From an uncultured Acidobacteriota bacterium (GTDB lineage: Bacteria > Acidobacteriota > Thermoanaerobaculia > UBA5066 > Gp7-AA6): a stretch of DNA of 64,000 bases. Below the pieces are notes generated by a model. It was not told the DNA's origin. It made no database searches and was given only the letters and a program-made list of their open reading frames with translations. The position numbers were made by a program, and so were the translations under genes. Where the stretch lies: positions 41,187-105,186 of the forward strand of contig CAWALG010000030.1 in the NCBI GenBank assembly GCA_963782815.1, in the 5' to 3' direction. This document shows positions 1 to 64,000 of the stretch, one piece after another (position 1 is the first letter of the stretch; the number at the start of each line of letters is the position of its first letter).

Positions 1-2173
1 CGCGCGCTCGAGGCAATCGATGGCGGCGTCCCGCTCGCCGAGGCCGGTGTGCACGTGGGCCAGGTGATAGGCGGCCACGTATTGGGTCCTGGCCAGGGCT
101 TCGAGCTCGGCGAGGATGGCCCTCGCCCTCGCCTCCTGTCCCATCATCCCGAGCGCCTGGCCGAGCTGGGCGCGGAACAGGGTAATGTCCGGCGCGAGCT
201 CAACGGCGCGCTCGAGCGCGGCAAAGGCCTCGGCAGTCCTCCCGAGCGTCATGCAGGCCCAGCCGAACACGGTGTGAAGACGCGGGTAGGTGGGATCGAG
301 CGCCAGGGCATGCTCCGCCTCGGCGAGCGCTTCCCGCACCTGTCCCGCCCGCATCAGCTCGTTGGCGAAGTCGCTGCGGATCGCCAGCGGATCGAGCTGT
401 CGCGCCCGTCGCATCAAGGCGAGCGACTCGTCGAAGCGGCTTTGCGCCGAGCAGAGCCAGCCGAGGTGCTGGTAGATGTCGGCGCTGCTCGGGCTGAGCC
501 TCAGAGCCAGCCGGAATTCCTCTTCCGCGCCCGTCCAGTCGAAGTCGCGCGTGAAACGGAGCACCCCGACCATGTCGTGCGCCTCGGCCAGACCGTCGTC
601 GAGCGCCAGCGCGTGGTCCACCGCCTGTTGGGCGCGGGCGAATGCCACCGCCGGCGCGACCAGGTTGATCCCGGCGCTGACGGACTCGCCGTGCGTTTGT
701 GCGATCGCGGCGTAAGCGAGCGCGAAGCCTGGATCGCGCGCGACCGCCTGTTCGAGGAACGCGAGGCTCGCGGTAAACCCTGCCGCGGTGAACTTCTCGA
801 ACTCGTGCCGTCCCTTCAGATAGAGCTGGTAGGCCTCGAGGTCGCGGGTCGGCCGCCGCCCGATCCGGGCACGCTCTTCGAGGGTCATCTCCGCGCGCAG
901 CGCCGCGGCGATCTGCAGCGCCACGTCGGTCTGGATGGCGAAGATGTCATCCAGGTTGCGGTCGTAGGTCTCGGACCACAGGTGCTCATCGGTACGCGGG
1001 TCGACGAGCTGCGCCACGATCCGCACGCGGTTGCCCGAGCGGCGCACGCTCCCATCGACGAGCACGCCGACGCCGAGCGCCGCCCCGATCTCGCGGAGGC
1101 TCTGTTGGCGTCTTCTTGAACGCCATGGCCGACGTGCGCGAGGTCACACGCAGCGTCCCGATCCTGGCGAGATGGGCGATCACGTCCTCTGTGATGCCGT
1201 CGGCGAAGAACTCGTTCTCGGGATCGGCGCTCATGTTCACGAACGGCAGCACGGCCACCGAGGGGAGGCTGACCGTGCCCGGGTCGGCCGGAGGAGCGAG
1301 GCCGAGGCCCTCCGAAATCCCGTCCTTGAGCCGCCCGAGATCGCGCGCCAGGTCCCGCGTGGACGCGTAGCGCTCGTCCGGTTCTTTTGCCAGACATCGC
1401 TCAACGATCCACCGGAGCGGGACGGGCGACTGCGGCGCGCCGATCTCGAGAGGTTCGGGCTCCTCCCGGATGACGGCCGTCATCGTCTCGGGGCTGCTCG
1501 CCCGGGCGAACGCGAGCTTGCCCGTCAACATCTCGAACAGGACCGACCCGAAAGAGAACTGATCCGAACGGAAGTCGATCGGCCTGCCGAGCGCCTGCTC
1601 GGGCGACATGTACGCGACCGTTCCCATGACGGTCCCCGGCTCCGTCACCTTCGAGACGGTCGGCGCCGCCGTCGCCCCGGAGGAGTCCTCCGGCTTCGTC
1701 AGCTTCGCGAGGCCGAAGTCCAGGATCTTCGCGTAACCGTCGGGCGTGACCATCACGTTCTCGGGCTTCAAGTCCCGGTGAACGATTCCGGCTCCGTGCG
1801 CCTTCGCGAGACCGTCGGCCAGCTGCGCCGCGATCCCGATGAGCTTCTTCGTCTGCAACGCCCCCTCGGACAACAGGTCTCGCAGCGTTCGCCCCTCCAC
1901 GAGCTCCATCGCGATGTACGAGGTCGTCCCGGACTTCCCGACGTCATACACGGTGACGATGCCGGGATGGTTCAGAGCCGAGGCGGACCTCGCCTCCTGC
2001 TCGAAGCGCTTCAGGCGATCCGGGTCCCGCGACAGGTCGGCCGGGAGGACCTTGAGAGCCACGTCACGGCCGAGCCTCGAATCTCGCGCGCGGTAAACCT
2101 CTCCCATTCCGCCTGTCCCGAGCGGCGACACGATCTCGTAAGGGCCCAGACGGACCCCGGCGGCCAGACTCAA
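1..2173 (-). CDS. Ser/Thr protein kinase with C-terminal TPR-like region (3' end outside window; one apparent frameshift near 1095-1100)
   Basis: TTG at 2173 gives [46 protein letters not shown] and SPE motifs lie in ORF 986..2656. After ...SRTSAMAFKK the meaningful reading (QSLREIGAALGVGVLVDGSVRRSGNRVRIVAQLVDPRTDEHLWSETYDR..., then TPR-like helices) continues in another minus frame to base 1. The + ORF 49..1119 is its antisense shadow. Confidence 0.85.
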
Positions 2174-2259
2174 GATCCCCGAGAGATTACTGCAATCGCC
2201 AGGGGTGCCACGCCCGGCACGAGGAGCCGCACTGTCCGCCTGCGTCAGCCGGGAGATGG

Positions 2260-2656
2260 TCAGTGGCTCTTGGATCCCGCGGATCGGCTCTGGACGGAGA
2301 GGATGTTGCCGGACGGGTCTTTCCACCACGCGACCCGGAAGTCGCCCGCGCGATGGATGTCGCCTTCGCGCGTCAGGTCGGGCAGGTCGTAGTGCTCGAA
2401 TGTCACCCCGCGGGACTTCAGTTGCTTGACGACCCCCTCGACATCGTCGACCTCCCACACGGCCGGCCGTGCCCTTGTTCGTCCCCGCGAATTCCGAGCG
2501 ATAGACGTTGAGAGTCGCGTTGCCGCTCTGGTAGGTCACGGCGACACCCGGCTCCTCGTGGAGCCTCTTCAGTCCCAGGGTTTCCTCGTAGAACTTCTCC
2601 GCCTTCTTCAGATCATTGACGGGAAGCATCGGCTGTACGTTCGCATCACCCAGCAT
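2260..2656 (-). CDS. VOC/glyoxalase-fold protein (apparent frameshift near 2460)
   Basis: The N-half MLGDANVQPMLPVNDLKKAEKFYEETLGLKRLHEEPGVAVTYQSGNATLNVY is at the top of ORF 986..2656. The C-half MWEVDDVEGVVKQLKSRGVTFEHYDLPDL...WWKDPSGNILSV is ORF 2260..2460, in a different frame. Together they make a roughly 130-aa VOC-type protein. Confidence 0.7.
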
Positions 2657-2799
2657 CGTCTCCTCCTTTCGTAATAAGGGAAAGAGTTCGCAGAACCTCC
2701 GATCCGGCCGGCACCCTGAGACGCAGCAAGACCGGGGCCAGGACCGAGGCGCGACGATTACCGGGCGTCAGACGTCATAAAGCGTCGCCGGTTTCGGGC

Positions 2800-5524
2800 T
2801 CAATGCGCCGCCGGCGCCCAGTTCTGGACGAGGGTGGCCGGAGTCGAGGCCTTCTCGGCGACGATCGTGTTGATCAGGAACCGCTGGCCGTCGGGGAAGA
2901 CGTCGTACTGGGGGATGTTGGTGCGGCGCGAAGAGGTGCGGAAGAGAGGCTGCGGCGTGCCGGTCTCGAAGCCGCCGTCCGTCCGGACGGGGACAGCCAT
3001 GAGCTGGCGGCCGAGGTCCAGGTAGAAGAGCTCCTTGCCGTCCGCTCTCCACTTCGGCTGCCGGCCGCCCGCCGTCGAGACCTGGCGCCGGCCTCCCGGG
3101 CCCGGAAACGCCGCGACGTAAATCTCGGGCCGGCCCGTCTCGGAGGAGAGGTACGCGATCCACCGTCCGTCCGGGGAGAACGCGGTGTCGCGCTCGCTCG
3201 ACGGCGTCGAGAGGAGGAGCTTCAGCGTCTGCGTCTCGACCTCGAGCAGCCACATGTCGTCCTCGGTCTTCGCATTGGATCCGTTGAAGGCGATGAACCG
3301 TCCGTCCGGCGACCAGTCCGTGAGGAACCTGGAGCGGGGGAGGGCGAAGTCCTGCGTCTGCTCGAACGCGGAGCGGGGCCGGCCGGCTCGGCGGCCACGA
3401 TCGGCCGCTCCTCTTCCGAGGAGCCCAGGATTTTCTGATAGATGGACCAGAGGCCCTTGCGGTACGACGCGTACGCGATCCTCTTGCCGTCGCGGGAGAA
3501 GACCGGCGTGTAATCCTCGCCCGGATCGAAGCTGATCCGGGCCGGCGCCTCCCGGCCGGCGGCGTCGAAGATCCAGATGTCGCGGTTGGTGCTGACCGGA
3601 TCGACGACCTCGGCCGCGACGCGCCGGCCATCGGGCGAGATTCGCGGCGTCCAGTAGTTCCCCGTCGGCGCGGCGTTGCCGAGCGGCTTTCCCGAACGGT
3701 CGAACACCGTCAGCTGCGAGAGGCCGATCGTTCCACCCTCCGCGTAGGCGAGGAGCCCTTCCTGGGACACGGAGAAGATCCCGGTCGAGGCGTCCGCGAG
3801 GTACTGAACGTGCCGCGCGACGACCTGCGGGTCCCCCGGAGCTCCAGCTTTTCGGCGTCGAAGGGGTGGGCGAGGAGATCTCCATTCCAGACGTAGAGGA
3901 GATATCCCGGCGGCGCGTACACCGTCCTCGATGCGGCGCGCAGAAGCAGCTTGCGGTCCTTCGATCCGAGCTCCTGCACGTAGAGCTCGCTCTCGGAGCG
4001 GCGCGTGGACGGATCCACGCGCTGCACGACGTAGAGGAAGTGCTTCCCGTCCGGGAGGAACTCCGGATACTGGTGCACGCTCTCGCCGCGGCTCGCGTCG
4101 ATCGCCGTGATCGCGACGCGCTCGCGGTCCTGCGGCGACACGCGGTAGATCGGGGAGAGCAGCGACGGCGAGTAGAGGATGATGCCCTCCCGGTTCCAGG
4201 TCGCGCCGCGGCCCGGGCCGATCGCGGCGATGGATTCGACGGCGCCGCCGTTGGCCGGAATCCTGGAGAGTCCCGTCAGCATCGTCGCGAACCCGATCCA
4301 GCGCCCATCGGGGGACCAGAACGGGTTTCTCGCTCCGTCGGTCCCGGCGAGAAGCTGCGCCGCGGGCTGGTCGAGCGCGCGCGCCGCGAGGACGACGTGG
4401 CCTTCGATGTCGTGGACCGGAAAGACGACGCGGGTCCCGTCGGGCGAGAGCGCGAGCGGTCCCGACAGCGGGTCGAGAAACCACCCGTCCGGCGCGACGA
4501 GCGAGGACACGATCCGGCGAGCCGGCGCGGCCTGCGGGCGCCGGCCGAAATGGACCTGCTGTCCGATCAGAAAGGCCGCGATCGCGGCTGCCGCGATCCA
4601 GAGCCAGGAGAGCCGGCCGCTTCGCTCCTTCGCGGCGGGCCGGGCGGGGATTCCGGCGCGTCCGGCGGGGTCTCCAGCTCGATTCGAGCGTCGGCGATGT
4701 CGTGGAAGCGCCGGTCCCGGTCGCGCTCGAGGCAGCGCCGGAGGACCTTCCGGACGTTGGCGGGAGTTCTGCGGGCAGCGCGGTCCAGTCCGGATCGGTC
4801 TTCAGGACCGCCGCGAGCGTGTCGGAGACGGTCTCTCCCTCGAAGGCGCGGCGTCCCGGTCAGCATCTCGTAGAGCAGCGCGCCGAAAGCCCAGATGTCG
4901 GCGCGCTTGTCCACGGGCTTGCCGCGCGCCTGCTCCGGGCTCATGTAGGCGGCCGTGCCGAGGATCATCCCCGCCGCGGTCGCCCGGCCCGTCATCGTCG
5001 GTGAGCTGCGTCAGTTGCGGCGTGCTGCCCGACGTCGGGTCCGTTTCGAAGACCTTCGCCAGCCCGAAGTCGAGGATCTTGACCCTGCCGTCGTGCGCGA
5101 CGATGACGTTGGCGGGCTTCAGGTCCCGGTGGATGATCCCGCGCTCGTGCGCCGCCTCCAGCGCCTCGGCGATCTGGCGCGCGATCGGAAGCGCTTCCTC
5201 GATCGGGATCGCCCCGCGCGCGATCCGCGCGTCCAGCCCCTCGCCTTCGACGAGCTCCATGACCAGGATGTGACGCCCGTCCACGGCCTCGAAGGAGTGG
5301 ACGGCCGCGATGCCGGGGTGATTCAAGGCGGCGAGCGCCTTCGCCTCGCGCTCGAAACGCGCGATCCGGTCCCGGTCCTCGAAGAACTCCTCGGGCAGGA
5401 CCTTGATCGCCACGGTCCGGTCGAGGCGCCCGTCCCGCGCCTTCCACACTTCTCCCATTCCTCCCGCTCCGATGGGAGAGAGGACCTCGTAGGGGCCGAG
5501 GCGCGAACCGGCTGTGAGAGTCAA
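2800..5524 (-). CDS. Ser/Thr protein kinase fused to PD40/TolB-type beta-propeller (at least 5 apparent frameshifts)
   Basis: [44 protein letters not shown] and DFG are in ORF 4802..5524. AAYMSPEQ is in ORF 4567..4995. A TM segment follows, then PD40 repeats ([54 protein letters not shown]) spread over ORFs 3710..4510, 3222..4484 and 2800..3885. Confidence 0.85.
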
Positions 5525-5663
5525 GCTGTCTCAGAATACCGCGACGCGGCGGGACCGGCTCGGCCTGCGGGTCCGGGGTCACTCAAGGGCAGTCACGACG
5601 CAGAGCTTGCCCGGTACACCCTCGCCCACACCTCCCGCGAGCCCGATGCTAAGATCGCGGCCA

Positions 5664-6293
5664 ATGGCCATCGAATTCGTTCAGAACTACACCGATCTCT
5701 CGACCGACAAGGGGTATCAGTTCAAGTTCTTCTGCGACAAGTGCGGCAACGGGTACATGTCTTCCTTCCGGGCGTCCGCCATCGGGATCGCCTCGTCGGC
5801 GGCGCAGGTGGCGGGCAGTCTCTTCGGCGGCGTCTTCGGAAAGATCGGCTCCAGCTCCTACGAGGTCCAGCGCGCGATCGGCGGCCCCGCGCACGACAAG
5901 GCCCTCGAAGCCGCCGTCACGGAGATGAAGCCGAAGTTCAAGCAGTGCAGCCGGTGCGGCCGATGGGTGTGCGGGGAGGTCTGCTGGAACCACGAGCAGA
6001 ATCTCTGCGAGCAGTGCGCGCCCAACCTCGACGAGGCGATCGCCTCGGCGCAGGCCGAGGCGGCGAAGGATCAGGCCTTCGAGAAAGCGAAGAGCGTTGA
6101 TTGGCTGAAGGACCGCGACATCTCCCGCAAGCAGGCGGCGACGTGCCCCGCCTGCGGAGCGCACACGCAAGGCGGGAAGTTCTGCCCCTCCTGCGGCGCC
6201 AATCTCTCGCCCGCCGTCAACTGCGGCAAGTGCGGGACGAAGATCGAGGGAGCCCCGAAGTTCTGTCCCGAGTGCGGCAACAAGCTCGGCTGA
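5664..6293 (+). CDS. zinc-ribbon domain protein
   Basis: An in-frame ATG at 5664 within ORF 5514..6293 gives MAIEFVQNYTDLSTDKGYQFKFFCDKCGNGY. There are multiple CxxC pairs (CDKCG, CSRCG, CEQC, CPACG, CPSCG, CGKCG, CPECG). TAAGAT lies about 8 nt upstream of the ATG. Confidence 0.75.
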   Translation: MAIEFVQNYTDLSTDKGYQFKFFCDKCGNGYMSSFRASAIGIASSAAQVAGSLFGGVFGKIGSSSYEVQRAIGGPAHDKALEAAVTEMKPKFKQCSRCGRWVCGEVCWNHEQNLCEQCAPNLDEAIASAQAEAAKDQAFEKAKSVDWLKDRDISRKQAATCPACGAHTQGGKFCPSCGANLSPAVNCGKCGTKIEGAPKFCPECGNKLG

Positions 6294-6331
6294 TCCTGAC
6301 CACGCGCCCGCCCCTCGTCGTCCTCCACGCG

Positions 6332-6830
6332 CCGTAGGGGCGGGCCTCGCGCCCGCCCGCCTCTTCCGAATGCGCCGAGGCGTCGAGACTGCCGCGGACT
6401 ACACCACGAGCCTTACACCTGGCGATCGTGCCTTCCGCGCCGTAGGGGCGGGCCTTGCGCCCGCCCGCCTCTTCCGGATACGCCGAGGCGTCGAGACTGC
6501 CGCGGACTACACCATGAGCCTTACACCTGGCGATCGTGCCTTCCGCGCCGTAGGGGCGGGCCTTGCGCCCGCCCGCCTCTTCAGGATGCGCCGAGGCGTC
6601 GAGACTGCCGCGGACTACACCATGAGCCTTACACCTGGCGATCGTGCCTTCGGCGCCGTAGGGGCGGGCCTTGCGCCCGCCCGCCTCTTCCGGGTGCGCC
6701 GAGGCGTCGAGACTGCCGCGGACTACACCATGAGCCTTACACCTGGCGATCGTGCCTTCGGCGCCGTAGGGGCGGGCCTTGCGCCCGCCCGCCTCTCTCA
6801 GGTGCGCCGAGATGTCGAGACCGGAGGAAC
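6332..6830. repeat. Tandem array A: 108-bp unit x about 4.6, each with hairpin gggcgggc-cttgc-gcccgccc
   Basis: Unit starts (ccgtagggg) are at 6332, 6440, 6548, 6656 and 6764, an exact 108-bp period. Units are near-identical. The last unit diverges after the hairpin. Confidence 0.95.
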
Positions 6831-6867
6831 CCGACGCGCCTCACTCCTTCCGATCGGCCCCCAAGAG

Positions 6868-7345
6868 CGGGACGTCGTGGAATGCTGGGCGTTATCGCGA
6901 TGTCGTCCGTCTCGCACGAATGGCTTGATGGCGAGAGGCGGGCGGCCGCAAGGGCCGCCCCTACGGCACGAGGGGAGTCGAGGAGAGTGGTGGCGTGATC
7001 ACGATGTTGTCCGTCTCGCACGAATGGCTTGATGGCGAGAGGCGGGCGGCCGCAAGGGCCGCCCCTACGGCACGGGGGGCACGTCGAGGAGAGTGGTGGC
7101 GTGATCACGATGTTGTCCGTCTCGCACGAATGGCTTGATGGCGAGAGGCGGGCGGCCGCAAGGGCCGCCCCTACGGCACGAGGGGCACGTCGAGGAGAGT
7201 GGTGGCGTGATCACGATGTTGTCCGTCTCGCACGAATGGCTCGATGGCGAGAGGCGGGCGGCCGCAAGGGCCGCCCCTACGGCACGAGGGGCACGTCGAG
7301 GGATGCGGTGGCGCCCTTGTCAACTCGTCCGTCTCGCATTGAATC
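6868..7345. repeat. Tandem array B: about 106-bp unit x about 4.5, opposite polarity to array A, hairpin gggcggcc-gcaag-ggccgccc
   Basis: The landmark gtccgtctcgca occurs at 6905, 7009, 7115, 7221 and 7327 (spacings 104/106/106/106). A degenerate partial unit starts near 6868. The last partial unit abuts the stop of the BNR gene (7344). Confidence 0.95.
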
Positions 7346-10300
7346 AGGGGTCCTCGTCCGGTTCGTCCGGCTCCTCCCGGCCCGGCGCCTCGGGCTCCTT
7401 CACGGTCATGATCTGGACGTAGCCCTTCCCCTTCATCGCGTCGTTGAACGCGGGGACGGCCTTGCCGTAGAAGTCGTCGAACTCCTTGCGCGCGGAGGCG
7501 AGCTGCCCGGAGAGGAGCGCATAGACGTCGAGCTCCGGCTGCGTCGGGGGATAGTCGGAGTTGCCCGAGACGTCGCTGCCGCTGACACCGGACTCGGCCT
7601 GGAGCCAGATGAGCTTCAAGTAGAGCTCGAGCGGGCCGCGGAACGACTTCTGGTCTCCTTCCGCGAGCGTGGGCTGGAGGAGCTTGTCCTCGACGGCGCG
7701 GGCCTTCTTCTCGAGCTCGTCGGCCTGCTCGAAGACGGGCTTGTCGGCCTTGCCCGCCTTGAGCATCCTGCGAAAGTCCTCGAGCTGTTTGCGCGTCCAC
7801 TCGATCTCGTTGATCATCCGGGCGGCCGCGCTGATGTCGTCGTAGATCCCGCGCGAGAAGTTCGCCGAGGCCGCGACGTCGGCGTCGCTTCGGCCCGAGC
7901 GGGGATCCTTCAAGACGGTGAGCGGCCGCGTTCCGATCTCCTTCCCTTCGACCGTGAGCTTGACCGTGTAAGTGCCCGGGGCGACGAGGGGGCCCTTCTT
8001 GGGAACGGTGATGCCGTAATAGAAGACGCCGCGATGGTCCTTGCCGACGAAACGCTTCTCCTCCCAGATGTGCGGATTGCCGGCGGGCGTGGTCCGCATG
8101 CGGACGTCCACCGTCTGTTCGTAGGCGAGGTCCCAGGCGACGCGGTTCAACCCCGCCTTGTTCGTCCCCTTGATCGTCCGGATCTTCTTCCCGGCGGAAT
8201 CCCAGATCGTGATCTCGATCGGGTTCTTCTTCGGCGCGGCGTTCTCGGCCTCGGCGTCGCCCTCCTTCTCGGGAACCTTCAGCGGATCCTTCAGCCAGTA
8301 GTTGATCGCGGCGCCGTAGGGCGGGTTCTGTCCTTGCGCCGCTCCCGCGGGGACGAGGTTGGGCCGCGAGGTGGAGCGGAACCGGTAGGCCGGCCGCGGA
8401 TCGAAGAGATGCGAGGCGGAGGCGCGGACGGCGTCCGTCAACTGCTCGAGCGGAGTCACGTCGTCCAGGATGTAGAAGCCGCGCCCGTAGGTCCCGACGA
8501 CGAGGTCGTGGAAATGCTCCTGGATCGTCATCCAGTAGACCGGAGCGTGCGGGAGCTTGTCTTGCAGCGGCTCCCAGCGCCCGCCGTCGTCGAAGGAGAC
8601 GTAGAGCGCGTTCTCGGTCCCGGCAAAGAGAAGCCCCTTGCGGAAGGGGTCCTCGCGCACGACATGCGCATACGAGAGCGGGCTCTTCGGAATGTTGGAG
8701 GCGATCGCCTTCCAGCTCTTCCCGTAGTCCGCCGTCTTGAAGAGAAAGGGATCGCGGTTGTCCACCTGGTGCAGGTCCACGGCGATGTAGCACGTCCCCG
8801 CGTCGAAGCGGGAGGGCTCGACGCTGCCCACCGTGCCCCTGGGGGGCAGGCCGGGGATTCCGGGTGTGACGTTGGACCAGTGGGCGCCGCCGTCCCTGGT
8901 GACCTGGACCACGCCGTCGTTGGTGCCGGCCCAGATGACGCCCTTCTCGAGCGGCGACTCGGCGATCGAGTAGACGACGCCGGCGTACTCGACGGAGAGG
9001 TTGTCCACGGTCAATCCGCCGGAGTCGCCCATCATGCTCTTGTCGTTGGTCGTCAGGTCCGGGCTGATCGCCTTCCAGGTCTGCCCGCCGTCGGAGGTCG
9101 CGTAGACGTACTGGCTCCCCACGTACACGGTGTTGTGGTCGTGCGGCGAGATCGCGATCGGGAACGTCCAGTTCATGCGGAGCTTGATCTCTCCCGCGTT
9201 GGCGCCCATCGTCCGCTCCGGCCACGGGCTGACGGTGCGCGCCATCCCGGTCTTCGCGTCGAAGCGCTCGACGACCCCGGCGTAGCAGCCGCCCCAGACG
9301 ATGTCGGGATCCACCGGGTCGGGAGTCGCCCAGCCGGTCTCGCAGCCGGCCGTCGAGGTCCATTGCGCCGGGGAGATCCCGCCGGCTCCGGGGACGACGC
9401 TCGGGCCGCGCATCGAGCCGTCGTCCTGCATCTGGCCGTACACGAAGTACGGGATCCGGTTGTCGGTCGTGACGTGGTACATCTGGCCGATCGGCAGCCG
9501 CATCGACGACCACTGCCGGCCGCGCGTCGTCGAGATCAGGACGCCGAGGTCGTTGCCGATCATCATGCGGCGCGGGTCCTTCGGGTCCGCCCACATGTCG
9601 TGGTTGTCGCCGCCCCAGCGGATCTGCTCCGCGGTCTCGCCGCCGTCGTAAGTCGCTCCCATCATGTTGGAGGGGAAATAGACCTCGTTGGCGTTGTCGG
9701 GCATGACGAGCATCCGCGTGTAGTAGTGGGGGCGCTCGTTCAAGAGCCGGCTGTGGTTGACGAGCTTCCACTTTTCCCCGCCGTCGTCGGAGCGCCAGAG
9801 CGACCCGCGCTGCCCCGTCTCGATGAGCGCGTAGACGCGCTGCGAGTCGCTCTGAGCCACGGCGACGGCGATCTTGCCGAGCGGAGGCTCCGGCAGGCCG
9901 TGTCCCGTGATCCGCTTCCAACGTCGTCCCGCCGTCGCGCGAAACGAAGACGCCGCTCCCGGGCCCTCCGCTCTTGCGCCCCCACGTCTTGATGTCGATC
10001 TGCCACGCGCCGGCGAAGAGGGTGCGCGGATTGTTCGGGTCCATCGCCAGGTCGGACACGCCCGTGTTCGCGTCCACGAAGAGGACTCGCTCCCAGGACT
10101 TGCCGCCGTCCATCGTGCGGTAGACGCCACGCTCCTGCTGCGGGCCGTAGCCGGTCCCGATCGCCGCCGCGAAGACGATGTCCGGGTTGCGCGGGTCGAT
10201 CGCGATCCGGGGAATCCGTCCTGTCTTCTCCAGGCCCATGTGCTTCCAGCTCTTCCCGGCGTCGGTGGACTTGTAGATCCCGTTTCCGAGCGAGACGTTC

Positions 10301-10698
10301 GACCGGATGAAGGGCTCGCCGGTCCCGACCCACACGACGTTCGAATCCGACGGGGCGATCGCGATCGAGCCGATCGACTGCGCGGGCTCGTCGTCGAAGA
10401 CCGGCTTCCAGTGAACGCCGCCGTCGGTGGACTTCCAGACGCCGCCGGAGGCCGCGCCGGCGTAGCAGGTATTCGGATCCCCGGGCACTCCGACGACCGC
10501 CGAGACGCGGTTGCCCGGCGGGCCGATGAACCGGTATTTCAGGCCGGCGTAGGGGTCGGCGGGCTTTGCCTCCGCCGCGGCCGGCGCGGAGGACTTCCCC
10601 GCTTGCGCCGCGGCCAGGCCAGAGGTAAGAGCGAGAGCGGCAGCTGCCCACGCGCCGAGTCTCCTCATGGCATTCTCGAGGTCTCTCCTCCGTCTCAT
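7344..10698 (-). CDS. BNR/Asp-box repeat (sortilin/VPS10-like) secreted glycosidase-like protein (one apparent frameshift near 9920)
   Basis: ATG at 10698 is preceded by ggaggga. The signal peptide is MRRLGAWAAAALALTSGLAAAQA. There are many SxDxGxxW boxes (STDGGVHW, STDAGKSW, TMDGGKSW, SDDGGEKW, TSDGGQTW, TRDGGAHW, TADYGKSW). The N-part is in the frame of ORF 7171..10866 and the rest in ORF 7344..10130. The junction ...SRDGGTT/WKRITGHGL implies a 1-nt insertion at the aa run 9920-9921. Confidence 0.9.
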
Positions 10699-11009
10699 AC
10701 TTGAGCTCCCTCCTGTGGGCGGACTATCTCCCCGGATGAAGGGGTTTTGAATCGGATAAGCTTGAGAAAGACTACATCGCCTGGAACGGGCCCTGCAGGG
10801 ACAGGAAAGAGGGCCCCGATGGCTGGAGAAGGATTCATCGAACCGGCATCCCTGATGTAATTGCATTACGGCCGGACTCGTCAGAAATGCTCAGCTACTG
10901 GACGGACCGATCTCCCGGGAACGTCCGGGGGAGCCTCGGAGTTTCCCGGTGACGCGCTACGTAGTTTTCCGAGGTCACGTCCCTTCTGAGGCCCGACTAA
11001 CGTACGACG

Positions 11010-12158
11010 ATGACCCGTTTTCGATCAACACATGCCGCCCTCGCGCTGGCGATCCTGCTGATTTCAGCGGTCCTGGCGGCCGACACGGGCATGTTCTCCC
11101 TCTTTCCCTCGACCCTGCCGCGTGACCCGCTTCTGGCTCCCGAAATGGAGGAAACGGGATCGGGCCTCACATTCATGAAGGGCACCGTCCTGATCACCGG
11201 GACGGCGTCCGCGGAAGGCCCTCGGTTGGGCCTGCCTTTCTCGGATCGAGCCCAACTTGCCGTCGCGTCGCCGGTCAATCCGCCGGTCCTCCGCGTCAGG
11301 ACCGGGGCCGTTCCACCGGCCTGGAAGCCCGTTCTTACGGCGCTCACAGCGGGTTTGGCCGTCGGTTTCTCGGCCGGCAACTCCGTGAAGGAGGAAAGCT
11401 ATGAATACAACGGCTTTCACTTCACCAACGAGGGCTTCTTCGGGGGGCACACCTACACCGGGGGCGCGGACAAGGTCGCTCACTTCGTGGACTACAGCCT
11501 CGCGCAGGGAGCGCTTGCGAACACGTACCGGAGGATCGGCTACACCTCCGGGCAGTCCGGCTGGATCGGGTTCGCCACGGCGGCGGCGGCGGGCCTCGCG
11601 ACCGAAATCGGAGACGGGACCACGATCTTCGGGTTCTCATGGGAAGATTTCCTTGCGGACGCCCTCGGCGCGGCGACGGCCGCGGGGCTTTCGCAGAGCG
11701 GCTGGAACGATACGATCGGCTTCCGGTTCGGAAAGTTCTCCCAGGACCCGGCCCCATCCTGCTGCCCCGACCACACGAACATCGGAAGGGACTACTCCGG
11801 CGAGATCTACACCGCCGACCTCAAGATCGTGGGGCTCGCGCGCAGGCTCAGGCTCGACCCGGGGCCCGCGCGGTTCCTCCTCCTGTCGGCGACCTACGGA
11901 ACCAACGGCTACAGGCTCGTCGCTTCGGAGCTGCGCCAGCGTCTGGTCGGCCTGGAGATCGGCGTGAACTTCTCGGAGATCTTTCGCAGCCTCGGCGTCC
12001 CGAGCGAGCCGCTCTGGGGCGAGGTTTTCTACTACTTCCTCGACAGCTTCCGCATCCCCTACACGGCGATCGGCGTCCGCTACGACGTGAACAACCACGA
12101 GTGGTTCGGTCCGACCGCCGGCCGCACGCGTTTTCGCGTCCCGGCCGGCTCCCGGTGA
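11010..12158 (+). CDS. hypothetical exported protein
   Basis: Intact 382-aa ORF with signal-like N-terminus MTRFRSTHAALALAILLISAVLAA. The GGADKVAHFVDYS motif is reminiscent of DUF2279-type lipoproteins, but this is a weak recollection. Confidence 0.6.
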   Translation: MTRFRSTHAALALAILLISAVLAADTGMFSLFPSTLPRDPLLAPEMEETGSGLTFMKGTVLITGTASAEGPRLGLPFSDRAQLAVASPVNPPVLRVRTGAVPPAWKPVLTALTAGLAVGFSAGNSVKEESYEYNGFHFTNEGFFGGHTYTGGADKVAHFVDYSLAQGALANTYRRIGYTSGQSGWIGFATAAAAGLATEIGDGTTIFGFSWEDFLADALGAATAAGLSQSGWNDTIGFRFGKFSQDPAPSCCPDHTNIGRDYSGEIYTADLKIVGLARRLRLDPGPARFLLLSATYGTNGYRLVASELRQRLVGLEIGVNFSEIFRSLGVPSEPLWGEVFYYFLDSFRIPYTAIGVRYDVNNHEWFGPTAGRTRFRVPAGSR

Positions 12159-12288
12159 CCGCGGCCATCTCGGGCCCGTCGAGATACGAATTGCCCGGGA
12201 AAGCGACGGCGAATCTTCCTCCGGCCGGTTACGTATAGTGAGCCGGACCTTCACAAAGGGATCGCAGACTTCAACGGAAGGATGCCTC

Positions 12289-14435
12289 ATGAAACGCACC
12301 GCCATGGTTCCGCTTGCCGTGATTGCGAGCCTGTTCGCCTCCCTCGGGGTTGCCGCGGCGCGGCAGGCCCCGGCGGCGCCCGCTCCGGCCGCCGGGTCGA
12401 ATCCGTTCTTTGCCGCCAGCCCGCTCCCTTACCAGGCGCCCCCCTTCGACAGGATCAAGGAGAGCGACTATCAGCCGGCGATCGAGGAAGGGATGAAGCG
12501 GCAGCTCGCCGAGATCGACGCGATCGCGAGCAACCCGGAGCCGCCGACCTTCGCCAACACACTGGAGGCCATGGAGCGCACGGGCGAGCTCCTGACGCGC
12601 GTGGCCAAGGTCTTCTTCGGCCTCACCCAGTCCAACACCAGCGAGACGATGCAGAAGATCAAGGCGGAGGTGGCGCCGAAGCTCGCGGCGCACCAGGACG
12701 CCATCTTCCTCAACGCGAAGCTCTTCGCGCGGGTCAAGGCTCTCTACGATCGGCGCGAAACGCTCGGTCTCGATCCGGAATCCCGGTACCTCGTCGAACG
12801 CTTCTGGTTGAACTTCGTCCGCGCCGGCGCGCAGCTCTCCGAGGCCGACAAGACGACCCTTCGCGCGTTGAACCAGGAGGAGGCGAAGCTGACGACCGAG
12901 TTCACGGAAAAGGTGCTGGCCGACACCAACGAGTCCGCGGTCGTTGTCGACGACAGGGGAGAGCTGTCCGGCCTCGGCGAAGGAGGCGTTGCCGCCGCGG
13001 CCGAGAAGGCGAAGGAGCGGAAACTGGCCGGCAAGTGGGTGCTCACCCTCCAGAACACGACGCAGCAGCCCGCGCTCGCCTCCCTGGCGAACCGGGCTCT
13101 TCGCGAGCGTCTGTTCCAGGCCTCGGCGCTGCGTTGCAATCACGGCGGCGGCAACGACACGAAGGCGATCGTCGCCCGCCTCGCGGAGCTTCGGGCGCAG
13201 CGCGCGAAGCTCCTGGGTTACGCCAATTACGCGGCGTTCACGCTGGACGACCAGATGGCGAAGACGCCGCAGAACGCGGAGAAGCTGATGACGGGCCTCG
13301 TGCCGGCGGCGACCGCGAAGGCGCGCGGGGAGGCGGCCCGGATGCAGAAGCTGATCGACGCGGAGAAGGGAGCCTTCCCGCTCGGCGCGGCGGACTGGGA
13401 CTTCTACGCCGAGAAGGTCCGCAAGGCCGAGTACGATCTCGACGAGTCGCAGGTCGCGCCGTACTTCGAGCTCGATCGCGTGCTCCGCGACGGAGTCTTC
13501 TTCGCCGCGAACAAGCTCTACGGCATCACCTTCCAGGAGCGCAAGGACATCCCCGTCTACCAGCCCGATGTGCGCGTCTTCGAGGTGTTCGACGCCGACG
13601 GCAAGTCCCTGGCGCTCTACTACGGCGACTACTTCTCCCGCTCGAACAAGAGCGGCGGCGCCTGGCAGGACAGCTTCGTGGACCAGAGCCATCTCCTCGG
13701 GACGAAGCCGGCGGTCTACAACGTGACGAACTTCACCAGGCCCGCCGCGGGGCAGCCGGCGCTGATCTCCTTCGGCGACGTGACAACGCTCTTCCATGAG
13801 TTCGGGCACGCGCTGCACGCCATGTTCGCGAGCGTCCGGTACCCGACGCTCTTGAACGTGCCGCGCGACTTCGTCGAGTTCCCGTCGCAGATCAACGAGC
13901 ACTGGGCGCTCGAGCCGTCGGTCCTCGCCAACTACGCGAAGCACTACCAGACCGGCAAGCCGATGCCGCAGGCGCTCGTGGACAAGATCAAGAAGTCCCG
14001 CACGTTCAACCAGGGCTACAAGACGACGGAATATCTCGCGTCCGCCCTTCTCGACATGGCCTGGCACGAGCTGCCCGCCGGAGCGCCGAAACAGGACGTC
14101 AACGCCTTCGAGCGCTCATCGCTGCAGCGATTCGAGGTGGAGCTGCCGCAGGTGCCGCCGCGCTACCACACGACCTATTTCTCGCACATCTGGCAGGGCA
14201 GCTACGCGGCCGGCTACTACGCGTACCTCTGGAGCGAGGTCATCGACGACGACGCCTACTACTGGTTCAAGGAGAACGGCGGCATGACCCGCGAGAACGG
14301 AAAGCGCTTCCGCGAGATGATCCTCTCCGCGGCGGCACGCAGGAAGCCGCCGCGCTCTACCGCGCGTTCCGCGGCCGCGACCCGAAGGTCGAGCCCCTGA
14401 TCGAGGAGCGCGGCCTCCAGCCGGCGGGGAAGTAA
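12289..14435 (+). CDS. dcp: peptidyl-dipeptidase Dcp (M3 metallopeptidase), apparent frameshift near 14335
   Basis: ATG at 12289 follows ggaagga. The signal peptide is [24 protein letters not shown]. The HEFGH zinc motif is [10 protein letters not shown]. The tail ...RFREMILS switches frame to ...[30 protein letters not shown], with TAA at 14433-14435. Confidence 0.9.
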
Positions 14436-14444
14436 GGCTCGGGG

Positions 14445-17025
14445 CTACTTCACGCCTTCCACGAGGAAGAGGTGGGAGAGCTGGTATCCGAACGAGTAGG
14501 CGTAGCTTTTCCCGTCGTCCGAAAGGGCGAAGGTCCCGATCCGCAGGGCGCCGGCGGTCTCGGCGCCGCCGAACGTGACCAACGGCTCCCTCCGGCCCGT
14601 CGCGAGGTCGAGCTTCTCGCCATGCACGGGTATCTGGGGGCCTCGGAACACGATGATCGAGCGGCCGTCTGAGCCCCACCGGAGGGCCTGGTCCTCGGGT
14701 GTCGTTCCGGGCACGGTCCTTGGCGCTCCGCCTCCCGACGGGTAGATCTCGAGACTCCCGGCGCTGCCCCGGACGAGGATCGAGCCTCCGTCGGGCGAGA
14801 CGAAGCCGCGGCTCGTCCCCTCCGGCGTCACGGGACGCGGCTTGCCCCCCGAGATCTCCTGGACGTAGCACCGGACGGCGCGTCCGGTCTCGGCGCCGCA
14901 CACGAGAAGGCGGCGGCCGTCCGGGAAGAACTGCGCCGCCTCGTAGCTGACGATGCCGCCGGAATCGAGCCGGCGCTTCTCTCCCGCGCCCGTGGGGTAG
15001 AGAACGAGCTGAGCGGGCGACGCCGGCACGATGGTCAGGGCCCACTTCCCGTCCGGCGACAGGTCCGCGCCGGCCCCCTCGCCCAGCCGCACGACGGCGG
15101 ACCCGTCCGTGCCGCGCAGGCACACCGCGTAGTTGGCGCCGACGGACCCGCTCTCCTCGGTGAAGAGGAGCGTCTTTCCGTCGGCGGAGAGCGCGTTCGG
15201 ATCGGAGAGGTCGAGCCAGGAGAGATCTCGCTCGGCTTGTTCTTCGCGCGCCTTGCCGAACATCTTCCGGAAGAGGTCGTCCCGGGTGGCGAGCCACCGG
15301 CCGTCGGGACGGATGTCCTGGATCGTCGAGCCCTCCGGCGCTCTCGATCGCGGTCCGCCGCCGGCCCGAGAGCGTGACGGCGTAGACCGCGAAGTTGTTG
15401 TAGGCCCTGCCGGCGGAGAAGAGCACTTCCTCGCCGCTCGGCGACCAGGCAAGCCCCTCCTCTCCCCAGTACCCCTCGGAGAGCACGGTCCGCTTGCCCG
15501 AGAGGTCCACGACGGCGACGAGGCCGCGGTCGTCGTACTTCAACGGGTGCTCGAAGAACGCGATGCGGTCCCCCTTCGGCGAGAATCGCAGGTCGCTCAT
15601 GTACCCGCTCGCTTCGCAGAGGACCTTCCCGACGGGAAACTCCAGCCTGTCCTTCCCGCCGACGTCTCGGATGATGGCCAGGTCCGCGCCGTCGGGCGAC
15701 CAGTCGGCTTCGCGGACACCCTCCAGGATCTCTCGCGGGGCCGCCCCCTCGACCGGCATCCGCGCGAGCGTGCCGTTGAAGAGATTGTGCGCGACGTAGC
15801 GGGCGCGCGTCAGGACGGCAAGCTCGCCCCTCGAAGAGATCGAAAGCAGATGGATGTCGGAGAGTCCGCGGGCGTTGGCCCCCGGAAAGTCGGGACGCAG
15901 CGAGAAGATCTCGGGAACGCTCCCCTGGATCGCCGCGCTGAAGACGATCTTTCCGTCCGGCGCGAAGCGCGCCTTGAAGATCGGCTGCTGCCGGAACGTC
16001 AGCTGCGAGAAGGAGGGCCCGGCCGGCGCCCTGCTCCTCTCTATTCGACGTCCGGCGATGTAGGCCGCCGCGACGGCCGCCGCGAGGACCGCCACCGCCA
16101 CTCCGACGAGAACGCCGCGCCGCGAAGGGGCGGGTTTCGCGGCGACGGACCGAATCCCGGGCGCCGAGAGCCCGGACAATGACTCCAGATCGAAGGCGAG
16201 GTCGCGCGCGGATTGGAACCGCTGCTCGGGGTTCTTCTCGAGGCAGTGGCGCAGGACCCTGTCGAGGCCCGGCGGGAGATTCTGGTTGGTCAGCGAGAGA
16301 TCGGGCGGATCCTCCCTCAGGATCGCGGACATCGTGTCCGCGGCGGAGTCTCCGTGGAACGCGCGGTTGCCCGAGAGCATCTCGTAGAGGATCGCGCCGA
16401 AGGAGAAGAGGTCGCTGCGGGCGTCGGCCGGCCTTCCGCGCACCTGCTCCGGCGCCATGTAGCCGATCGTTCCGAGGACGACTCCCGGCTCGGTCCCGGC
16501 CGTCGCGGTCGGCAGATTCGTCTTCTCGCGCGCGCCCTCTTCGGTGTGCGTCAGCTTCGCGAGGCCGAAGTCGAGGATCTTCAACCGCCCGTCCTTCGTG
16601 ACGAAGAGGTTCTCCGGCTTCAGGTCGCGGTGGACGATCCCCTTCTCGTGCGCCGCGGCAAGCCCGTGCGCCATCTGGAGCGCGTAGTCGATCGCCTTGC
16701 GCGGCGAGAGCCTTCCGCCGGCGAGGGCCGCGCGCAGCGTCTCACCTTCCAGAAGCTCGCTGACGACGTACGGCGCCCCTTCATGAGAGCCGATGTCGTA
16801 GACCGCCGTGATGTTGGGATGATTGAGCAGCCCCGCCGCCTTCGCCTCCTGCTCGAACCGCCGCAGCCGGTCCGCGTCGTTGGAGAAGGAGGCCGGCAAA
16901 ACCTTAATCGCCACCTCGCGAGAGAGCCGAGAGTCCCGTGCGCGATACACCTCACCCATCCCTCCGGCGCCGAGGGAAGAGAGGACCTCATATGGACCAA
17001 GCTTGCTGCCGGCCGGGATCGTCAT
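14445..17025 (-). CDS. Ser/Thr protein kinase fused to beta-propeller (apparent frameshift near 15350)
   Basis: [47 protein letters not shown] and APEQ are in ORF 14116..17025. The C-terminal propeller part, ending ...HLFLVEGVK, is in ORF 14445..15452. Confidence 0.85.
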
Positions 17026-17072
17026 CTCAAGCTTCTTGCCGCGAAGAGACTCATCTCAGATTGCCTCGAAGC

Positions 17073-19641
17073 TCATCTTGCTCCCTCGACCACGAAGAGA
17101 TGAGAGATCTCCTGCCAATAGTTATAGACATAGACGCTCGGATCATCCGCGAGGGAAATGGAGAAAATGCCGAGAAGCCCCGCCGCATCCTTCGGGGCGA
17201 GCTTCTCCATCAGTTCGCGGCGCCCGGTCTGGAGGTCGAAACGCTCGACCTGGGCCGGGACCTCGGCCCTGCGTCGGATCCAGAGCGATCGGCCGTCGGG
17301 ACTCCAGCGGATGACGAGGTCTTCCCCAGTCAGATCGAGGGGGACCGGCGGCCCGCCGGCGAGCGGATAGAGGGCCCATCGCCCGGCGTTCCGCGCCAGA
17401 ACGAGGCGGCCGTCGGGCGACGGGAGGCCGAAGCTCGCCCCTTCCGGTGTGACCGGGCGGGACGCGCCCCCGGACGCCGGTTGCTCGTAACACCGTGCGG
17501 CGCGCCCGGGCTCGTGCCCGCAGACGAGCAATCTCTGTCCATCGGGGAACCACGCCGCAGATTCATAACTTTCCAGATTGCCCCGCTCCAATTGACGCGC
17601 CTCGCCCGGGCCCGTCGGATAGAGGCGCAGGTAGGGTGGGGAAGCCGGAACCCAGGCAACCGCCCGGGAGCCGTCCGGCGAAAGATCCGCCGCTCTGCCT
17701 TCGCCGAGCCGGACCACCGGCGACCCGTCGGTCTTCCGAATGCAGACCATGTAGTTCGGGCCCGCCGACTCACTCTCGTCGGTGAAGAGCAGCGTCTTTC
17801 CGTCGCGGGAGAGGATCGGAGCCAGAGAGTTGCCGAGCCAGGAGAGGTCCCGCTCCGTGTTCTCGCCCGGCGCCTTCACCAGGAAGCCCGTCCTCAGATC
17901 GTCGCGAGTGACGAGCCAGCGTCCGTCGCGCGAAACATCCTGGATCGTCACTCCGCCGGCGCTCTCGAGCACGACACGCTTCCGGCCCGAGAGCGTCACT
18001 GCCTGGACCTGGAAGCTGGAATAGTTCTCCCCGCCCGAGAAAAGAACTTCTTCTCCGTTTGGCGCCCAGGCCAGGCCCTCTTCGCTTCCGTAGTCGCCGG
18101 AAAGGACGGTTTTCTTTCCCGCGCGGTCGACGACGGCCACGGTCCCCCGGTCGTCGTAGCGGATCGGGTGGTCGAAGAAGGCGATCCGATCCCCCCTGGG
18201 CGAGACGCGAACGTCGCTGACATAACCGCCGGTCTGGTAGAGAACCGTTCCGATCGGGAACTCCAGGCGATCTTTTCCCTCGACTTCCCGGATGATCGCG
18301 ATACTCGAGCCGTCGGGGGACCAGTCCGCCTCGCGGACGTTCTCGACAACCTCGCGCGGCGCTCCGCCTCCCAGAGCCATTCGCGCGAGCGTGCCCGTGA
18401 AGAACCGATGGTTGATCCACTTCGCCCGCGTGAGAAGCAGAAGCTCTCCCTGTGACGAAACGGACAACAGATGCGTCTGGGCAAGTCCCAGGGGCCGCGA
18501 CTCCGGGTATTCGGGCCGGATGGAGAAGAGCTCCGGAACGTTTCGCTCGAGGGCCGAGCTGTAGACGATCGTCTTGCCGTCCGGAGCGAAGCGCGCGACG
18601 AAGATGATCTGTGGCTGGAAGGTCTTTCGGGCGAACGTGACCGGCGTCCGTTCCTTCGGGGCATGGGAGAGTCGGCCGGCGAAGTAGGCAACCGCCAGCG
18701 CGGCGAGAGCGAGCGCCGCGAACAGGACTCCGCGCGCCGCACCGGCCTTGCGCGCCCCGGCCGCCGGCATCGGCCGCTCCGGAGACGAAATGCCCGACAG
18801 CTCCCCGAGATCGAAAGCGAGGTCGTGCGCCGAGTGGAAGCGCTGCTCGGGGCTCTTCTCGAGGCAGTGGCGGACGATCCGGTCGAGTCCCGGCGAGATG
18901 TTCTGGTTGGTGAGCGAGAGATCCGGCGGATCCTCCCGCAGGATCGCCGACATCGTCTCGGCCGCCGAGTCGGCGTGGAAGGCGCGCCGGCCCGAGAGCA
19001 TCTCGTAGAGGATCGCGCCGAAGGAAAAGATGTCGGAACGGGCGTCGGCGGGCTTGCCCTTCACCTGCTCAGGCGACATGTAGCCCAGAGTGCCGAGCAC
19101 GACGCCCGGCTCGGTGCCTGCGGTCGCCGTCGGCAGATTCGTGACCTGGCTTCCCTCCTCCGTGCGCGTCAGCTTGGCCAGGCCGAAGTCGAGGATCTTG
19201 ATCCGGCCGTCCCTCGTGACGAAGAGGTTCTCGGGCTTCAGGTCGCGGTGGACGATCCCCTTCTCGTGCGCGGCGGCCAGGCCCTGCGCGATCTGCCGGG
19301 CGCAGTCGAGCGCCTTGCGGAGAGAGAAGCGCCCGCCGGCGAGCGTCGAGCGCAACGTCTCGCCTTCGAGCAGCTCCTGCACGACGTAGGGCGCGCCGTC
19401 ATGAGTCCCGATGTCGTAAACGGCCGTGATGTTGGGATGATTCAGGAGTCCCGCCGCCTTGGCCTCCTGCTCGAACCGCCGCAGTCTTTCCGCGTCCGCC
19501 GAGAGGGAGGCCGGCAGAACCTTGATTGCGACCTCGCGTGCCGAGTCGCGAATCCCGCGCCCGATACACCTCTCCCATCCCTCCCGCGCCGAGCGGCGAC
19601 ACGATCTCGTAGGGACCCAGACGGGTTCCGGCGCTGATCAC
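17073..19641 (-). CDS. Ser/Thr protein kinase fused to beta-propeller (2 apparent frameshifts near 19545 and 19390)
   Basis: GTG at 19641 gives [33 protein letters not shown] (ORF 19399..19641). The kinase core and propeller are in ORF 17073..19382 ([15 protein letters not shown]; ends ...HLFVVEGAR). It is a close paralog of 14445..17025. Confidence 0.85.
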
Positions 19642-19666
19642 AAATCACCAATCACAAATCACAAAT
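19639..19666. repeat. Heptanucleotide tandem repeat (cacaaat/caccaat) x4 abutting the kinase start codon
   Basis: cacaaat caccaat cacaaat cacaaat at 19639-19666. On the coding strand this reads ATTTGTG ATTTGTG ATTGGTG ATTTGTG, and the last GTG is the annotated start. Confidence 0.9.
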
Positions 19667-19703
19667 GACCTGTCTCGCGCCGGAGAAGCGCGAGGCGGCA
19701 GCC

Positions 19704-20131
19704 TCATCCGAGGATGGAAGAGTTGTAGTCCTGGCCGTAGCAGGCCACGAGCAGCTCGCGGCTGCCGGCGGGGCGCAGACGCGGGTCGTCGGTGTTCGTT
19801 CCGCGGATGACGCGGACCGCGCGGATGCGGCTCGTCACGACGCGGTTGCCGAACTCCAGGCGCAGCCCGCAGGCGGCGACGATGTCGTGCTTGATGACGC
19901 TGCCCCCCAGGTGCAGCCGGAGATCGAGAGCCGGACCGGGGAAACGCCCTGGCGGTCGAACCATCCGCCCCAGACGCTGTAGGTCGAGTCGCCCAGGACG
20001 CTGATGCAGTAGACGGAGTTCTCGGTCGCGACGACGACGCGGTCTCCGCGCCGCAACTCGGACTTCTGGACCGGCTGGGAAAGCCGGCCCTGGTCCAGGA
20101 TGGCGTTTACCGTCCTCGCGCGGGCGATCAT
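19704..20131 (-). CDS. hypothetical protein (apparent frameshift near 19945)
   Basis: ORF 19835..20131 (MIARARTVNAILDQGRLSQPVQKSELRRGDRVVVATENSVYCISVLGDSTYSVWGGWFDRQG) continues sensibly in ORF 19704..19964 (...LHLGGSVIKHDIVAACGLRLEFGNRVVTSRIRAVRVIRGTNTDDP...). No family recognised. Confidence 0.5.
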
Positions 20132-20192
20132 GCTGTCGGGCTCAATTCTCCCTCAAATCGGCTGGAAGGATTCTATCCATTAGCATTCACCC

Positions 20193-21161
20193 ATGCGACT
20201 CCCGCTGCTCTTCGGAACGGCCGCGGCGTTCGCCGGATTCCTGGGACCGGCGGCCGGCGCGCCGGCTGCCGGCCCGCCCCCGATGCAGAAGCGCCTGGAG
20301 ACGATGGTCCGGACTTTTCCCGGCACGCTCGGCGTGGCCGTCAGGAACCTGGACACGGGCGAGGCCTTCGCCGTCAACGGCGACATGCGGTTTCCGACGG
20401 CGAGCCTGATCAAGGTCGCGGTCATGGTCGAGACGTACCACCAGATCGCGGAGGGGAAATTCGGTGCCGAAACGGCCGTGACGCTCGCCGAATCCGACAA
20501 GGCCGGGGACGAACCGGTGGTCCTGAACCAGCTCCACCCCGGAATTTCCCTGACGGTGTCGGACCTGCTCGCCCTGATGATCGCCTTCTCCGACAACACC
20601 GCGACGAACCTCCTCGTGCGCCGGGTCGGCGCCGCCAACGTGGACGCGCGGATGGCCGCCTACGGGCTGCCGAACACGAAGATCTTCCGCCCCACCTTCC
20701 GGGACGGGCATGCCGACGTCTTCCCGGAGGAGGAGAAGGAGTTCGGCCTCGGCATGACGACGCCCAAAGAGATCGCGCGCCTGATGGAGCTGATCGCGGA
20801 GGGGAAGGTGGTCAGCCGCGCCGCATGCGACGAGATGCTCGGGACCCTCGAGAAGCAGCAGGACCGGGCCATGATCCCGCGGTCGCTCCCGTTCGACAGG
20901 GACAAGATCGCCGTCGCCAACAAGACCGGCTGGGACGAGGAGAAGCTTCCCGACGCGAAGGGGTTCAAGGGCGATGTTCGCAGCGACGCGGCGTACGTCA
21001 AGAGCCCGAAGGCCCGCTACGTCATCGCCATCTGCGCCCGCCGGGTCAAGGACAAGAGCCCCACCGTGGACAACCAGGCCCTCGTCACGGGCGCCGCCCT
21101 CTCCCGGATCGTCTACGACTACTTCAACGATTCCGGCCGCCGCTCCAACCGGCGTCCGTAG
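20193..21161 (+). CDS. class A beta-lactamase-family serine hydrolase
   Basis: Intact ORF with a signal peptide. It has SxxK (TASLIK), SDN (FSDNTATN) and KTG (ANKTGW) motifs. Confidence 0.85.
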   Translation: MRLPLLFGTAAAFAGFLGPAAGAPAAGPPPMQKRLETMVRTFPGTLGVAVRNLDTGEAFAVNGDMRFPTASLIKVAVMVETYHQIAEGKFGAETAVTLAESDKAGDEPVVLNQLHPGISLTVSDLLALMIAFSDNTATNLLVRRVGAANVDARMAAYGLPNTKIFRPTFRDGHADVFPEEEKEFGLGMTTPKEIARLMELIAEGKVVSRAACDEMLGTLEKQQDRAMIPRSLPFDRDKIAVANKTGWDEEKLPDAKGFKGDVRSDAAYVKSPKARYVIAICARRVKDKSPTVDNQALVTGAALSRIVYDYFNDSGRRSNRRP

Positions 21162-21269
21162 GCGACCTCGCGGATCTGCTCCCAGCTCGCGCCGTCAAGC
21201 TCGGGCCGCAGGCCGCGGCCCCAAACGACCTCTTGAACCATCGACGACGCGCTGCTTTCCCCGGACAGC

Positions 21270-21719
21270 CTATGAGAGAGGGTCGCGAACGCGGAGACCG
21301 CCAAAACCGACGAAGCGGCTGTCGTGAGTCCAGATTTCGACCGCTCCGTTGTCGAACGCAGTCAGGCCGATCTGGAGATCGAAGATCCGCGGGCCCTGGA
21401 TGCGCAGCTCTCCCGCCAGCCGCAGGAGCCGATCCCAGAAGCCTTCGCGCGCCGTCCAGAGTTGGGCGCCGGCCTCGGTGATCAACGAGTCCAGGAACCC
21501 GTGGGCCTGCCGCGCTGTCGAGGCGCCGCCGACGCTTTGAGGATGGGTGACGATCGCCCAGAACTCGGCGATGCTCGGGAGCGCGATACCCCAGCCGCGC
21601 GGGTCGCGGCTGGCCTCCTCGATCGCGTGGCGAGCGGCCCGGTGCTCCGGCTGGGAGGCCCGGTGAGCGTAGATCAGAAGGTTCGTGTCGATGGCGATCA
21701 ACGCTCCTCCCGGATCCAT
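21270..21719 (-). CDS. vapC: PIN-domain toxin VapC
   Basis: The internal ATG at 21719 gives MDPGGALIAIDTNLLIYAH..., a typical PIN N-terminus. It overlaps the 3' end of the upstream antitoxin gene. Confidence 0.8.
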   Translation of the reverse strand: MDPGGALIAIDTNLLIYAHRASQPEHRAARHAIEEASRDPRGWGIALPSIAEFWAIVTHPQSVGGASTARQAHGFLDSLITEAGAQLWTAREGFWDRLLRLAGELRIQGPRIFDLQIGLTAFDNGAVEIWTHDSRFVGFGGLRVRDPLS

Positions 21720-21943
21720 GCATGCATGCGGGCGCGGTCCCGGATATCCACGCCGGGAGGCAGCCCTCCCTTTGCGGTTACCCACCGGATCGGCCGATGT
21801 CGGGACCGGCGGCCTCCCGTGGGTTGCGCAAGTTCCCGGCGCAGGCTTCGTTCGAACACCTCGCGCAGCGTCTTCCGAGACTCGGCCGCCAGCTTCTTGG
21901 CCGCGATGAGCAGTTCGTCCGGAAGATCGACCGTCGTTCTCAT
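21698..21943 (-). CDS. vapB: type II antitoxin (VapB-like)
   Basis: MRTTVDLPDELLIAAKKLAAESRKTLREVFERSLRREL is a typical VapB-type N-terminus. The 22-nt overlap with vapC is a classic TA arrangement. Confidence 0.75.
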   Translation of the reverse strand: MRTTVDLPDELLIAAKKLAAESRKTLREVFERSLRRELAQPTGGRRSRHRPIRWVTAKGGLPPGVDIRDRARMHAWIREER

Positions 21944-21992
21944 ATGGGAAAGCATTTTAACATAAATATGTGTGCAGGCAGTTCAGTTAGAA

Positions 21993-23477
21993 TCATGCCG
22001 GCGCCGGCTGTTGCTCGGAGCGGATCTCGGTGACGGCCGCTCGGATGTCCTCCATCCCTTCGCGCATGCGCTCGGCATGGGTTCGGAAGGAGAGAACGCA
22101 GATGCGGATGGCGAATCGCTCCGTCTCCCTCTCCCCGCGGGAGAGGGTTGGGGTGAGGGGCGCCTCAGCATCGTTCCTGTCAGGTAGACGCGCTTCTTCG
22201 CGTTGATGCGCTCCAGAAGATCCCGGTTGATCCGGTTCAGGGCTTCGTCGTCGTGGCCTTCGCCTCTCCAGCGGAAGGCCACGATCGAGAGCTGGGGCTC
22301 GGCCAGGATCTCGATGGCCGGGATCTTCCGCAGCTCCTCCGCGGCCCACGCGGCGAGATCGAGCTTCTCGTCGAGGTTCGCGCGGAAGGGTCCGATGCCG
22401 TGCATCTTGATCGGGAGCCAGGCGCGCAGGCCCCGCCAGCTCCGCGAGAGCTCCGGCGAGATCTGGTTGAAGTCCACGAGGTCGGGGTCCTCCTGCATCG
22501 AGGGGAGGTAAGGGGCCGACAGTGCGTGCGCGCGCTTCAGCGCGTCGCCGTCGCGCACGAGGAGCGAGCCGATCCCGTAGGGAAGGAAGAGGCTCTTGTG
22601 CGGGTCGAGCGTGATCGAGTCGGATCGCTCGGCGCCCGCCATCGCCTTGCGGCCGCGCTCGGTCAGGAGAAAGAAACCGCCGTAGGCGCCGTCCACGTGG
22701 AACCAGAGTCTTTCGCGGGCGGCGATGTCCGCGAGCGCCGCGAGGTCGTCCACCGCGCCGGTATTGACGCTGCCGGCGTTGCCGACGACGAGAAACGGCT
22801 GGAATCCGGCCGACCGGTCGGCCGCGATCGCGCGCGCCAGGTCTTCCACCCGGATCCGGAAGAGCCCGTCCGTCGGGATCTCCCGGACGTTCCCCTCCGG
22901 GAAACCGGCGAGCATCGCCGCCTTCTGGATGGAGTGGTGGACCTGGTCGCTGGCGTAGATCGTGCCGGAGAGAAAATTCTCGGGCAATCGCTCGCGCCGG
23001 GCGGTGACGACCGCCGAGAAGTTCGCGAGCGACCCTCCCGTCGTCAGGATTCCCCGCGCCGTCTCGGGATACCCGCGATCTGGCAGAACCAGGAGACGAC
23101 GTTCGTCTCGATCTGCGCCAGGCCCGGCGCCGCGGCGAAGACGCCGACATAGCGGTTCGTCGCTCCCGCGATCAGGTCCGCGACCGCCGCGTGCGGGACG
23201 CCTCCGCCCGGGATGTAGGCGAGGTAGCCGGGCCCCGCGGTGTTGAACCCCTTCGGAATGACCTTCTCGAAGAGCAGGTCGAGCAGCTCGCCGGCCGGCC
23301 GCCCCGTCTCCGGCAGGGGCTCCCGCAGCGACCGCGCCAGGGCCGCTGCCCCGGCCGAGTCCCCGAGGGCTGGCGCGGCAGCGATTCAATGTAAGCGAGG
23401 ATGCGCTCCGTCGCAGCCTCGATCAGGCCGCGCAGCTCTTTTGAAGAGAGCTCGAGCGTTCGGTCGGCATCGTTCAT
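21993..23477 (-). CDS. pyridoxal-dependent (group II, aromatic-amino-acid-type) decarboxylase, disrupted (2 frameshifts near 23365 and 23075 plus a palindromic insertion at 22121-22164); possibly a pseudogene
   Basis: The reading starts MNDADRTLELSSKELRGLIEAATERILAYIESLP. It continues ...GPGYLAYIPGGGVPHAAVADLIAGATNRYVG..., then ...TTGGSLANFSAVV...DPHKSLFLPYG (PLP lysine)...KRVYLTGTML. The expected tail ERFAIRICVLSFRTHAERMREGMEDIRAAV...* is found in another frame (ORF 21993..23150). Confidence 0.85.
22121..22164 (+). repeat. GC-rich palindromic element (ctctccc-cgc-gggagag + ggttggggtgaggggcgcc) lying inside the decarboxylase CDS
   Basis: The sequence is ccgtctccctctccccgcgggagagggttggggtgaggggcgcc. 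A second copy in the same orientation is intergenic at 36016-36053. Confidence 0.85.
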
Positions 23478-23577
23478 CGGGTTCTCGCGAGCGATCTATC
23501 TTAAGGGAGGCCGTGCCAAGGCTGGACGATCGTCCAGCTATCTCCGGCTCTCCCTCTCAGGCATACTTCTCCGGCGT

Positions 23578-23653
23578 TGTGGGGTAGTTGAATTGGTACA
23601 ACGTCCGGCTGTTAACCGGAAGGTTGGTGGTTCGATTCCACCCCCCACAGCCA
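23578..23653 (+). tRNA. tRNA-Asn (anticodon GTT), CCA encoded
   Basis: Manual cloverleaf: acceptor TGTGGGG/CCCCACA, D arm GTTG-AATTGGTA-CAAC, anticodon arm TCCGG-CTGTTAA-CCGGA, variable AGGTT, T arm GGTGG-TTCGATT-CCACC, discriminator G, CCA. Length 76 nt. Confidence 0.95.
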
Positions 23654-23817
23654 ACCGTCGCTCCGCGCTCCGCAAGGGATCTGCGCCCTGCGGGCGCACC
23701 GGCGAGCGGCTCGGCCGGATGCGGCCTCGACCGCTCGCCTGATCCCTTGCTCCGCGCTTCGCTCCCGCGGCGGGAGGCTCCTCCCTCGCCTGCTCGGGAG
23801 ACTCCTCCCGCCGCGAG
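23654..23817 (+). repeat. R module copy 1 (structured GC-rich dispersed repeat) directly after tRNA-Asn
   Basis: Hairpins are gcgccc-tgc-gggcgc and ggcgagcgg...ggccg-gatg-cggcc...ccgctcgcc (23701-23739). Homologous to 32897-33096 and 36064-36210, and partly to 37327-37400. Confidence 0.85.
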
Positions 23818-24102
23818 ACCGGAACCGGAAGGGACGGGTTCTTTTGGCCCTCCTAGGCGCGGACACCGGTACGAACCGGGCGGGCCTTATCCACGGCCAA
23901 AGACCATCCCCGCCCAAGTTCGGAGACCCAAACAATCAGTCTCCCCGCTTCGCAAAGGCCCAGCCGTTACGGTTGTACCTCTCCGGTAACTCCCGCAGAA
24001 GCGGGAGGTGGATGTAAGGGGAGATGCTGCGGGGCAGTTATCCCCCCTGGGTCGCTCGTAGAAGCCATCGAGTTAATCGGGACGATCGTCGGTCCTTGCA
24101 TT

Positions 24103-27091
24103 TCAAAGACCGTCCAGGGGTCCCTGGCTGACCCACAGGGACATTAAAGGCGGCCGTGAGGTCACTACCTGATAGACCCGAACTTGCGCTTGTGAGTTAG
24201 AGAGCGCTGAACTTGTTGTCGAGAACCGGTTTACGTAATCATGCACCGAGAACCGGTACAGGCCATCGCTTTCTGCAGAAGCGTCGTAGTCTGGCCCAAA
24301 ACTCGAGGTGTCATCCAAGTCAAGATGAACAATCGACGGCCAGGGGCTACCCAAGTTGGAGTCGGCGTAGGGATAGAACATGTGGAAACGACTGCCGTCG
24401 GGAAGGGGACCCGTAAAGTGCGAATCAAGATCTGGGGGTACCGGGCCCCATGTCAGTACTATCCGGGTCTACCGGCGGAATGATAGCCGTGATCACCCCA
24501 TTTTGATTCCCGGTGAAGGTTCCGCCGATGCACAGCACAGGGAAATAGCTGGTTCGAATATCCAGCCCCGCTGGCCTCAGCGGTATAGTTGCCCGCCGGG
24601 ATACTGGCCAGTGAGTATGCTCCATTCGAGCCAGTGCTCGTCGTCGCAGCAAAAGCGCCGCTGGTAGTATTCAGGCCGGGCCTCAGGCCATAGCTAATCC
24701 AGGCACCCAGCTCCAGAGATCGCATTAAAGACGGAACCCCCGACGCCGCCAGGACCAGAATGTGCGATATCTACTTGAAGGATGACGTCCAGTGTCTTCG
24801 TCTCATTCGGAAGAACGGTGACATTATTATAGGTCACCGGCAAGTAGCCCGGCCGGGAGATCTGAATCGATAGACCGCTCCTGGAATCGCAGCCACTTGA
24901 AACTGGCCCTCCGTATCCGTAAGCAGGGAATCTATGAGGTCCCCGTCACGATAGACCGCTACAACGGAATTCGGCAGCGGGAAATGCGTGATCGCGTCGC
25001 GGACCACGCCCACGATCCTGCCGTTCGAGCCTAGTCCTCCCTCCGCGATGAGCCGCCGAAACTGGATGACTAGCCGGGAAGTCCTGATCCGCCAGGGTGT
25101 GGTCGAATATTTGCACGAGGATACCCGCGTTGGCCTCGAGGCCGCCCGAAGATCTGCCAGATCGGGGTTCGGAGAAATGACGTCAATCTCCCCAAAGGCG
25201 TCGAGATCGGCGCGAGGTCCGATCACTCCGTAGACCAAGAGCTTCCGAACCTCGGTCCAACAAGGGCCTTGATATTGGCGCCCACGGAAAACTCCGGACC
25301 GCTGAAGGACAAGGAACTGGAAAACGCCGAAATGGGGCTCCAGCTTCATTCCGCGAAACCGACCCCGGCGGTCGCGATCGCCGCCTGAGTCACTTCCACC
25401 TGAATTCCCGCGGACGCTGTTCCTTTGGCGTGCGCCGTTAAGCTCGACGCTCCCGGAACGATCACCACCGGCAGCCACCCCAACCATATTACGATGGGAT
25501 TCCACTGATACTGTGCGAAGTCGACTTCCTTATCGAAGCTCTACCTCCACTCGACTCTTGATCGTGAGGTCGACGCTTTCGTTGAGCTGAACATAGAACG
25601 CGAGCTGATTGAGGTGGAAATCACTCGCGTCGAAGACGCTAAAGTGGAGCTGGGGATCAGCGGTGATACTCCCATCGAGGAGAATCTGGTCGCTGGTTGT
25701 GGCGGGATTTCCGTCTTTATCGAACACGACGAGGTCGTCCGTCGGACGCTTATCCCGCTATCGGCAGGGGCAGAAGGCGCGGGCGAACCGACGGGTCTGG
25801 AGCGATACTCCCGACGTGGCCGTTACGCTCGAGGCGAGATCTCCGGAGCTAAGGTGTTGATCCAGAACAGCCGACGCGTTTAGGAAGGCCTCGCCGAGCG
25901 ACACCTCCGTCGTCGATACGAGTAGCTGATCACCAGACGTCGTCACGCTGGCGATCTTCCCGAGGAAGCCGGTTGGTATAGGACCGGCCGGCGGCAGGGC
26001 CAATATGGTCCCTGAGTGAGCCGGCAGCTCGGCGTTCGCGGCGGAGGAGATGAGGCCGCGACCGTCGGCGGTAACACCGGTAAGAAGTGTCAACGAGGCG
26101 GGTGACAGCGTTGCTGTGTTGGGCGCCGGAACATTGCCGGCATAGTCGACCGTGGTGGTCACCTTTAGGGTCCGCGGAATCGTCTGGGAGGCCTGGCGCA
26201 GGTCGAATGGTACCGCTGTATACACCAGTGGCAGCCCTCGTCGGGACTGAGAATGAAAGAGTGACGGTGTAAGTCGTCGATGGCAGGAGGACGGCGAAGG
26301 TGGAGGGCTGCACGCCGACGAGCCCCTGAACCGACGGGACGACGAATAGGTCCACATTGTCAAGCCGCTGTGCCACCGTGAATGTCACGGGCATCGGCGA
26401 GACAACGGTTCCGTCACCGATCGTCTTCGTCACCTGGCTGGGGCTCCAGACTGCGACGTTTGCGGAAGCCGTTGCAGCCCAAGTGCCGAAGGGCTTGAAA
26501 GCGCGACCAGAGCATGCCTCCTTGCTGTCCACAAATACGTCGGTTGTGGCACGCTGCCCTGTTCCAGGGCTTACGTCTAAGACATCGCCAGCTCTCAGGA
26601 AATACTTGCTTGGCAGGTCGTCGACAGTCGCTTCGAATTGAGTTCCGGCAACTGTGTCGCCATACCAGAGCCTTGCCGTTCCGGAATTGTGCGTCCTGCC
26701 GGTACAGGCGTTACGAACTGCAAGGCGAATACTCAAGGTATCGCCTGGCTCTAGGCTTACCGGTCCCATCAAGGTTAGCGGAATGGCGTTAAGTTTGGCA
26801 TTCGCAAACCCGCTGCTGCCGCCCTCGACGCCCAGCAGCTGACCCCTAACCAATAGCTAGGCCAGACCTGTAGACGTCAGCGCGCAGGTCAAAATCGGGT
26901 CCCCACGTCATCGCTGTTCTTGAGCCCTATCCACACTTTCGCCGCGCCGAGTGACGAGATGTCGCCCGGCGGGATTGTCCCGGCCTATGCCACTCCCGTT
27001 ACTACGAGACTCACTACAACAGCAAGACAGAGACCTGCGAGAAGGGTGACTGCAGCTTCAATATGCGCTTCCGTCTCTCAAGATGCGACAT
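24103..27091 (-). pseudogene. decayed large secreted/surface protein gene (CarboxypepD_reg-like domains) in low-GC island
   Basis: ATG at 27091 follows aaaaggag, giving MSHLERRKRILKLQSPFSQVSV... (signal-like). The reading then hops between all three minus frames (ORFs 25930..26853, 25758..26363, 25530..25727, 24834..25505, 24459..24725, 24425..24652, 24103..24381). It crosses in-frame stops, e.g. GVA-TAG-AGTIPPGD. Carboxypeptidase-regulatory-like segments include GRIVGVVRDAITHFPLPNSVVAVYRDGDLIDSLLTDTEGQFQVAAIPGAVY and GAYSLASIPAGNYTAEASGAGYS. Confidence 0.7.
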
Positions 27092-27544
27092 CTGACTGTC
27101 TCCTTTTCGGCTGACAGAACGAATTGCAAGGCACCGCCCCGTGTGACTGCCTCAGTTGAGCAACACGTAGAGGCGTTGCCATTGAAGCAGAATCTAAGTG
27201 CCGTAGGTCTGGCGGTGCAATGATACGGACACATCAGTTTGTTCCTCGACTATGCGCAAGACCTGCACACTTAACGCCGGAATGGGGTTTGTCGCTGAGG
27301 CTCAAGGAACTGCTTCGAGTCGACGAAAGGGGGCTTAGGAAGCCAGTACCAAGGGTCGACAGAAATCGGACCATTCAGTTCGAAGTACGCAACGAGTGCA
27401 CAATGTCGTTGTGCCTCTAGTTCGTGATTCGGGAGTACCAGGAACCTTGCGTGTGGTCGACGTCGGACTCTATCGACGATCCGTAGCCGTTCCAGTCACG
27501 AGACGCCAAATTTGCCGAAGCATCTGGGAAGAGGCGCTTCGCCT

Positions 27545-27679
27545 CCATGTCTGTCACACTTCTGCCACACCGATGACCCAGAGACCTGACGAGAGCGAGG
27601 AGAAAACGCCGTACTGACGAGGGTTTCCGGATCTCGCTGCTTCAGAGGACCGGGGGTTCGATTCCACCCCCCACAGCCA
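27545..27679 (+). repeat. X module copy 1 (27545-27654) plus 25-nt copy of tRNA-Asn 3' end (27655-27679)
   Basis: ggttcgattccaccccccacagcca is identical to tRNA positions 23629-23653. The preceding roughly 110 nt are homologous to 32766-32863. Confidence 0.85.
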
Positions 27680-27773
27680 TCTCCCAGGATCAGATGGGCA
27701 ACTCCGTGCGGGCGGCTTTCGTCAACGAAACGGGACGCGGTGGTGTTCGACGGCGCATCGACATGCCAAGTCA

Positions 27774-28712
27774 TTAGAAATTGACGGATCCGGAGACCTG
27801 AACCGAGTATCCCTGGAACGTCGATTTGTTCGAGAACTCCTTCAGGAACTTGGCGCCGAGGCTCACCTTGCGTCCCGGCAACCCGACGTTGGCGGCGAGG
27901 CCGAACGCGTTGATCTGGTAACGAGCATCCGCTTCGGCGACCGTCACGTTGAGACCGGTCTTTGCCGTCGTCTGCCACTGCTCGTACCCGGCCACCCCGA
28001 TCTGGAGGCGCAGGTCCGGCAGCAGCGATACCGTGTGCGTGGCTGAATAGTCGAGGCTCAGCGTCTGGCCGGGGTGAATCCCGGTGCCCTCCTGCGACCC
28101 GTGAAACTCGTAGATCTCGAAGGCGGAGATCGCGGTCGCCCGGTTCTCGGCCAGGTAGACGGTCTCCCCCGCCGAGAGAATGTGGGTCCAGTAGCCGGAT
28201 CCGACGTTGTCGCTCGCCCCGGCCTGGAACCTTCCCGTCGGAGCCAGGAAGCCGTAGGCGAACCGAAGATCGGCGCGTTTCGTCGCCCAGCCGAGGATCA
28301 GGGGCTGGTAGAAGGAGTCCGCCAGCCCCCCGCCTCCGCTGAGGGACCCGGCCACGTCCGAGGCCAGGGAGTTGTTTGCGATCGGAATCGTTGCCGCCAG
28401 CGAGTATTTCGCGCCGCCCAGCTGCGGGAGCACTCCGCTCACCCAGGCGAAAGTGTTCATGTCCATCAGGACAGAGTTCGATCCCGTCGCGAGGGTCTCG
28501 CCGTTGGGCCCCTTCGACTCATCGCGCGAGTAGAAGATGAAAACGTTCGCGTAGGTAAACCCCGGCGCTGGAACGACTCCCGAGTTCGTGGCGCTCATGC
28601 CGAGCGGATAGACGCCCCGGTTCTGCGCGAGCGCTCGCGCCGGAGCCAGCGAGAGGAGAACGGCGGCGGCCAGCACTCCGGCCGCCCGGATCGGAAGGCG
28701 CCGGATCCTCAA
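27774..28712 (-). CDS. outer-membrane channel protein (MetA-pathway/phenol-degradation-like OMP family)
   Basis: TTG at 28712 overlaps the upstream stop (TTGA). The signal peptide is MRIRRLPIRAAGVLAAAVLLSLAPARALAQ. The body is beta-barrel-like, with the C-terminal signature ...STFQGYSVQVSGSVNF. Confidence 0.75.
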   Translation of the reverse strand: MRIRRLPIRAAGVLAAAVLLSLAPARALAQNRGVYPLGMSATNSGVVPAPGFTYANVFIFYSRDESKGPNGETLATGSNSVLMDMNTFAWVSGVLPQLGGAKYSLAATIPIANNSLASDVAGSLSGGGGLADSFYQPLILGWATKRADLRFAYGFLAPTGRFQAGASDNVGSGYWTHILSAGETVYLAENRATAISAFEIYEFHGSQEGTGIHPGQTLSLDYSATHTVSLLPDLRLQIGVAGYEQWQTTAKTGLNVTVAEADARYQINAFGLAANVGLPGRKVSLGAKFLKEFSNKSTFQGYSVQVSGSVNF

Positions 28713-29555
28713 GCTCGAGCCTGGCCGCGCCGGGACAGGCTCCGGGACAGAGGCATGAGAATCAGCAGTCCCACGATCGCCACGACCACGACCATGAGCA
28801 CCACTTTCGGATCGCTGAAGTTCTGCCCTCCCACGACGAGCGCCGCCGCGATGTTGCGCTGAGCGGTGCCCAGGGCCAGGACCCGGCGGGTGTCGAGGGC
28901 GGGCCCGCCGAGGACGTGGCCGATCGCGAAGCCGAAGACGATGAAAAGGATCCCGGCGAGGATGCCGCGCGTGCCGAACACGTCGAGCAGCTTGTCGAAG
29001 TTGGTCACGACGAGAAGCGCGATCAGCAGAATGAGGCTCAGGTTGGAGGTCTTGTCGAGGAAGGGCCTGGCGCGCGCCGCGACGGCATCGAACCGGGCGT
29101 TGACGGCGAGCCCGACGCCGAGGGGCAGCAGCATGAGCAGGACGAGCGAGCGCGCGATCTTCACGGCATCGACCGAGACGCCTTCGAGCAGCCGCGGCAG
29201 GACGAGGGGCATGTAACCGACCGTCAGGACCATCAACAGCACCATGAGGCCGACCGCGAAAGCCAGGTTGCCTTTGGCGAGCCCCGCCAGCTTGGGCAGG
29301 AAAGGAGCGCCGGCCGCCGTTCCCAGGATCAGCAGCCCGGCCGCCAGGGCTTCGTGGAGACGAAGCAGCCTCGCGATCCCGAACGCCCCCGCGGGCATCA
29401 GGACGAAATTCGCCAGCAGGGCCAGGGCAACGAGCCGAACGTTTCGCAGCGGGGCCGCGATCTGCGCCACCGTCAGGGACAGGCCCATCGCGAGCATGCT
29501 CGACACCACGAACACGAGCATGGCGATCGGGACGAGCTTTGCTCAGGAATTCCAT
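28709..29555 (-). CDS. bile acid:Na+ symporter (BASS) family transporter (possible 1-nt indel near 29540)
   Basis: ORF 28709..29521 is polytopic (GTAAGAPFLPKLA, LALGTAQRNIAAALVV). The ATG at 29555 overlaps the upstream stop (TGATG) and gives MEFL.., joining KLVPIAMLVFVV after one indel. The alternative start is 29521. Confidence 0.8.
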
Positions 29556-30565
29556 CACTTCATGACGGCGAGATTGCGCCAGAAGTTCGCCAGGCTCTCG
29601 GTCCCGCCGAAGAGAGTCGTGAAGTGGGTGGAGTCCACGAGCAGGATGTCGCCGGCTCGCCGGTCTTTCGGCGGCATCCACAGGAGCAGGTTGAACTCCT
29701 TGTTCCCGGCGTTGGTGAAGGGATGCGGACGATCCGGGTCGATCAGCTGCCGCGCCAGGACCTTCACCGCGCCGGTGTCCTGCCCGGTCAGCTCGTAATG
29801 GGGGAGGTGGGGGTGGAAATTGAAGGTCGTGACCTTGTCGAGCAAGCCCTTCTCGTCGAGGTCGCGGAACCCCGTGAGCGGCGCGATCTCCTTCGTGCCC
29901 TGGACGACCGCCGGCCGCAGTCCCCACTGGTTGAGCACGGGGACGTCGAGGCCTTTCATCAGCGAGCGCGTGTACTTCCCGAACCGCTGCTGGCGGGGTA
30001 CGAGCCTGTCGCCGTGATGGCGGTATTCCATCTGCCGCTGTTTGAAGTCGTCGGTGAAGCCGACGTCGTGGTGCGGCGCGAGCAGCAGGCAGGTCCCTTC
30101 GCGCCGCAGCCACTCGCGGATGGCCTCGATCTCCTCCGGCTCGGCCACCTGGTCGGAAGCGAGATGGTCGAGGCCGAAGACCATGAGGGTGTCGGTGTCG
30201 GCGAGGATCCGCTCGTCGATGGGGAGGCGGTAGCCCGCCTGGTCGATCCGCTGGAAGACGGCGACCGGGTAGCCCGTTGCTTCCCCGGCGATCTGCTGGA
30301 AGCTGAGCGTCGAGCGGTGAAACAGCTCCAGCGTTCCCGCGATCCCCTGGAGAAACTGCGCCGCGCTGTACTCGGGAGTCTCGTAGGCGGGCCAGAGGAC
30401 GTTGCGGACCTCGGTGATCGTGGAGAAACGGTTCTCCATCGCGGCCGGATCGCGGCCGGCCTCCCAGGGATAGCTCCAGGTCCAGTAGATGCTCAGCCGC
30501 CGCTTGCCCGGCTTGTGCGCTCGGGCGACGTGAGCCTGGTTATAGGTTCGCGCGGGCTGCTTCAT
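29555..30565 (-). CDS. conserved hypothetical protein (336 aa)
   Basis: Intact ORF 29555..30571. The ATG at 30565 follows gaggag. The sequence ...DTLMVFGLDHLASDQVAEPEEIEAIREWLRREGTCLLLAPHHDVG... matches no family I can name with confidence. Confidence 0.7.
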   Translation of the reverse strand: MKQPARTYNQAHVARAHKPGKRRLSIYWTWSYPWEAGRDPAAMENRFSTITEVRNVLWPAYETPEYSAAQFLQGIAGTLELFHRSTLSFQQIAGEATGYPVAVFQRIDQAGYRLPIDERILADTDTLMVFGLDHLASDQVAEPEEIEAIREWLRREGTCLLLAPHHDVGFTDDFKQRQMEYRHHGDRLVPRQQRFGKYTRSLMKGLDVPVLNQWGLRPAVVQGTKEIAPLTGFRDLDEKGLLDKVTTFNFHPHLPHYELTGQDTGAVKVLARQLIDPDRPHPFTNAGNKEFNLLLWMPPKDRRAGDILLVDSTHFTTLFGGTESLANFWRNLAVMK

Positions 30566-30595
30566 GGCCACTCCTCTTCTCCTGTCGGAACGGTT

Positions 30596-31914
30596 TCATC
30601 CGAGTGACGTGAGATACCGAAGCGCCTTCAAGCCGGGAAGAAAGAAGTAGGCGCCTCCTCTCACGGTCGTGAAGGCCGGAAGACCGGTGATGGTCTTCCG
30701 GATCGGGCGCTTCGGGATCTTGAATTCGAGCGTTCCATCTTGGTTGCCGATGATGGGATCCCGCTCGTTGACGAGCTCGTGGAAGGCCTTGTCGTTGGCC
30801 CACACGTTCTGCGCGAACTCGAACTGGCGGACGAGGCTCGCGCAGATCACGAATGCCGCGATGCCGCGCTCCTTGCCGTCCTCGGGCGCGTCCTCGGGCA
30901 GGGGCGGGCCGTAGGTGGCGCCGCGCCGGATCATGCGGCGGCGGTTCATGTTCGCGCCGGTGTCCCGAGGGTTCATCCGCCGCATGTGGGAGCCGAGCGG
31001 CACGGCGTAGCCGTGCGGGTCCTGCTGCTTGTAGTTGAAGTCATTGTTCCGCTGCGGGTCGGCGCCCAGCGCCGGGTCGTCCTTGTCCGGCGCCAGGACC
31101 AGCGGCGCGCCGCTGCGCCAGCCGGCCCATGAGCTTCGCGGCGACGAGCTCCTGCTCCTCGGGCGTCTGGCCGTGCGTCTTCAGGAAGTCGCGGAACGCG
31201 CCCACGTGCTCCTCCAACCGCCGATACGCCATGAAGCTGCCGTTTCGCGAGAGAAGCTCGGGCTGCGGCTGAAGCAGAGGCGGACCGTTTTCGTCCGGAT
31301 AGCCGAGGATGAACTCGCCCGGCTTCAGCGGCGCGCCGGAGCCGGGCGTGGGCTCCTCGCCCGAGCCTTCGATGACCGGCTGCGACAGCCGGTCGCGGTA
31401 ACCAAAGTGGTCGTGCGCATAATCGAACGGCGGGGTCGCCTCCAGATCGAGCGTCGACAGCACACTCACGCCGTCGCATCGGGCGATGAGCTTCTCGTGC
31501 TCGGCCCGGCTGCGCTCGCGGTCGGCGGCGTCGCGCGCGAAAAGGATCACGATGGCGTGCAGGTCGGGGCTGGCCAGGCCTCCGACCCAGTTGTCGGGAT
31601 GGTTCGCGCCGGTATCGCCGAGGATCTGCGCGCGCGCCACCATGCCTTGCCGGAACTCATCGGGGAACGTCGCCAGGGACGCCTCGTCCACTCCGAGCGC
31701 GCGCAGGCCGTTGCAGGTGAAGGCCACCGTCACCCAGCGACGCTCCGTCTCGACCGATGCGCTGCATGGCGGCGGCGGACTGCACCTTGTCCAGAATCGC
31801 GGCAAGCCACGCGCGTCCGCCTGCCGGGTTCCGGAACGACAGGAACTCGTACCGGCCCGTGAGCGCGGGCGCGCGCGTCAGCAGGATGTGCTGGATGTCG
31901 TCGAAGGCGAGCAC
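30596..31914 (-). CDS. DyP-type peroxidase (locus A; apparent frameshifts near 31750 and 31125)
   Basis: GTG at 31914 gives MLAFDDIQHILLTRAPALTGRYEFLSF. The middle part contains HFGYRDRLSQP (GxxDG-region variant). After ...AAKLMGRW the reading SGAPLVLAPDKDDP...GYAVPLGSHMRRMNPRD holds the proximal His. The sequence also has FEFAQNVW and ends ...FFLPGLKALRYLTSLG*. Confidence 0.85.
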
Positions 31915-32490
31915 CGCTCGCTCACTGCATCTGGTCGAGCATGGTCGAGAACGACGGCCTTCAGCTGCAGCGCCTTCTTGATCTCGTCGGCGCTGACGAA
32001 TGGATACTCGCCGTACTCCAGGAAGCTCGGGCACTGGTGATCGCGGACAAACTTGATGAAGGCCGGCGGGTTCGTCTTCCAGTCCTTGGGGAAGCCCTCG
32101 AGGTTTTCAAAAACGGTGTTGATGCCGAGCTTCGTGAAGAGCGCCACCGCATCCTCGGTGTACTTGTCGAAGTCGGTGTCGAAGATTCCCTGGTACATGA
32201 AATAAGTTTCGCCCTTGATCGGGAACAGCACCCAGCGCAGGTAGTGCAGCTTGAGCACGGCGAGGCAGTCCGGCTGGCCGGCGACCGCCTTTTCGATGTT
32301 CTTGCGCGTATTCGTGGAAGACCGGTTCCCGTCCCGGGATGATCTTCGCGATGATCGTGAAGCCATAGCACGCGGGCGTTTTGGGAAAGATCGGCCCGTA
32401 TCGCCCGTCTTCTTTCTTGAAGAAGCCCTCCTTCGGGATTGCCATCGCGGCTGGCCTGGTCCAATCATTCTGGTTGGGGATGTTTGCCAT
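31878..32490 (-). CDS. uncharacterised DyP-associated protein, single H-Y-L-R-W-V domain (apparent frameshift near 32305; 3' end uncertain, 31878-31927)
   Basis: ATG at 32490 follows aaggagga, giving MANIPNQNDWTRPAAMAIPKEGFFKKEDGRYGPIFPKTPACYGFTIIAKIIPGREPVFHEY. After the frame change it reads RKNIEKAVAGQPDCLAVLKLHYLRWVLFPIKGETYFMYQGIFDTDFDKYTEDAV...FVRDHQCPSFLEYGEYPFVSADEIKKA. Homologous to both halves of 49202..50506. Confidence 0.7.
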
Positions 32491-32593
32491 GTTCCTCCTT
32501 AAATGGGTACGGTCGTGAAGGTTGAACTTTTTAACCGTTGAGCGGCCTGCCGTCAAGCGAAACGTTCGATCGGGCCGGAACATTCGAATCCTC

Positions 32594-32752
32594 AGAATCC
32601 GATCGCGCCCGAGAACTGAAGCGAGAAACCCTGGAATGTCGAGCGAATGCCGAATTCCTCGAAGAACCCCACGCTCGAGTTCAGGTTCGGTTCGCGGAAA
32701 CTCGTGTTCAAACCGAATCCGACGGCGCTAACCGCGTAGCGCTCGAGTGACT
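32594..32752 (-). pseudogene. C-terminal fragment of a second MetA-like OMP gene
   Basis: The minus-strand reading ...SLERYAVSAVGFGLNTSFREPNLNSSVGFFEEFGIRSTFQGFSLQFSGAIGF* parallels the end of 27774..28712 (ARYQINAFGLAANVGL...FSNKSTFQGYSVQVSGSVNF*). No N-terminal part is present, and homology stops next to the X module. Confidence 0.7.
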
Positions 32753-32765
32753 GAGCCGGAGGTTT

Positions 32766-32896
32766 CCATCCGTCACACTTCCGTCACACCGCTGGCCCGA
32801 GAGGCTTGACGAGAGTGAGACAACGCCGTGCTGACAACGGTTTTCGGATCTCGCCGTTCTAAGAGGTTGGTGGTTCGATTCCACCCCCCACAGCCA
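32766..32896 (+). repeat. X module copy 2 (32766-32863) plus 33-nt copy of tRNA-Asn 3' end (32864-32896)
   Basis: aggttggtggttcgattccaccccccacagcca is identical to the variable loop, T arm and acceptor 3' strand with CCA of the tRNA at 23621-23653. Confidence 0.9.
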
Positions 32897-33096
32897 CACG
32901 TCGCTAAGCGCTCTGCGAGGCATATGCGCCTTGTGGCGCACCGGCGAGCGACTCGGCCGGATGCGGCCTCGATCGCTCGCCTGATCCCTCGCTCCGCTCT
33001 TCGCTCCCGCGGCGCGAGGCTCCTCCCTTCGGTTACTCGGGAGACTCCTCGCGCCGCGAGCAACGGCGGCATCCCGGTGGTCTATTGGATGTGTCC
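32897..33096 (+). repeat. R module copy 2
   Basis: cacgtcgctaagcgc...gcgcc-ttgt-ggcgc...ggcgagcga...ggccg-gatg-cggcc...tcgctcgcc (32943-32981)...gggagactcctcgcgccgcgag...ccggtggtctattggatgtgtcc. It has the same order and orientation as copy 1. Confidence 0.85.
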
Positions 33097-33358
33097 CTAA
33101 GGACGTGTCGAGGGTACGCCTACCCTGTCATCCTGAGCGAAGCGAAGGATCTGCCCTCGCGGTCTGGCTCCGTCTCCTCGAAGTCAACCGGAGCAGGCGC
33201 CGGGGACGAGCGAGGAGGTTCGGTAGGAAGTCGCCCAGCACCGGTAGGATCGATCGCAGTAATACACCGATACACGATTGACCCCATTGCGATTCGCACG
33301 CTTGCCGCATAGGTAACCGGGGGAAGCCGGCGGAGCCTGGGTAGGGCAACCAGCGCCC

Positions 33359-33364
33359 TATAAT
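33359..33364 (+). promoter_or_regulatory. candidate -10 box (perfect TATAAT) 10 nt upstream of the kinase GTG start, implying a near-leaderless mRNA
   Basis: The sequence ccctataatcccggccgacGTG is an isolated AT hexamer in GC-rich DNA. No convincing -35 was seen. Confidence 0.3.
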
Positions 33365-33374
33365 CCCGGCCGAC

Positions 33375-35963
33375 GTGTCCCTGACGGCCGGTTCTTGGCT
33401 CGGGCCCTACGAGATCCTGTCGCCGCTCGGGGCCGGCGGGATGGGCGAGGTCTGGCGGGCCCGCGACACGCGGCTTTCCGCGAGGTGGCGGTCAAGGTCC
33501 TGCCGGCGGCGCTTTCGTCGGACGCGGAGCGGCTCCGGCGGTTCGAGAAGGAAGCGCGCGCGGCGTCCTCTCTGAACCATCCGGCGATCGTCACGATTTA
33601 CGAGATCGGAAAGGCGGAAGGGGTCTCCTACCTGGCCATGGAGCTCGTCGACGGGACGACGCTTCGCGAGGCGCTCGCCGCGGGGCCGCTCCCGGTCCGC
33701 CGGCTCCTTTCGATTTCCGCGCAGATCGCCGAGGGACTGGCCAAGGCGCACGGGGCCGGGATCGTGCACCGCGACCTGAAGCCCGAGAACGTGATGGTGA
33801 CGAAGGATGGCTTCGTCAAGATCCTCGACTTCGGCCTGGCCAAGGTCGTTGCCCCGGAGCCGGAGGCCGGGCAAGCGACCAGGGCGGCGACGGTTTCCGC
33901 GGGCACCGAACCGGGCGTCGTGATGGGGACGGTCGGCTACATGTCGCCGGAGCAGGCGCGCGGCGATCCCTGGACTTTCGCTCCGACCAGTTCGCGCTCG
34001 GCTCGATGCTCTACGAGATGGCGGTGGGCAGGCGCGCTTTTGCGGGCGGGACGAGGCCGGAGGTCATGGCGGCGATCATCCGCGAGGAGCCGGAGCCCAT
34101 CGCGACCGCGAATCCGAAGGTTCCGGCGCCGCTCCGATGGGTCATCGAGCGCTGCCTCGCCAAGGACCGGAGCGAACGCTACGCCTCCACCGAGGACCTC
34201 GCCCGCGACCTGCGGGGCGCCGAGGCGCATCTGTCGGAGCTCTCGGGAGGGGCCGCGGGAATGGGCGCTTCCGAAGCGACACGCCTGGCGCCGCGGAGGA
34301 AGCGGTCTGCTCGGAGGTCGCGGCTGGCGTTCTCGCGGGCCTCGTGTTCGGCGCAATGGGATTCTGGCTGGCCGCCGGCCGATCTCCGCATCCCTCCCAC
34401 GTTCCCTCCTTCCAGCGCGTGACGTTTCAGCGGGGAAACGTGCTCAATGCCCGGTTTGCCCCCGACGGACAGACGATTCTCTACAGCGCCTCCTGGGAAG
34501 GCCGCCCGGCGGAGGTCTTCTCGACGCGGGTCGACGGCACGGAGTCCCGGCCGCTCGGGCTCGCGAAGGCCGATCTGGCGGCTGTGTCAGAAGCGGCGAG
34601 CTGCTCATCCTTCTCAAGAGCTCCGACTTGCAGACACCCGGAGGCGTTTCCACGCTGGCGAGGGTCTCCCTTTCCGGAGGCGCTCCGCGCGAGATCGCGC
34701 AGAGCGTGCACATGGCCGAGTGGCTGCGTGGAGGCGGGATCGTCGTGCAACGGCATGTCGGCTTGGACCATGACGTGCTGGAGCTGCCGCTCGGGACGCG
34801 CCGCCTCGAATACAACGGGTCCGCTCCGAGGGTTTCGCGAGACGGCCGTTTCATTGCGATCGCCCGAGGAACGGTTCAAGGCGGCGAGGGCTCGATGTTC
34901 TCGATGAGGCAGGCAAGGTGGTCTGGAGCATAAAGGCGGACGTGGGCCTCGCAGCTCGCCTGGCATCCGAACGGCGAGCTGTGGTTCTCGCGGGATGCCG
35001 GCCAGGAACCTGGCCTTTTCGCCGTCGCGCGCGGAGGCCCATTCGCTCGATCTTCAGGGCGAACGGCTGGGTCCTGCACGACATAGCGCCCGACGGGCGG
35101 CTGCTCATGGAACGCGCAATCAGCAGGAACAGCATCCGGGTCCGAGTCAATGAGCCGAGGGAGCGCGAGCTCTCATGGCTCGACGGCTCGGAGCTCGTTG
35201 GGATGTCGAGCGACCTGAAGGCGCTGCTCTTTTCCGAGACGAACGAAGCCGGGAGCCGCGCCGGAGGCGTCTATCGCAGAGGGACGGACGGCTCCCCGGC
35301 GGTTCGGCTCTCGGACGGGAGAGCCCTCGCGTTTTCGGAGGACGGCCGCTGGGCGCTTGTCCGCGAATCGGGACGCCGGCCCGGCACACTCTCGTGCCGA
35401 CCGGAGCGGGCGAGCCCGTGCCGCTCGACTTCGGCGGCGACCGCCTGCTGTCGGCCGTCTTCCTGCCGGGACCGGAGCCGCGGCTTCTGGCCACGGTGGG
35501 CGAGAGCCCCGACCGAGGCCATGTCGAGCTCGTGACGCCGGCCGGGCGCCGCCCGCTCCCGATCTCGCCGGGCTTTACCCCCGGCGACGTGGCGGTCTCG
35601 CCGGAAGGAAGCGCGATCGCGTACGGAGCGGCCTACGGAGCGGGAGCGCGCGAGGTGGCGCTGTGTCAACTCGAGAAGCCGTCCTGCCGCAAGCTTCCCC
35701 TGCCGGCGGAGGCGACACCAATCCAATGGAGCGCCGACGGGAAATATCTGTATCTGCGCGACTATGGCGAGATCCCGGCCCACGTCATCCGCTACGAAAT
35801 CGCCACCGGCGCCCAGACGAACTGGCTGACACTCGGGCCTGACGATCCCACCTCTATTATCGTCGTCGGCCGCATCCTGCTGTCTCGCGACGGCCGCAGC
35901 TACGCCTTCAATCCCCTCGGAGTCCAGGACTCGAGCCTCTTCGTCGTCGAAGGCTTGCATTGA
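33375..35963 (+). CDS. Ser/Thr protein kinase fused to beta-propeller (several apparent frameshifts)
   Basis: [34 protein letters not shown] is ORF 33375..33575. [16 protein letters not shown] and SPEQ are in ORF 33395..34933. [17 protein letters not shown]... is in 34006..34422. Propeller parts are in 34137..34907 and 34918..35535. The C-terminus ...[11 protein letters not shown] is in 35175..35963. Confidence 0.85.
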
Positions 35964-36015
35964 CTTGCAGGACGATGGCCGGGTACGAGACTCCTCGCGC
36001 CGCGACCTGGGCTTT

Positions 36016-36053
36016 CCCCTCTCCCTCCGGGAGAGGGCCAGGGTGAGGGCGCC
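36016..36053 (+). repeat. second copy of the ctctccc..gggagag + gggtgagggcgcc palindromic element (intergenic)
   Basis: cccctctccctccgggagagggccagggtgagggcgcc, compared with 22121-22164. Confidence 0.8.
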
Positions 36054-36063
36054 GGTAATGCCA

Positions 36064-36210
36064 CCGTCGCTCAGCGCTTGCGCGTGGTCTGCGCCCTGCG
36101 GGCGCACCGGCGGGCGGCTCGCGCGGATGCGCGCTCGACCTCTCGCCTGACACCGCGCAAGCACTCCGCTCCCGTGCCGATGGCATGCCGGTGGTCCATT
36201 GGATGTGTCG
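36064..36210 (+). repeat. R module copy 3
   Basis: ccgtcgctcagcgc...gcgccc-tgc-gggcgc...ggcgggcgg...gcgcg-gatg-cgcgc...cctctcgcc (36109-36147)...ccggtggtccattggatgtgtcg. The inner stem changed GGCCG/CGGCC to GCGCG/CGCGC while the loop gatg is kept. Confidence 0.85.
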
Positions 36211-36339
36211 TTGAAGACCCATAAATGGCAGAGTGATTGCACGCTCTGACGATCGGTCCGAAGGTCCCCAGATTTCCTCCGACCATCTCCGGCCCGTGGC
36301 GATCCGGAGTCCTCCGAACCACAAGTCATGGAGGAAGGT

Positions 36340-37326
36340 ATGTCGATCCGGCGCACAATCGAGGCTGCCCTTTCCGTTGCCATGCTTCTCGTTGCTCTCG
36401 TTCTGGTCAGTTGCAGAGATTCTGAGTCCGTATCCTCCCCGACATCTCCCGGGGGCGCGACCGTGACTGGAACCGTCGTCAGCGGAGAAACTTCCGGCGG
36501 GGTCTCTGCCGGTAGCGCTCTGGCGGGCGTCACCGTCTCGGTCGTCCGGACGGGCCAGGCCGCGCAGACCGACGGCGCTGGCAACTTCACTCTCGCCGGC
36601 ATCCCCGCAGGCGACCAGCAGTTTCAGTTCTCCCGGACCGACATCGACGCCCGCGGCAACATCCGGGCGATGGGCGGCGCGACCGTCGCGGTCGACGTCG
36701 CCATCTCCAGGAGATCCACGATCGTGATCACACCGCGCGGCGGTCCGTTCATCCCGGCGCTGCCCACGGGGACCACGACGGCGACCCCGACGGGGACTCC
36801 GACGGGGACCCCACCAACCCCGGGAAGCCCGACGGCGACGCCGACGGGAACCCCAACTCCGGGAACCCCGACCCCCGCGACACCCACCACAACGCCCCAC
36901 GGCCCAGCAGTCGAACAGATCGAGGGGATCGTCACCGCCAATACCGGCGCCACGCTGACGATCGCCGATCAGCGGCTGGGCTCGGTAGTCGTCACCGTCA
37001 CGCCGACGACGATCATCCGCCACGGCGGAACGCCGATCCCGATCTCGGAGGTCCTTGTTGGAATGCGCGTCCACGTCAAAGCGCTGCTCGAAACCACCGG
37101 CACGTACACGGCGCTCGAGATCATCGTCCAGAACGAACATGGGGAAACGGCGACCCCGACGGCGCCCGCGGCGACGGCAACGCCCACATTGACGCCGACG
37201 AGCACGCCAACGACGACGCCTACAGCCGTGGCCACGAATACTCCAACCGGGACGACGCCGACGGCCACGCCCACGGCCACAAATACGCCAACCGGGACGC
37301 CGCCCACGTCAACGCCGACGCCGTAA
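36340..37326 (+). CDS. lipoprotein with carboxypeptidase-regulatory-like domain, DUF5666-like domain and Pro/Thr-rich linkers
   Basis: ATG at 36340 follows ggaggaagg. The lipobox is LVALVLVSC. GATVTGTVVS...GVTVSVVRTGQAAQTDGAGNFTLAGIPAGDQQF is CarboxypepD_reg-like. IEGIVTANTGATLTIADQRLGSVVVTVTPTTIIRHGGTPI is DUF5666-like, by recollection. Long PT tracts are present. Confidence 0.75.
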   Translation: MSIRRTIEAALSVAMLLVALVLVSCRDSESVSSPTSPGGATVTGTVVSGETSGGVSAGSALAGVTVSVVRTGQAAQTDGAGNFTLAGIPAGDQQFQFSRTDIDARGNIRAMGGATVAVDVAISRRSTIVITPRGGPFIPALPTGTTTATPTGTPTGTPPTPGSPTATPTGTPTPGTPTPATPTTTPHGPAVEQIEGIVTANTGATLTIADQRLGSVVVTVTPTTIIRHGGTPIPISEVLVGMRVHVKALLETTGTYTALEIIVQNEHGETATPTAPAATATPTLTPTSTPTTTPTAVATNTPTGTTPTATPTATNTPTGTPPTSTPTP

Positions 37327-37400
37327 ACCGCTCCGCGCGCTCCGCGGGATCTACGCCTGCGGCGTGATCCCGCTGCGGCGCTCCGCTCCCGCGGCGGAGC
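37327..37400 (+). repeat. partial R-like module (copy 4) just after the lipoprotein stop
   Basis: cgctccgcgcgctccgcgggatctacgcc-tgc-ggcgtgatccc resembles the start of R copies (cgctccgcaagggatctgcgccc-tgc-gggcgc). The first-hairpin stem is ACGCC/GGCGT. The extended hairpin spans 37346-37371. Confidence 0.6.
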
Positions 37401-37464
37401 TTGGCACGAACGGGAGCGGGAAGGAACGAGCTCGAACTACCATACCGGGCGAGGGACCACGGAG

Positions 37465-38454
37465 ATGGCGAGGCCTGTTCGGGCGGGTACGACTCGGGCG
37501 CTCACGATGCCGCTCCTCTTGGGGGTCAGCCTGCTCGTCGCGGCGGGGTTTACGCTCGGCAAGGTCAGGGTGGATCAGCAGGGGCAGCTCGGTTCCGTTG
37601 GTGGGTACACCTGGAGTCTCAGTCTCTGGTTCCTGCCGATCGCGGTCCTGCTGGTCTGGTTCATCCGGCGGCGCGACCAGGTCATACAGCGCCCGGCATT
37701 CTGGACGACACTCATCGCCTTGATCGCGTCCGGGTTCGCGCTCGACTACTTCTTCGCGCATACCTTCTTCCTCTTCCCCAACGCCGCGGCGACGCTGCTC
37801 CCGCCCGCGCCGGCGCGGGGCGGCCCGGTCCCTTCGGAGGAGTACCTGTTCTATGTCGGCGGGTTTCTCTTCGTCCTCCTCTTTTACATCTGGTGTGACG
37901 AAGACTTTCTGCTTCTCTACAATGTGCCCGACTATCGGGAGGCCTGGGCGAAGACCGGTCGCTCGCGCGTTGCCCAGTTCGATCCGCTCTCGCTGACCGG
38001 GGCGGCCGTCCTGATCGCCGGGGCGTGGATCTACAAGGCCGAAATCGCCCGGGGCCCGTTCCGCGGCGGCTTCCCGGGGTATTTCGCATATCTGACGCTC
38101 CTGGGAGTCGCCCCCGCCGTCGGCTTTCTGAAGGCCACGAGACAGTTCATCAACTGGCGGGCCTTCGCCCTCACGTTCCAGGTCGTGGTGGCGGTTTCCC
38201 TGCTCTGGGAGGCGACGCTGGCAGCGCCCCTGGGCTGGTGGCGCTATCAGCCCGGGGAGATGACCGGCATCGTGGTCGCAGCCTGGTACGACCTTCCGCT
38301 CGAAGCCGTCATCATCTGGCTCGCCGTGACGTTCACGACCGTGATCGTCTACGAAACCGTCAAAGTCTGGCAGGCCAGCGGAGGCAGGATGCCCGCGTTC
38401 ATCCCGCGCAGAGTCAGAGCTTCAGTTCGGAAGTGGTATCACCTGCCCGACTAA
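37465..38454 (+). CDS. lycopene-cyclase-domain membrane protein (fused two-domain type)
   Basis: Intact polytopic ORF with two PxEE/PLE-type motifs characteristic of CrtYc/Yd-like domains (VPSEEYLFYVGG and DLPLEAVIIWLA). The start could also be the Met of MPLLLGV (37507). Confidence 0.6.
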   Translation: MARPVRAGTTRALTMPLLLGVSLLVAAGFTLGKVRVDQQGQLGSVGGYTWSLSLWFLPIAVLLVWFIRRRDQVIQRPAFWTTLIALIASGFALDYFFAHTFFLFPNAAATLLPPAPARGGPVPSEEYLFYVGGFLFVLLFYIWCDEDFLLLYNVPDYREAWAKTGRSRVAQFDPLSLTGAAVLIAGAWIYKAEIARGPFRGGFPGYFAYLTLLGVAPAVGFLKATRQFINWRAFALTFQVVVAVSLLWEATLAAPLGWWRYQPGEMTGIVVAAWYDLPLEAVIIWLAVTFTTVIVYETVKVWQASGGRMPAFIPRRVRASVRKWYHLPD

Positions 38455-39395
38455 TCACGCCGCGGGCTTCTCAGCTCGCCAGAACTTCAACATTACAAAG
38501 TCTACGTCTTTGCCGAAGATCGGGAAATCGTAGGCGAACAGCAACTCCATCTGATAATCCGTCCCTTCGAGCCGCTCAGGATGGTGCTCATACAAGATCC
38601 GCGGCTGTGGCCCCTCGCCGTTGACTTCAAATGTCAGCTCAGCATGATTCTGCTCCTTACCAGCCGTTGTATGTACCAACCTGATCTTGACTCTCGGTCC
38701 TTCCGGCGGCAACTGTCCGGAGAATGGGATGTCCCGGCGGAGCATCACAAACGTGACCGTTGGTAGCGTTTCGAGGTCACGCAGGGCGGCCTGTGCCTTA
38801 TCGTTTGTGTCCTTGGTCTGCTGGATCGCCACGCCTGCAGCCGACGTCGCCTCTTTTGCAGCCGATGTCGTTTTCTGAAGCAGCGTCTTGAATTCATCTA
38901 GGTGTTTGATCTCAGCTGCTATCTGGTCCTGAGCCCGCTGACGTTCAGCGGCCAGAAAGGTCTGCAACCCGGAGTTCTGCATGGTCTGCGTTGTTGTCAA
39001 GAGGTCCGAGAAGTGTGTGGCGGTTTCCTTAACAAAAACCGACCTCTTCTCTAGCTCATCAGCAGCGTCGTGCTCAGCCTTCTGTAGTCTGGTGATGTGT
39101 GCGTCGAGACGATGAATATCATCCTGGCGCTGACTGAGCTCTCGATTGAGGTCGGTAATCTGAGCCGTCAGCTTGTCTTTCACATTTATCCCGAGAATAC
39201 CAAGTATCGAGGCGGCGCCGGTCAAGATGAGCAGCGCCGTGTCCGCCAACGCGAAAAGACGTCTCGGACAGTCTCTTCCGCCCTGACCTCAATCAGGGTC
39301 TTCATGGTTGGGGAGTCCACCAGCCCAACCAGCTTCTCCCGCAGGATCGGATCTAGTTCTTCGCTGAGCCCACCGCTGATGCCCTCACCGTTCAT
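38455..39395 (-). CDS. hypothetical membrane-anchored coiled-coil protein (possible frameshift near 39255 joining a 57-aa leader ORF to ORF 38455..39249)
   Basis: ATG at 39395 follows aaggagga, giving MNGEGISGGLSEELDPILREKLVGLVDSPTMKTLIEVRAEETVRDVFSR. This runs into LADTALLILTGAASILGILGI (TM) in the adjacent frame. About 150 aa of heptad-like sequence and a beta-rich C-terminus (...MELLFAYDFPIFGKDVDFVMLKFWRAEKPAA) follow. The TTG start at 39249 has no RBS. Confidence 0.55.
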
Positions 39396-39529
39396 CTGTC
39401 AATTCCTCCTTGTAACTGAATCTGGCGAGTCAGCTAGGGCAGTTGTCTCGGAAGCGCGGGAAAAGGTCGTCAGGAAAGCCGTGACCTGGCATCAGCAACC
39501 GCCGATGTCGGTAGCGCGGCGCACCACGC

Positions 39530-40171
39530 TCATCGGGAAACCCCCCAGAGCTTCCGAAGGCCCGTCTTGCCGCCGTTGAACTTGTTCCGGTCACAGCGAC
39601 CGATGCCCTTGACTTCGTGCGGCTCCGGACCGACGCCTCCGTCCGTGTACTGCCAGAGGGTCCAGGTCTTCCAGTTCACGGGCACCACGGCCGTGGGACC
39701 GTACTGGGCGAGCCAGAACCAGCAGTTCGCGAGGATCGGGTCCGTTTGGGTCCCGAGAAGCTCCTTCAGGTAGTGTCCGGCGTAGAGCCCCGGCCGTCGG
39801 GACGTCTGTTCGTGGATGTGGGTGACGAAAACTCTTGCCTCCTCAAGAGTCATGCTGGGGCCTTGCGGGTTGGCCTCGAAATCCAAAACCAACAGCGTCT
39901 CATCGAGAACCCCGACTCTCTGAAGGAAGTGATCTGCCTGAGCCACCCCGTCGGCTCCGACCCCGAAGTGATACGCGCCCCACCATAATCCGGCGGCCTC
40001 GGCCTTGCTCCGGTTGCTCTCGTACGTGGAGTCCGTGTAGTCGGTTGACTGGCTCGCCTTCTGGATAACTCCGACCAGGCCGTCGGACTTCGCAAGCTCC
40101 AGGTCGACATCCCCGTTGTGGTGCGATAGATCTACCACGCAGTTGAGCACACTGCCTCCATGGCCTTTCAA
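39530..40171 (-). CDS. GH25-family lysozyme (muramidase), no signal peptide
   Basis: VVDLSHHNGDVDL, WWGAYHFG, LVLDFE and TLWQYTDGG...CDRNKFNG match the GH25 pattern D-x-S-x-x-Q/N-G...GAYHF...LD-E...WQYT...D-x-N. The start is TTG 40171, or ATG 40193 with an indel. Confidence 0.8.
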   Translation of the reverse strand: MKGHGGSVLNCVVDLSHHNGDVDLELAKSDGLVGVIQKASQSTDYTDSTYESNRSKAEAAGLWWGAYHFGVGADGVAQADHFLQRVGVLDETLLVLDFEANPQGPSMTLEEARVFVTHIHEQTSRRPGLYAGHYLKELLGTQTDPILANCWFWLAQYGPTAVVPVNWKTWTLWQYTDGGVGPEPHEVKGIGRCDRNKFNGGKTGLRKLWGVSR

Positions 40172-40366
40172 ACTTCTTGCGACTCTCCTTCATATGGATC
40201 GCTTCTCATCAGGCGTTAGGCTAGGAAAGACTTGGGTCTTGTTTGACGTCCGTAACATATTGCAGAGAAGCGACTTCAGTCGGCTAGGATTTCTACGCTT
40301 GCCGCGCGGCTTCGTTGGGGCCGTCGGCCAGGACGCTGCAAACTCGGGCGAAAGGGCTCCGGCGCG

Positions 40367-41549
40367 CTATTCCCGCAGGTCGCCGTTTCCCTCGACTACC
40401 CACTTGTAGGTCGTCATCTCCTCGAGGCCCATGGGGCCTCGGGCGTGGAGCTTGTCGGTCGAGATGCCGACTTCGGCGCCGAGGCCGAAGACGCCGCCGT
40501 CGGCGAGGCGCGTCGAGGCGTTCCACAGGACCGTCGCGGAGTCGACTTCGGCGAGGAAGCGGCGCGCGGCGGCGCGGTCGCGCGTCACGATCGCGTCCGT
40601 GTGGTGCGAGCCATGCCGCTCGACGTGCGCGATCGCGTCGTCGAGGGAGTCCACGATCCGCACGGCGAGAATTCGGTCGAGGTACTCCTCGTCCCAGTCG
40701 GCGTCCGTCGCCGCCTTCATCGGGAGGAGCGCCCGGGCGCGCGGGTCGCCGCGAAGCTCCACGTTGAGCGCCGCGAGGCGCGGGACGAAGCTTCGGGGCG
40801 ATCGCGGCATGGACGATCACCTTCTCCGCCGCGTTGCACGTCGCGGGGCGCTGGCACTTCGCGTTCTCGAGGACCCGGAAGGCCATGTCGAGGTCCGCGC
40901 GGCGGTCCACGTAGACGTGGCAGTTCCCCTTGAAGTGTTTGAGGATCGGGATCTTCGTCTGCGCGGCGACCGCGCGGATCAAGCCCTCGCCGCCGCGCGG
41001 GATGACGAGGTCGATCGAGTCGTCCATCGCGAGGAGCGCGGAGACTTCGTCGTGCCCGCCGGTGACGAGCTGGATCGCGCCGTCGGGGATCGCGCCCTTC
41101 ATCGCCTCGAAGAGCGCCATGTTCGTGTGGCGCGCCTCGGAGCCCCCCTTGAGGATCGCGGCGTTCCCGCTCTTCAAGCAGAGCGCGGCCGCTTCCGCCG
41201 TCACGCCCGGCCGCGCCTCGTAGACGAAGAGGACGACGCCGATCGGCACGCGCACGCGGGAGAGCCGGAAGCGTCCCTTCGGCCGGCGCTTCTCGATACG
41301 TCCGACCGGATCCGGGAGCCCGGCGACGTCGCGCAGACCCCGGGCGACGGCGTCCACGTCGATCCGGAGACGGTCCTTCTTCGCGTCGGGCAGGTCCGCG
41401 GCGAGGTCCTTCGCGTTCGCCGACTCGATCTCCGCGCGGCGCGCGAGGATCGCCTTCGCCATCTCGCGCAAGGCGCGGTTCTTCTTCGCGGTGGACATCG
41501 TGCGGAGCGCGCGAGCCGCCGCCTGCGCGCGCAGGCCGACGTCCCTCAC
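40367..41549 (-). CDS. proA: gamma-glutamyl phosphate reductase ProA (apparent frameshift near 40800)
   Basis: The GTG at 41549 overlaps the proB stop (GTGA). ...[27 protein letters not shown]...[13 protein letters not shown]...[10 protein letters not shown] is in ORF 40293..41741. The C-part ...[11 protein letters not shown]...[41 protein letters not shown] is in ORF 40367..40810. Confidence 0.9.
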
Positions 41550-42622
41550 AGGATCACCAGGTTGTCGCGGTGGATCACCTCGTCGAACTCCTTTGCGCCG
41601 AGCACGTCCGCGATCTCGGAGGTCTTCTTGCCGAGGATCCGCCGCACGCTCGAGGCGGGGTAGTTCGAGAGGCCCTTCGCGAACGGCCCGCCAGGGCCGA
41701 CGACGAGGACGACGTCGCCCGCGTCGAAGTCCCCGTCGCACGCGGTGATGCCGACGGCGAGGAGACTCCGGCCGTCCCCCTTGAGCGCGCGCTCGCCCCC
41801 TTCGTCCACGACGAGACGCCCCGCTTCCGCGATTCCCGCGACCCAGCGGCTGCGCGACGCGAGCTCCCCGCGCGCGACGAAATGCGTCCCGATGGGCTCG
41901 CCCGCGAGGATCGCGCCGAGGGAGTCCTTCTTTCCGTTCGCGAGCACGAGATGCCCGCCCGCGCGCGTGACCGTTCGGGCGGCCTGGAGCTTCGTCGTCA
42001 TGCCGCCGGACCCGCCGCCGGGCCCGGCCGCCGCCTGCATCCGCGGCGTGACTTCCTCGATCTCGGGGACGACGCGTCCGTCCAGGAGGAACCCGTCCAC
42101 GTCCGTCAGGAGCACCGTGACCTGCGCATCGACAAGCCCGGCCACGAGCGCGGCGAGCGTGTCGTTGTCGCCGAAGCGGATCTCGTCCACCGACACGGTG
42201 TCGTTCTCGTTGACGACCGGAAGGACCGCCCTGTCCTCGAGCGCCGCGAGAAGGTTGCGGATGTTCAAGTAGCGGCGGCGGTCGCGGAAGTCTTCGTGCG
42301 TGAGCAGGAGCTGCGCGACGGCGTAGCCTTCCTGCGCGAGGAGCCGGTCGTAGGCGTCCATGAGGAGCGTCTGCCCGACGGCGGCGCAGGCCTGCAGCTC
42401 CGGGATCGTCGTGGGCCGCTTCGCGTATCCGAGCCGCACGCGCCCGACGCCGATCGCGCCCGACGTGACGAGCACCGGCCGGACACCGCCGCGGTGGAGC
42501 GAGACGAGGTCGCGCAGGTGGCGCTCGACGACGGGCAGATCGAGGAGCCCGCGCGCGTCGAGGAGGCTCGACGTGCCGATCTTCACGACGACGCGCCGGG
42601 CGGCCTGAAGCTCACTTCGCAT
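41546..42622 (-). CDS. proB: glutamate 5-kinase ProB (with PUA domain)
   Basis: The internal ATG at 42622 gives MRSELQAARRVVVKIGTSSL. TSGAIGVGR, NENDTVSVDEIRFGDNDTLAALVA, GSGGMTTKLQAA and a PUA-like C-terminus are present. Confidence 0.9.
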   Translation of the reverse strand: MRSELQAARRVVVKIGTSSLLDARGLLDLPVVERHLRDLVSLHRGGVRPVLVTSGAIGVGRVRLGYAKRPTTIPELQACAAVGQTLLMDAYDRLLAQEGYAVAQLLLTHEDFRDRRRYLNIRNLLAALEDRAVLPVVNENDTVSVDEIRFGDNDTLAALVAGLVDAQVTVLLTDVDGFLLDGRVVPEIEEVTPRMQAAAGPGGGSGGMTTKLQAARTVTRAGGHLVLANGKKDSLGAILAGEPIGTHFVARGELASRSRWVAGIAEAGRLVVDEGGERALKGDGRSLLAVGITACDGDFDAGDVVLVVGPGGPFAKGLSNYPASSVRRILGKKTSEIADVLGAKEFDEVIHRDNLVIL

Positions 42623-42700
42623 CGCGGGCCGGCAACGATCGAGGTCCGAGAACACGCATGCGTGCATTCTCGCGCAAACGGTCCGAGGGAGTGGCTGTTG

Positions 42701-43511
42701 CTAGGCCGACACGTGGGGGACCCGGGGGACGACAAACGCCGGATCCACCTGCCAGAGCTCCTCCGATCGGACAAGCCGCGCGAGGGTCAACGCGGAGGAG
42801 GAGACGCTCGGGGCGATCCCGATGACGCAGGCCTCCTCGACGGCCGGGATTCCCGGGGTGAGACCTTCCGTCGGCGCGGGAGAGGGGCATACGCGTTCCC
42901 AGTAGCGCAGCGTCACGTAGGCGCTGTCCCCCGACTTCGGGCGCTCGCAGCGTGGCGCCTCGCGAGAGGCTGATCTCCTCGCCGCGGGCGTCGACCGCGT
43001 AGCCGGGGTCGATGACGATGCGGACGGCGTCGGGATCGGTCGCGGATTCGACGCGGACTCCGAGCCCGGAGACGACGCCGTATCCGAGGAGCGCGCGGTT
43101 GTGAAGACGGCGTTTCTCGCGCTGATAGTCCTGCTCGGCCGCGAGAGCCTCGGCATCGAGCAGCTGCCCGGCGAAGAAGAGGGGGCGCTTCACGACCTCG
43201 CATCCGGCGTCGGGAACGCCGCCGATTGCCGCCAGAGCCGCGGCCGCCCGCAATGCGGCGTTGCGCCCCTCCGGGATCTGGTTGGCGCGGAAGAGGAGGC
43301 TCTCCGCGAGGAACGCGAAAATCTCGAGCAGCGTCACGCCCGGATCCGATTCGTTGTCATCGGTCCACTCCGGAACATGGGCTCGCAGGGTCCGCCGGAA
43401 CTCGGCGGCGAGAGATTCCAGCGCCGCGTCGTCCGTCGAGATTCCAGGAATGGGCTGAACGCCCGTGTCGATCTCTTCCACGTAGACGCCCGGGTACAGG
43501 TATTCCGGCAT
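42701..43511 (-). CDS. orphan phage-tail-like mosaic protein: sheath-type N-terminal motif plus baseplate-J-like N-domain (apparent frameshift near 42945)
   Basis: MPEYLYPGVYVEEIDTGVQPIPGIST is the canonical tail-sheath N-terminus. WTDDNESDPGVTLLEIFAFLAESLLFRANQIPE is a baseplate J/gp47-type motif. ...FFAGQLLDAEALAAEQDYQREKRRLHNRALLGYGVVSGLGV follows. The tail ...KSGDSAYVTLRYWERVCPSP...LTLARLV...* is in ORF 42701..43156. Confidence 0.6.
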
Positions 43512-43627
43512 CGTAGTTCTCCTCGGCGAGCTCCGCGGCGAGGCGAGGCCCGAAATGATAGCCGAGAAAACGGACGAGAAGGCCGATGGCAGAGATCTTG
43601 CTCTTTCTCGACGGTGGAGGCCTGCCC

Positions 43628-44566
43628 ATGCAAATTCTCGTGACGGGCGCGACCGGTGTCGTCGGCCGCCGGGTCGTACCGCTTCTGATCGGCGCCGGGC
43701 ATCGCGTGACGGCGATCGGCCGGTCGGTCGAGAAACTGGCGGTCGTCGCGCGGCAGGGGGCCTCGACCTCGCGTGGCGATCTCTTCGACCCGAATGCGCT
43801 GCGCGCCGCTGCCGCCGGGTGCGATGCGGTCGTCAATCTCGCGACGCACATGCCGCAGTCCATGTTGCGGGTGATGATGCCGGGGGCGTGGACGGAGAAC
43901 GATCGGATCCGGAGGGTCGGGTCGGCCAACCTCGTGGACGCCGCGATTGCCGCGGGCGTTTCGCGGTTTGTGCAGGAGTCCTTCGCTCCCGCGTACCCGG
44001 ACCGCGGCGATCAGTGGATCGGAGAGGAGACGCCGCTGCGCCCGACCAGATACAACAGGACGATCCTCGACGCGGAGGCTTCGGCGGCCCGATTCGCAGC
44101 GAGCGGCGGGGCCGGCGTCGTGCTCCGTTTCGGGGCGTTCTATGGGCCGGATTCCCGATTCCTGCTGGAGATGATTCCCCTGGTGCGCCGCGGATGGGCG
44201 CCGTTGCCCGGAGCTCCCGAGAGCTTCGTTTCGCCGCTCTCGCACGACGACGCGGCGGCGGCGGTGGTCGCCGCGCTGCAGCTTGACGCCGGGATCTACA
44301 ACGTGACCGACGACGAGCCCGTGCCGCGGCGCGAGTATTTCGACACGCTGGCGGCGGCTCTCGGAGCGCCGGCGCCGAGGTTCCCGCCCGGTTGGGCCGT
44401 CAAGCTGATGGGCTCTACCGGCGAGCTCCTGTCGCGCTCGCAGCGCATCTCCAACCGGAAGCTCCGGAGCCGATCCTCGTGGACCCCGAAGTACCCGAGC
44501 GTGCGCGAGGGGTGGCACGCGGTCGTCCCCGGCATCGAGAAGAGCGCCCGCTCCGCCGCCGCCTGA
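43628..44566 (+). CDS. NAD-dependent epimerase/dehydratase family (atypical SDR)
   Basis: The in-frame ATG at 43628 gives MQILVTGATGVVGRRVV (Rossmann TGxxGxxG). The ORF is intact to 44566. Confidence 0.8.
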   Translation: MQILVTGATGVVGRRVVPLLIGAGHRVTAIGRSVEKLAVVARQGASTSRGDLFDPNALRAAAAGCDAVVNLATHMPQSMLRVMMPGAWTENDRIRRVGSANLVDAAIAAGVSRFVQESFAPAYPDRGDQWIGEETPLRPTRYNRTILDAEASAARFAASGGAGVVLRFGAFYGPDSRFLLEMIPLVRRGWAPLPGAPESFVSPLSHDDAAAAVVAALQLDAGIYNVTDDEPVPRREYFDTLAAALGAPAPRFPPGWAVKLMGSTGELLSRSQRISNRKLRSRSSWTPKYPSVREGWHAVVPGIEKSARSAAA

Positions 44567-44658
44567 CGTTTCCCGCCTCGATCTCTCCTGGAACTAGAAT
44601 AGGCAATCCGGGGTCGCTCGATCGCCCGCCTGCTTCGCGCGCGGAGAAGGAGTGCAAC

Positions 44659-46907
44659 ATGGTCAGAGCCCGGTTCGGATTGCTCCCCGGCGTCCTTTCT
44701 CTCCTCTTCCTCTCCTCGTCCCGGCCGTCCTCTCGTGCAGGAAAGAGGAGAAGCCGGCGAGTCCGCCGCCGGCCCAGAAGGTCGCGCTGCACGACGAGAA
44801 GATGAAAGAGACGAAGGTGGACGTCTTCCCCGGGATGGACGGCCCCGATCTCGGGCTGACGGAAGACGACATCCGCGGGCGCGTGGTGTGGAACCTCTGG
44901 GTCGGCGACAGCGGCGAGATGTGGGACTTTCTCGCTCAGCACGGCTTCGGCACCGCGGATCTGATCAAGACGATCGACTCGCGCCGCCGCGCCCATCGCT
45001 TCGCGGAGATCGGCATCGTCAACCAGCCGGGATTCCAGGCGGCCGCCAGGCCCGACCCCTACGGCCTGTTCCTCGACGAGCCGAAGCCCGGCGACCCCGA
45101 CGGGCAGATCGATCAGAAGATCGACGAGTACACCTACGGCCGCTCCTCCGGCGTGGTCGGCCTGCGCATCTCCAACAACAAGAGGTTCGACTCCGCCGCG
45201 AAGGCCGAATGGATGAAACACGTCGCGGCCGACGGCGTCAACCACGACTATTACGAGAACCCGGACTACTTCAACGATCCGAAGCTCGTCCGCCCCTACG
45301 TCGTCGGCATGGCCTGCGCGTTCTGCCACGTGGGTCCCGACCCGGTCCGGCCGCCGGCCGACCCGGAGAATCCGAAGTGGGAGAACCTGAACGACTACGT
45401 CGGCGCGCAGTACTTCAAGGTCTGGGAGGTCTTCGTCCCGCGCCTCCCCGGCGGCGCGCAGCAGGAAGACAGCTTCGTCTGGCAGCTCATCCACTCGAAC
45501 CCGCAGGGGACGCTCGACACGTCCTTCATCGCCACCGACTACCTGAACAATCCCGGCACGATGAACGGCGTGTACAGCCTGAAGGCGCGCCTCTCGCGGG
45601 CGCAGAGCGAGCACATCACCGGCGGGGCTCTCAACCTGCACGGCGTGACGGATCCCATGGACGTCCCGCGCGTGCTCAAGCAGGGCGACGACTCGGTCGG
45701 GTTCACGGCGGCCTTGAGCCGCGTCTACGTCAACATCGGCGAGGCCTGGCCGGAATGGCAGAAGCATTTCCGGCCGCTCATCGGCGGACCGGACAGCAAG
45801 GGACGTCAGAGCCCCGTCCCCGTCGACACGATGCAGCGGACTTCCGCGTACTGGAACTGGAGCGAGGAGCGCTCGCCTTACCTCGCGGGGTATCTGATCA
45901 AGGTCGCCAGGCCGCTGCTGCTCAAGGACGCGCCGGGCGGAGCGCAGTACCTGACGAAGGACCCGCAGGTGCTCGAGCGCGGGAAGGCCGTCTTCGCCGA
46001 GAACTGCGCGGGCTGCCACTCGAGCAAGCAGCCCCCGGAGGGCACCGACCAGCAGAAGGCGGTGGAGTGGTTCCGCCAGCAGGTGGCGAGCGACCCGAGC
46101 TTCTTCACCGACAACTTCCTCGCCGACGAGCGCCGCCACAAGGTGACCGACATCGGCACCAATGCCACTCGCGCGGCGGGCACCAACGCCACGCGCGGCC
46201 ACATCTGGGACAACTTCTCGTCGGAGACGTACAAGACTCTGCTTCCGGTGGGAACGTTCCAGGTCGAAAACCCGTGGGAGAACAACGCCAGGTCGATCCC
46301 GGTCACCATCCCGCTCGCCGGAGAGGAGCAGGGTCCGGGGTACTACCGTCCGCCCTCCCTGATCAGCCTCTGGTCGAGCGCGCCGTTCCTTCACAACAAC
46401 AGCGTCGGCGAGGACTTCGGCGATCCGTCCGTCGCCGGCCGCATGCGCGCGTTCCAGGACGGGATCGAAAGGATGTTGTTGGTCAAGCCGCGGGCCAACA
46501 AGGTCTGGCGGACCACCAGGACGAGCTACATCAACATTCCAATGGCCTACGTCCCGGATCTGCTGCAGAAGATGATCGTCGATCCGCATCTCCTCGACGG
46601 CAAGGGCAACCTCCGGATCGGGCCCATCCCGGCGGGCACGCCGATCAACCTGCTGGCGAACACGAATCTCGACGCTCCTCTCGCCGATTTCACGGAGCTG
46701 ATGCTGCACCTCGTCCCCGCCCTCGTCGACATCCGCATGAAGAACATGAACGATCAACAGGCGAAGGAACGCTTCCAGCGGGTCGTGCCGTACCTGATCA
46801 AAGTGAACAAGTGTCCGGACTTCATCGAGGACAAGGGTCACCTCTTCGGCACGAACCTGCCCCTGGCCGACAGGAAGGCGCTGATCGAGCTTCTGAAGAC
46901 GTTCTGA
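44659..46907 (+). CDS. di-haem c-type cytochrome lipoprotein (peroxidase/oxidase-like), apparent frameshift near 44705
   Basis: ATG at 44659 follows ggagaaggag, giving MVRARFGLLPGVLSLLFL, joined to ..LLVPAVLSC (lipobox). There are two CxxCH sites (MACAFCHVG, NCAGCHSS). RPPSLISLWSSAPFLHNNSVG resembles the distal-haem region of di-haem peroxidase-like enzymes. Confidence 0.75.
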
Positions 46908-46922
46908 GGCGAGGAGGGGCCG

Positions 46923-48803
46923 ATCGAAACGCCGGGCGAGAGCTACGAGTACATCGTCGTCGGGTCGGGAGCCGGAGGAGGACCCCTTGCGGCCAACCTC
47001 GCGCGGGCCGGACGGAGCGTGCTGCTCCTCGAGGCGGGGAGCGATCCGGAGACCTATCTCTATCAGGTTCCGTGTTTTCACCCCTCCTCGACGGAGGAGA
47101 AGGCGATGGCGTGGAACTACTTCGTTCACCACTACAGCAAGGACGAAGAGCGGGACGAGAAATACCGGGCAGCCCAGGGAGGAGTCCTGTACCCGCGCGC
47201 CGGCACCCTGGGCGGCTGCACCGCGCACAACGCGATGATCACCGTGGTCCCGCACGACAGCGACTGGGACTCGATCGCCGGATTGACCGGCGACCGCTCG
47301 TGGCGCGCGGCGAACATGCGCCGGTATTTTCAGCGCGTGGAGCGGTGCGCGTACGCGTCGCCGCCGGAGGCTGGCCACGGCTCCTCGGGATGGCTCACCG
47401 TCAGCAAGGTCGATCCCTCGATGGCCATCGGCGACATGCAGGTCGCGCACACGGTCATCGACGCGGCGCTGCAATCCGCGCGGGGCGGCTTCTTCGGCTT
47501 CCTGAAGAGGGTCTTCCGGTTCCTCGAGACGGGCGACGACCCCAACGACGCGCGCAACGGAGCCGCCAACGAGGGGGTCGTCACCACCATCCCGCTTGCG
47601 ACATCGGGCGGACGGCGCAACGGCACGCGCGAGTTCATCCGCCGCGTGCAGAAGGAGTGTCCCGGCCGGCTGACGGTTCGGATGAACAGCCTCGCCACGC
47701 GCGTGATCCTGGACGACGAGCAGCGCGCCGCCGGCGTCGAGTGCCTCGAAGGACGGCACCTCTACCGCGCCGACCCGGATTGGTCCGCCGCGGCTGCCGG
47801 CGCGACGAGGCGGTATTCCTGCAGCCGGGAGGTCATCCTCGCCGGCGGCGCGTTCAACACTCCGCAGCTCCTGATGCTCTCCGGCATCGGCCCGAGGGGG
47901 CATCTGGCCGAGAAGGGCATTGCGTGCCGCGTCGACCGCCCCGGCGTCGGCCGCAACCTGCAGGACCGCTACGAGGTTGCCGTCGTCTCCACGATGAAGC
48001 GGGACTTCGAGATGCTCTCGGGCGCGACGTTCCAGCCGCCGGCGGAAGGGGAGGAAGGCGACCCCTGTTTCCGCGAGTGGCTGGATGGAGAGGGCATCTA
48101 CACCTCCAACGGCGCCATCGCCGCGGTGATCAGGAAATCCGACCGGAGGAAGCGCGATCCCGACCTTTTTCTCTTCGGCGTGCCGGGGAAGTTCACCGGC
48201 TACTACCCCGGATACTCCGCCGATCTCGAGCGATCGAAGAACTGCCTCACCTGGGCGATCATCAAGGGGCACACCAACAACACCGGCGGCACGGTCCGGC
48301 TCCGGTCGAACGACCCGCGCGACACGCCCGAAGTTCATTTTCACTACTTCGAGGAAGGGACCGATCCGGGCGGCGAGGACCTCCGGTCCGTGGTGAAGGC
48401 GATCGAATTCGTGCGGGCCATGAACGATCGCAACGAGACCATCCGGGAGGAGAAGGTGCCGGGCAGGCACCGGCAGGGCAAAGAGCTCGAGAAGTGGATT
48501 GCCGACAACGCCTGGGGACATCATGCGTCGTGCAGCTGCCGTATCGGGCGGCCCGACGACCCGATGGCGGTCGTCGACAGCCGCTTTCGCGTGATCGGCG
48601 CGAGGGGTTTGCGGGTGGTGGACGCGTCGGTCTTCCCGAGAATTCCGGGGTTCTTCATCGTCAGCGCGATTTACATGGTCAGCGAGAAGGCGGCCGACGT
48701 CATCCTGGCCGACGCCGCCGGGGAAACGGAAGAAGAGAGAGGAGGAAGGAACCATGGCTTACGAAGTGGCGCAGCTTCTGAAAATGTCTCAAGCCCAGCT
48801 TGA
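46923..48803 (+). CDS. GMC-family FAD oxidoreductase (start codon unresolved)
   Basis: [23 protein letters not shown] (GxGxxG) starts at 46944. The C-terminal GMC signature is ...[42 protein letters not shown]. The frame is continuous with the upstream TGA (46905-46907) and has no ATG/GTG/TTG/CTG before the Rossmann motif. ATC at 46923 lies 3-6 nt after gaggagggg. Confidence 0.8.
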
Positions 48804-49185
48804 CGAGCTCTTTACCGGGAGCCCGGCCGGCGAGATACCGGACGGGGAGGCGCGGGGAACGGCCATCGTCGCCCCGGGCACCACCTACACCGCCGAGATC
48901 GCGCAGTTCATCAATCACTTCGCCTGGCAAGGCAAGACCTTCGATGCGAAGCACGGCTCCCTGCGAAACCGGATCCTCCCCTTCGGCTTGAACGCGATCA
49001 TCGCCAGGGTCTACAAGGGGGAGAGCTGGCTCGATCACAAGGAGTGCATCGTCCTCGATTATTCCGAGACCTCGGTCGTCGCGCAGTGGATCCGCGACGA
49101 AATCCGGCAGATCGGCCCGCGCATCTACCTGGGGAAGGTCTACTGGAACAAGAGCCGCCTGATCGACTTCGCGATCGAGTTCTGA
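48754..49185 (+). CDS. hypothetical protein (143 aa)
   Basis: Intact ORF. ATG follows aggaggaagg. HFAWQGKTF...IVLDYSETSVVAQWIRDEIRQIGPRIYLGKVYW is faintly reminiscent of GXWXG/DUF4334-type proteins, with low certainty. Confidence 0.6.
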   Translation: MAYEVAQLLKMSQAQLDELFTGSPAGEIPDGEARGTAIVAPGTTYTAEIAQFINHFAWQGKTFDAKHGSLRNRILPFGLNAIIARVYKGESWLDHKECIVLDYSETSVVAQWIRDEIRQIGPRIYLGKVYWNKSRLIDFAIEF

Positions 49186-49201
49186 GCGGCCGCGGCCGGC
49201 C

Positions 49202-50506
49202 ATGACGCCTCAGTCGAGCTTCACGATCGTTTCGCCGATCCTCCCGGACCGGGTGGACGGCCTGCGCGGGCTCCTCGCGTCCATGAACCACCGCCCGGGA
49301 GTGGCCAATCCGCAAAACGATCTCGTCCCCTTCGGCCGTCTCGACCGGCTCCATTTCGCCCGGCTCGTGATCCTCGACGACAAGACCCGGAGCGACATCG
49401 AGGTCTATGGTCTGCCGCCGGCGGACTTCGGTCTTTCCCTCGCATTTCTCGCGGACTTCGACGGGCCGGCCGGCGAGTTCCTCGCGGACATGGTCCGGCT
49501 CTCCGGCGACGGCCTGCGCCGCATCTTCGCGCATTGCGAGGGCTTCCATCCGGACACCGACCTGCTGCGCTGGATGCGGGACCGCGACCACTCGCCGGCC
49601 GGCGCTTATGTGAACTGGCTGGGGCGCACGGCGCGGCAGATCCGCGAGGAGGCCGCGCTGCGGGATGCCCTCGTGACGCGCCTGCGCGAGGAGGCCTCCG
49701 CGGCCGCGGGCGGCGACCCTCAGCGGGTGCGGGACGATCTGGTGCGGTTCGCGCGTGAGGAGGTGGAGGCGGGCAGGCTCACCCTGACGGCTCCGGAGCC
49801 CACGCCGCTCCCCTGGCGTCTGCGCAACCTGTCTCACGCCATCGGAGTGCCCTTCCTGCTGCTGCTCCTGACGCCATTCCTGCTGCTGTACCTCCCGCTG
49901 TTCCTCTACCAGCTCCGCCGCCGGGAGACGCGGGACCCCGAGATCGTTCCGGCGCCGGATTCCGGTCTCGCCTCGAGGCTGGCGGACCTCGAAGATCACG
50001 GCGTGACGAACCAGTTCAGCGCGCTCGGGACCTTGAAGCCCGGTCTCTTCCGCCGCTCGACCGTGGTTTTCTTCCTCTGGGTCCTGGACTACGCGGCCCG
50101 GCACATCTACAACCGCGGCCACTTGACGCGGGTCAGCACGATCCATTTCGCGCGCTGGGTCTTTCTGGACGGCAAGAAGCGCCTTCTCTTCGCGAGCAAC
50201 TACGACGGAAGCCTGGAGAGTTACATGGACGACTTCATCAACAAGGTCGGCTGGGGCTTGAACCTGGTGTTCAGCAACGGCGTGGGGTACCCGCGGACGG
50301 ACTGGCTCGTCCTGGCGGGCGCGAAGGACGAGCAGAAGTTCAAGCGATTCATCCGGCGGCACGAGCTGCCGACGGAGGTCTGGTACAACCCTCATCCCGG
50401 GCTGACGGCGATCGACCTGGATCGAAATACCCGCATCCGGCGGGGACTCGAGCAGCCGGCGCCGGCGCAAGCGGAGATCCGCGAGTGGCTGGGGCTGCTG
50501 TGCTAG
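49202..50506 (+). CDS. uncharacterised DyP-associated membrane protein with two H-F-A-R-[LW]-V domains
   Basis: Intact 434-aa ORF. Domain 1 is FTIVSPILPDRV...LDRLHFARLVILDD...LAFLADFDGPAGEFLADM. A central hydrophobic segment is VPFLLLLLTPFLLLYLPLFLY. Domain 2 is VSTIHFARWVFLDGKKRLLFASNYDGSLESYMDDFINKVG...FIRRHELPTEVWYNPHPGLTAIDL. It sits 13 nt upstream of DyP. Confidence 0.75.
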   Translation: MTPQSSFTIVSPILPDRVDGLRGLLASMNHRPGVANPQNDLVPFGRLDRLHFARLVILDDKTRSDIEVYGLPPADFGLSLAFLADFDGPAGEFLADMVRLSGDGLRRIFAHCEGFHPDTDLLRWMRDRDHSPAGAYVNWLGRTARQIREEAALRDALVTRLREEASAAAGGDPQRVRDDLVRFAREEVEAGRLTLTAPEPTPLPWRLRNLSHAIGVPFLLLLLTPFLLLYLPLFLYQLRRRETRDPEIVPAPDSGLASRLADLEDHGVTNQFSALGTLKPGLFRRSTVVFFLWVLDYAARHIYNRGHLTRVSTIHFARWVFLDGKKRLLFASNYDGSLESYMDDFINKVGWGLNLVFSNGVGYPRTDWLVLAGAKDEQKFKRFIRRHELPTEVWYNPHPGLTAIDLDRNTRIRRGLEQPAPAQAEIREWLGLLC

Positions 50507-50519
50507 GAGCGGACTGACC

Positions 50520-52021
50520 ATGGCCGCCTCGATCGACTACGGCGACATCCAGGGGCTCGTGCGCTTCGGCCACGGCGGCATGACGGAGGCGTGTTTTCTC
50601 CTGGCCGCGGTGCGGAGTCCCGCGGCCGCGCGCCGGTGGCTGGCGTCGGCCCCCGTGACGAGCGCCGTCACGACGGAGCCGCCGCCGCAACGCGCGATGC
50701 AGGTCGCGTTCACGTGGGAGGGCCTGCGGGCGCTCGGGCTCGGGGAGCGCGCGCCAGGGATTCTCCGCCGAGTTCCTCTCCGGGATGGCCGGCGAGGAGA
50801 GCCGCTCCCGCCGCCTCGGCGACGTTGGACCGAGCGCTCCCGCGGGATGGCGATGGGGCGGTCCCGGAAGGGTTCCGCACGCGGTCATCCCGCTCTACGC
50901 GAAGCGCGGGGACCTCGAGAGCTGGAAGCGGACGATCCAGACCGGCGAATGGGGAGCGGCGTTTGGCGAGATCGAGTGCCTGCCCACGTCGGATCTGGAC
51001 GGAGTCGAGCCGTTCGGATTCCGGGACGGCATCAGCCAGCCGGCGCTCGACTGGAGCCGGGAGCGCGAGGCGCCGGGCGAGGAGATCGAGTACGGCAACC
51101 TCCTGGCCCTGGGGGAATTCCTGCTCGGCTATCCGAACGAATACGGGAAATACACGGCGCGTCCGCTTCTCGCGGAGGCGGACGACCCGCGCCGGATGCT
51201 GCCGCCGGCCGAAGACGATCCCTCGCGGCGGGACCTGGGGCGCAATGGGACGTACCTCGTCCTTCGTGAGCTGGAGCAGGACGTGTCCGGCTTCTGGCGG
51301 TTCCTGGACGCGCGGGCGGGCGGCGACGCGGCGGCGAGGCGGCGCCTGGCCGAGGCGATGGTCGGCCGCACGATGGAAGGGGAGCCCCTGGTGCCGGCGT
51401 CGGCCCGCCGGATCGCCGGCGTCGGATCGGGCCCGGAGGACGATCGCCTGAACCGCTTCACCTACGACGCCGACGGCGAAGGGCTGCGGTGCCCGGTGGG
51501 CGCGCACATCCGCCGCGCCAATCCCCGCAACGCCGACCTCCCCGCCGGCGCGACGGGTTTCTTCTCCCGGCTGCTTCGGATCGCCGGGTTTGGCGGAAAG
51601 GGATTTCGCGGCGACCTCATTGCCTCCGCCCGCTTCCACCGCGTCTTGCGCCGGGGACGCGAGTACGGTCCGCCGCTCTCCCCGGAAGAGGCGCTCCTTC
51701 CCGGGCGATCGGACTACGGGCCGCGGGGACTGCACTTCCTCTGCCTGAACGCCAACATCGCGCGGCAGTTCGAGTTCGTGCAGAACGCCTGGATGATGGG
51801 CACGAAGTTCTCGGGGCTCTCCGACGAGGGCGATCCGCTCGTGGGGAGCCGGGAAGGAATTGCGGGATGCCTCGCCACGGACACGTTCTCCATTCCCGGG
51901 AAGGGGGAGGTCACGCGGCGGATCACGGGCCTCCCGCGGTTCGTGAACGTGCGCGGCGGAGCCTATTTCTTCCTCCCGAGCCTGAGCGCCCTGCGCTATC
52001 TCGCGAGTCTGGGCGTGCTAG
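50520..52021 (+). CDS. DyP-type peroxidase (locus B; apparent frameshift near 50765; stop not in frame as assembled)
   Basis: MAASIDYGDIQGLVRFGHG is in ORF 50520..51269. GVEPFGFRDGISQP (GxxDG), CPVGAHIRRANPRN (proximal His), FEFVQNAW and ...FFLPSLSALRYLASLGV are in ORF 50785..53436. That frame runs on as an antisense shadow. TAG at 52019-52021 is +1 out of frame, so a terminal indel is likely. Confidence 0.85.
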
Positions 52022-53214
52022 TCGAAGACCTCGTCTCCGGTGGGCTCGCGGTGGGGCGTGTCGTTCATGGACTGCCTCAGCCGGGAGAGCTCCTCGTAGA
52101 TCCGGCGCCGGGCCCTGTTCTGGTTGCCGAGCGGACGGTGCTCGGGCAGGCAGTGCCACGGATTGAGGGAGAGGTTGTGCGCGAAGGCGAGCTGGGCGGC
52201 CGAGTCGAACTTCTGTCGCGGGAGGACGAGGGTCGCGGCCGGGACGGGAGGCGAGAGCGACTCGGGCCACCGCACCGAGGCATTCTCCACCGGCATGCGC
52301 CGCGGGTCCGTCTGGACCTGCACGAGGAAGTCGAACTCCGCGTCTTGCCGCGCGAGGGCCGCCGCCATCGCTTCGCGCAGATAGTTGTCGGAAGGGCGCA
52401 AGGGGAGGCGGGGGATCCGGGTGCGCGTCCTCGACCGGGGCCGCAGGGAGAACTGCATCGCCTGCCCTTCCCCGAGGAGAAAAGGGACGCAGCTCCAGTA
52501 GCTCGTCTCGAGCGGGCTCGTCTGGGTCCTCGCCCACAGCCCCTGCATCAGCCCGTCGAGGAGATGGGAGTCGAAGGGATTGAGGAAATAGAAAAGGGGC
52601 GTCCCTCGCCGGATCCAGGACTGCAGCTTCGCGTTCTCCCGGACGTTGGGAGTGGTGAACGTGGGCGCGCTGATGCCGGTGAAGTCCTGGGTGAAGCGCT
52701 CGTCGTCGAGGAGCTTGCGGCCCGGCACGCCCATCAACTTGATGCCGATGCTCAGGATGCCCACGTCGTCGATGTCCGGAGGGCTGGCCGGTCCGGGACC
52801 GCCGAAGCGAACCCAGGCGCGCAACCGCCGGGGCTCCGCGAAGACGCCCTGCCGCAGCTGCCGCGGGAGATCGTCTCTCACGACAAACTCCCCGCGGACC
52901 ACGCCGTGAGTCTTCGTGTTTCCCGCGCGCTCGAATCGGCCGGGAGCGTAGTGGGAGCGCATGTACGCGGACATCTCGGCGATGATGGCGTCGAGGAACG
53001 CCTCTTCCCCGGGGAACGGCCGTTCCCCGGCGACCGGCAAGACCTCTTCTCCGCCGCGCCGGCGCAGGAGCGCCTGGACGAGCCCGGCGATCGGCTCTCG
53101 AAACAGGGCGTCGAAGAAGGGGCGGAAGAACGGGTCGAACCGGCGCTCCAGGCCGACGAGGCGAAGGACGGCGTCGTGGAACCGCTGGAGCAGAGCGGGT
53201 TCCCCCTCGCTCAC
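52018..53214 (-). CDS. catalase-related haem protein (mini-catalase/allene-oxide-synthase-like family)
   Basis: Intact 398-aa ORF. FERAGNTKTHGVVRGEF occupies the distal His region position. The C-terminal NRARRRIYEELSRLR is a proximal R..x..Y-type haem tyrosinate motif. There is no NADPH or large-subunit domain. Confidence 0.7.
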   Translation of the reverse strand: MSEGEPALLQRFHDAVLRLVGLERRFDPFFRPFFDALFREPIAGLVQALLRRRGGEEVLPVAGERPFPGEEAFLDAIIAEMSAYMRSHYAPGRFERAGNTKTHGVVRGEFVVRDDLPRQLRQGVFAEPRRLRAWVRFGGPGPASPPDIDDVGILSIGIKLMGVPGRKLLDDERFTQDFTGISAPTFTTPNVRENAKLQSWIRRGTPLFYFLNPFDSHLLDGLMQGLWARTQTSPLETSYWSCVPFLLGEGQAMQFSLRPRSRTRTRIPRLPLRPSDNYLREAMAAALARQDAEFDFLVQVQTDPRRMPVENASVRWPESLSPPVPAATLVLPRQKFDSAAQLAFAHNLSLNPWHCLPEHRPLGNQNRARRRIYEELSRLRQSMNDTPHREPTGDEVFD

Positions 53215-53618
53215 TTGGGCCGGGGCTCGCCGGCTTTCCTGCCGATGCCCGTCCGCAGGAAGAGGACGAACAGGACCACGAACGCGCCGTCCACCGCCGC
53301 CGGCAGCAGGGCGAGGGGCCGGGCAATCCCGTTGGCGGCGCGCAGCGAGATCGCCACGACGTCGAAGAGCTTGGCGAGGATCCCGAGCCAGACGAGGCCG
53401 CGGTTGCGGGTGACGTCGAGAGAGACGATCCAGTAGCCGATCCCGATCAGCAGGACGGCGAAGCCAAAGTCCCCCCAGAAACGGAGCGTGCTTTCGGGAG
53501 GTTCACCCAGGTAGGCGAGCCGGTAACTCCAGGAGGAGGCGAAGAAGATCGGGCCGCCGATGAGGAAGTTGAACGCCGCCGCGGCCAGGAACATCCTCGA
53601 CCATCGCTTCTCGCTCAT
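53211..53618 (-). CDS. small integral membrane protein (4 predicted TM)
   Basis: Intact 135-aa ORF. Its stop overlaps the start of the catalase-related gene (53211-53214). Hydrophobic segments include FLAAAAFNFLIGGPIFF, FGFAVLLIGIGYWIV, LVWLGILAKLFDVVAI and AVDGAFVVLFVLFL. Confidence 0.7.
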   Translation of the reverse strand: MSEKRWSRMFLAAAAFNFLIGGPIFFASSWSYRLAYLGEPPESTLRFWGDFGFAVLLIGIGYWIVSLDVTRNRGLVWLGILAKLFDVVAISLRAANGIARPLALLPAAVDGAFVVLFVLFLRTGIGRKAGEPRPK

Positions 53619-53687
53619 CTGGAAAACGCCGTTCTCCGGCTTCCGGCGCCCTTGCGCGAGTCCATTACACGCCTCGGGAAGACCGTT

Positions 53688-55376
53688 TCAGGTCCACGGC
53701 CGGGCTTCGACGCGCAGGGTGGCATGGATGCCGGGGTGCGTGTCCCTGGCGACCTTGATGTCGAACGCGATGCCGGTGCCGTCCGGCAAGGCGCGCGTCG
53801 CGGCGGGCTTTGAAGCGGCGTTGGGCGTCTCGCTCTGGTATCCGTATTTTACCGTCCAGCCGCCGAGCGCCTTGGGATCCGGCGTGGCCTCCACGAGAAT
53901 CAGCTCGCGGTAGATGTAGCCCCCTTCGAAGTGGCGCTTGAGCCAGAGGACTCCGTCGATCTCGTAGTCCGGAACGAGCACGGCCAGATCGAAGGCGAAC
54001 GCGACGGAACCTCCCCCGACCATGCTCTTCCTCGGAATCGAGGAAAACCGAGAAGAGATGGGGGCTGCGGGTCCGGTCCGGCTTGCGCTCGGCGCCCACT
54101 TTCGGAAACAACTCGTCATAAGTCCGGTGGATCGCGGAATTCTCCTTGACGGTCCGGCGGTGCATCTGCCACTGGTGGCCGCGCACGCTGGCCACGATCT
54201 CGAACTGGTAGGAGGCGCGGACTTCCGAGTCCTTGCTCCTCTTCTCCTCGACGTCGTCGGGAAGCATGACCTCGTCGATGTCGAGGATTCCATCCACCCG
54301 CAGGGAGCCGAAGAGGAAGCGCGTGAGGTTCTGATACCCCTCCTCGGAATTCACGATTCCGTAGTGCCCCGAGTGGCTCCGGTGGGCGAACGCCCGGGGT
54401 GAGCTGATGTCCCTCCCCTGGGCGTCGGCGCCGTGCGTCGTCGCGTTCTCGATGCGCACGAGGCCGTCGCTGTCCTCTCCCGCCGCCCACGCCGAGATGC
54501 CGTGCGCGACGAGGTAATCGGCCGGGTTGCTGCCGACGAGGTTGAAGACGCGCTCGGGAGGGAAATTAGCGACGATGGAGACGTCGAGATCGTCCGAGGA
54601 GGCCGCGGCGTCGTGCGGAAGCGCGAGAGATAGCCCGCCATCCTCTGCCGATTGAAATTGTTCGCGTCGCCGAACGTCGCCCATCCCGGCACGTTGCGGA
54701 CAATGCGCAGGTCGATGCCGTTGTGCGGGGTCGCGTAGGTAAATAACTTGTCGACCGCGCGGCGAGCTTCGGCGCTTCCGATCCCGGGATTCTGAAGGAA
54801 CGCGCGGCAGACGAGCCCACCCATGGAGTGGGCGACCAGATAGACGCGGAAGTCCTCCGGGGCGACTTCGTTGTCGAGCGGGTCGCCCGTGATGGGATCT
54901 TTTCCCTGCCGGCAGACCAGCGCCTTCAATCTCAGGATCAGGTTGTTGAGGCCCTGCGCGAAGTGCTCGATGGGAGGGGTCTCGCCGGTGCCGAACGACT
55001 CCGACGCCTCGTCGTAATAGCGGAAGATGACGAGGGACTGATAGGGGAGCGCGATATCGGGGCGCATCGGCTTCGTCGGGTCCTCGGGGTCGGGCGCCGT
55101 GAGGTCGTCGCCGTCCACGTAAACGTCGTCGTAGCGCCGGCTGCTCCTCTGGATCCCGTCCGGAGTCGTGATCCACACGATCTCGTCCTTCAACCGGACG
55201 AGAGGCGACTCGAAGAAGAACTTGCGCATCCTGCCGTCCCAGACCTGCCGCGTCTTCGTCGAGCCCAGGTTGAATCCCATGTACGGGTCCGCCACCGTCT
55301 CCTCGATCTCCGTCTGCGAGACGGCAAAACCGCGAACGTAGACGATGGGATGGTAGGGATGATGTTTGTTGTTCAT
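53688..55376 (-). CDS. alpha/beta-hydrolase (PGAP1/lipase-like, GxSxG = HSMGG) with extra C-terminal domain (apparent frameshifts near 54620 and 54030)
   Basis: MNNKHHPYHPIVYVRGF...VYLVAHSMGGLVCRAF...LFTYATPHNGIDL is in ORF 54351..56012. ...HRSHSGHYGIVNSEEGYQNLTRFLFG... is in ORF 53665..55176. The C-terminus ...VAFAFDLAVLVPDYEIDGVLWLKRHFEGGYIYRE...LRVEARPWT* is in ORF 53688..54293. Confidence 0.75.
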
Positions 55377-55399
55377 CGAACGCACCTTTCCCCGCGAGC

Positions 55400-55963
55400 T
55401 CATTTCGGCCAGAGCCAGCCGAAGACTCCCGCGGTCAGGAGGCCGAAGATCAGGCCGTCGATATTGAGTTTCACTGTCGTGACCCAGGAGCGGTGGTACC
55501 AGATGGTGTTCTGCCAGAGGGCGAGCGAATAGCCGATGAACGCGGTGCACCCCGCGAAGCGGAAGACCGAGAGATAGTGCGCGCCGGGCTGCAGCGCGCG
55601 CCCCGCGATGTAGGCGGCGAAGATGCCGACCACGACGCAGTAGAGGAACCACTGGACGAGGTTCTTCGCCATCGAGGGGGGGCCGCTCGGGAAGACGGTC
55701 ATGAGGCCGTCCGGTCCCTTGCTCCACTTCTCGCGAAAGGCGGGGTCCTTCATGGCTTTCATGCTGTCGGGCTTTGGGAAGCAATAGTCCGCCGGCGGGA
55801 CGCCGAGCTTCCGGAGGGCGTCCATCACCCCGTCTTCGTTCGGGAGCTTTCTGAAGTCGTTCCGGTGGTAAGGGAGCACCATGTGGATGATCGAGCTGGC
55901 GACGAACACGATGACCGCGGAGAGAAGGATCGGGAGCCACAGTGACATCACGGGAACCACCAT
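55400..55963 (-). CDS. conserved integral membrane protein of unknown function
   Basis: Intact 187-aa ORF lying 23 nt upstream of the hydrolase gene. It has TM segments at both ends ([54 protein letters not shown]). Confidence 0.7.
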
Positions 55964-56050
55964 CGCAACCTCCTTCTGCGCCTCGCCTGGCGAAGCGACC
56001 GAACGATATCAAGCTCTCAAACGACGATCCGAAGAAGACGGGTCATCCCG

Positions 56051-56800
56051 TCAAGTCTCTTTCCGAAGATCGTCGAAGGCGGCCTGCATGCTCGCGTGGA
56101 CGGAGAAGACGAGGGGCGGCAGGTCCTTGATCGTCAGGCCTTCCGTGGGCACGGGCTCGAGGACCCGGACCCTCAGGCGGCCGCGCCGGGCGAGACGGCG
56201 CTTCGTGTCGGCGATGACCGTCAGGGGCTCCGCGACGATCGGGATGATCGGGGCCTGCGCCGCCAGGGCCAGCCGGAACGCGCCGGTCTTGAACGGGAGA
56301 AGCTCGTCGCCCGAGTTGCGGTGCCCCTCCGGCATGAACCAGACGGCGATCTTCTCCGCCCGCATGGCCTCGGCCGCCTTCTCGAGGGAGCCGCGGGCCT
56401 GGCGGGCGTCGTTCCTGTCGATGATGAGGTTGCCCGAGAGGCGGTAGAACCATCCGAAGATCGGGATCCTGCCGATCTCGCGCTTGCCCGCCGAGACGGT
56501 GCGCCGCGGGAAGACGGACCCGAAGGTCACGACGTCCAGGATGCTCTGGTGGTTCGCGACGATGACGCACGGGCGAAAGGCCTCGAGCCGGTCCCGGTTC
56601 TCGGCCTCGACGCGCCATCCCATCACGCGCGCCAGCCCGCGGCAGAAGACCCTTCCGAACACGTAGAGCGTCTGCCGGTTGCGCGGCGAGAAGAGGAGCC
56701 AGACGACCCCGGCGGCGGAGCAGAGGAGAAACCAGAGGCCGCCGAGCGAGAACCCGAGGAGGAAGAAGAGCTTCTCGCGCAGCAATCGCAGCGGCTTCAC
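56051..56800 (-). CDS. plsC: 1-acyl-sn-glycerol-3-phosphate acyltransferase
   Basis: The GTG at 56800 overlaps the upstream stop (GTGA), giving MKPLRLLREKLFFLLGF. It has the HX4D motif NHQSILD and the FMPEGHRN and FKTGAF motifs. Confidence 0.85.
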   Translation of the reverse strand: MKPLRLLREKLFFLLGFSLGGLWFLLCSAAGVVWLLFSPRNRQTLYVFGRVFCRGLARVMGWRVEAENRDRLEAFRPCVIVANHQSILDVVTFGSVFPRRTVSAGKREIGRIPIFGWFYRLSGNLIIDRNDARQARGSLEKAAEAMRAEKIAVWFMPEGHRNSGDELLPFKTGAFRLALAAQAPIIPIVAEPLTVIADTKRRLARRGRLRVRVLEPVPTEGLTIKDLPPLVFSVHASMQAAFDDLRKET

Positions 56801-57876
56801 GCCGTTCCCTGCCAGTTGTCCTGCGCGTCCTCGTGGGGAACCCAGGCGGGGAGCGGCATCATGAGGAAGACCGCGAGCGCGTAGACGTAGGGCTCGTACA
56901 TCGCGCGCATCCTGGCGAGCTTCGCGAGCGGACTTCTCGTCGCCGCGCAGGCGGAAGCCCGACCCCGCCAGGAAAGTCTCGAGGCGTTCTCTCTCTTCGC
57001 CGGGAAGGCGATCGGAGAGAGGAAACGCCGGATTCAGGTGAAAGACGGCGCACAGGTCCTTCACGGCGTGGCTCGCCATCGCGAACGTCAGCCGCGCCGT
57101 CCGCGTGGGTCCGTTTTCGATCCGCGCGACGGTCAGCGCGCAGGCGTCGAGGATCGTCGTCAGGGCCGCGACCCACGACTGGTTGTCGTGCTGCGAACGG
57201 AAATAGGAGAGGACCGGGAACGAGACGTGGCTCTCGAGCAGGTCCGCCGACCAGCGCTCCCAGTCGCGCAGCAGGTCGTGGAGGTCTTCTTCGTCGCTGC
57301 TGTGCCGGCGCAGCAGCTGTCCGGCCGTCGGCGGCGAGCCGGCGCGGGCGTCGAGCATCGAGATGTTCACCTCGCGGCGGGAGAAGGCCTGCGAGATCAT
57401 CGGGACATAGCCGATCACGAGCGCCAGGAAGGCGAATCCCATCCCCGACTCGAGGACGGTGAGAGTGCGGGCGACGGCCGTGGTCGGCGTCACGTCCCCC
57501 AGGCCGAGCGTGAAGAACGTCGAGCCGCTCATGTAGAGGTCTTCGCGGAAACCCGTGAGTCTGCTCGGCCCCGTCAGCTGCGAGCCCAGGCCCCAGTGCA
57601 GGAGGCCGAAGGAGAGGATCAGACCGAGCGCCCAGGCGGCGAGCAGGAGGATGAGCGACGCCGGTCCGAACACCATCAGGACGTTCTCCCGGCGGTTCCC
57701 CTCCGGCACTCCCTTCGCCACGGCTCTCCAGGGAGTCCAGAGGACCTGGTAGAAGAGACGCGTCAGGCGGAACCTCCGCGAGACGCGCCGCGACAGGATG
57801 ATCGTCTCGAACGCATCCCAGAGGATCGTGACAACGAGGACAGTGGCAAGGCCGCGACGGCCCAGAGGTGAATCAC
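56797..57876 (-). CDS. two-TM K+-channel-like protein with cytoplasmic C-domain (apparent frameshifts near 57845 and 56925)
   Basis: GTG at 57876 gives MIHLWAVAAL, joined to ATVLVVTILWDAFETIILSRR. The selectivity-filter-like motif is FFTLGLGDV. The true tail ...LARMRAMYEPYVYALAVFLMMPLPAWVPHEDAQDNWQGTA* is found after a frame change. ORF 56051..57721 artificially fuses it to plsC. Confidence 0.7.
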
Positions 57877-57885
57877 AGCGTGGAA

Positions 57886-57960
57886 GTCTAATGTCTGAGG
57901 TCCTAATGTCTAATGTCGGGCCCCGGAGACCTTAGACCTTACGACCTTGGACCTTGAGAC
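57886..57960. repeat. oligonucleotide repeat block: (tctaatg)n then (gacctt[a/g])n
   Basis: gtctaatgtctgaggtcctaatgtctaatgtc at 57886-57917, and gagaccttagaccttacgaccttggaccttgagac at 57926-57960. Confidence 0.85.
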
Positions 57961-57971
57961 GGGACCCCTGG

Positions 57972-58688
57972 CTACTTCTTCGGCGGGTGCGACGGGCGTA
58001 GGTCCAGGCGCGAGGGAATGGCCCGGTCGGGGTATTTCACGAGGTCGCTGACGGCGCGCGCGACGTCCTCGGAGGAGAGCATCCAGGAGTACTCGTGCGA
58101 GCCGTGGGAGTGGGAAAACTCCGTCGCCACGGAGCCGGGCAGGATCACGGCGATGCGGACCCCTTCGTGGCGCAGATCGAGCATCGCCGCGTCGGAGAGG
58201 CCGAGCAGGCCGAACTTCGAAGCGTTATAGGCGGCGCCTCCGGCGAAGGCGTTGATCCCGGCGAGCGAGGCGATGTTGATGATGAAGCCTCCGCCCCCCT
58301 TCTTCATCAGCGGCGCGGCGAAGTGGATCGCGTAGTAGGGGCCGAAGAGATTCGTTTCCACGATCTCGCGGAAGCGCGCGGGAGGAATCTTCTCGACGCT
58401 GTCGAACCCGCCGATGCCCGCGTTGTTGACGAGGACGTCGAGCCGGCCGAAGTCCTTTCCGATCCATTCGACGAGCGCCTCCTGTTCCTCCTCCTTGCGA
58501 GCGTCCGCGGCGAGCCCGGCGATGGGAATGCCGTCCTTGCGGAACCTCTCGACGGCCTTCCCGACGGATTCCTTCGTGCGGCCCGAGATCGCGACGGCGA
58601 AACCGTCCGCGGCGAGCCTGCGCGCGATCGCCTCGCCGATCCCCCGCGTGCCCCCGGTCACGAGCGCCACGCGTCCCTTGCCTGCCAT
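57972..58688 (-). CDS. SDR-family oxidoreductase
   Basis: Intact ORF with TGGTRGIG, NNAG and the YNASK catalytic triad region. Confidence 0.9.
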   Translation of the reverse strand: MAGKGRVALVTGGTRGIGEAIARRLAADGFAVAISGRTKESVGKAVERFRKDGIPIAGLAADARKEEEQEALVEWIGKDFGRLDVLVNNAGIGGFDSVEKIPPARFREIVETNLFGPYYAIHFAAPLMKKGGGGFIINIASLAGINAFAGGAAYNASKFGLLGLSDAAMLDLRHEGVRIAVILPGSVATEFSHSHGSHEYSWMLSSEDVARAVSDLVKYPDRAIPSRLDLRPSHPPKK

Positions 58689-58825
58689 GCGTTCGGTCCT
58701 CCCCTCGGGAGGGCGACTCCGCCCGCCCCGGGACAGGCATCATAGCTTCAAGGAGCAGAAGGCTGCGCGCTGCACGGGGCGGCTGCGCCGCGATCCGGCA
58801 AGACTTTTGAATAGGAGAGGGCGAG

Positions 58826-60102
58826 ATGAGAAGGTTCCTCTTCCGCCTCGCCCTGGTCGCCGTGACCGCCGCCGCCGGCAGCGGTTGCACGGTCATGAGC
58901 GACCTCGTCGGTTCGGAAAAGCGCGACGTCTACAAGTTCGACCATCGAATTCTCGGTCAAGGATCCGGCCTTCCGCCGCTCGCTCGACACGTTCGGCACC
59001 GCCATGGTCTCCGGGAACACGGCAGAGCTGTTGAAGAACGGCGACCAGATCTTCCCCGCGATGACGGAAGCGATCCGGCGGGCGAAGAAGTCCGTCAACC
59101 TGGAGACCTACATTTTTCAGCCGGACGAAGCGGGCCGGCTGTTCGCCGACGCGATGATCGACGCGGCGAATCGGGGCGTCGAGGTTCGCCTCCTGATCGA
59201 CGCCTGGGGGAGCGAGGTCGGCGACCTGCGCGATCAGATCGAAAAGGCGGGCATTCATTGGCGCGAGTACCGCCCCGTCCGCGCTGTTCTCGATCTACAA
59301 GGTGGGAAAGAGGACTCACCGGAAGATCCTGGTCGTGGACGGCAAGGTGGCCTTCACGGGCGGGCTCGGAATCTCCAAGGAGTGGCTCGGCAACGCGCGC
59401 AACTCCAAGGAATGGCGCGATACGCAGGTGCGGGTGACGGGCCCCGTCGTGGACCAGATGCAGGCGATCTTCGCCGAGGACTGGACCTACACGACCGGGG
59501 AGATCCTGGCCGGGGAAAAGTTCTATCCGAAGCGGGACGGACCGGGCGGCTCGATCCAGGCCCAGGCGATCAAGGCCTCCCGCGGGGACGCGTCCTCGCT
59601 CGCCAAGATGTTCTACTACGTGGCCATCCAGTCGGCCGTCAAGAGCATCTACATCCAGAACGCCTACTTCATTCCCGACAAGCAGGTTCGGGACGCACTC
59701 ATCGCCGCCGTGGCCCGCGGCGTTGACGTCAAGGTCATGGTGCCCGGCCGGCACATCGATCTGCCGATGGTGCGGCTCGCGTCCTGGCTGCACTATGGCG
59801 ACATGTTGAAGGGAGGCGTGAAGATCTACGAGTACAGGGACACAATGCTCCACAACAAGACGATGGTGGTGGACGGCATCTTCTCGACCATCGGCTCGAT
59901 CAACTTCGACACCCGCTCGAAGAACGCCAACGCCGAGGAGAGCCTCGCCTTCTACGACGCCGCCTTCGCGCGGAAGGTGGAGCAAATGTTCGCCGACGAC
60001 CTGAGACGCTGCGACGAGATCACCTATGAGGAATTCGACCACCGGGGGTTGCCCAAGCGCGCGAGCGAGGTACTCTCCTACATCTGGGAGCCGTATTATT
60101 GA
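58826..60102 (+). CDS. cls: cardiolipin synthase / phospholipase D family lipoprotein (apparent frameshifts near 58955 and 59285)
   Basis: MRRFLFRLALVAVTAAAGSGC is a lipobox. There are two HKD motifs (THRKILVVDG and MLHNKTMVVDG). Parts lie in ORFs 58826..59437, 59004..59726 and 59302..60102. Confidence 0.85.
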
Positions 60103-60563
60103 TAGGAGTGTCCAAGGTCCAGGGTCCAAGGTCTAAGGTTCCCAGGTCTCTGTCTTTCCTTTGCGCCGCGCTCTTCCTCGCGGCGTCTTCCGCGGCTGGG
60201 GCGAGCCGGCCGGAGGCGGAACAGACCAGGATCGACTGGCTCCTGGCGGAGATCGGCAATTCGAAGGGGACTTTCATACGCAACGGCAAGGAGTACGACG
60301 CCTCCAGGGCCGCCTCGTACCTGAAGACCAAGCTCCGCTTCGCGGGCAGCCGGGTGCAGACGGTCCGCCAGTTCATCGTCGGCGTCGCGTCCCGCTCCTC
60401 GGAGTCCGGAAAGCCGTACGAGATCCGTCTTCCCGACGGGAAGCAGCAGCCGATGGAGGTCTGGCTCCTCGAACGCCTCGCCGTCTACGAAAAAGGCGCG
60501 GCCGCGCAGAAACCGCCGCCCGGTCCCACTCCTTCTCCCTCTCCCTCCGGCAGGCCGGGGTAA
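60099..60563 (+). CDS. DUF5329-like exported protein (start uncertain)
   Basis: The signal-like segment is SLSFLCAALFLAASSAAGA. EQTRIDWLLAEIGNSKGTFIRNGKEYDASRAASYLKTKLRF...VASRSSESGKPYEIRLPDGKQQPMEVWLLERL matches my recollection of DUF5329. The first 50 nt overlap the aaggtc repeat. Confidence 0.6.
   Translation: MIGVSKVQGPRSKVPRSLSFLCAALFLAASSAAGASRPEAEQTRIDWLLAEIGNSKGTFIRNGKEYDASRAASYLKTKLRFAGSRVQTVRQFIVGVASRSSESGKPYEIRLPDGKQQPMEVWLLERLAVYEKGAAAQKPPPGPTPSPSPSGRPG
60109..60150. repeat. oligonucleotide repeat block (aaggtc)n, inverted relative to 57926-57960
   Basis: The sequence is gtccaaggtccagggtccaaggtctaaggttcccaggtctc. Its reverse complement gagacctgggaaccttagaccttggaccctggaccttggac mirrors gagaccttagaccttacgaccttggaccttgagac. 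Confidence 0.8.
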
Positions 60564-60588
60564 GGGCGACAACGGCGCCGAGAATTCC

Positions 60589-62097
60589 CTAGGAGGTCTC
60601 CGCGGCGATCGCCGGCGCGGCCTCGATGGTCTCGCGCGAAGGGCTCAGTCCCCAGTAGAGCGCGCCGGAGACGAAGAAGCCGACGAACCAGGCGTAGGAA
60701 TAGAGGGGCTTCAAGGGCGGCACGACGAGGCCGCCCCACGCGAGCGCGCAGCCGGCGAGCGTCGCGAACACCGCCCTCCAGTTCCAGCCGCCGGCGTAGC
60801 GGTACACGCCGTGCGTCAGGTAGAGGTCCTCGAGCCTCAGGCGCTTCTTCCGCACCAGCCAGTAATCGGCGATGAGCACGCCGGCGATGGAGCCCAGGCC
60901 TCCCGAGTAGCCGAGCAGCCAGGTGAAGATGTAGCCGGAAGCGTCGGAGAGCAGCCTCCACGGCTGCATCAGGATGCCGAGGATGCCCGTGATCAGGCCG
61001 CCGGTCTTGAATCGGATCCATCGCGGAAAGGCGTTGGAAAAATCGTTCGCCGGAGAGACGACGTTGGCGGCGATGTTGACGGCGAGAGTCGCGACGACCG
61101 CGGTGAACATGGAGATCGCGACGACGATCGGAGCCTTGAACTTCCCGACGAGCTGGACCGGGTCCCAGATCGCCTGGCCGTAGATCAGGACCGTGGCGCT
61201 CGTGATCATGACGCCCATCGCCGCGAAGACCGACATCGTCGTCGGCAGGGCCACGACCTGGCCGACGATCTGCTCGCGCTGGCTGCGTCCGAAGCGCGTG
61301 AAGTCGGGCATGTTCAGGGAGAGCGTCGCCCAGTACCCGATCATGGCGGTCAGCGACGGGATGAAGACGGGAAGGAACTCCGCGAGCGTCGAGAACTTCC
61401 CGCGCTGCGCCAGAAGCGGCCCGAACCCGTGCGCCTGGCGCACGGCCCAGACGAGAAGAACCGCCGCCATGACGAGAACGAAGGGTGCGGCCCAGTTCTC
61501 GACCTTGCGCAGCAGGTCCATGCCGCGGTAGATGATGAAGACGTTCAACCCCCAGAAGAGGAGGAAGGAGAGCCACTCGGTGTTGGTGTGTCCGCCGGGC
61601 CCCTGGCCGAGCAGGCCGGGGAAGGATGGGATCAGGCTCGCGAAGAACGTGTAGAGCGCCTCGCCGCCGATCCACGACTGGATCCCGAACCACCCGCACG
61701 CGACGATCGCGCGCATGAGCGCCGGCAGGTTCGAGCCGAGCGTGCCGTAGGAGGCGCGCGCGAAGACCGGAAAGGGGATCCCGTACTTCGTTCCCGGGTG
61801 CGAGTTCAGGAGGATCGGCGCGAGGACGATCGTGTTGCCGAGGAGGATCGTGATCAGGGCCTGCCACCAGTTCATTCCCGCCGACATGAGCCCCGAGGCG
61901 AGCATGTAGGTCGGGATGCAGTGAGCCATGCTGATCCAGAGAGCGGCGTAGTTGTAGGTCGTCCAGTTGCGGCGGGCGATCGGGACCGGCGCGAGGTCCT
62001 TGTTGTAGAGCGGGCTCGCCTCGATCCGCGTCGGATCGATGAGCTCGACGCGCCCGTCCCCGTGCTGCTTCGTGTTGGGGAACGCCGCCGTTCGCAT
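60589..62097 (-). CDS. NCS1-family nucleobase/allantoin/hydantoin-type cation symporter
   Basis: Intact 502-aa polytopic ORF. NKDLAPVPIARRNWTTYNYAALWISMAHCIPTY and GWFGIQSWIGG are typical NCS1 N-terminal motifs. Confidence 0.85.
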   Translation of the reverse strand: MRTAAFPNTKQHGDGRVELIDPTRIEASPLYNKDLAPVPIARRNWTTYNYAALWISMAHCIPTYMLASGLMSAGMNWWQALITILLGNTIVLAPILLNSHPGTKYGIPFPVFARASYGTLGSNLPALMRAIVACGWFGIQSWIGGEALYTFFASLIPSFPGLLGQGPGGHTNTEWLSFLLFWGLNVFIIYRGMDLLRKVENWAAPFVLVMAAVLLVWAVRQAHGFGPLLAQRGKFSTLAEFLPVFIPSLTAMIGYWATLSLNMPDFTRFGRSQREQIVGQVVALPTTMSVFAAMGVMITSATVLIYGQAIWDPVQLVGKFKAPIVVAISMFTAVVATLAVNIAANVVSPANDFSNAFPRWIRFKTGGLITGILGILMQPWRLLSDASGYIFTWLLGYSGGLGSIAGVLIADYWLVRKKRLRLEDLYLTHGVYRYAGGWNWRAVFATLAGCALAWGGLVVPPLKPLYSYAWFVGFFVSGALYWGLSPSRETIEAAPAIAAETS

Positions 62098-62223
62098 GCC
62101 GCCTCCTGCCTCCCGTTGTCGAGTGACCTCATACTATCGCCCTGTCGCCCGCCGCGTCGGCTGTCTGGCTGTGAGTACGAAGCCATTGATGAGGCGGTGT
62201 TTATCTCTCTCCTTGCCGGATAG

Positions 62224-62247
62224 TTTGATATTTGTCAAAATATCAAA
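62224..62247. promoter_or_regulatory. perfect 10-4-10 AT-rich palindrome, candidate operator of the ArsR/SdpR-like repressor
   Basis: tttgatattt-gtca-aaatatcaaa ends 2 nt before the ATG at 62250. It is the only AT-rich palindrome in the divergent NCS1/arsR intergenic region. Confidence 0.6.
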
Positions 62248-62249
62248 TT

Positions 62250-62549
62250 ATGTCGGCCCAGCAAGTTTTCAAGGCGCTCTCGGATCCAAGCCGGCGCCGG
62301 ATTCTCAAGATCCTGCAGGACGGGTCTCGAACCGCCGGGGAGCTGTCCGACGGCTTCGACATGACCAAGGGCACGCTCTCGCACCACTTCAACGTGCTGA
62401 AGACCGCCGGCCTCGTCCGGTGCGAGAGGCGGGGCCAGCAGATCGTCTACTCGCTCAATACCTCGGTGCTCGAGGATGCGGCCTCGATGCTGCTCGATCT
62501 CTTCGGCCGCAAAGAAACGGAGGCGCGTGATGAAACTCCATCGCGGTGA
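62250..62549 (+). CDS. ArsR/SmtB-family (SdpR-like) transcriptional repressor
   Basis: MSAQQVFKALSDPSRRRILKILQDGSRTAGELSDGFDMTKGTLSHHFNVLKTAGLV is a winged HTH of ArsR type. No metal-binding Cys motif is present. Confidence 0.85.
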   Translation: MSAQQVFKALSDPSRRRILKILQDGSRTAGELSDGFDMTKGTLSHHFNVLKTAGLVRCERRGQQIVYSLNTSVLEDAASMLLDLFGRKETEARDETPSR

Positions 62550-63194
62550 AATCTTCGCACTCGCTCTCGTGCTCGTGGCCTTCGTCGTGACGGGGGCGCT
62601 GTACTCCCGGCTTCCGGAGAGGATCCCGAGCCACTGGAACATCCGCGGCGAAGTGGACTCCTACAGCTCCAAGCCCTTCGGGCCGTTCGTCCTGCCGGCG
62701 GTCATGGCGGGGCTCGCTCTCATCTTCCTCGCCCTGCCCGCGGTCTCGCCCCGAGGCTTCCGCTTCGATCGTTTCCGCGGCGTCTGGGGAGTCCTCCAGT
62801 CCGCGATTCTCGCTCTTCTCCTCCTCGTTCACGCGCTCGTCCTCCTCTCCGCGATGGGGAAGGCCGGTGGACATGACGCGGGGAATCGAGGCCGGCATCG
62901 GCCTCCTTCTCGCCGTCGTCGGAAATTTCTTCGGCAAGCTCACGCGAAACTTCTTCGTGGGCATCCGAACGCCCTGGACGCTCGCCTCGGAAGAAGTCTG
63001 GATGCGGACCCACCGGCTGGCCGGCAAGCTCTTCGTCCTCGCCGGCCTCGCGATGTTCGCCCTCGCGCTCGCGGGCGCGGGGCCGATTTCGATGATGATC
63101 GTCGTCGGCGCGGCCAGCGCTCGTGTCGGTGGTCGCGTCTTACGTGTTCTACCGGCGGATCGAGGGCTTCAAGGAGGAGATCCCCGGGCAATAA
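62530..63194 (+). CDS. DUF1648 + SdpI-family membrane protein (apparent frameshifts near 62870 and 63115)
   Basis: MKLHRGEIFALALVLVAFVVTGALYSRLPERIPSHWNIRGEVD is DUF1648-like. After a frame change, ...GIEAGIGLLLAVVGNFFGKLTRNFFVGIRTPWTLASEEVWMRTHRLAGKLF is the SdpI signature. The tail ...LVSVVASYVFYRRIEGFKEEIPGQ* ends at 63194. Confidence 0.75.
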
Positions 63195-63216
63195 CCCCGC
63201 GCTCTTCCCGGAGCCT

Positions 63217-63310
63217 TCGTCGTGCCCCTCGTGCCGTAGGGGCGGCGCTTGCGGCCGCCCGCCTCTCCCGGTTACGACGCCGCGGGCGAGACGGAGCGAT
63301 CGCCTCGTTA
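63217..63310 (+). repeat. solitary copy of the array-B-type hairpin unit
   Basis: cgtgcccctcgtgccgtaggggcggcgcttgcggccgcccgcctctc...gcgagacgga... matches the reverse complement of the 6868-7345 unit (cgtgcccctcgtgccgtaggggcggcccttgcggccgcccgcctctc...gcgagacgga...). Confidence 0.8.
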
Positions 63311-63371
63311 CCTCACCCTACACACGACGCGCACTCCGCACCGAGCCCTCGCGGTAGCACGACCGGGGCCG

Positions 63372-64000
63372 TCAGGCGGTTTCCGTCCAGAACTGTTCGA
63401 GCAGGTTCTGGCAGACGCGGCGACGGTACTCGGCAGTCGAGCGGATGTCGTCGATCGGCTGGATCTCGCCGGCGAGGTCTCGCGCGCCTCTGCGACCGAG
63501 CCGCCGGCCGACAGGACGGCTTCCGTCCGAGGCAGGCGGATGACGGTCGGAGCCACGCTGCCGAGCGCGATGCGCGGCCGGGGGGCGCGGACCGCCGCCA
63601 TGACGACCTTGGAAATCGCCTGCGCCGCGCGCGTGCCGACCTTCCGGAACCACTGGCGGCCGGGGACGGGCGGGACCTCGACGGCGACGATCAGCTCGTC
63701 CGGCCGCGCCACGCTCTTTCGGTATCCCGTATAGAAGGAATTGAACGGGACCCGCCGCGTCCCTCCCGCGCTCCTCAAGACGAGAATCGCCTCGGCGGCT
63801 GCCAGGACGGGCAGCGTGTCGCCCGCGGGCGAAGCGTTGGCGATGTTGCCTCCGAGCGTCCCGCGATTCTGGATCTGCGACGCCCCCGACCTCCCGCGAC
63901 GCCGCGGCGAGGATCGGCAGCCGCTTGCGAACGAGCGCAGATCGGATCATCCGCGTGTACGTCGCGAGCGCGCCGATCGAGAGCGCGCCGTGCCGCATCT
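63372..64000 (-). CDS. FAD-binding subunit of a xanthine-dehydrogenase/CO-dehydrogenase-family molybdoenzyme (CoxM/XdhB-like), 5' end outside window, apparent frameshifts near 63890 and 63480
   Basis: ASQIQNRGTLGGNIANASPAGDTLPVLAAAEAILVL is the FAD_binding_5 signature. ...RKVGTRAAQAISKVVMA... follows. The C-terminus DIRSTAEYRRRVCQNLLEQFWTETA* is the CO_deh_flav_C-type ending. Confidence 0.8.
   Translation of the reverse strand, partial: MRHGALSIGALATYTRMIRSALVRKRLPILAAASREVGGVADPESRDARRQHRQRFARGRHAARPGSRRGDSRLEERGRDAAGPVQFLLYGIPKERGAAGRADRRRRGPARPRPPVVPEGRHARGAGDFQGRHGGGPRPPAAHRARQRGSDRHPPASDGSRPVGRRLGRRGARDLAGEIQPIDDIRSTAEYRRRVCQNLLEQFWTETA

Follow-up and report, generated by a model that had tools for sequence, protein, structure and literature searches.

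The analysed window, a stretch of 64 kb (64,000 nucleotides) from an uncultured Acidobacteriota bacterium, contains a repeat-filled gap bordered by the stop codons of two convergent genes, at 6293 for a double zinc-ribbon protein gene and at 7344 for a BNR / Sortilin-VPS10-type protein gene. Both genes were identified by translation. Pfam DZR/zinc-ribbon domains are present in homologues of the zinc-ribbon protein, which bear the name zinc ribbon domain-containing protein (Thermoanaerobaculia bacterium), and the orthologue of the BNR protein in locus L209 matches Pfam BNR and Sortilin-Vps10. The true start of the BNR gene may lie further upstream than 10130. The gap is occupied by five repeat units on the plus strand (arm A) and four and a half units of 104–106 bp on the minus strand (arm B), and a single unit of the same family lies at 63.2 kb. 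The features are as follows.

5664..6293, plus strand: double zinc-ribbon protein gene, flanking the repeats
6312..6743, plus strand: outer units A1–A4 of arm A, with GTAG at 6334, 6442, 6550, and 6658 and an exact 108-bp period
6744..6866, plus strand: inner unit A5 of arm A, with GTAG at 6766 and a diverged tail
6867..6986, minus strand: inner unit B4 of arm B, with GTAG at 6964 and stem subtype GGGCGGCC/GGCCGCCC
6987..7302, minus strand: units B3, B2, and B1 of arm B, with GTAG at 7068, 7174, and 7280 and periods of 104, 106, and 106
7303..7343, minus strand: partial outermost B unit, consisting of the GAGAC half and box without a hairpin and abutting the BNR stop codon
7344..10130, minus strand: BNR / Sortilin-VPS10-type protein gene, convergent with the zinc-ribbon gene
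63214..63335, plus strand: single dispersed unit of the same family, with GTAG at 63236 and stem GGGCGGCG/GGCCGCCC containing one mismatch

Tandem Repeats Finder delimited array A at 6328–6821 (period 108, 4.6 copies, 96% matches) and array B at 6888–7313 (period 106, 4.0 copies, 96% matches), confirming the two opposed tandem arrays in the convergent gap and the exact 108-bp period of array A that a preliminary description of the window had reported. Five landmarks had been assigned to array B; the fifth, at 7327, is real and belongs to the partial unit at 7303–7343, and the array has only four hairpins. The first GTAG lies 41 nt past the zinc-ribbon stop codon. Each of the units A1–A4 consists, in this order, of a CGTGCC-type box, GTAG, one side of the 8-bp stem (GGGCGGGC), a 5-nt loop, the other side (GCCCGCCC), GCC-TCT, 19 nt, CGAGAC, and a tail. 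On reading the sequence, A5 terminates in a CGATCG-GCCCC box of its own at the cluster centre. The succession of box, GTAG, hairpin, GCC-yCT, ~19 variable bases, and CGAGAC is the framework common to arm A, reverse-complemented arm B, and the copy at 63.2 kb. Arrays A and B show 65–74% identity overall, and the earlier statement that they are not a recent inverted duplication was borne out, as was the concentration of differences in array A just 3′ of the hairpin.

All hairpins in the window have a stem of 8 bp and a loop of 5 nt. An unpaired GTAG stands directly 5′ of all nine array hairpins and of the copy at 63236 (10/10 in the window), and the 25-nt pattern of GTAG plus hairpin gave 10 matches in the window versus 0.00 expected from 100 shuffles. 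The stems of the two arms, GGGCGGGC/GCCCGCCC in A and GGGCGGCC/GGCCGCCC in B, are related by a G-C to C-G exchange at stem position 7, exactly as had been claimed. The same hairpin with an unchanged loop had been ascribed to every unit; this needs correcting, as the first A unit has the loop CTCGC, not CTTGC, and 7303–7343 carries no hairpin. The copy at 63236 has GAGAC 24 nt past the stem and was also detected among the inverted-repeat pairs. The gap that holds it looks convergent by ORF reading (stop codon at 63194 and end of a minus-strand ORF at 63372); neither flank was callable in the coding-frame test, and convergence there is given by the ORF reading. The preliminary description had not connected this tenth copy to the arrays.

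An open frame spans array A (ORF 6370–7032, 220 aa), and its period of 108 bp corresponds to 36 codons, as if the array encoded a repeat protein. The array B periods of 104–106 are not divisible by three, all units come after both flanking stop codons, their number differs between orthologous sites (see below), and what is conserved is the hairpin and a set of spaced DNA motifs rather than codons. Spurious ORFs occur often at such G+C content, and a coding function is hardly conceivable. A CRISPR array was also considered and rejected, as the "spacers" are 95–98% identical between units and the two arrays are opposed.

When 185,579 species genomes were scanned with the four inner stem positions on each side left free, the GTAG head, outer stem, and loop were found in at least 118 stretches representing 8 phyla or more. 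The sources among the matches listed include Hymenobacter, Acidobacteriota, Anaerolineae, Chloroflexia, Clostridia, Planctomycetota, Verrucomicrobia, Chlorobi, and Myxococcota. Among these listed matches, 124 of 138 are fully Watson-Crick at the four free positions, with 16 stem variants, and inverted doublets are frequent. GTAG REPs are defined by an unpaired GTAG directly 5′ of a short palindrome with a stem of 6–13 bp (PMC3733652, PMC8266576), and they have been reported from 8 phyla with stem subtypes that carry complementary changes (Di Nocera et al., 2013; PMC3733652).

When metagenomes were searched with a pattern of the extended module that included GAGAC, 76 soil stretches were recovered. 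The profile of 144 units from the metagenome stretches and the window consists of the box, GTAG, hairpin, GCC-yCT, a GCC patch, cGAGAC, and an ACGA-CGTGCC box; this last box, which closes the profile, is the start of the next unit. In soil Acidobacteriota (Thermoanaerobaculia-like), the conserved unit is ~106 nt long (106–108), with a conserved CT 3–5 nt past the stem and GAGAC ~23 nt past the stem. The conservation of GAGAC is partly built in, being demanded both by the metagenome pattern and by the unit filter, and is independently confirmed only in four loci from the unconstrained scan (L116, L039, L063, and L073) and three reached via RAYT proteins (L203, L204, and L205). The CGTGCC-type box and the ACGA motifs were absent from every search pattern. 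Related MAGs have several unit loci each, e.g. L023, L063, L113, and L204 in MFD04944.bin.1.105, and the window itself has two.

The stem is maintained by covariation. In 116 units, 98.8% of the stem cells are paired and 60 cells have changes on both sides, a result reached by none of 500 shuffles, and pairing in slid controls was 49–56% against 98.8% in the true stem. Three covarying pairs occur in the stem within the acidobacterial family. The preliminary proposal that the hairpin is selected for its structure is thereby upheld. RNAalifold on the 116 units found the hairpin and no other helix; local complementarities noticed by eye around GAGAC are not consistent, and no helix was found there by RNAalifold. 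The fold of a single unit as RNA is not significant (z = −1.4), and an Rfam scan of 5800–7900 at E ≤ 1 gave nothing in the arrays. A small-RNA locus, one of the roles suggested earlier, is disfavoured by these three results. As single-stranded DNA, the central doublet of A5 and B4 folds into a long hairpin (z = −4.4), which is imperfect because the arms are only 65–74% alike outside the core. In a comparison of 21 neighbouring unit pairs from many loci, the most variable positions are 34–35 after the G of GTAG (13 of 103 differences). The variable spot after the CT was considered as a joining scar; it is real but barely above two other variable zones.

The architecture of the family was examined in 81 non-redundant clusters. 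Those of mixed orientation all have plus units followed by minus units, so that the GTAG ends point outward, with one exception of the form +−+ (L193); no divergent or alternating +−+− cluster was present among the 81. The +− inverted doublet is the commonest form (28/81), followed by ++− (8), +−− (6), +++−− (3), and other similar patterns, and the 5+4 cluster of the window is the largest. Unit periods across the clusters range from 103 to 111 nt. Neighbouring units of one arm have the same stem subtype in 42 cases and different ones in 6, and the two arms are heterotypic in 39 of 49 clusters versus 31.4 ± 3.2 expected, a value reached by 22 of 2,000 shuffles. GGGC/GCCC and GGCC/GGCC are the two common stem subtypes of the family. 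The exchange at stem position 7 had been taken for a local compensatory event; instead, the hairpin difference between A and B is that of two standard stem subtypes paired as a heterodimer.

Among the 25 clusters whose gene context was callable, the flanking genes are convergent in 17, tandem in 7, and divergent in 1, so that 24 of 25 are in a convergent or unidirectional location; none of 48 is clearly intragenic. With GTAG outward, the arm next to each flanking gene is in sense orientation to that gene. This arrangement, together with the very stable all-G+C 8-bp stem kept by compensatory changes, would suit units that are mainly RNA 3′-end modules, whose hairpins terminate or stabilise both convergent transcripts and whose arrays are kept for that purpose; REPs elsewhere are reported to act as 3′UTR elements (PMC3733652; bioRxiv 10.64898/2026.03.23.713779). 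Terminator scans gave no T-tract terminator in 5500–8000 or in 62500–64000, and the window hairpins are followed by GCCTCT. At the related locus L191, the upstream gene is separated from the array by a canonical terminator. Both observations also speak against the bidirectional terminator proposed in the preliminary description. Moreover, the units contain no consensus structure beyond the hairpin and no Rfam match, the RNA fold of the unit is not significant, and the copy number at a single site varies from 0 to 9, with no unit between the same gene pair in L209, the locus with the most similar BNR gene. We therefore consider it unlikely that the units are primarily RNA modules. An RNA 3′-end role is compatible with the REP explanation developed below as a secondary effect, not as the origin of the arrays.

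The preliminary description had called for a search for REP-associated tyrosine transposase (RAYT) genes, and this search proved decisive. The first tblastn probe, an approximate E. coli RAYT sequence, gave one weak match, in L089 only. After removal of an in-frame REP doublet, the L089 gene fragment matched the NCBIfam REP-associated tyrosine transposase family with E = 1e-16, far better than IS200. Homologues of the L089 protein were then used as probes and matched two acidobacterial unit loci (L191 and L137). L191 contains three plus units, a Y1 gene on the minus strand, and one minus unit, with the GTAG ends outward. The gene has a frameshift in a run of six A/T, and the protein was repaired before scoring; it reached 100 bits on NF047646 (cut-off 80, E = 1e-28) and passed Pfam Y1_Tnp with 37 bits, with 25 bits for IS200. 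L137 is the L191 locus with 4 units instead of 3, and the frameshift is common to both; this frameshifted gene is the only RAYT beside long-unit arrays that was read closely. The 136 homologues of the L191 RAYT are nearly all intact, with 155 aa, and are named REP-associated tyrosine transposase (Thermoanaerobaculia bacterium) or, in other cases, transposase (Acidobacteriota bacterium).

Four further loci of relatives have a RAYT gene flanked by units with GTAG outward. L203 has four plus units, an IS110-family gene, the RAYT gene, and one minus unit; L204 has two plus units, the RAYT gene, and two minus units; L205 has the RAYT gene and one minus unit; and L208 has a doublet, the RAYT gene, and one minus unit. 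An NF047646-type RAYT gene is thus flanked by units in five independent contexts (L191/L137, L203, L204, L205, and L208), and these RAYT loci are in the REPtron arrangement. RAYT genes flanked by REPs, and REPs between convergent or unidirectional genes, were also reported by Di Nocera et al. (2013; PMC3733652). In the 64-kb window no RAYT gene was found, and 240 RAYT homologues used as probes gave noise only. This fits a putative single-copy gene elsewhere in the genome of the source organism. A match of the L089 probe at 38154–38405 of the window is a membrane protein, not a transposase.

The history of the site could be followed in relatives. L154 and L162 are orthologous loci (zinc-ribbon protein 93–97% identical, BNR C-terminus 80–85%), and their clusters consist of two A-type and three B-type units. 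L209 has the same convergent gene pair (zinc-ribbon 93% and BNR 91.5% nucleotide-identical); no GTAG unit is present in its 278-nt gap, which holds a different inverted repeat. The L209 locus is on a 4.46-Mb contig. Units are also absent from L210 and L212. Since the same site carries 5+4 units, 2+3 units, or none, the cluster is gained, lost, and resized on short evolutionary scales.

The identities between units of the window and L162 point to recent amplification of the outer unit of each arm in the window lineage. A1–A4 are 95–98% identical to one another versus 75–78% to the orthologous outer A unit of L162, and A5 shares 82% identity with the inner A unit of L162 and only 75–77% with its own neighbours. 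Similarly, B1–B3 are 95–98% identical to one another, and B4 is 89–90% identical to B1–B3 and 84–87% to the B units of L162. Judged by these identities, A5 is the older copy in arm A, and the outer units of both arms are recent local tandem duplicates that arose in the window lineage. Near-identical tandem repeats of 106–108 bp are difficult to assemble, and the arrays or their copy numbers might for this reason be an assembly artefact. However, point changes distinguish the units within each array, and independent assemblies of the orthologous site (L154 and L162) and of many other loci have the same architecture. With short reads, assemblers are more prone to collapse tandem repeats than to invent them. 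An artefact is thus very unlikely.

Taken together, the locus is very probably a cluster of GTAG-tagged REP elements that are non-autonomous and depend on a RAYT encoded elsewhere in the genome. The REP/BIME-like option raised earlier was right, as cognate RAYT genes flanked by units occur in relatives. The preliminary description had itself set an ordinary REP pile-up against its proposal as the refuting finding, and by that criterion the locus is a REP pile-up. The basic element would be an inverted pair with GTAG outward (the "HH dimer" of Di Nocera et al.; REPIN-like), whose arms are usually of different subtype. A small ancestral cluster of roughly 2+3 units probably lay between the two convergent genes, and tandem duplication of the outer unit in each arm would have produced the 5 + 4.5 units of the window lineage. 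By analogy with other RAYTs, which cut the REP on single-stranded DNA at CT or CA beside the hairpin (PMC8266576), the enzyme would bind GTAG and the hairpin on single-stranded DNA and may cut at the conserved CT that immediately follows the stem on its 3′ side (PMC8266576, PMC3333891). Growth of the arms may be due to strand transfer that the RAYT mediates between neighbouring units, or else to slippage or unequal recombination of the 106-nt repeats. A side effect would be that both convergent transcripts close with a series of very stable hairpins in sense orientation, which may protect 3′ ends or impede read-through; such a role is plausible and secondary.

The extra conserved motifs of the unit are unaccounted for by known RAYT biochemistry. 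Tentatively, the ~106-nt unit may be a composite element in which the box, the CT, and the GAGAC at fixed distance are working sites and to which the RAYT adds copies head-to-tail beside an existing copy, possibly by a one-ended or "copy-next-door" strand transfer between boxes. We give this proposal a low likelihood. If true, it would explain the separate growth of the arms, and also the occurrence of similar head-to-tail GTAG arrays with a CGAGAC motif in an unrelated phylum (L047, Planctomycetota), and it would mean that REPs can propagate in a way other than REPIN transposition. The same motifs could instead mark a host-protein binding platform comparable to the E. coli BIMEs (IHF, gyrase, Pol I), with the CGTGCC box, GAGAC, and ACGA as putative sites. 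The patches are conserved at fixed spacing without a helix, the box and ACGA were found without being part of any search pattern, and the excess of heterotypic arms recalls the Y/Z pairing of BIMEs. Yet the RAYT might just as well use these motifs for cleavage or strand transfer, and a cluster that is present in some close relatives and absent from others hardly suits an essential structural role at the site; a binding platform is distinctly improbable.

On the preferred explanation, a RAYT-dependent REP cluster, a conspicuous 1-kb repeat block is ordinary REP/RAYT biology, and there is no need to follow it up as a new RNA or defence locus. GTAG-REP/RAYT systems are extended to Thermoanaerobaculia-type Acidobacteriota, for which no REP/RAYT description was found in the literature searched. 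The earlier survey had found only tyrosine transposases flanked by unrelated TIRs ("TIRYTs"), not GTAG REPs, in cultured Acidobacteria (PMC3733652). The loci also provide a natural series for the formation of REP clusters, with 0, 2+3, or 5+4 units at one site and 3 or 4 units in RAYT-proximal arrays. How such clusters form is the question left open by Bertels and Rainey (2011), who described ordered tandem REPIN clusters and left their formation unexplained (PMC3116915).

The system is most readily compared with GTAG REPs and REPtrons (PMC3733652, PMC2817692, PMC3333891), with which it shares GTAG 5′ of the stem, complementary stem subtypes, HH heterodimers, a convergent or unidirectional location, a RAYT gene flanked by repeats, and tandem-reiterated clusters. 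Di Nocera et al. (2013) likewise found that GTAG-outward (HH) dimers are preferred and often heterodimers, and that large clusters arise by tandem reiteration that includes flanking DNA (PMC3733652). In contrast to the bare palindrome of 20–40 nt of GTAG REPs, the conserved unit here is ~106 nt long with three extra motifs. Head-to-tail REP dimers are reportedly missing from most genomes or rare in them (PMC3733652), whereas here head-to-tail repeats are the rule within each arm.

As in Pseudomonas REPINs (PMC3116915), the inverted doublet is able, as single-stranded DNA, to form a long hairpin, the clusters are ordered, tandem, and near-identical, with some beside a RAYT gene, and dependence on a single-copy RAYT is presumed by analogy. 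The tandem unit of the Pseudomonas REPINs is the whole doublet with its flanks, whereas here the arms are amplified separately to (+)n(−)m and never (+−)n, and the window arms are only 65–74% alike outside the core. E. coli BIMEs, as described in the literature (PMC8266576, PMC2817692), similarly combine two REP subtypes in opposite orientation with linkers and vary in copy number; their orientation alternates, unlike the present clusters (0/81), in which the arms are head-to-tail. The subterminal hairpins of IS200/IS605 elements (PMC8266576) offer a further parallel, since by analogy a Y1 HUH enzyme would recognise the hairpin on single-stranded DNA and the tetranucleotide 5′ of the stem would guide the cleavage site. 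The enzyme here is nevertheless of the RAYT type (100 bits on NF047646 versus 25 bits on IS200), inverted repeats stand on either side of the gene, and most of the copies enclose no gene at all. Beyond the known REPs, the features of this family are the long motif-bearing unit, the arm-by-arm amplification, and the new host group.

The sequence GCGCCCGCCC at 6302-6311 of the window, shortly before array A begins with its first unit, is the 3′ arm of the hairpin stem in A-type units and may be a remnant of an additional, degraded unit beside the stop codon of the zinc-ribbon gene. In L209, the relative with the most similar BNR gene, the orthologous convergent gap (3631-3908) contains an unrelated inverted repeat, GTCATTCCGAGCGCAGCGAGGAATCTGCTCTC ... 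GAGAGCAGATCCTTCGCTGCGCTCAGGATGAC, in place of the GTAG units. One convergent gap seems to collect different palindromic elements at the window site and in L209.

The window also holds other repeats. Five diverged copies (60–84% identity) of a gene segment several hundred bases long are present, one of them immediately upstream of the zinc-ribbon gene, and these represent a paralogous gene family of the neighbourhood. Partial copies of the 3′ end of the tRNA-Asn gene lie ~4 and 9 kb downstream of that gene and, together with a 63-nt repeat in the same region, look like tandem integrated elements at a tRNA gene.

Other repeats in the window.
~1527-2167, 4862-5513, 16160-17014 and 18781-19633, gene segment
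33381-34040, gene segment, inverted
23578-23653, 27600-27679 and 32817-32896, tRNA-Asn gene and the two partial 3′-end copies
23680-23742, 32922-32984 and 36088-36150, 63-nt repeat near the tRNA-Asn region

The same GTAG hairpin was observed in head-to-tail arrays in other phyla, with periods that differ from those in the window, for example ~102 in Planctomycetota HKST-UBA89, where the CGAGAC motif is also present, 57 in a Bacteroidales MAG and 39 in a Clostridia MAG.

Stretches of other genomes with head-to-tail GTAG-hairpin arrays.
L047, 61-292
L034
L095
L098, ~2780-2930 and 7280-7315
L014, 2750-2816

In Chloroflexi-type contigs, the RAYT gene is located directly downstream of ruvB, and GTAGGGGC REP doublets occur in frame within the RAYT ORF itself. 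Specifically, they occupy the loop following the HUH motif (peptide VGAPLAGA...RAGASPAPT) and were found in approximately 11 of 120 homologues.

REP doublets inside the RAYT gene.
L089, 3597-3664
L195, 1229-1371, units arranged 2+1
L199, 3262-3332
L200, 3172-3199
L201, 3139-3203

The RAYT genes adjoining the long-unit arrays of L191 (~2745-2755) and L137 (~1235-1245) carry a frameshift that is identical in these two independent assemblies and falls within a run of six A/T; other members of the family are mostly intact (155 aa). The frameshift may mark the gene as a pseudogene, or it may stem from programmed frameshifting or from a sequencing error common to both assemblies. In another relative, L203, an IS110-family transposase gene (1215-2210; Pfam DEDD_Tnp_IS110 and Transposase_20) separates the RAYT gene from a REP array of four units. 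An account of ISPpu9 in Pseudomonas describes insertion sequences that target REPs (PMC8450116), and the position of the L203 gene beside a REP array could reflect the same REP-targeting habit.

Follow-up and report, generated by a model that had tools for sequence, protein, structure and literature searches.

The tRNA-Asn gene, its partial copies and the intervening segments

The window analysed here is a stretch of 64,000 nucleotides from an uncultured Acidobacteriota bacterium (GCA_963782815.1, CAWALG010000030.1:41187-105186). The only tRNA gene found in it by ARAGORN is an intact tRNA-Asn(GTT) at 23578..23653 on the plus strand (Rfam RF00005, 71.3 bits), upstream of which lie genes for a PLP decarboxylase and a beta-lactamase. 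The last 25 nt of this tRNA, GGTTCGATTCCACCCCCCACAGCCA, occur as exact matches starting at 23629, 27655 and 32872, all on the plus strand (0.00 expected from shuffles). The second of these sites (27655..27679) is a 25-nt copy identical to the tRNA 3′ end, and the third extends to 33 nt (32864..32896) with perfect identity to tRNA positions 44-76; ARAGORN and exact matching thereby bear out the coordinates of the original prediction, which had described the intact gene followed by two copies of its 3′ end in the same orientation. Across the assembly (41 contigs, 4.06 Mb) this core is found at three sites only, all of them in the window, and an nhmmer profile search of the window for degenerate additional modules returned these three sites and nothing more. 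At its far boundary the region has a directly repeated copy of the tRNA 3′ end and at its near boundary the intact tRNA, the arrangement by which tRNA-integrated islands are recognised. The tRNA would accordingly represent attL/attB, with its final 25-33 nt as the recombination core, the second core would act as attR of one segment and attL of the next, and the third as attR of the outer segment.

Segment 1 (23654..27654, 4.0 kb) has a GC content of 53-63%, compared with 66-70% in the flanks, and contains only the fragments of one decayed gene for a surface-type protein, in keeping with the initial description. This gene occupies ~24100-27090 on the minus strand, its remaining pieces are scattered across several frames, in which CarboxypepD_reg and SdrD_B-like domains are matched, and only the C-terminal ~130 aa of its product match a giant protein of a relative (G006), with a change of frame. 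No homologue of segment 1 is present in any of the fetched loci of relatives and, among its 52 six-frame ORFs, no recombinase family was matched at E<=1. The predicted extent of the segment between the repeats holds, with the amendment that its first ~165 nt (R1, 23654..23820, plus strand), which begin directly after the CCA of the tRNA, represent one copy of a dispersed GC-rich repeat that we term R.

Segment 2 (27680..32863, 5.2 kb) carries a five-gene operon on the minus strand, annotated with Pfam and NCBIfam, which encodes a Phenol_MetA_deg outer-membrane protein (27774-28700), an SBF/BASS transporter (28709-29521), a 338-aa protein without a family match (29555-30571), a DyP peroxidase (about 30596-31960) and, upstream of the DyP gene, a further unknown protein (31878-32583). 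The host-like GC content and the DyP/transporter/outer-membrane protein operon previously assigned to this segment were recovered, but its right end has a GC content of 58-60%, and apparent 1-bp insertions, at 31122, 31761, 31956, 32302 and 32527, shift the frames of both the DyP gene and its upstream neighbour relative to an intact relative. On contig C17 of genome G007, stop-to-stop frames are open across all five genes.

Immediately beyond the third core lies a second copy of R with a ~100-nt extension (R3, 32897..33160, plus strand), the putative ancestral flank of the tRNA. A 32-nt motif in this extension, CCTGTCATCCTGAGCGAAGCGAAGGATCTGC, accounts for most of the 160 BLAST matches that 32897..33160 gives in the assembly. 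The sequence that follows (33160..33289, plus strand) is unique, with no second copy in the genome, and has ~90% identity to locus L036, located downstream of tRNA-Asn and R on contig C18 of G007, and would represent the original attB flank. R itself gives 67 BLAST matches in the genome, compared with three for the core and two for the X arm described below, and the partial tRNA copies are hence not members of a dispersed family, a possibility raised with the original prediction. We ruled out R as an arm or other part of an att site because it is dispersed and adjoins many other tRNA genes and stop codons, directly after which many of its copies start. Further downstream, a Ser/Thr kinase gene (33317..35960, plus strand) has decayed and is split over several frames; its five ORFs cluster with kinases from the arrays of relatives, and the Pkinase domain spans only residues 28-189 of a 512-aa ORF. 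This family of kinase paralogues is the dominant one in the tRNA-Asn arrays of relatives, where kinases account for 17 of the 104 ORFs.

An att-like module around each partial tRNA copy

Each partial tRNA copy is embedded in a conserved module of ~260 bp, in which the invariant core lies between an X arm on its left and a Y arm on its right; two GTCACAC repeats are located ~95 bp from the core in X, and two more ~105 bp from it in Y. The X arm of the second module (27545..27654, plus strand), which is P-arm-like and was aligned with 13 other modules, is ~80% identical to that of the third (32757..32863, plus strand), and the motif pairs of these arms are located at 27553-27570 (GTCACACTTCTGCCACAC) and 32772-32789 (GTCACACTTCCGTCACAC), respectively. 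Cores, X arms and motif pairs are intact at the right ends of both segments. At the left end of segment 2, the P′-arm-like Y arm (27680..27725, plus strand) is truncated: it lacks the distal GTCACAC pair and fits the Y consensus over its first ~45 nt only. Segment 1 starts with the R repeat and not with Y, a feature that a simple accretion model does not predict.

The module alignment comprised fifteen partial copies from six genomes of the genus and three metagenome contigs, in which the 25-nt core is invariant, the X arm is conserved and the Y arm is present in most, the copy on contig C1 of G005 being one complete module; the arms are ~80% conserved between segments that carry unrelated cargo. 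Since a Y arm also follows the last core in several relatives, Y may be partly native tRNA flank. In the window's own genome both matches to the paired GTCACAC motif fall within these arms, as do all 13 matches in nine genomes of the genus (a reversed control gave one match), and no site outside the arms was found in any of ten genomes of the genus. Within the genus, modules occur in seven genomes, and family- and order-level searches detected arm-bearing modules in this genus only, plus one Y arm in a second genus (G022). The position of the motif and its exclusivity to the arms suggest that it may function as an arm-type binding site.

As a whole, the X-core-Y module looks like an attP site. 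Lambda-type attP sites consist of a core flanked by arm-type integrase sites, and the likeness, which is one of sequence layout, extends to the overall length (~260 bp), the central identity core and the placement on either arm of a directly repeated short motif, near -95 and +105; integrase, Xis and host-factor binding are known for lambda, whereas the site described here is known from its sequence. We also considered the module as an RNA gene and ruled this out, since the fold of the alignment is weak (-7.5 kcal/mol, covariation term -0.26) and Rfam matched the tRNA alone and no further RNA gene.

The locus in related genomes and the search for a recombinase

An empty site is present on contig C18 of G007, where an intact tRNA-Asn is followed by an R repeat and ~130 nt of unique sequence, roughly 90% identical to 32864-33289, so that the tRNA is joined directly to the flank that follows the third core in the window. 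On contig C17 of G007, by comparison, segment 2 directly adjoins the tRNA without segment 1, which identifies the repeats as boundaries of presence and absence. The empty site, the occurrence of segment 2 on its own and the conserved modules together support the original reading of the region as tandem tRNA-targeting islands whose repeats bound independently polymorphic segments. Segment 2 (27652-32566) has 96.6% nucleotide identity to its counterpart on C17, compared with 79-89% in the shared flanks. However, the block of identity ends at 32566, ~300 nt short of the third core, and identity between the two copies drops to just ~80% in the X arm; for this reason segment 2 may have been exchanged between lineages by homologous recombination instead of transfer of the whole element.

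Each genome of the genus that we examined showed polymorphism at the tRNA-Asn locus. The arrays in G002, G005, G006 and G007 have segments of 3.4-18 kb each and one or two partial tRNA copies, and array cargo includes Ser/Thr kinases, redox operons and genes of defence and toxin types. No 5′ tRNA halves were found beside partial copies in the genus. A scan of metagenomes revealed six further modules or attL sites, and the neighbouring ORFs that were checked proved to be cargo only.

Six-frame searches detected no tyrosine recombinase (PF00589) on the window's contig or in the arrays of G002, G005, G006 and G007, and no serine recombinase (PF00239) in seven genomes of the genus, including the window's own. 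The segments were originally reported to lack both types of recombinase, and the six-frame HMM searches, which recovered no integrase fragment, agree. For PF00589 the window's own genome and seven relatives were searched, and no array contained a hit. Among the module-bearing genomes, six-frame coverage extended to the window's own and five relatives, while G009, G022 and three metagenome contigs were checked for integrases in their main reading frames only. As no integrase-bearing member of the module family was found in the loci so covered, the recombinase is a hypothetical one. No related element with integrase or conjugation genes was detected in the genomes of the genus, the metagenome contigs or the viral contigs, three scans of which gave chance motif matches only. 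Integrase-sized ORFs (~400 aa) beside modules in G009 and G022 were rejected as candidates, as they encode an SLH protein and an FlgD_ig protein. Several tyrosine recombinases are encoded elsewhere in each genome of the genus; in the window's own genome, a third integrase was ruled out as a helper, being a decayed gene that adjoins tRNA-Thr(CGT) and the sole non-Xer integrase remnant.

Origin of the array and its relation to known systems

We consider it likely that two integrative elements accreted in tandem at the 3′ end of tRNA-Asn(GTT) and that recombination genes were lost from both. An integrase of the tyrosine-recombinase type, with core- and arm-binding functions, would have joined the ~260-bp attP to the final 25-33 nt of the tRNA, each integration restoring the tRNA at the left junction and leaving an X arm and a copy of the tRNA 3′ end at the right junction. 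Since a newcomer would enter beside the tRNA and displace older elements outward, the predicted order of arrival is the ancestral flank (R3 and the unique sequence, 32897 onward), then segment 2, then segment 1, with deletion of the integrase modules presumed to have followed integration. Both segments are probably immobile scars, because segment 2 retains only ~45 nt of its left arm and segment 1 has R in place of Y at its left end. The original prediction had left the choice between immobilised remnants and elements mobilised in trans; as neither segment has an intact left arm, the former option is favoured and the latter less so.

Decayed elements that keep att sites after loss of their integration genes (CIMEs), and their tandem accretion, have been described (PMC5704250), as have tandem elements with partial tRNAs between them together with degenerate remnants (bioRxiv 10.1101/2020.12.28.424599). 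The region appears to be a fossil array akin to CIMEs or to remnants of tycheposons. In common with CIMEs and ICE/IME accretions (ICESt1-related elements of Streptococcus thermophilus and the tRNA-Lys composites of S. agalactiae; PMC5704250), segments that lack integration and transfer genes but are bounded by att repeats follow one another at the 3′ end of a single tRNA gene, and their cargo is unrelated although the att sites on either side of it are related. Unlike these systems, the family to which the window belongs has no known parent ICE or IME and its own paired GTCACAC motif, the left att arms in the window are missing or truncated, and the host appears to be an uncultured soil-type lineage, represented by an Acidobacteriota-like MAG. 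The tycheposons of Prochlorococcus genomic islands (bioRxiv 10.1101/2020.12.28.424599) similarly leave degenerate remnants and stray partial tRNAs across islands and carry small sets of adaptive cargo genes. However, the tyrosine recombinase and replication module that define tycheposons are absent here, no such recombinase or replication/packaging module being found in the window segments, and both the host phylum and the att sequence differ.

Many of the same observations could be accommodated if the locus were a live gene-capture hotspot serviced in trans, although we regard this as unlikely. The X-core-Y sites would then be functional, and an unlinked or unsampled recombinase, either borne by a helper element or a chromosomal tyrosine recombinase, would insert, excise and shuffle segments in the manner of CIMEs or integron cassettes. 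Conservation of the arms despite unrelated cargo, the invariant core, the confinement of the motif pair to modules, the polymorphism of the locus throughout the genus, the far closer relationship of segment 2 than of its flanks between lineages and the tyrosine recombinases elsewhere in each genome all fit such activity, which is harder to reconcile with the lack of a complete left arm on either window segment, with frameshifted cargo genes and with several array segments in which, unlike cassettes, many genes follow one another without modules between them. Moreover, no recombinase candidate is linked to any module at about ten loci, and the integrase remnant of the window's own genome lies at a different tRNA, as noted above. 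Rather doubtful, too, is the more specific proposal that the tRNA-Asn locus is a working integrase-less capture platform, at which an unlinked and possibly domesticated chromosomal recombinase would read the modules and stack, excise and exchange cargo between strains.

Processes that do not involve site-specific recombination would explain the partial copies as relics of a tandem tRNA-Asn duplication, combined with duplication and homologous recombination in the cluster of kinase paralogues, and the variable content as flexible-island replacement via conserved flanks. Tandem tRNA-Asn genes do occur in other genera of the family (G075 has four, spaced ~117 nt apart, and G022 two), paralogous Ser/Thr kinases abound in the arrays and kinases are also found upstream of the tRNA, and the block shared with C17 of G007 ends within the element. 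Nevertheless, decay of whole genes would not give sharply bounded 3′ pieces of 25-33 nt, all 100% identical and all ending at CCA, nor place the same ~105-nt X arm before each of them; with no accompanying 5′ halves in the genus and a foreign composition for segment 1, we judge this explanation very unlikely. Misjoining of the metagenome-assembled contig at short repeats is less likely still: the estimated completeness of the MAG is low (56.7%, though 59 tRNA genes are present) and there are 1-bp indels relative to relatives, but an assembler that yielded contigs as long as 360 kb would not be misled by repeats of only 25-33 nt, five other assemblies and metagenome contigs show the same succession of tRNA, segment and X-core, and C17 of G007 independently has segment 2 joined to the tRNA.

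Under the favoured reading of tandem accretion followed by decay, 23654-32896 is accessory DNA and, by extension, the region up to about 40300 is a hypervariable island of this uncultured lineage; it would consequently be a mistake to regard either the DyP operon or the decayed surface-protein gene as core metabolism. The arrays also recall those of integron cassettes in having co-oriented small gene sets without promoters or mobility genes, conserved site-like punctuation and a single chromosomal anchor. They differ from integrons in that there is no intI beside the array and no integrase on the contig, the tRNA-derived cores have long arms and a weak consensus fold (-7.5 kcal/mol) rather than forming attC hairpins, and many genes lack sites of their own on either side. 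The att module, with its core, two arms and private motif, can serve as a probe for the missing helper and as a marker of island boundaries in related MAGs. Should a trans-acting recombinase come to light, the locus would provide a compact model for integrase-less cargo shuffling in soil bacteria and, if the capture platform proved true, it would be a tRNA-anchored functional analogue of the integron.

The tRNA-Asn gene and its partial copies

The sole tRNA gene detected by ARAGORN in the window is tRNA-Asn(GTT), located on the plus strand at 23578-23653 (Rfam score 71.3 bits). Exact copies of its last 25 nt, for which shuffled sequences gave an expectation of 0.00 matches, are found in the same orientation at 27655-27679 (copy 2) and 32872-32896 (copy 3), closing segment 1 (23654-27654) and segment 2 (27680-32863), respectively; at copy 3, perfect identity reaches 33 nt (32864-32896, equivalent to tRNA positions 44-76). 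This core occurs only at these three sites in the whole 4.06-Mb assembly, where the window occupies C30:41187-105186, and a profile search of the same assembly with the complete module identified no additional degenerate copy. The GC content of segment 1 is 53-63%, compared with 66-70% in its surroundings. Exact repeats and GC content thus confirm the direct copies and the low-GC first segment reported in the original prediction, and the host-like GC content that it ascribed to segment 2 holds for most of that segment, with the exception of its right end.

Stretches of approximately 165 nt that follow the tRNA (23654-23820) and copy 3 (32897-33060) are also alike. This repeat, R, has 67 BLAST matches in the assembly, and full-length copies typically begin directly after a stop codon, or, in at least 10 cases, directly after the 3' end of a different tRNA gene. 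Since R is dispersed and starts at such positions, its location beside tRNA-Asn reflects its usual habit and not a role as part of an att site. The partial tRNA copies do not belong to this dispersed family, membership of which the original prediction had said would refute it. The near-constant starting point suggests that R is a terminator-like or 3'-end-targeting element. Copies of R occur genome-wide and include one at 36088-36150. A 32-nt motif (CCTGTCATCCTGAGCGAAGCGAAGGATCTGC, at 33123-33160) is present on both strands in most contigs and accounts for the majority of the 160 BLAST matches that 33056-33400 gives in this assembly. Tandem arrays at 6220-7313 (five copies of 108-nt units and four of ~105-nt units) have a related 71-nt copy at 63214-63284.

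A conserved attP-like module

Copies 2 and 3 are each preceded by ~110 nt (X arms; 27545-27654 and 32757-32863) that are ~80% alike and absent elsewhere in the genome. In genomes G001, G002, G005, G006 and G007 of the same genus, one or two partial copies of the 3' end lie 3.4-18 kb downstream of tRNA-Asn, and the related genome G009 also contains a complete module, with a diverged core. We aligned 15 partial copies from six of the genus's genomes and three metagenome contigs. In these, the 25-nt core is invariant and always ends at CCA, and the X arm is conserved over ~105 nt, with a direct-repeat pair, GTCACAC-N4-GYCACAC, ~95 nt before the core; most copies also have a right arm (Y), conserved over ~125 nt, in which another GTCACAC pair lies ~105 nt beyond the core. 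The paired motif occurs only in the arms (2/2 occurrences in the window's own genome and 13/13 in nine genomes of the genus; the reversed control gave 1). In its size and its layout of a core plus putative arm-type sites, the module appears to resemble a lambda-type attP.

In a search of 175 genomes of the order, including 105 from the same family, modules with arms were restricted to this genus, the exception being a Y arm in G022, from another genus. Here (locus L182 on G022:C5, 5570-5800), two tandem tRNA-Asn-like genes, neither called by ARAGORN, contain a ~38-nt GC-rich hairpin that replaces the variable region. Downstream of them lie a Y-type arm containing three GCCACAC repeats and RHS-type and surface-protein cargo.

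In the window, no more than the first ~45 nt of Y remain after copy 2, where the distal motif pair is missing, and R, not Y, directly follows both the tRNA and copy 3, so that segment 1 starts with an R copy. Several relatives have a Y arm after the last core too. Paralogous Ser/Thr kinases of ~850-980 amino acids with PD40 or TPR repeats crowd the tRNA-Asn neighbourhood, both in the window (14119-19637, minus strand; 33317-35960, plus strand) and in the arrays of G002, G005, G006 and G007. Several relatives have a kinase gene whose end lies 170-340 nt ahead of an X-core module, and a fragment of a kinase N-terminus lies just before some X arms.

Distribution and probable decay of the segments

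The G007 assembly (contamination estimate 8%) contains two haplotypes of the tRNA-Asn locus. On G007:C18, whose upstream genes match those of the window at 90-91%, R comes after the tRNA and is itself followed by ~130 nt that are ~90% identical to 33160-33289, the copy 3 flank, which is unique in the window's genome. This haplotype represents the empty site for both segments that the original prediction proposed to seek. Relative to G007:C18, the PLP-decarboxylase gene (21983-23389, minus strand) has a 41-nt insertion in its coding region at about 22115. On G007:C17, segment 1 is absent and segment 2 directly follows the tRNA, matching window 27652-32566 at 96.6% over 4.9 kb, compared with 79-89% in the shared flanks. 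The interior of segment 1 was not found in any fetched locus of the relatives. Given one empty haplotype and one with segment 2 only, each segment is thus present or absent independently of the other, with the repeats as its boundaries. Since segment 2 is more similar than its flanks, its exchange between lineages is more recent than flank divergence. The high-identity block stops ~300 nt short of core 3, and the two copies' X arms show only ~80% similarity. Rather than moving as an intact element, segment 2 may have been exchanged through homologous recombination or remodelled later.

On its minus strand, segment 2 carries genes for a Phenol_MetA_deg outer-membrane protein, a BASS transporter, a 338-amino-acid protein, a DyP peroxidase and an unknown protein, among them those of the operon originally described. 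Open stop-to-stop frames span all five genes in G007:C17. By comparison, single base pairs are inserted in the window at about 31122, 31761, 31956, 32302 and 32527, and one is deleted at 30533; these changes disrupt the DyP gene and its upstream neighbour. Because the flanking core genes contain fewer such indels, we lean towards real decay rather than assembly error. Segment 1 contains only fragments of a surface-type protein in several frames, in agreement with the single decayed gene first noted there, and the kinase gene after copy 3 is likewise split across several frames. Although its completeness is estimated at 56.7%, this assembly contains 59 tRNA genes, and its contigs reach 360 kb; the low value may stem from frameshifted marker genes, so that calls of decayed genes in this genome are provisional. 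The 338-amino-acid protein (29555-30571, minus strand), unmatched in Pfam and NCBIfam, is found at 567 confirmed loci and is 77-89% identical to proteins of Acidobacteriota, Alphaproteobacteria, Actinomycetota (Mycobacterium, Nocardia), Planctomycetota, Gemmatimonadota and Eremiobacterota, a cross-phylum conservation that is unusually strong for an uncharacterised protein.

Recombinases and the origin of the array

Six-frame searches with PF00589 gave three matches in the window's own genome, none on C30, and none within the tRNA-Asn arrays of G002, G005, G006 and G007; PF00239 had no match in seven genomes of the genus. The originally reported lack of a recombinase in either segment is upheld by these searches. 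In segment 1, the 52 stop-to-stop frames of at least 55 codons gave only CarboxypepD_reg, SdrD_B and similar weak matches at E<=1. No integrase was present among the families listed for 104 likely array ORFs, in which Ser/Thr kinases with PD40 or TPR repeats predominate (17), accompanied by cytochromes, DUF499, a KAS III-type cluster and two IS transposases. Integrase-sized ORFs adjoining the modules in G009 and G022 encode an SLH protein and a FlgD_ig protein. A metagenome scan revealed six more modules or attL sites, with no recombinase in the ORFs checked there, and the viral contigs scanned contained nothing specific to the module. The sole non-Xer integrase remnant of the window's genome, a decayed phage-type gene in three frames (C41:60692-61996), adjoins tRNA-Thr(CGT) (C41:62005-62080) and is probably another island remnant.

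On the simplest account, the array would have arisen from elements that shared one attP, integrated repeatedly and site-specifically at the 3' end of tRNA-Asn and afterwards lost their integrase modules. The likely order would be the ancestral flank (from 32897), followed by segment 2 and then by segment 1, adjoining the tRNA. Both segments lack a complete left arm and, if this account is right, are therefore rather likely to be immobile scars now. The alternative, that the locus is a live tRNA-anchored capture platform served by a recombinase in trans, seems improbable to us. Integration followed by integrase loss agrees with the three-step route by which CIMEs and accretion are explained (PMC5704250), and the array matches tycheposon islands, in which tandem elements are separated by partial tRNAs and accompanied by remnants (bioRxiv 10.1101/2020.12.28.424599). 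The module and the G007 haplotypes support and sharpen the initial reading of tandem tRNA-targeting islands. Accretion of integrase-less islands at a tRNA is of a known kind, represented here with a well-defined, genus-specific att module.

Follow-up and report, generated by a model that had tools for sequence, protein, structure and literature searches.

Each of the two DyP genes in the window, a 64,000-nt stretch of DNA from an uncultured Acidobacteriota bacterium, is preceded by a gene for a protein with an uncharacterised H-[FY]-x-R-W domain, and the linkage between the two kinds of gene is near-absolute. We propose, with a probability of roughly one half, that this domain belongs to the ferredoxin-like (dimeric alpha+beta-barrel) fold, as an unnamed branch of it, and is a dedicated partner of bacterial class V (C-type) DyPs, with which it would form a complex, provide a ligand pocket and, in its B type, supply a membrane tether.

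Two partner–DyP pairs in the window

The sequence-only reading had placed one domain family directly upstream of both DyPs, and this arrangement was confirmed, with gaps of 7 nt at locus A (stop at 31922, GTG start at 31914) and 13 nt at locus B (50506 to 50520; Table 1). At locus A, it had described a single-domain protein of about 200 aa at 31878..32490. The single domain stands, but the gene ends at 31922, its ORF is frame-broken, and the protein sequence quoted was a splice of three reading frames. After correction of two +1 frame breaks, partner A is ~189 aa long with the C-terminus ...SFSTMLDQMQ-stop, and P0121, P0133 and other proteins are 86–91% identical to it.

The 434-aa partner B indeed holds the domain twice around a hydrophobic segment in an intact ORF. 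This 26-residue segment, which separates the two domains, contains three near-invariant prolines and an invariant Tyr, and is flanked on both sides by basic residues; in a B-type variant (P0374), several hydrophobic helices are inserted. Partner A matches the C-terminal half of partner B at E=3e-12 and the N-terminal half at E=3e-5 in BLASTP, and the A-family profile aligns to both halves of the B profile with an hhalign probability of 96% (E~1e-9). Judged by these alignments, the three domain copies resemble one another far more than chance would allow.

By homology, the two downstream genes encode true DyPs, whose nearest relatives are class V enzymes. An intact ortholog of DyP A (L004:6617-7939) matched DrDyP in the PDB (8re2) at E=1e-108, followed by fungal D-type DyPs (1e-38), DyP2 (9e-24) and AnaPX (5e-21), and the profile of DyP A matches that of DyP B at E=5e-73. 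Pfam DyP_N scored 31–35 bits on the A type (cutoff 27.5), Dyp_perox_C 26 bits on an intact B ortholog (cutoff 20), and TIGR01413 89–96 bits, slightly below its cutoff of 100.5; these scores point to a divergent clade with domains consistent with DyP. The catalytic motifs read from the sequence are GFRDG (canonical), PVGAHIRRANPRN and HRVLRRGREYG in DyP B, and GYRDR, PLGSHMRRMNPRD (the proximal-His motif) and RRMIRRGATYG in DyP A, which give both enzymes the distal Asp (GXXDG region), distal Arg and proximal His. The last residue of GYRDR is non-canonical, as it is in the GYKDM of DrDyP, whose catalytic residues are named in PMC10820274. The N-termini of the DyPs open directly on a conserved ...DIQG/DIQH motif.

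Frame breaks interrupt three of the four core genes in the window (partner A, DyP A and DyP B); assembly noise is the probable cause, and orthologs elsewhere are intact. Against an intact relative, partner A carries single extra bases at ~32304 and ~31957, and DyP A at ~31763 and ~31121. DyP B differs by 2 nt at ~50752 and has no in-frame stop at 52019-52021, where the window shows an out-of-frame TAG.

Table 1. Genes and domain copies at loci A and B (window coordinates)
Feature	Coordinates	Strand	Basis
Phenol_MetA_deg-like outer-membrane channel, frequent in A-type cluster	27777..28628	-	
SBF-family (bile acid:Na+ symporter-like) transporter, frequent in A-type cluster	28709..29521	-	
His-rich protein, 338 aa, third conserved gene of A-type unit	29555..30571	-	
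DyP A, class V (C-type) DyP, GTG start	30596..31914	-	Intact homolog, Pfam DyP_N, TIGR01413
Partner A, single-domain H-[FY]-x-R-W protein	31922..32490	-	Frames, tblastn with intact L004 homolog
Homolog of B-type cluster's 684-aa protein	44820..46676	+	
GMC-family FAD oxidoreductase, recurrent in B-type cluster	47019..48803	+	Pfam
Conserved ORF, 143 aa, upstream of partner B	48754..49185	+	
Partner B, intact two-domain protein, 434 aa	49202..50506	+	100% identical to P0001
Partner B N-terminal domain copy, ~residues 1-138, LHFARLVIL motif	49202..49615	+	BLASTP, hhalign, AF2 secondary structure
Partner B hydrophobic segment, ~residues 213-238	49838..49915	+	Inferred membrane anchor
Partner B C-terminal domain copy, ~residues 271-431, IHFARWVFL motif	50012..50494	+	BLASTP, alignment, hhalign, AF2
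DyP B, class V DyP	50520..52021	+	Intact 497-500-aa orthologs in L001 and L183
'Catalase family' protein, 398 aa, convergent with DyP B	52018..53214	-	Homolog of D. radiodurans DR_A0146

Linkage of partner and DyP across genomes

A functional partnership with DyP had been proposed from the two window loci, and adjacency of the domain to DyP in other genomes proved almost invariant. Among loci with room for a downstream gene, a DyP directly follows the partner in 75 of 78 A-type loci, the three exceptions having recombinase-like ORFs in that place, and in all 61 B-type metagenome loci; the A-type loci were drawn from at least 582 species genomes of many phyla. Conversely, in a DyP-centred sample of diverse plasmid-borne class V DyPs, 13/17 have the domain upstream or fused. 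The other four lack a detectable partner, indicating that the DyP fold does not strictly depend on it. The pairing is kept across >10 phyla while the flanking genes change, and it is kept in both window pairs despite their deep divergence (DyPs ~33% identical, partners ~22%); on this sequence evidence, it is ancient.

The partner lies on the DyP's strand and immediately upstream, with gaps of -19 to ~+20 nt (3 nt in Sphingobium and Brucella, overlapping genes in Granulicella and Skermanella) or within one fused polypeptide. Natural partner–DyP fusions include P0331 (891 aa), P0339 (924 aa) and P0381, and P450–partner–DyP fusions of ~1430 aa occur in Novosphingobium aromaticivorans pNL2 and in Pararhizobium. 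Four formats were distinguished: one single-domain gene (locus A and DR_A0144 type), two paralogous single-domain genes, a gene whose product has two domains and a hydrophobic segment (locus B), and DyP fusions with or without P450. Direct translational coupling is not universal, since in Streptomyces the order of the A-type unit is permuted, with the 337-aa gene between partner and DyP, and in L005 a SnoaL-like gene intervenes.

Further genes recur around the pairs. The 338-aa His-rich gene adjoins partner and DyP in ~70/80 A-type loci, and its product had no match in Pfam, NCBIfam or PDB. The 143-aa ORF adjoins the partner in 48/69 loci, is found elsewhere in the cluster in most others, and is fused to the partner in P0289. 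The gene for the catalase-family protein, which matches DR_A0146 at E=9e-41 in BLASTP, recurs in 34/41 B-type loci and stands beside partner–DyP pairs in Deinococcus, Sphingobium, Brucella, Rhodococcus and Acinetobacter. A weak cytochrome c motif was seen in the L001 copy of the 684-aa protein.

Among solved structures, DrDyP (PDB 8re2/8re3), from the DR_A0144-DR_A0145-DR_A0146 locus of Deinococcus radiodurans, is the nearest relative of DyP A. DR_A0144, a 243-aa protein whose gene ends 1 nt upstream of the DrDyP gene, belongs to the partner family at 52–67 bits, as a third, more distant branch. As in the window, the partner gene lies upstream of the DyP, and the catalase-family protein encoded downstream is homologous to the 398-aa protein at locus B; the 338-aa, SBF, GMC and 143-aa genes are missing. 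DrDyP alone is a poor peroxidase with a six-coordinate low-spin heme at neutral pH (PMC10820274). In the literature, DR_A0145 and DR_A0146 are discussed and DR_A0144 never.

Predicted fold and relation to known families

The domain was described as uncharacterised, and our searches bear this out: it had no match in Pfam or NCBIfam even at E<=1, a sequence search of the PDB was negative, and a profile search there returned only spurious designed-repeat matches. Its homologs number in the thousands, are conserved in length, and are all named 'hypothetical' or 'uncharacterized' in their sources. Among 346 domain instances, the His of the motif is retained in 346, and nine more polar or aromatic positions are 87–98% conserved.

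The ferredoxin-like or dimeric alpha-beta-barrel fold suggested at the outset was recovered in AlphaFold2 models and Foldseek searches, the latter with weak E-values. The models of partner A (pLDDT 77.7) and partner B (pLDDT 80.8, pTM 0.82) have a beta-alpha-beta-beta-alpha-beta topology and a four-stranded antiparallel sheet. DSSP assigned E44-53, H58-74, E84-94, E97-106, H110-124 ... E161-163 to the A model and two similar units to the B model; the A-type N-terminal tail (DWTKPAAMAIPK...GRYGPIFPKTPACYGF) is strongly conserved and modelled with low confidence. Every meaningful Foldseek match of both models was an alpha+beta-barrel protein, with best E-values of 3.7e-3 (B) and 2.5e-2 (A) and target-normalised TM-scores of 0.45–0.6. 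These predictions support the fold class, and no specific functional relative.

This predicted topology is shared with the ABM/dimeric alpha+beta-barrel superfamily (ActVA-Orf6-type monooxygenases, TcmI/Abx cyclases, WhiE-ORFI SchA-like proteins, IsdG/MhuD, Dabb), and the partner domain, like Abx(+)O and WhiE-ORFI, occurs singly or in tandem in one chain. In contrast, it could be related by sequence or profile to no member of the superfamily in Pfam, NCBIfam or PDB. It is also larger (~130–190 aa versus ~100 aa) and has an additional helical region, a conserved tail at its N-terminus and a distinct motif set. Membership of the ABM family proper (PF03992) or of the IsdG type was rejected, with no profile match and no conserved Asn on strand 1 of the alignment. 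To our knowledge, no ABM/dimeric alpha+beta-barrel family is an obligate DyP neighbour.

DyPs themselves (CDE superfamily: Cld, DyP, EfeB) are built from two ferredoxin-like alpha+beta-barrel domains, a layout that the two-domain partner B mimics, although the partner lacks the GXXDG and proximal-His motifs. DyP or Cld structures were absent from the top 50 Foldseek matches of the partner models, and the idea of a diverged DyP half-domain gained no sequence support, with hhalign probabilities of 0.3–0.9% against the cognate DyP profiles.

Dedicated DyP partners are known from encapsulin–DyP cargo and EfeUOB/YcdNOB iron-uptake systems, where the partner is an HK97-fold shell or the EfeU permease with EfeO, and the DyP is class P (B-type) or class I (A-type, Tat-exported). 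There the DyP gene is co-transcribed with a non-peroxidase partner that sets where or how the DyP works, an arrangement that the window pairs would share. The window DyPs differ in being class V without a Tat signal (TIGR01412 15–17 bits, cutoff 428), and encapsulin, EfeU and EfeO genes are absent from the window and related loci, which led us to reject both systems.

Proposed role of the partner and competing readings

We envisage that partner and DyP would be made in a fixed ratio and form a cytoplasmic complex. From the existence of tandem, split-pair and single-gene formats, we infer that a barrel is built from two partner domains, which may belong to a homodimer, to two paralogs or to a single chain. 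In each domain, the invariant His would be the centre of a putative polar pocket, lined also by Arg/Trp, Asp, Tyr, Asp, Asn and Arg-x-His, which may bind a small ligand, most likely a substrate or product of the DyP. The physiological reaction would use this second site, coupled to neighbouring peroxide-handling enzymes such as the catalase-family protein, P450 and GMC oxidoreductase. For B-type partners, the proline-rich hydrophobic segment may anchor the complex on the inner side of the cytoplasmic membrane, a monotopic reading favoured by the flanking charges, the prolines and the compact model. As a counterpoint, a single bitopic helix would place the two domains across the membrane from each other.

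The partner might instead be an independent pathway enzyme of the ABM/TcmI type (an oxygenase, isomerase or cyclase that needs no cofactor), which would act on a diffusible small molecule either before the DyP or after it and form no stable complex with it. Most of its structural neighbours are enzymes acting on small molecules (TcmI, Abx cyclases, ABM monooxygenases, OAC, mutarotases), the transporter and outer-membrane channel in A-type clusters suggest an imported substrate, and the P450-containing multi-enzyme fusions look like pathway fusions. We nevertheless consider this unlikely, as the partner–DyP order is far more rigid than that of the other pathway genes, which differ from one context to another (A, B, DR_A0144), the occurrence of the partner in split, duplicated and fused form is typical of subunits, and the conserved A-type tail resembles a binding segment.

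Somewhat less probable again is a heme handler, in which the invariant His would bind heme, with Arg holding the propionates, and the domain would deliver, store or remove this heme for DyP and neighbouring hemoproteins. The ABM-fold heme degraders MhuD and IsdG are among the Foldseek matches of model A, but weakly (E 0.04–0.26) and no better than cyclases and mutarotases; the Asn-Trp-His triad of IsdG could not be placed on the domain, and the Pfam, NCBIfam and PDB profile searches found no sequence-level relation. The invariant His, accompanied by conserved Arg, Tyr and a second His, would suit such a role, yet one Granulicella paralog has Glu in its place. Almost every recurrent neighbour is a known or candidate hemoprotein (DyP, catalase-family protein, P450, the protein with the weak cytochrome c motif, An_peroxidase); a chaperone permanently fused to its client would, however, be unusual.

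We think it improbable that the partner is a non-catalytic regulator or scaffold without its own ligand site, which only localises the DyP (by the B-type tether) or restrains a potentially harmful cytoplasmic peroxidase. The hydrophobic anchor of the B type fits this idea, and the inactive low-spin state of DrDyP alone makes activity control plausible, but the A and DR_A0144 types have no anchor, and ten strongly conserved polar or aromatic positions, common to soluble and anchored forms, exceed the needs of a tether. Chance or merely syntenic adjacency, or a domain likeness created by spurious ORFs, which the GC-rich window with its many long spurious ORFs and frame-broken locus A might suggest, is effectively ruled out by thousands of homologs of conserved length, by fusion proteins, and by linkage (75/78, 61/61, 13/17) that persists across >10 phyla with changing flanks.

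The reading that we prefer, a dedicated partner of class V DyPs, suggests that these enzymes may work with an overlooked protein from a very large unnamed family spread over many bacterial phyla. DrDyP, which has been crystallised and is poorly active, has a previously unnoticed homolog of this family encoded directly upstream.

Partner–DyP loci in the window and their reading frames

Both DyP peroxidase genes of the window (DyP A and DyP B) follow a gene for a protein with an H-[FY]-x-R-W domain, termed here the partner. Locus B was described correctly in the sequence-only reading, with an intact 434-aa, two-domain partner ORF and the DyP gene 13 nt further on. The single-domain partner quoted for locus A is not one ORF, its sequence being spread across three minus-strand reading frames. 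Homologs that are intact on a related contig (L004) were placed on the window by tblastn and DNA alignment and gave the corrected genes listed below, with single extra bases relative to these homologs at ~32304 and ~31957 in partner A and at ~31763 and ~31121 in DyP A (minus strand). On the plus strand, indels lie at ~50752, where the frame of DyP B is broken, and at ~52016, the expected stop of this gene (TAG, 52019–52021) being out of frame.

Coordinates of partner, DyP and associated genes, in the window unless another contig is named
Feature	Coordinates	Strand	Remarks
Partner A	32490–31922	-	~189 aa after frame correction; C-terminus ...SFSTMLDQMQ, then stop
DyP A	31914–30596	-	frame-corrected; GTG start, 7 nt after partner A
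Partner B	49202–50506	+	intact ORF, 434 aa
DyP B	start 50520	+	13 nt past partner B ORF
338-aa gene	29555–30571	-	A-type cluster
MetA-like match	32595–32759	-	short, C-terminal part
143-aa ORF	48754–49185	+	B-type cluster
398-aa gene	52018–53214	-	B-type cluster
~684-aa gene	44820–46676	+	B-type cluster
~684-aa gene	L001 12392–14446		B-type cluster, L001 copy
P450-partner-DyP fusion	L178 531–4862		Novosphingobium aromaticivorans DSM 12444 pNL2
P450-partner-DyP fusion	L182 609–4880		Pararhizobium qamdonense

Across the 11 genes checked, frame-disrupting indels of 1–2 nt are confined to partner A, DyP A and DyP B, the eight neighbouring genes each showing one clean reading frame. These breaks are probably assembly noise, because a sister contig 98% identical to the window (L183) has an intact, 500-aa DyP B yet carries 1-nt indels of its own, clustered in a different gene, that of a GMC oxidoreductase. 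They may also reflect recent strain-specific decay. An origin as ancient pseudogenes is less likely, as both features of L183 speak against it, although every break falls in three of the 11 genes (chance ~0.0015 if breaks were uniform over the mapped length). In L183, the DyP B and 398-aa genes, which converge, are also separated by a spacer of ~229 nt that is absent from the window (52012–52021 versus L183 6812–7055), with CTAG common to the two breakpoints; the window gene ends overlap and DyP B lacks an in-frame stop, and overlapping ends are likewise seen in a more distant relative, L001. Just upstream of partner A lies a second, short match to a MetA-like outer-membrane channel (45% identity over 55 aa, tblastn), possibly a fragment or the last part of a second porin gene.

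A conserved domain family and its predicted fold

The similarity between the two partners is real, partner A matching the C-terminal half of partner B by BLASTP with E=3e-12 and the N-terminal half with E=3e-5, and the A-family profile matching both halves of the B-family profile with 96% probability (E~1e-9). Over 346 instances of the domain, taken from every architecture, the His of the H-[FY]-x-R-W motif never varies, and R, W, D, Y, D, N, R, H and Y occupy fixed positions that are 87–98% conserved; the ordered motif list drawn up from the window is essentially this polar-rich family signature. Numbered on the A-type protein P0210, the ten residues are H85, R88, W89, D107, Y113, D116, N132, R152, H154 and Y162.

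Homologs number more than 6,400 for the B type, 7,700 for the A type and 2,700 for the type of DR_A0144, a Deinococcus radiodurans gene discussed below, and an exhaustive profile search (E<=1e-3) returned 3,064 clusters at 50% identity. All source names in the homolog set are ‘hypothetical’ or ‘Uncharacterized protein’, none with a precomputed Pfam domain, and RefSeq labels the partner gene ‘hypothetical’ in Nostoc, Streptomyces, Deinococcus, Bradyrhizobium, Granulicella, Sphingobium, Rhodococcus, Brucella, Acinetobacter and Gloeothece. Neither partner matched Pfam-A (2025) or NCBIfam (2026) even at E<=1, and a PDB sequence search with partner B gave only chance GAPDH matches, in agreement with the earlier claim that the family is uncharacterised. 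No description of the partner turned up in literature searches on DyP neighbourhoods, clusters of class C DyPs, fusions of P450 with DyP, and DR_A0144. Within the limits of these libraries and this literature, the family thus appears undescribed, and we regard it as a new protein family, with a fold of known class and tied to an enzyme class already known, that at >=3,000 clusters (50% identity) merits a name. Designed tandem-repeat proteins, the sole PDB matches of the A-family profile, align to its C-terminal helix only and were judged spurious; the reading of the partner as a diverged DyP half-domain was rejected, hhalign against the cognate DyPs showing no homology (probability <1%).

An AlphaFold2 model of partner B (pLDDT 80.8, pTM 0.82) shows two beta-alpha-beta-beta-alpha-beta units, with helices and a long hydrophobic helix between them, and that of an A-type representative, P0210 (pLDDT 77.7), a single such unit preceded by an N-terminal tail of low confidence yet high conservation. 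All the proteins that Foldseek returned from the PDB were dimeric alpha+beta barrels (WhiE-ORFI/SchA-like, Abx(+)O, TcmI, ABM monooxygenases, MhuD/IsdG, Dabb and mutarotases). Since these all belong to one class but their E-values are weak (best 3.7e-3 and 2.5e-2), the ferredoxin-like/alpha-beta-barrel fold guessed at from the sequence alone holds at the level of fold class only. In the B-type hydrophobic segment (residues 213–238), which is bordered by basic residues on either side, a Tyr is invariant and three prolines are nearly so; one B-type variant has several hydrophobic helices inserted. Because of these residues, the multi-helix variant and the compact model, the segment would fit a monotopic or re-entrant anchor that would hold both domains, along with the DyP, which lacks a signal, at the cytoplasmic face.

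Linkage and fusion to class V DyPs

The proposed pairing is real and more general than the window alone could show. A-type partners occur in at least 582 species-representative genomes of Alpha- and Gammaproteobacteria, Acidobacteriota, Planctomycetota, Verrucomicrobiota, Cyanobacteria, Myxococcota, Gemmatimonadota, Eremiobacterota and Actinomycetota. Where there was room downstream, a DyP gene followed directly on the same strand in 75 of 78 A-type loci, the other three having recombinase-like ORFs there, and a DyP was adjacent in all 61 metagenome loci of the B type with room, bearing out the suggested co-occurrence. Conversely, of 17 class V DyPs sampled from plasmids (27–81% identity to DyP A), 13 are fused to the domain or directly preceded by it. 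The gap from partner stop to DyP start ranges from -19 to about +20 nt, and the DyP-centred sample shows further formats: Bradyrhizobium has two paralogous single-domain partner genes, Granulicella a partner split into two that match the C-like and N-like halves of the B type, and Streptomyces the permuted order partner-337aa-DyP.

Partner and DyP also occur as single chains. Two-domain partners are fused to DyP in P0331 (891 aa), P0339 (924 aa) and P0381, the last cut off at a contig end, and cytochrome P450, partner domain(s) and DyP follow one another from N- to C-terminus in proteins of Novosphingobium aromaticivorans pNL2 (1443 aa) and Pararhizobium (1423 aa). The 143-aa protein is joined to the N-terminus of the partner in a single representative, P0289 (579 aa). 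Skermanella has a separate P450 gene after DyP. The partner is thus fixed in gene linkage and fusion with class V DyPs, and we put the probability of a functional partnership of some kind at about 95%.

An intact DyP A ortholog matches DrDyP of D. radiodurans (PDB 8re2/8re3) with E=1e-108, followed by fungal D-type DyPs, DyP2 and AnaPX; catalytic motifs, with residues as named in PMC10820274, are present in the DyP sequences, and judged by sequence the window DyPs belong to class V (C/D). Crystallised DrDyP (DR_A0145) has been called unusual for its six-coordinate low-spin heme and poor activity at neutral pH (PMC10820274). Directly upstream, ending 1 nt before DrDyP, lies the gene for a 243-aa hypothetical protein, DR_A0144, which scores 52–67 bits against the partner profiles and is never mentioned in the literature found on the locus, which covers DR_A0145 and DR_A0146. 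The latter, a downstream ‘catalase family protein’ with a sub-threshold Pfam Catalase match, reportedly lacks catalase activity (PMC6300522) and is homologous to the window 398-aa protein (E=9e-41), lending indirect support to a ‘catalase-like’ reading of that protein, which itself has no Pfam, PDB or NCBIfam sequence match.

Further genes recur beside the pairs. A-type clusters hold an SBF transporter, a MetA-like outer-membrane channel and, in about 70 of 80 loci, the 338-aa gene, which lies between partner and DyP in Streptomyces and probably encodes a third member of the A-type system. Its His-rich product (APHHDVGF, YRHHGD and FNFHPHLPHY motifs) had no match in any library searched. Across B-type clusters, the 143-aa gene, the 398-aa catalase-family gene, the GMC oxidoreductase gene and the 684-aa gene recur, with an animal-type heme peroxidase in L001. 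The 143-aa ORF is conserved upstream of the B-type partner, and the 398-aa protein accompanies partner-DyP pairs across several phyla. The ~684-aa protein is annotated solely through a cytochrome c (Cytochrome_CBB3) match below threshold, seen in the L001 copy, and the PDB holds no relative. DR_A0144-type partner-DyP-catalase-family units repeatedly adjoin TetR regulator, 3-hydroxyacyl-CoA dehydrogenase and acyl-CoA thioesterase genes (plasmid or chromosome II loci of Deinococcus, Sphingobium and Acinetobacter; L168, L171, L174). A Bacillus cereus class V DyP without detectable partner lies beside a patatin-like phospholipase gene. Such neighbours may point to a substrate related to lipids; a theme of lipids or organic hydroperoxides is possible, if speculative.

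Possible roles of the partner

The physiological role of DyP peroxidases is a question of long standing, and several class C DyPs perform poorly in vitro. To our knowledge, DyP work has been done almost wholly on isolated recombinant enzymes with artificial dyes or lignin models; if there is indeed a conserved partner, often DyP-fused, present in hundreds of species and encoded even beside a crystallised DyP, such experiments may have missed half of the system. The finding opens the role of class V DyPs to experiment, with DR_A0144 and DrDyP, Nostoc and Streptomyces offering pairs, and links further ‘dark’ genes (338 aa, 143 aa and the 398-aa catalase-family gene) to peroxide chemistry. Partner and DyP have the accessions WP_159402632 and WP_159402631 in Nostoc, and WP_051618841 and WP_027479749 in D. 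radiodurans.

We suggest that partner and DyP would form a stoichiometric cytoplasmic complex in which partner domains pair two by two; such pairing would explain the single, duplicated, tandem and fused formats. A putative conserved pocket may bind a small ligand, and we tentatively favour, at somewhat less than even odds, a substrate or product site coupling DyP to the other peroxide-handling enzymes of the clusters. The main alternative is that the partner handles heme.

A broader reading, which as a whole we consider rather unlikely, joins three parts: class V DyPs would be obligate hetero-oligomers with the partner in vivo; the partner would provide the true substrate site or switch the heme out of an inactive six-coordinate state; and the system would serve the metabolism of organic, possibly lipid-derived, hydroperoxides, not dye or lignin oxidation. 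The last part is proposed because the neighbours include a catalase-related protein without catalase activity, P450, GMC oxidoreductase, 3-hydroxyacyl-CoA dehydrogenase, thioesterase, patatin-like lipase and a membrane anchor. If true, this broader reading would supply a physiological function for class V DyPs and explain why enzymes like DrDyP seem ‘unusual’ alone.

Some family members may be exported as folded, possibly cofactor-bearing proteins, since P0342, a distant single-domain member of 240 aa, carries an N-terminal twin-arginine-like signal, TTRRDMLVLASAGTAAVALGA.

Follow-up and report, generated by a model that had tools for sequence, protein, structure and literature searches.

Genes of the locus and their reading frames

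The window, a stretch of 64,000 nucleotides from an uncultured Acidobacteriota bacterium, carries five plus-strand genes that converge on two minus-strand genes:

44659..46907, plus strand: di-haem c lipoprotein, ~750 aa (two CXXCH, MauG-type motif, NF040606)
46923..48803, plus strand: GMC-family FAD oxidoreductase (GMC_oxred_N and GMC_oxred_C above cut-off)
48754..49185, plus strand: p143, 143 aa (family-less; kept in 55/57 full-flank loci)
49202..50506, plus strand: double-HFAR protein, 434 aa (two homologous alpha+beta domains with invariant HFAR motifs)
50520..52021, plus strand: DyP-type haem peroxidase, ~499 aa, long class C/D (V) (catalytic Asp, His, Arg)
52018..53214, minus strand: catalase-fold haemoprotein (mini-catalase), 398 aa (AF2 and Foldseek)
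53211..53618, minus strand: four-helix membrane protein, 135 aa (hydropathy)

The p143 gene (start 48754) overlaps the GMC gene (stop 48803) by 50 nt, the HFAR gene starts at 49202 after a gap of 16 nt from the p143 stop (49185), and the DyP gene at 50520 after a gap of 13 nt from the HFAR stop (50506). On the minus strand, the 135-aa gene (53211-53618) overlaps the catalase-fold gene (52018-53214) by 4 nt, and the two are translationally coupled in this genome. An earlier note on this DNA had described these seven open reading frames and their junctions, which stand, as do its cofactor calls, with haem c, FAD, DyP and HFAR motifs all found in the sequence. Its coordinates, however, hold only when three single-base frame changes are ignored, and it mentioned neither these nor that the GMC gene has no ATG, GTG or TTG start.

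One of the frame changes affects the signal peptide of the di-haem protein; the other two are in the DyP gene. The ATG at 44659 has a good SD and encodes the signal-peptide-like MVRARFGLLPGVLSLLFL, and the remainder of the di-haem ORF, in another frame, can be read from GTG 44652 onwards; it is uncertain whether the gene starts at ATG 44659, with one frame change near 44700-44720, or in frame at GTG 44652. Downstream of the di-haem TGA (46905-07), and sharing its frame, comes the GMC gene, with its FAD motif GSGAGGG at residues 19-25 in frame after that TGA and no ATG, GTG or TTG ahead of the Rossmann motif. Its probable start, judged by alignment, is ATC 46923, which is 15 nt past the di-haem stop, aligns with the Met of homologues and has GGAGG upstream. 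The two DyP changes are both +1, near 50750-50757 and between 52015 and 52019, and the assembly reads 50520-50756, 50758-52017 and the stop TAG at 52019-21 in three frames; DyP homologues have an unbroken frame of 495-510 aa.

Assembly or sequencing indels appear to be the likeliest source of these changes, because other genes of the window (a second HFAR and DyP pair, and a lipase gene) are frame-split too and the source genome has a completeness of 56.7% at 4.06 Mb in 41 contigs. Alternatively, the cluster in this genome could be a decaying remnant, its frame changes being real mutations and its genes pseudogenes, as might be suggested by three frame changes in two genes and by the non-canonical GMC start. 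We find this very unlikely: single-base changes aside, the proteins show 59-68% identity to homologues with all catalytic residues intact, similar breaks affect unrelated neighbouring genes, and low completeness despite a large genome and few contigs is typical of indel-rich long-read assemblies.

A six-gene module conserved across phyla

We compared 80 related loci, from Acidobacteriota, Methylomirabilota, Desulfobacterota, Binatia, Planctomycetota, Verrucomicrobiota and Alpha-, Beta- and Gammaproteobacteria, and counted gene presence in 57 loci of other genomes, each with full 10-kb flanks. HFAR and DyP genes occur in all 57, p143 in 55, the catalase-fold gene in 51, the di-haem gene in 49 and the GMC gene in 43, in an order shuffled into 31 distinct arrangements. 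The module spans at least seven phyla, and its carriers are mostly soil bacteria and include the cultured Paraburkholderia sacchari. Synteny, which the earlier note had set beforehand as the check on its claim of a functional unit, was strongly positive over this whole range. Conversely, the 135-aa membrane protein, which the same note had counted as part of the module, adjoins the cluster in only one of the 80 loci (L040, Thermoanaerobaculia), and we leave it out.

Since the six genes travel together in so many phyla, and are sometimes fused, they constitute a real oxidative system; this six-gene module is widespread and horizontally mobile, and the window holds one copy. Only 2 of 201 genomes in the phylum of the source organism have the cluster, a rare and patchy occurrence. 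Two of its six families, p143 and the double-HFAR protein, are previously undescribed, and no published account of the cluster was found in the literature searched.

The p143–HFAR–DyP core

The invariant core of the module is p143, followed by the double-HFAR membrane protein and the long DyP. HFAR and DyP genes lie a median of 12 nt apart over all 80 loci; for p143 and HFAR the median distance is 15 nt. Natural fusions join p143 to HFAR (P0247) and HFAR to DyP (P0283, P0284, P0331, P0357 and P0294), and P450–HFAR–DyP fusions devoid of a reductase domain are encoded on plasmids of Novosphingobium aromaticivorans and Pararhizobium qamdonense. Judging from this gene arrangement, p143, HFAR and DyP almost certainly form one physical complex. 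The catalase-fold, GMC and di-haem proteins accompany the core in most genomes. Whereas p143 directly follows GMC in nearly every GMC-bearing locus, the core occurs without GMC in 14 of the 57 full-flank loci, indicating that GMC is not essential to it.

The soluble p143 has no signal peptide and no Pfam, NCBIfam or PDB match; its homologues fall into at least 8000 clusters, every one annotated as hypothetical. The double-HFAR protein likewise contains no Pfam domain, with more than 6488 homologues at 63-73% identity. Its motifs, H51-F-A-R and H315-F-A-R-W, are invariant among 24 homologues, and a hydrophobic segment of ~30 aa (residues 209-238) joins its two domains. In the structural model the N-domain is ferredoxin-like and the C-domain is of low confidence; a profile built on the C-domain recognises most ~430-aa hits in both halves. 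We predict that the double-HFAR protein is a membrane anchor and the partner of DyP. In five of six further loci (four in relatives, one in this genome) a single-domain HFAR gene lies directly upstream of another DyP; these include a second HFAR and DyP pair within the window. As HFAR domains thus pair with other DyP types too, they may be generic DyP accessories, which would say nothing on the substrate.

The catalytic Asp (FGFRDGISQP), His (GAHIRRANPR) and Arg (RFHRVLRRGREYG) of DyP are kept in 20 of 20 aligned full-length homologues. The C-terminal fragment read in the window matches TIGR01413 at E 2.4e-17 (63 bits, below the curated cut-off of 100.5), and the intact homologue L014 matches the solved structure 8re3 (E 3.6e-38) along with 19 more DyP chains, including DyP2 (4g2c) and AnaPX (5c2i). 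These structural matches, together with the complete catalytic residues, confirm the earlier assignment to the DyP family. Amycolatopsis DyP2, Anabaena AnaPX and 8re3 have their fold and catalytic Asp, Arg and His in common with the cluster DyP. Unlike the characterised long DyPs, however, the cluster enzyme contains an insertion of ~30 residues between the proximal His and the distal Arg and is obligatorily coupled or fused to HFAR and p143; no report of coupling to such partners was found for characterised DyPs in the literature searched.

Enzymes that accompany the core

The GMC protein scores 71.5 bits with PF00732 (cut-off 23) and 90.8 bits with PF05199 (cut-off 24.6), so that the earlier GMC assignment holds with GMC_oxred_N and GMC_oxred_C above the Pfam gathering scores. 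Among solved structures, choline oxidase is its best relative (E 4.6e-46), and fatty-acid photodecarboxylase is matched at 4e-32. In the C-terminal catalytic pair the first His is present and, as read from the sequence alignment, the position of choline oxidase Asn510 is occupied by Phe.

The di-haem protein has CAFCH at residue 222, CAGCH at 452 (230 apart) and the MauG-type PFLHNNSVG at 578. It scores 47 bits (E 1.7e-12) with the NCBIfam model NF040606 'di-heme cytochrome c peroxidase', whose cut-off is 150, and also matches Pfam RoxA-like_Cyt-c; the family profile (24 homologues) reaches RoxA 4b2n at E 0.42 only. By these motifs and matches it is probably a remote member of the CCP/MauG/RoxA-type superfamily. 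Every homologue contains either a lipobox or a signal anchor; the window encodes the signal peptide out of frame with the rest of the protein. A role as a plain electron carrier is not supported by the large CCP/MauG/RoxA-type build. PA2077/PA2078, the oleate-diol synthase of P. aeruginosa, which consists of fatty-acid di-haem cytochrome c peroxidases, and the rubber oxygenase RoxA are large exported di-haem c proteins that oxygenate unsaturated lipids instead of reducing H2O2, and they display a CXXCH pair 199-245 residues apart and the motif P-[YF]-[LF]-H-N-x-S-V (PMC4496055). The cluster protein resembles them in its spacing of 230, its PFLHNNSVG and its exported type, the likeness to PA2077/78 being one of motif and spacing only; it differs in being a lipoprotein, in its 100-200 additional residues and in having no significant match to RoxA.

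The catalase-fold protein matches no Pfam family, including Pfam Catalase, and in a profile search it reached coral allene oxide synthase (AOS, 1u5u) at E 0.018. Foldseek searches with its AF2 model (pLDDT 84.6, pTM 0.88) returned 3e4y (E 5e-13, TM-target 0.68) and 1u5u (2.8e-12), with true catalases behind; more than 100 catalases fell below 1e-3. The best structural matches (E 5e-13 to 3e-11) are thus coral AOS (1u5u/3dy5) and the 33-kDa protein of M. avium ssp. paratuberculosis (3e4w/3e4y). Because these outrank true catalases, the earlier description of a catalase-related protein of the fatty-acid-hydroperoxide type is borne out as far as the fold is concerned. Like coral AOS and the mycobacterial mini-catalase, the cluster protein is a catalase core without C-terminal domains that keeps the proximal Arg-x3-Tyr, its haem-ligand residues R369 and Y373 being invariant in 31 sequences. 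It differs in its marginal sequence similarity to them, in an invariant GNTKT in place of the distal His, in a long N-terminal helix and in having no lipoxygenase fusion. Judged by its HMMER alignment with 1u5u and by the distance to the 'RF' strand, the protein has no His at the distal site (His67 of cAOS, His75 of catalase); this position, in the sequence alignment only, corresponds to the invariant N99/T100 within G98-N99-T100-K101-T102, and the nearby His103 varies (H/Y/Q) among homologues. The distal His is needed by both cAOS and catalases.

These enzymes could form an intracellular oxidase–peroxidase couple, which is the idea of the earlier note placed inside the cell. GMC would oxidise an alcohol and supply H2O2 to DyP for a soluble aromatic, humic-derived or biosynthetic substrate, p143 would dock GMC onto HFAR–DyP for direct passage of the peroxide, and the catalase-fold protein would clear stray peroxide. 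The position of p143 directly after GMC, the p143–HFAR fusion in P0247, the complete peroxidase active site of DyP and the H2O2-forming oxidases, such as choline oxidase, among the closest solved GMC relatives are in keeping with this. Nevertheless, we consider it unlikely, as the core dispenses with GMC in 14 of 57 loci, the catalase-fold protein is missing the distal His on which catalase activity depends, and the membrane anchor, the di-haem protein and the epoxide hydrolase and phospholipase partners (see below) are left unexplained.

Cellular location

No Sec or Tat signal was found in homologues of GMC, p143, DyP or the catalase-fold protein (~50-70 each; 52 for GMC, 67 for DyP). Among the module proteins, an export signal (a hydrophobic N-terminus) is present only in the di-haem protein, and HFAR has its one 30-aa hydrophobic segment. 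The earlier note had drawn an analogy with the extracellular GMC oxidase and peroxidase pairs of lignin-degrading fungi, and had proposed signal and topology prediction as a check; with GMC and DyP devoid of secretion signals, the analogy is not supported. Since the export signal is confined to the di-haem protein, extracellular lignin attack by the cluster appears unlikely. Fungal and bacterial lignin oxidation does use GMC and DyP families, and most carriers live in soil, but these points do not outweigh the lack of Sec/Tat signals in any of the homologues of four proteins and the fusion or coupling of DyP to a membrane-anchored partner, and we give scant credence to a bacterial counterpart of the fungal pair that attacks lignin or other extracellular polymers.

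Possible role in lipid hydroperoxide metabolism

Accessory genes in the related loci are suggestive of another substrate. An epoxide-hydrolase-like gene lies inside the cluster in ~14 of 80 loci, its best PDB matches all being epoxide hydrolases (E 4e-30); a Tle1-like phospholipase gene neighbours seven loci, directly after DyP in the 3/3 checked; and an animal-haem-peroxidase (COX-like) gene appears in 5-13 of 80, directly adjoining the catalase-fold gene in some loci such as L026. The occurrence of these three genes in the cluster elsewhere suggests lipid (hydro)peroxide chemistry, and the cluster probably works on membrane lipid rather than lignin. In the window, a PGAP1-like lipase gene flanks the cluster. 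The same lead is favoured by the catalase-fold protein, whose closest structures are those of the mycobacterial mini-catalase and coral allene oxide synthase, and by the CXXCH pair, MauG-type motif and spacing that the di-haem protein shares with RoxA and PA2077/78.

Our preferred explanation, to which we assign slightly less than even confidence as a whole, is a six-gene module in which a membrane-anchored DyP complex acts on a lipid and the resulting hydroperoxide is converted. The hydrophobic segment of HFAR would tether the DyP complex to the inner membrane on its cytoplasmic side, where DyP, primed by peroxide (maybe H2O2 derived from GMC), would oxidise or oxygenate a hydrophobic or unsaturated membrane lipid or fatty acid. 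The Tyr-ligated catalase-fold protein would then rearrange or cleave the hydroperoxide, a role that the N-terminal P450 fused to HFAR–DyP may take in other lineages. GMC might alternatively oxidise the hydroxyl product, and the di-haem lipoprotein could carry out RoxA/FadCCP-type oxygenation on the periplasmic side. Several observations weigh against this explanation: the lipid link comes from accessory genes in a minority of loci and from the activities of remote relatives, the catalase-fold protein has no distal His, the di-haem family meets RoxA at E 0.42, the P450 part of the giant fusions looks like an ordinary class-I monooxygenase and not like a CYP74-type hydroperoxide enzyme, An_peroxidase is missing from the window and genome, and two genes are out of frame in the assembly.

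Comparison with known oxylipin-type systems shows both parallels and differences. In Nostoc punctiforme a linoleate 10S-dioxygenase is accompanied by a catalase-related 10S-hydroperoxide lyase with a gene of its own (Brash et al. 2014, as cited in PMC13049297). The shared features are a bacterial neighbourhood that combines a haem oxygenase with a small catalase-fold, hydroperoxide-handling haemoprotein, as in L026; the window differs in having no COX-like dioxygenase, a constant partner that consists of DyP and two undescribed proteins, a catalase-fold protein without distal His, and four more conserved genes. The fungal dioxygenase–P450 fusion enzymes (linoleate diol synthases, Ppo) join a haem domain of peroxidase type to a P450 that works without a reductase (PMC13049297). 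The giant P450–HFAR–DyP proteins similarly combine two haem domains in a single polypeptide that has no reductase domain, although their peroxidase is of DyP fold instead of COX fold, the domain order is reversed and the P450 is class-I-like. Characterised oxylipin tandems pair a LOX or COX-like dioxygenase with a hydroperoxide-converting haemoprotein; no An_peroxidase (COX-like) homologue was found in the window or genome, whereas 5-13 of the 80 related loci have one.

The same lipid-related evidence would also fit repair or detoxification of membrane lipid peroxides, with DyP/HFAR and the catalase-fold protein reducing or decomposing stress-formed lipid hydroperoxides and no oxylipin being produced. 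The cluster is widespread in aerobic soil bacteria, and the best structural match of the catalase-fold protein, the mycobacterial mini-catalase, is a peroxidase that uses organic hydroperoxides. However, pure detoxification would not be expected to involve a conserved GMC and a periplasmic di-haem protein of oxygenase type, and the rare, patchy distribution (2 of 201 genomes of its own phylum) is more in keeping with an accessory metabolic trait than with a housekeeping defence; we regard this reading as distinctly unlikely.

Returning to lipid conversion by the membrane-anchored complex, a more specific version is possible, if doubtful: p143–HFAR–DyP would be a three-part membrane-anchored haem machine with DyP as a lipid oxygenase and a swappable hydroperoxide-converting partner, namely the His-less catalase-fold protein in the window and the fused P450 elsewhere. 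DyP would then be a bacterial counterpart of the COX/linoleate-diol-synthase logic, and HFAR a new alpha+beta domain that handles haem or lipid and is a partner of DyPs generally. If true, this would represent a new, phylogenetically broad bacterial oxylipin-type pathway and would provide a physiological role for DyPs.

Gene layout and frame breaks

Both the ORF calls and the nucleotide sequence itself confirm the seven genes and the junctions that an earlier note reported for them. The GMC gene overlaps the gene for the 143-aa protein (p143) by 50 nt, and gaps of 16 and 13 nt separate, respectively, p143 from the gene for the 434-aa double-HFAR protein (HFAR) and HFAR from DyP. Convergent with these plus-strand genes is a minus-strand unit of two genes, encoding a 398-aa catalase-fold protein and a 135-aa membrane protein (53211-53618), and the palindrome CTAG at 52018-52021 is common to both facing stop codons.

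ATG 44659 of the di-haem gene, with a well-spaced AGGAG upstream, encodes MVRARFGLLPGVLSLLFL in a frame that differs from that of the main di-haem ORF; that ORF can be read from GTG 44652 onwards and includes the lipobox Cys (44736-38). GMC is in frame with the preceding di-haem TGA (46905-07), and ATG, GTG and TTG are absent 5' of its Rossmann motif; ATC 46923, with GGAGG upstream (46913-17), occupies the position of the homologues' Met and represents a rare ATC start or else an erroneous base. In a related locus, L032, GMC likewise lies in frame after the di-haem gene, but with a Met at the corresponding place. An apparent di-haem–GMC fusion in another related locus, L020, was an artefact of ORF extension: the two genes there do not share a frame and are separated by an ordinary stop and start, so that a TGA read-through fusion in the window is unsupported.

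The DyP gene spans three frames (50520-50756, 50758-52017 and the stop TAG at 52019-21). Two intact DyP homologues can be aligned over both breaks and end no more than 1-2 residues from 52014. A second HFAR+DyP pair of the window and a neighbouring lipase gene are also split across frames:

Other genes of the window split across frames
30600-32583, minus strand: second pair, 17 kb upstream of the cluster, a single-domain HFAR gene followed by a different DyP gene, both broken across several frames
53688-56012, minus strand: PGAP1-like alpha/beta hydrolase (lipase) with an HSMGG motif, next gene to the cluster, apparently over three frames

Single-base frame changes occur in many genes of the window and of its genome, whose completeness is 56.7% at 4.06 Mb in 41 contigs, as compared with 94-97% for genus-mates of similar size. 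Because other genes of the window are split and completeness is low, we read the frame breaks as putative assembly indels; the genome looks like an indel-rich long-read assembly, and its gene calls should be treated with care. A GC3 frame-switch heuristic returned 10 further candidates in the window, yet missed the known breaks, and its candidates were thus not relied on.

Conservation of the cluster across phyla

More than 6488 homologues share 63-73% identity with the double-HFAR protein; none of them carries a name or a Pfam domain, and the genomic context of three of them showed the same neighbours as in the window. Scanning one genome per species, with flanks of up to 10 kb, yielded 80 loci from Acidobacteriota, Methylomirabilota, Desulfobacterota and Thermodesulfobacteriota, Binatia, Planctomycetota, Verrucomicrobiota and Alpha-, Beta- and Gammaproteobacteria. 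Cultured carriers include Paraburkholderia sacchari, P. caffeinitolerans, Paracidobacterium acidisoli and Acidobacteriaceae KBS 89. The genes are thus clearly not neighbours in this genome only; the earlier note had named the opposite outcome as fatal to its proposal. Presence of each gene was counted by tblastn with the window proteins, limited to the 57 loci with full flanks.

Presence of cluster genes in full-flank loci (tblastn)
HFAR: 57/57
DyP: 57/57
p143: 55/57
Catalase-fold: 51/57
Di-haem: 49/57
GMC: 43/57

Among 31 different gene arrangements, the only constant order was p143, HFAR, DyP, with the catalase-fold gene lying in some loci between p143 and HFAR. Spacing was tight, with a median gap of 12 nt from HFAR to DyP (80/80 loci) and of 15 nt from p143 to HFAR. 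The 135-aa membrane protein, previously counted as a member of the cluster, recurs in one of the 80 loci, and the upstream epimerase gene in none.

The double-HFAR gene was found in two of 201 genomes sampled from the same phylum and in none of nine genus-mates; since it is rare in the phylum and absent from close relatives, the module is patchy and was probably acquired horizontally. The G+C content of the cluster matches that of its flanks in this genome.

Gene fusions and HFAR–DyP pairing

Two giant fusion proteins (1423-1443 aa) are encoded on plasmid records of Novosphingobium aromaticivorans DSM 12444 and Pararhizobium qamdonense, annotated as 'Dyp-type peroxidase domain-containing' or 'cytochrome P450':

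Giant fusion genes
4814-9145 of related locus L092
4877-9148 of related locus L093

They comprise a P450-like domain (about 1-435), a double HFAR (438-901) and DyP (929-1414), without a reductase domain. We considered whether the P450 domain is CYP74-like and rejected it, the best matches being ordinary class-I P450 monooxygenases. Relatives of the HFAR C-domain are present on about 50 plasmid records.

A profile of the HFAR C-domain, run against 1.84 billion representatives, matched 2947 proteins, 649 of them at E ≤ 1e-30. The majority have two domains and a length of ~430 aa, and each half matches the profile, confirming an internal duplication in HFAR. The search also recovered HFAR–DyP fusions (metagenome representatives P0283, P0284, P0331, P0357 and P0294) and a p143–HFAR fusion (P0247). 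In addition, P0320 carries an Exo_endo_phos (EEP) domain N-terminally fused to a double HFAR, and in P0305 a greatly expanded multi-helix membrane region separates the two HFAR domains.

Single-domain HFAR genes lie directly 5' of other DyPs in five of six further loci, four in relatives and one in this genome, the second pair of the window among them. Over its C-terminal half, the DyP of that pair is 39% identical to the one of the cluster, and pairing of this type recurs in the relatives' loci L002, L003, L005 and L007, for which reason HFAR domains would seem to partner DyPs in general. We take p143, HFAR and DyP to form one complex.

Properties of the individual proteins

DyP contains the complete Asp/Arg/His set and groups with long C/D-type DyPs, and Pfam shows GMC to be an ordinary member of its family, nearest to choline oxidase, so both earlier identifications stand; the second catalytic position of GMC may be atypical. 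The 398-aa protein has no Pfam match and, as a single sequence, no PDB match. A profile of 31 homologues retrieved coral allene oxide synthase (AOS) first (E 0.018), and an AF2 model (pLDDT 84.6) matched, in this order, a catalase-related protein of 33 kDa from a mycobacterium (E 5e-13), coral AOS (3e-12) and true catalases, indicating that the original 'catalase-related' call was sound as a fold assignment. Arg369 and Tyr373 are invariant, the distal His position is occupied, by sequence alignment, by an invariant G-N-T-K-T, and the nearby His103 is variable. The protein represents a new subfamily and may differ from AOS in its chemistry.

In the di-haem protein, 230 residues separate the CXXCH motifs and a PFLHNNSVG motif is present, the same architecture as in RoxA and the fatty-acid di-haem peroxidases of P. 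aeruginosa (PMC4496055). Its NF040606 score is below the cut-off, and NF040606 had no matches in 14 control genomes. We did not retain it as a clear RoxA/FadCCP member, as a profile search against PDB was without significance (RoxA, E 0.42).

The HFAR model shows a ferredoxin-like N-domain, a long central helix and a poorly modelled C-domain, and with this model Foldseek returned only non-significant matches, to ABM/TcmI-type alpha+beta barrels (best E 0.15). Fold and profile comparisons of HFAR with other families gave nothing significant, and a divergent DyP origin was discarded (hhalign probability of HFAR vs DyP, 0.4%). For p143, searches of Pfam, NCBIfam and PDB, profile search included, found no relative, and a large homologue search retrieved close 'hypothetical' relatives, none beyond its own family.

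Predicted location and a possible hydrogen peroxide hand-over

As the earlier note had proposed, the di-haem protein is predicted to be exported, and it is the sole cluster protein with a signal (a lipobox, or a signal anchor in homologues). GMC, p143, DyP and the catalase-fold protein have neither a hydrophobic N-terminus nor a Tat motif (52-70 homologues each). HFAR contains a single 30-residue hydrophobic segment, and the equivalent region forms two helices in the giant fusions, such that both HFAR domains, DyP and P450 would share one side of the membrane. The predicted membrane anchoring of HFAR and the lack of signals outside the di-haem protein argue against the extracellular lignin system of fungal type to which the cluster had been likened; we favour a putative complex at the cytoplasmic membrane face with one periplasmic lipoprotein.

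The main rival to our functional proposal (see below) moves the original peroxide-generating and -consuming module inside the cell, with GMC handing H2O2 to DyP and p143 acting as adaptor. Such a hand-over fits the adjacency of GMC and p143 as well as the p143–HFAR fusion, but GMC is absent from 14 of the 57 full-flank loci.

A possible role in lipid (hydro)peroxide chemistry

Accessory genes point to a lipid substrate. About 14 of the 80 loci include an embedded α/β-hydrolase for which every one of the best solved relatives is an epoxide hydrolase (E 4e-30); in several phyla (L012, L018, L022-24, L057 and L078) this epoxide-hydrolase-like gene adjoins the catalase-fold gene. A Tle1-like phospholipase (PF09994, E 1e-79) is a neighbour in seven loci, all from Acidobacteriaceae, and its gene lies immediately 3' of DyP in the three loci checked (L036, L056 and L059, about 12900-14000). 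The PGAP1-like lipase gene adjoining the cluster in the window also fits a lipid substrate; its conservation does not extend to the other loci. An animal-haem-peroxidase gene (PF03098) occurs in 5-13 loci and adjoins the catalase-fold gene in L026; we rejected it as a substitute where di-haem and GMC are missing, as it is present in only one of eight such loci.

There are precedents for comparable pairings. In Nostoc, a 10S-DOX paired with a catalase-related lyase combines a haem dioxygenase with a hydroperoxide converter (PMC13049297), and fungal DOX–CYP fusions combine a haem dioxygenase with a reductase-independent P450 converter (PMC13049297). Members of the RoxA/FadCCP branch act as oxygenases on unsaturated lipids (PMC4496055).

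From these accessory genes and precedents, the most economical reading, which we advance tentatively, is that the cluster would oxidise a membrane lipid or fatty acid via (hydro)peroxide intermediates. Counting against it are the apparent loss of the distal His from the catalase-fold protein, the ordinary type of the P450 domain in the giant fusions, the pairing of HFAR with DyPs outside the clade of the cluster, and the lack of a dioxygenase of known kind in a search of the window and genome for An_peroxidase homologues.

Significance

Full-text literature searches returned nothing relevant on the cluster or on DyP partner proteins. The components belong to known superfamilies; what is undescribed is the six-gene assembly, two unannotated families and the His-less catalase-fold subfamily. 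To our knowledge, it is not yet clear what most DyP peroxidases of bacteria do physiologically. The cluster gives one large DyP clade a fixed genetic and physical context, tying it to a catalase-fold protein, a GMC flavoprotein and a RoxA/MauG-like di-haem protein, and to two families, HFAR and p143, that have no Pfam model despite thousands of homologues in soil metagenomes. If the lipid-hydroperoxide reading is true, the cluster would represent a widespread new bacterial route of lipid oxygenation that might serve signalling, membrane remodelling or defence, and would provide new enzymes for biocatalysis; since cultured carriers exist, the question is directly testable.
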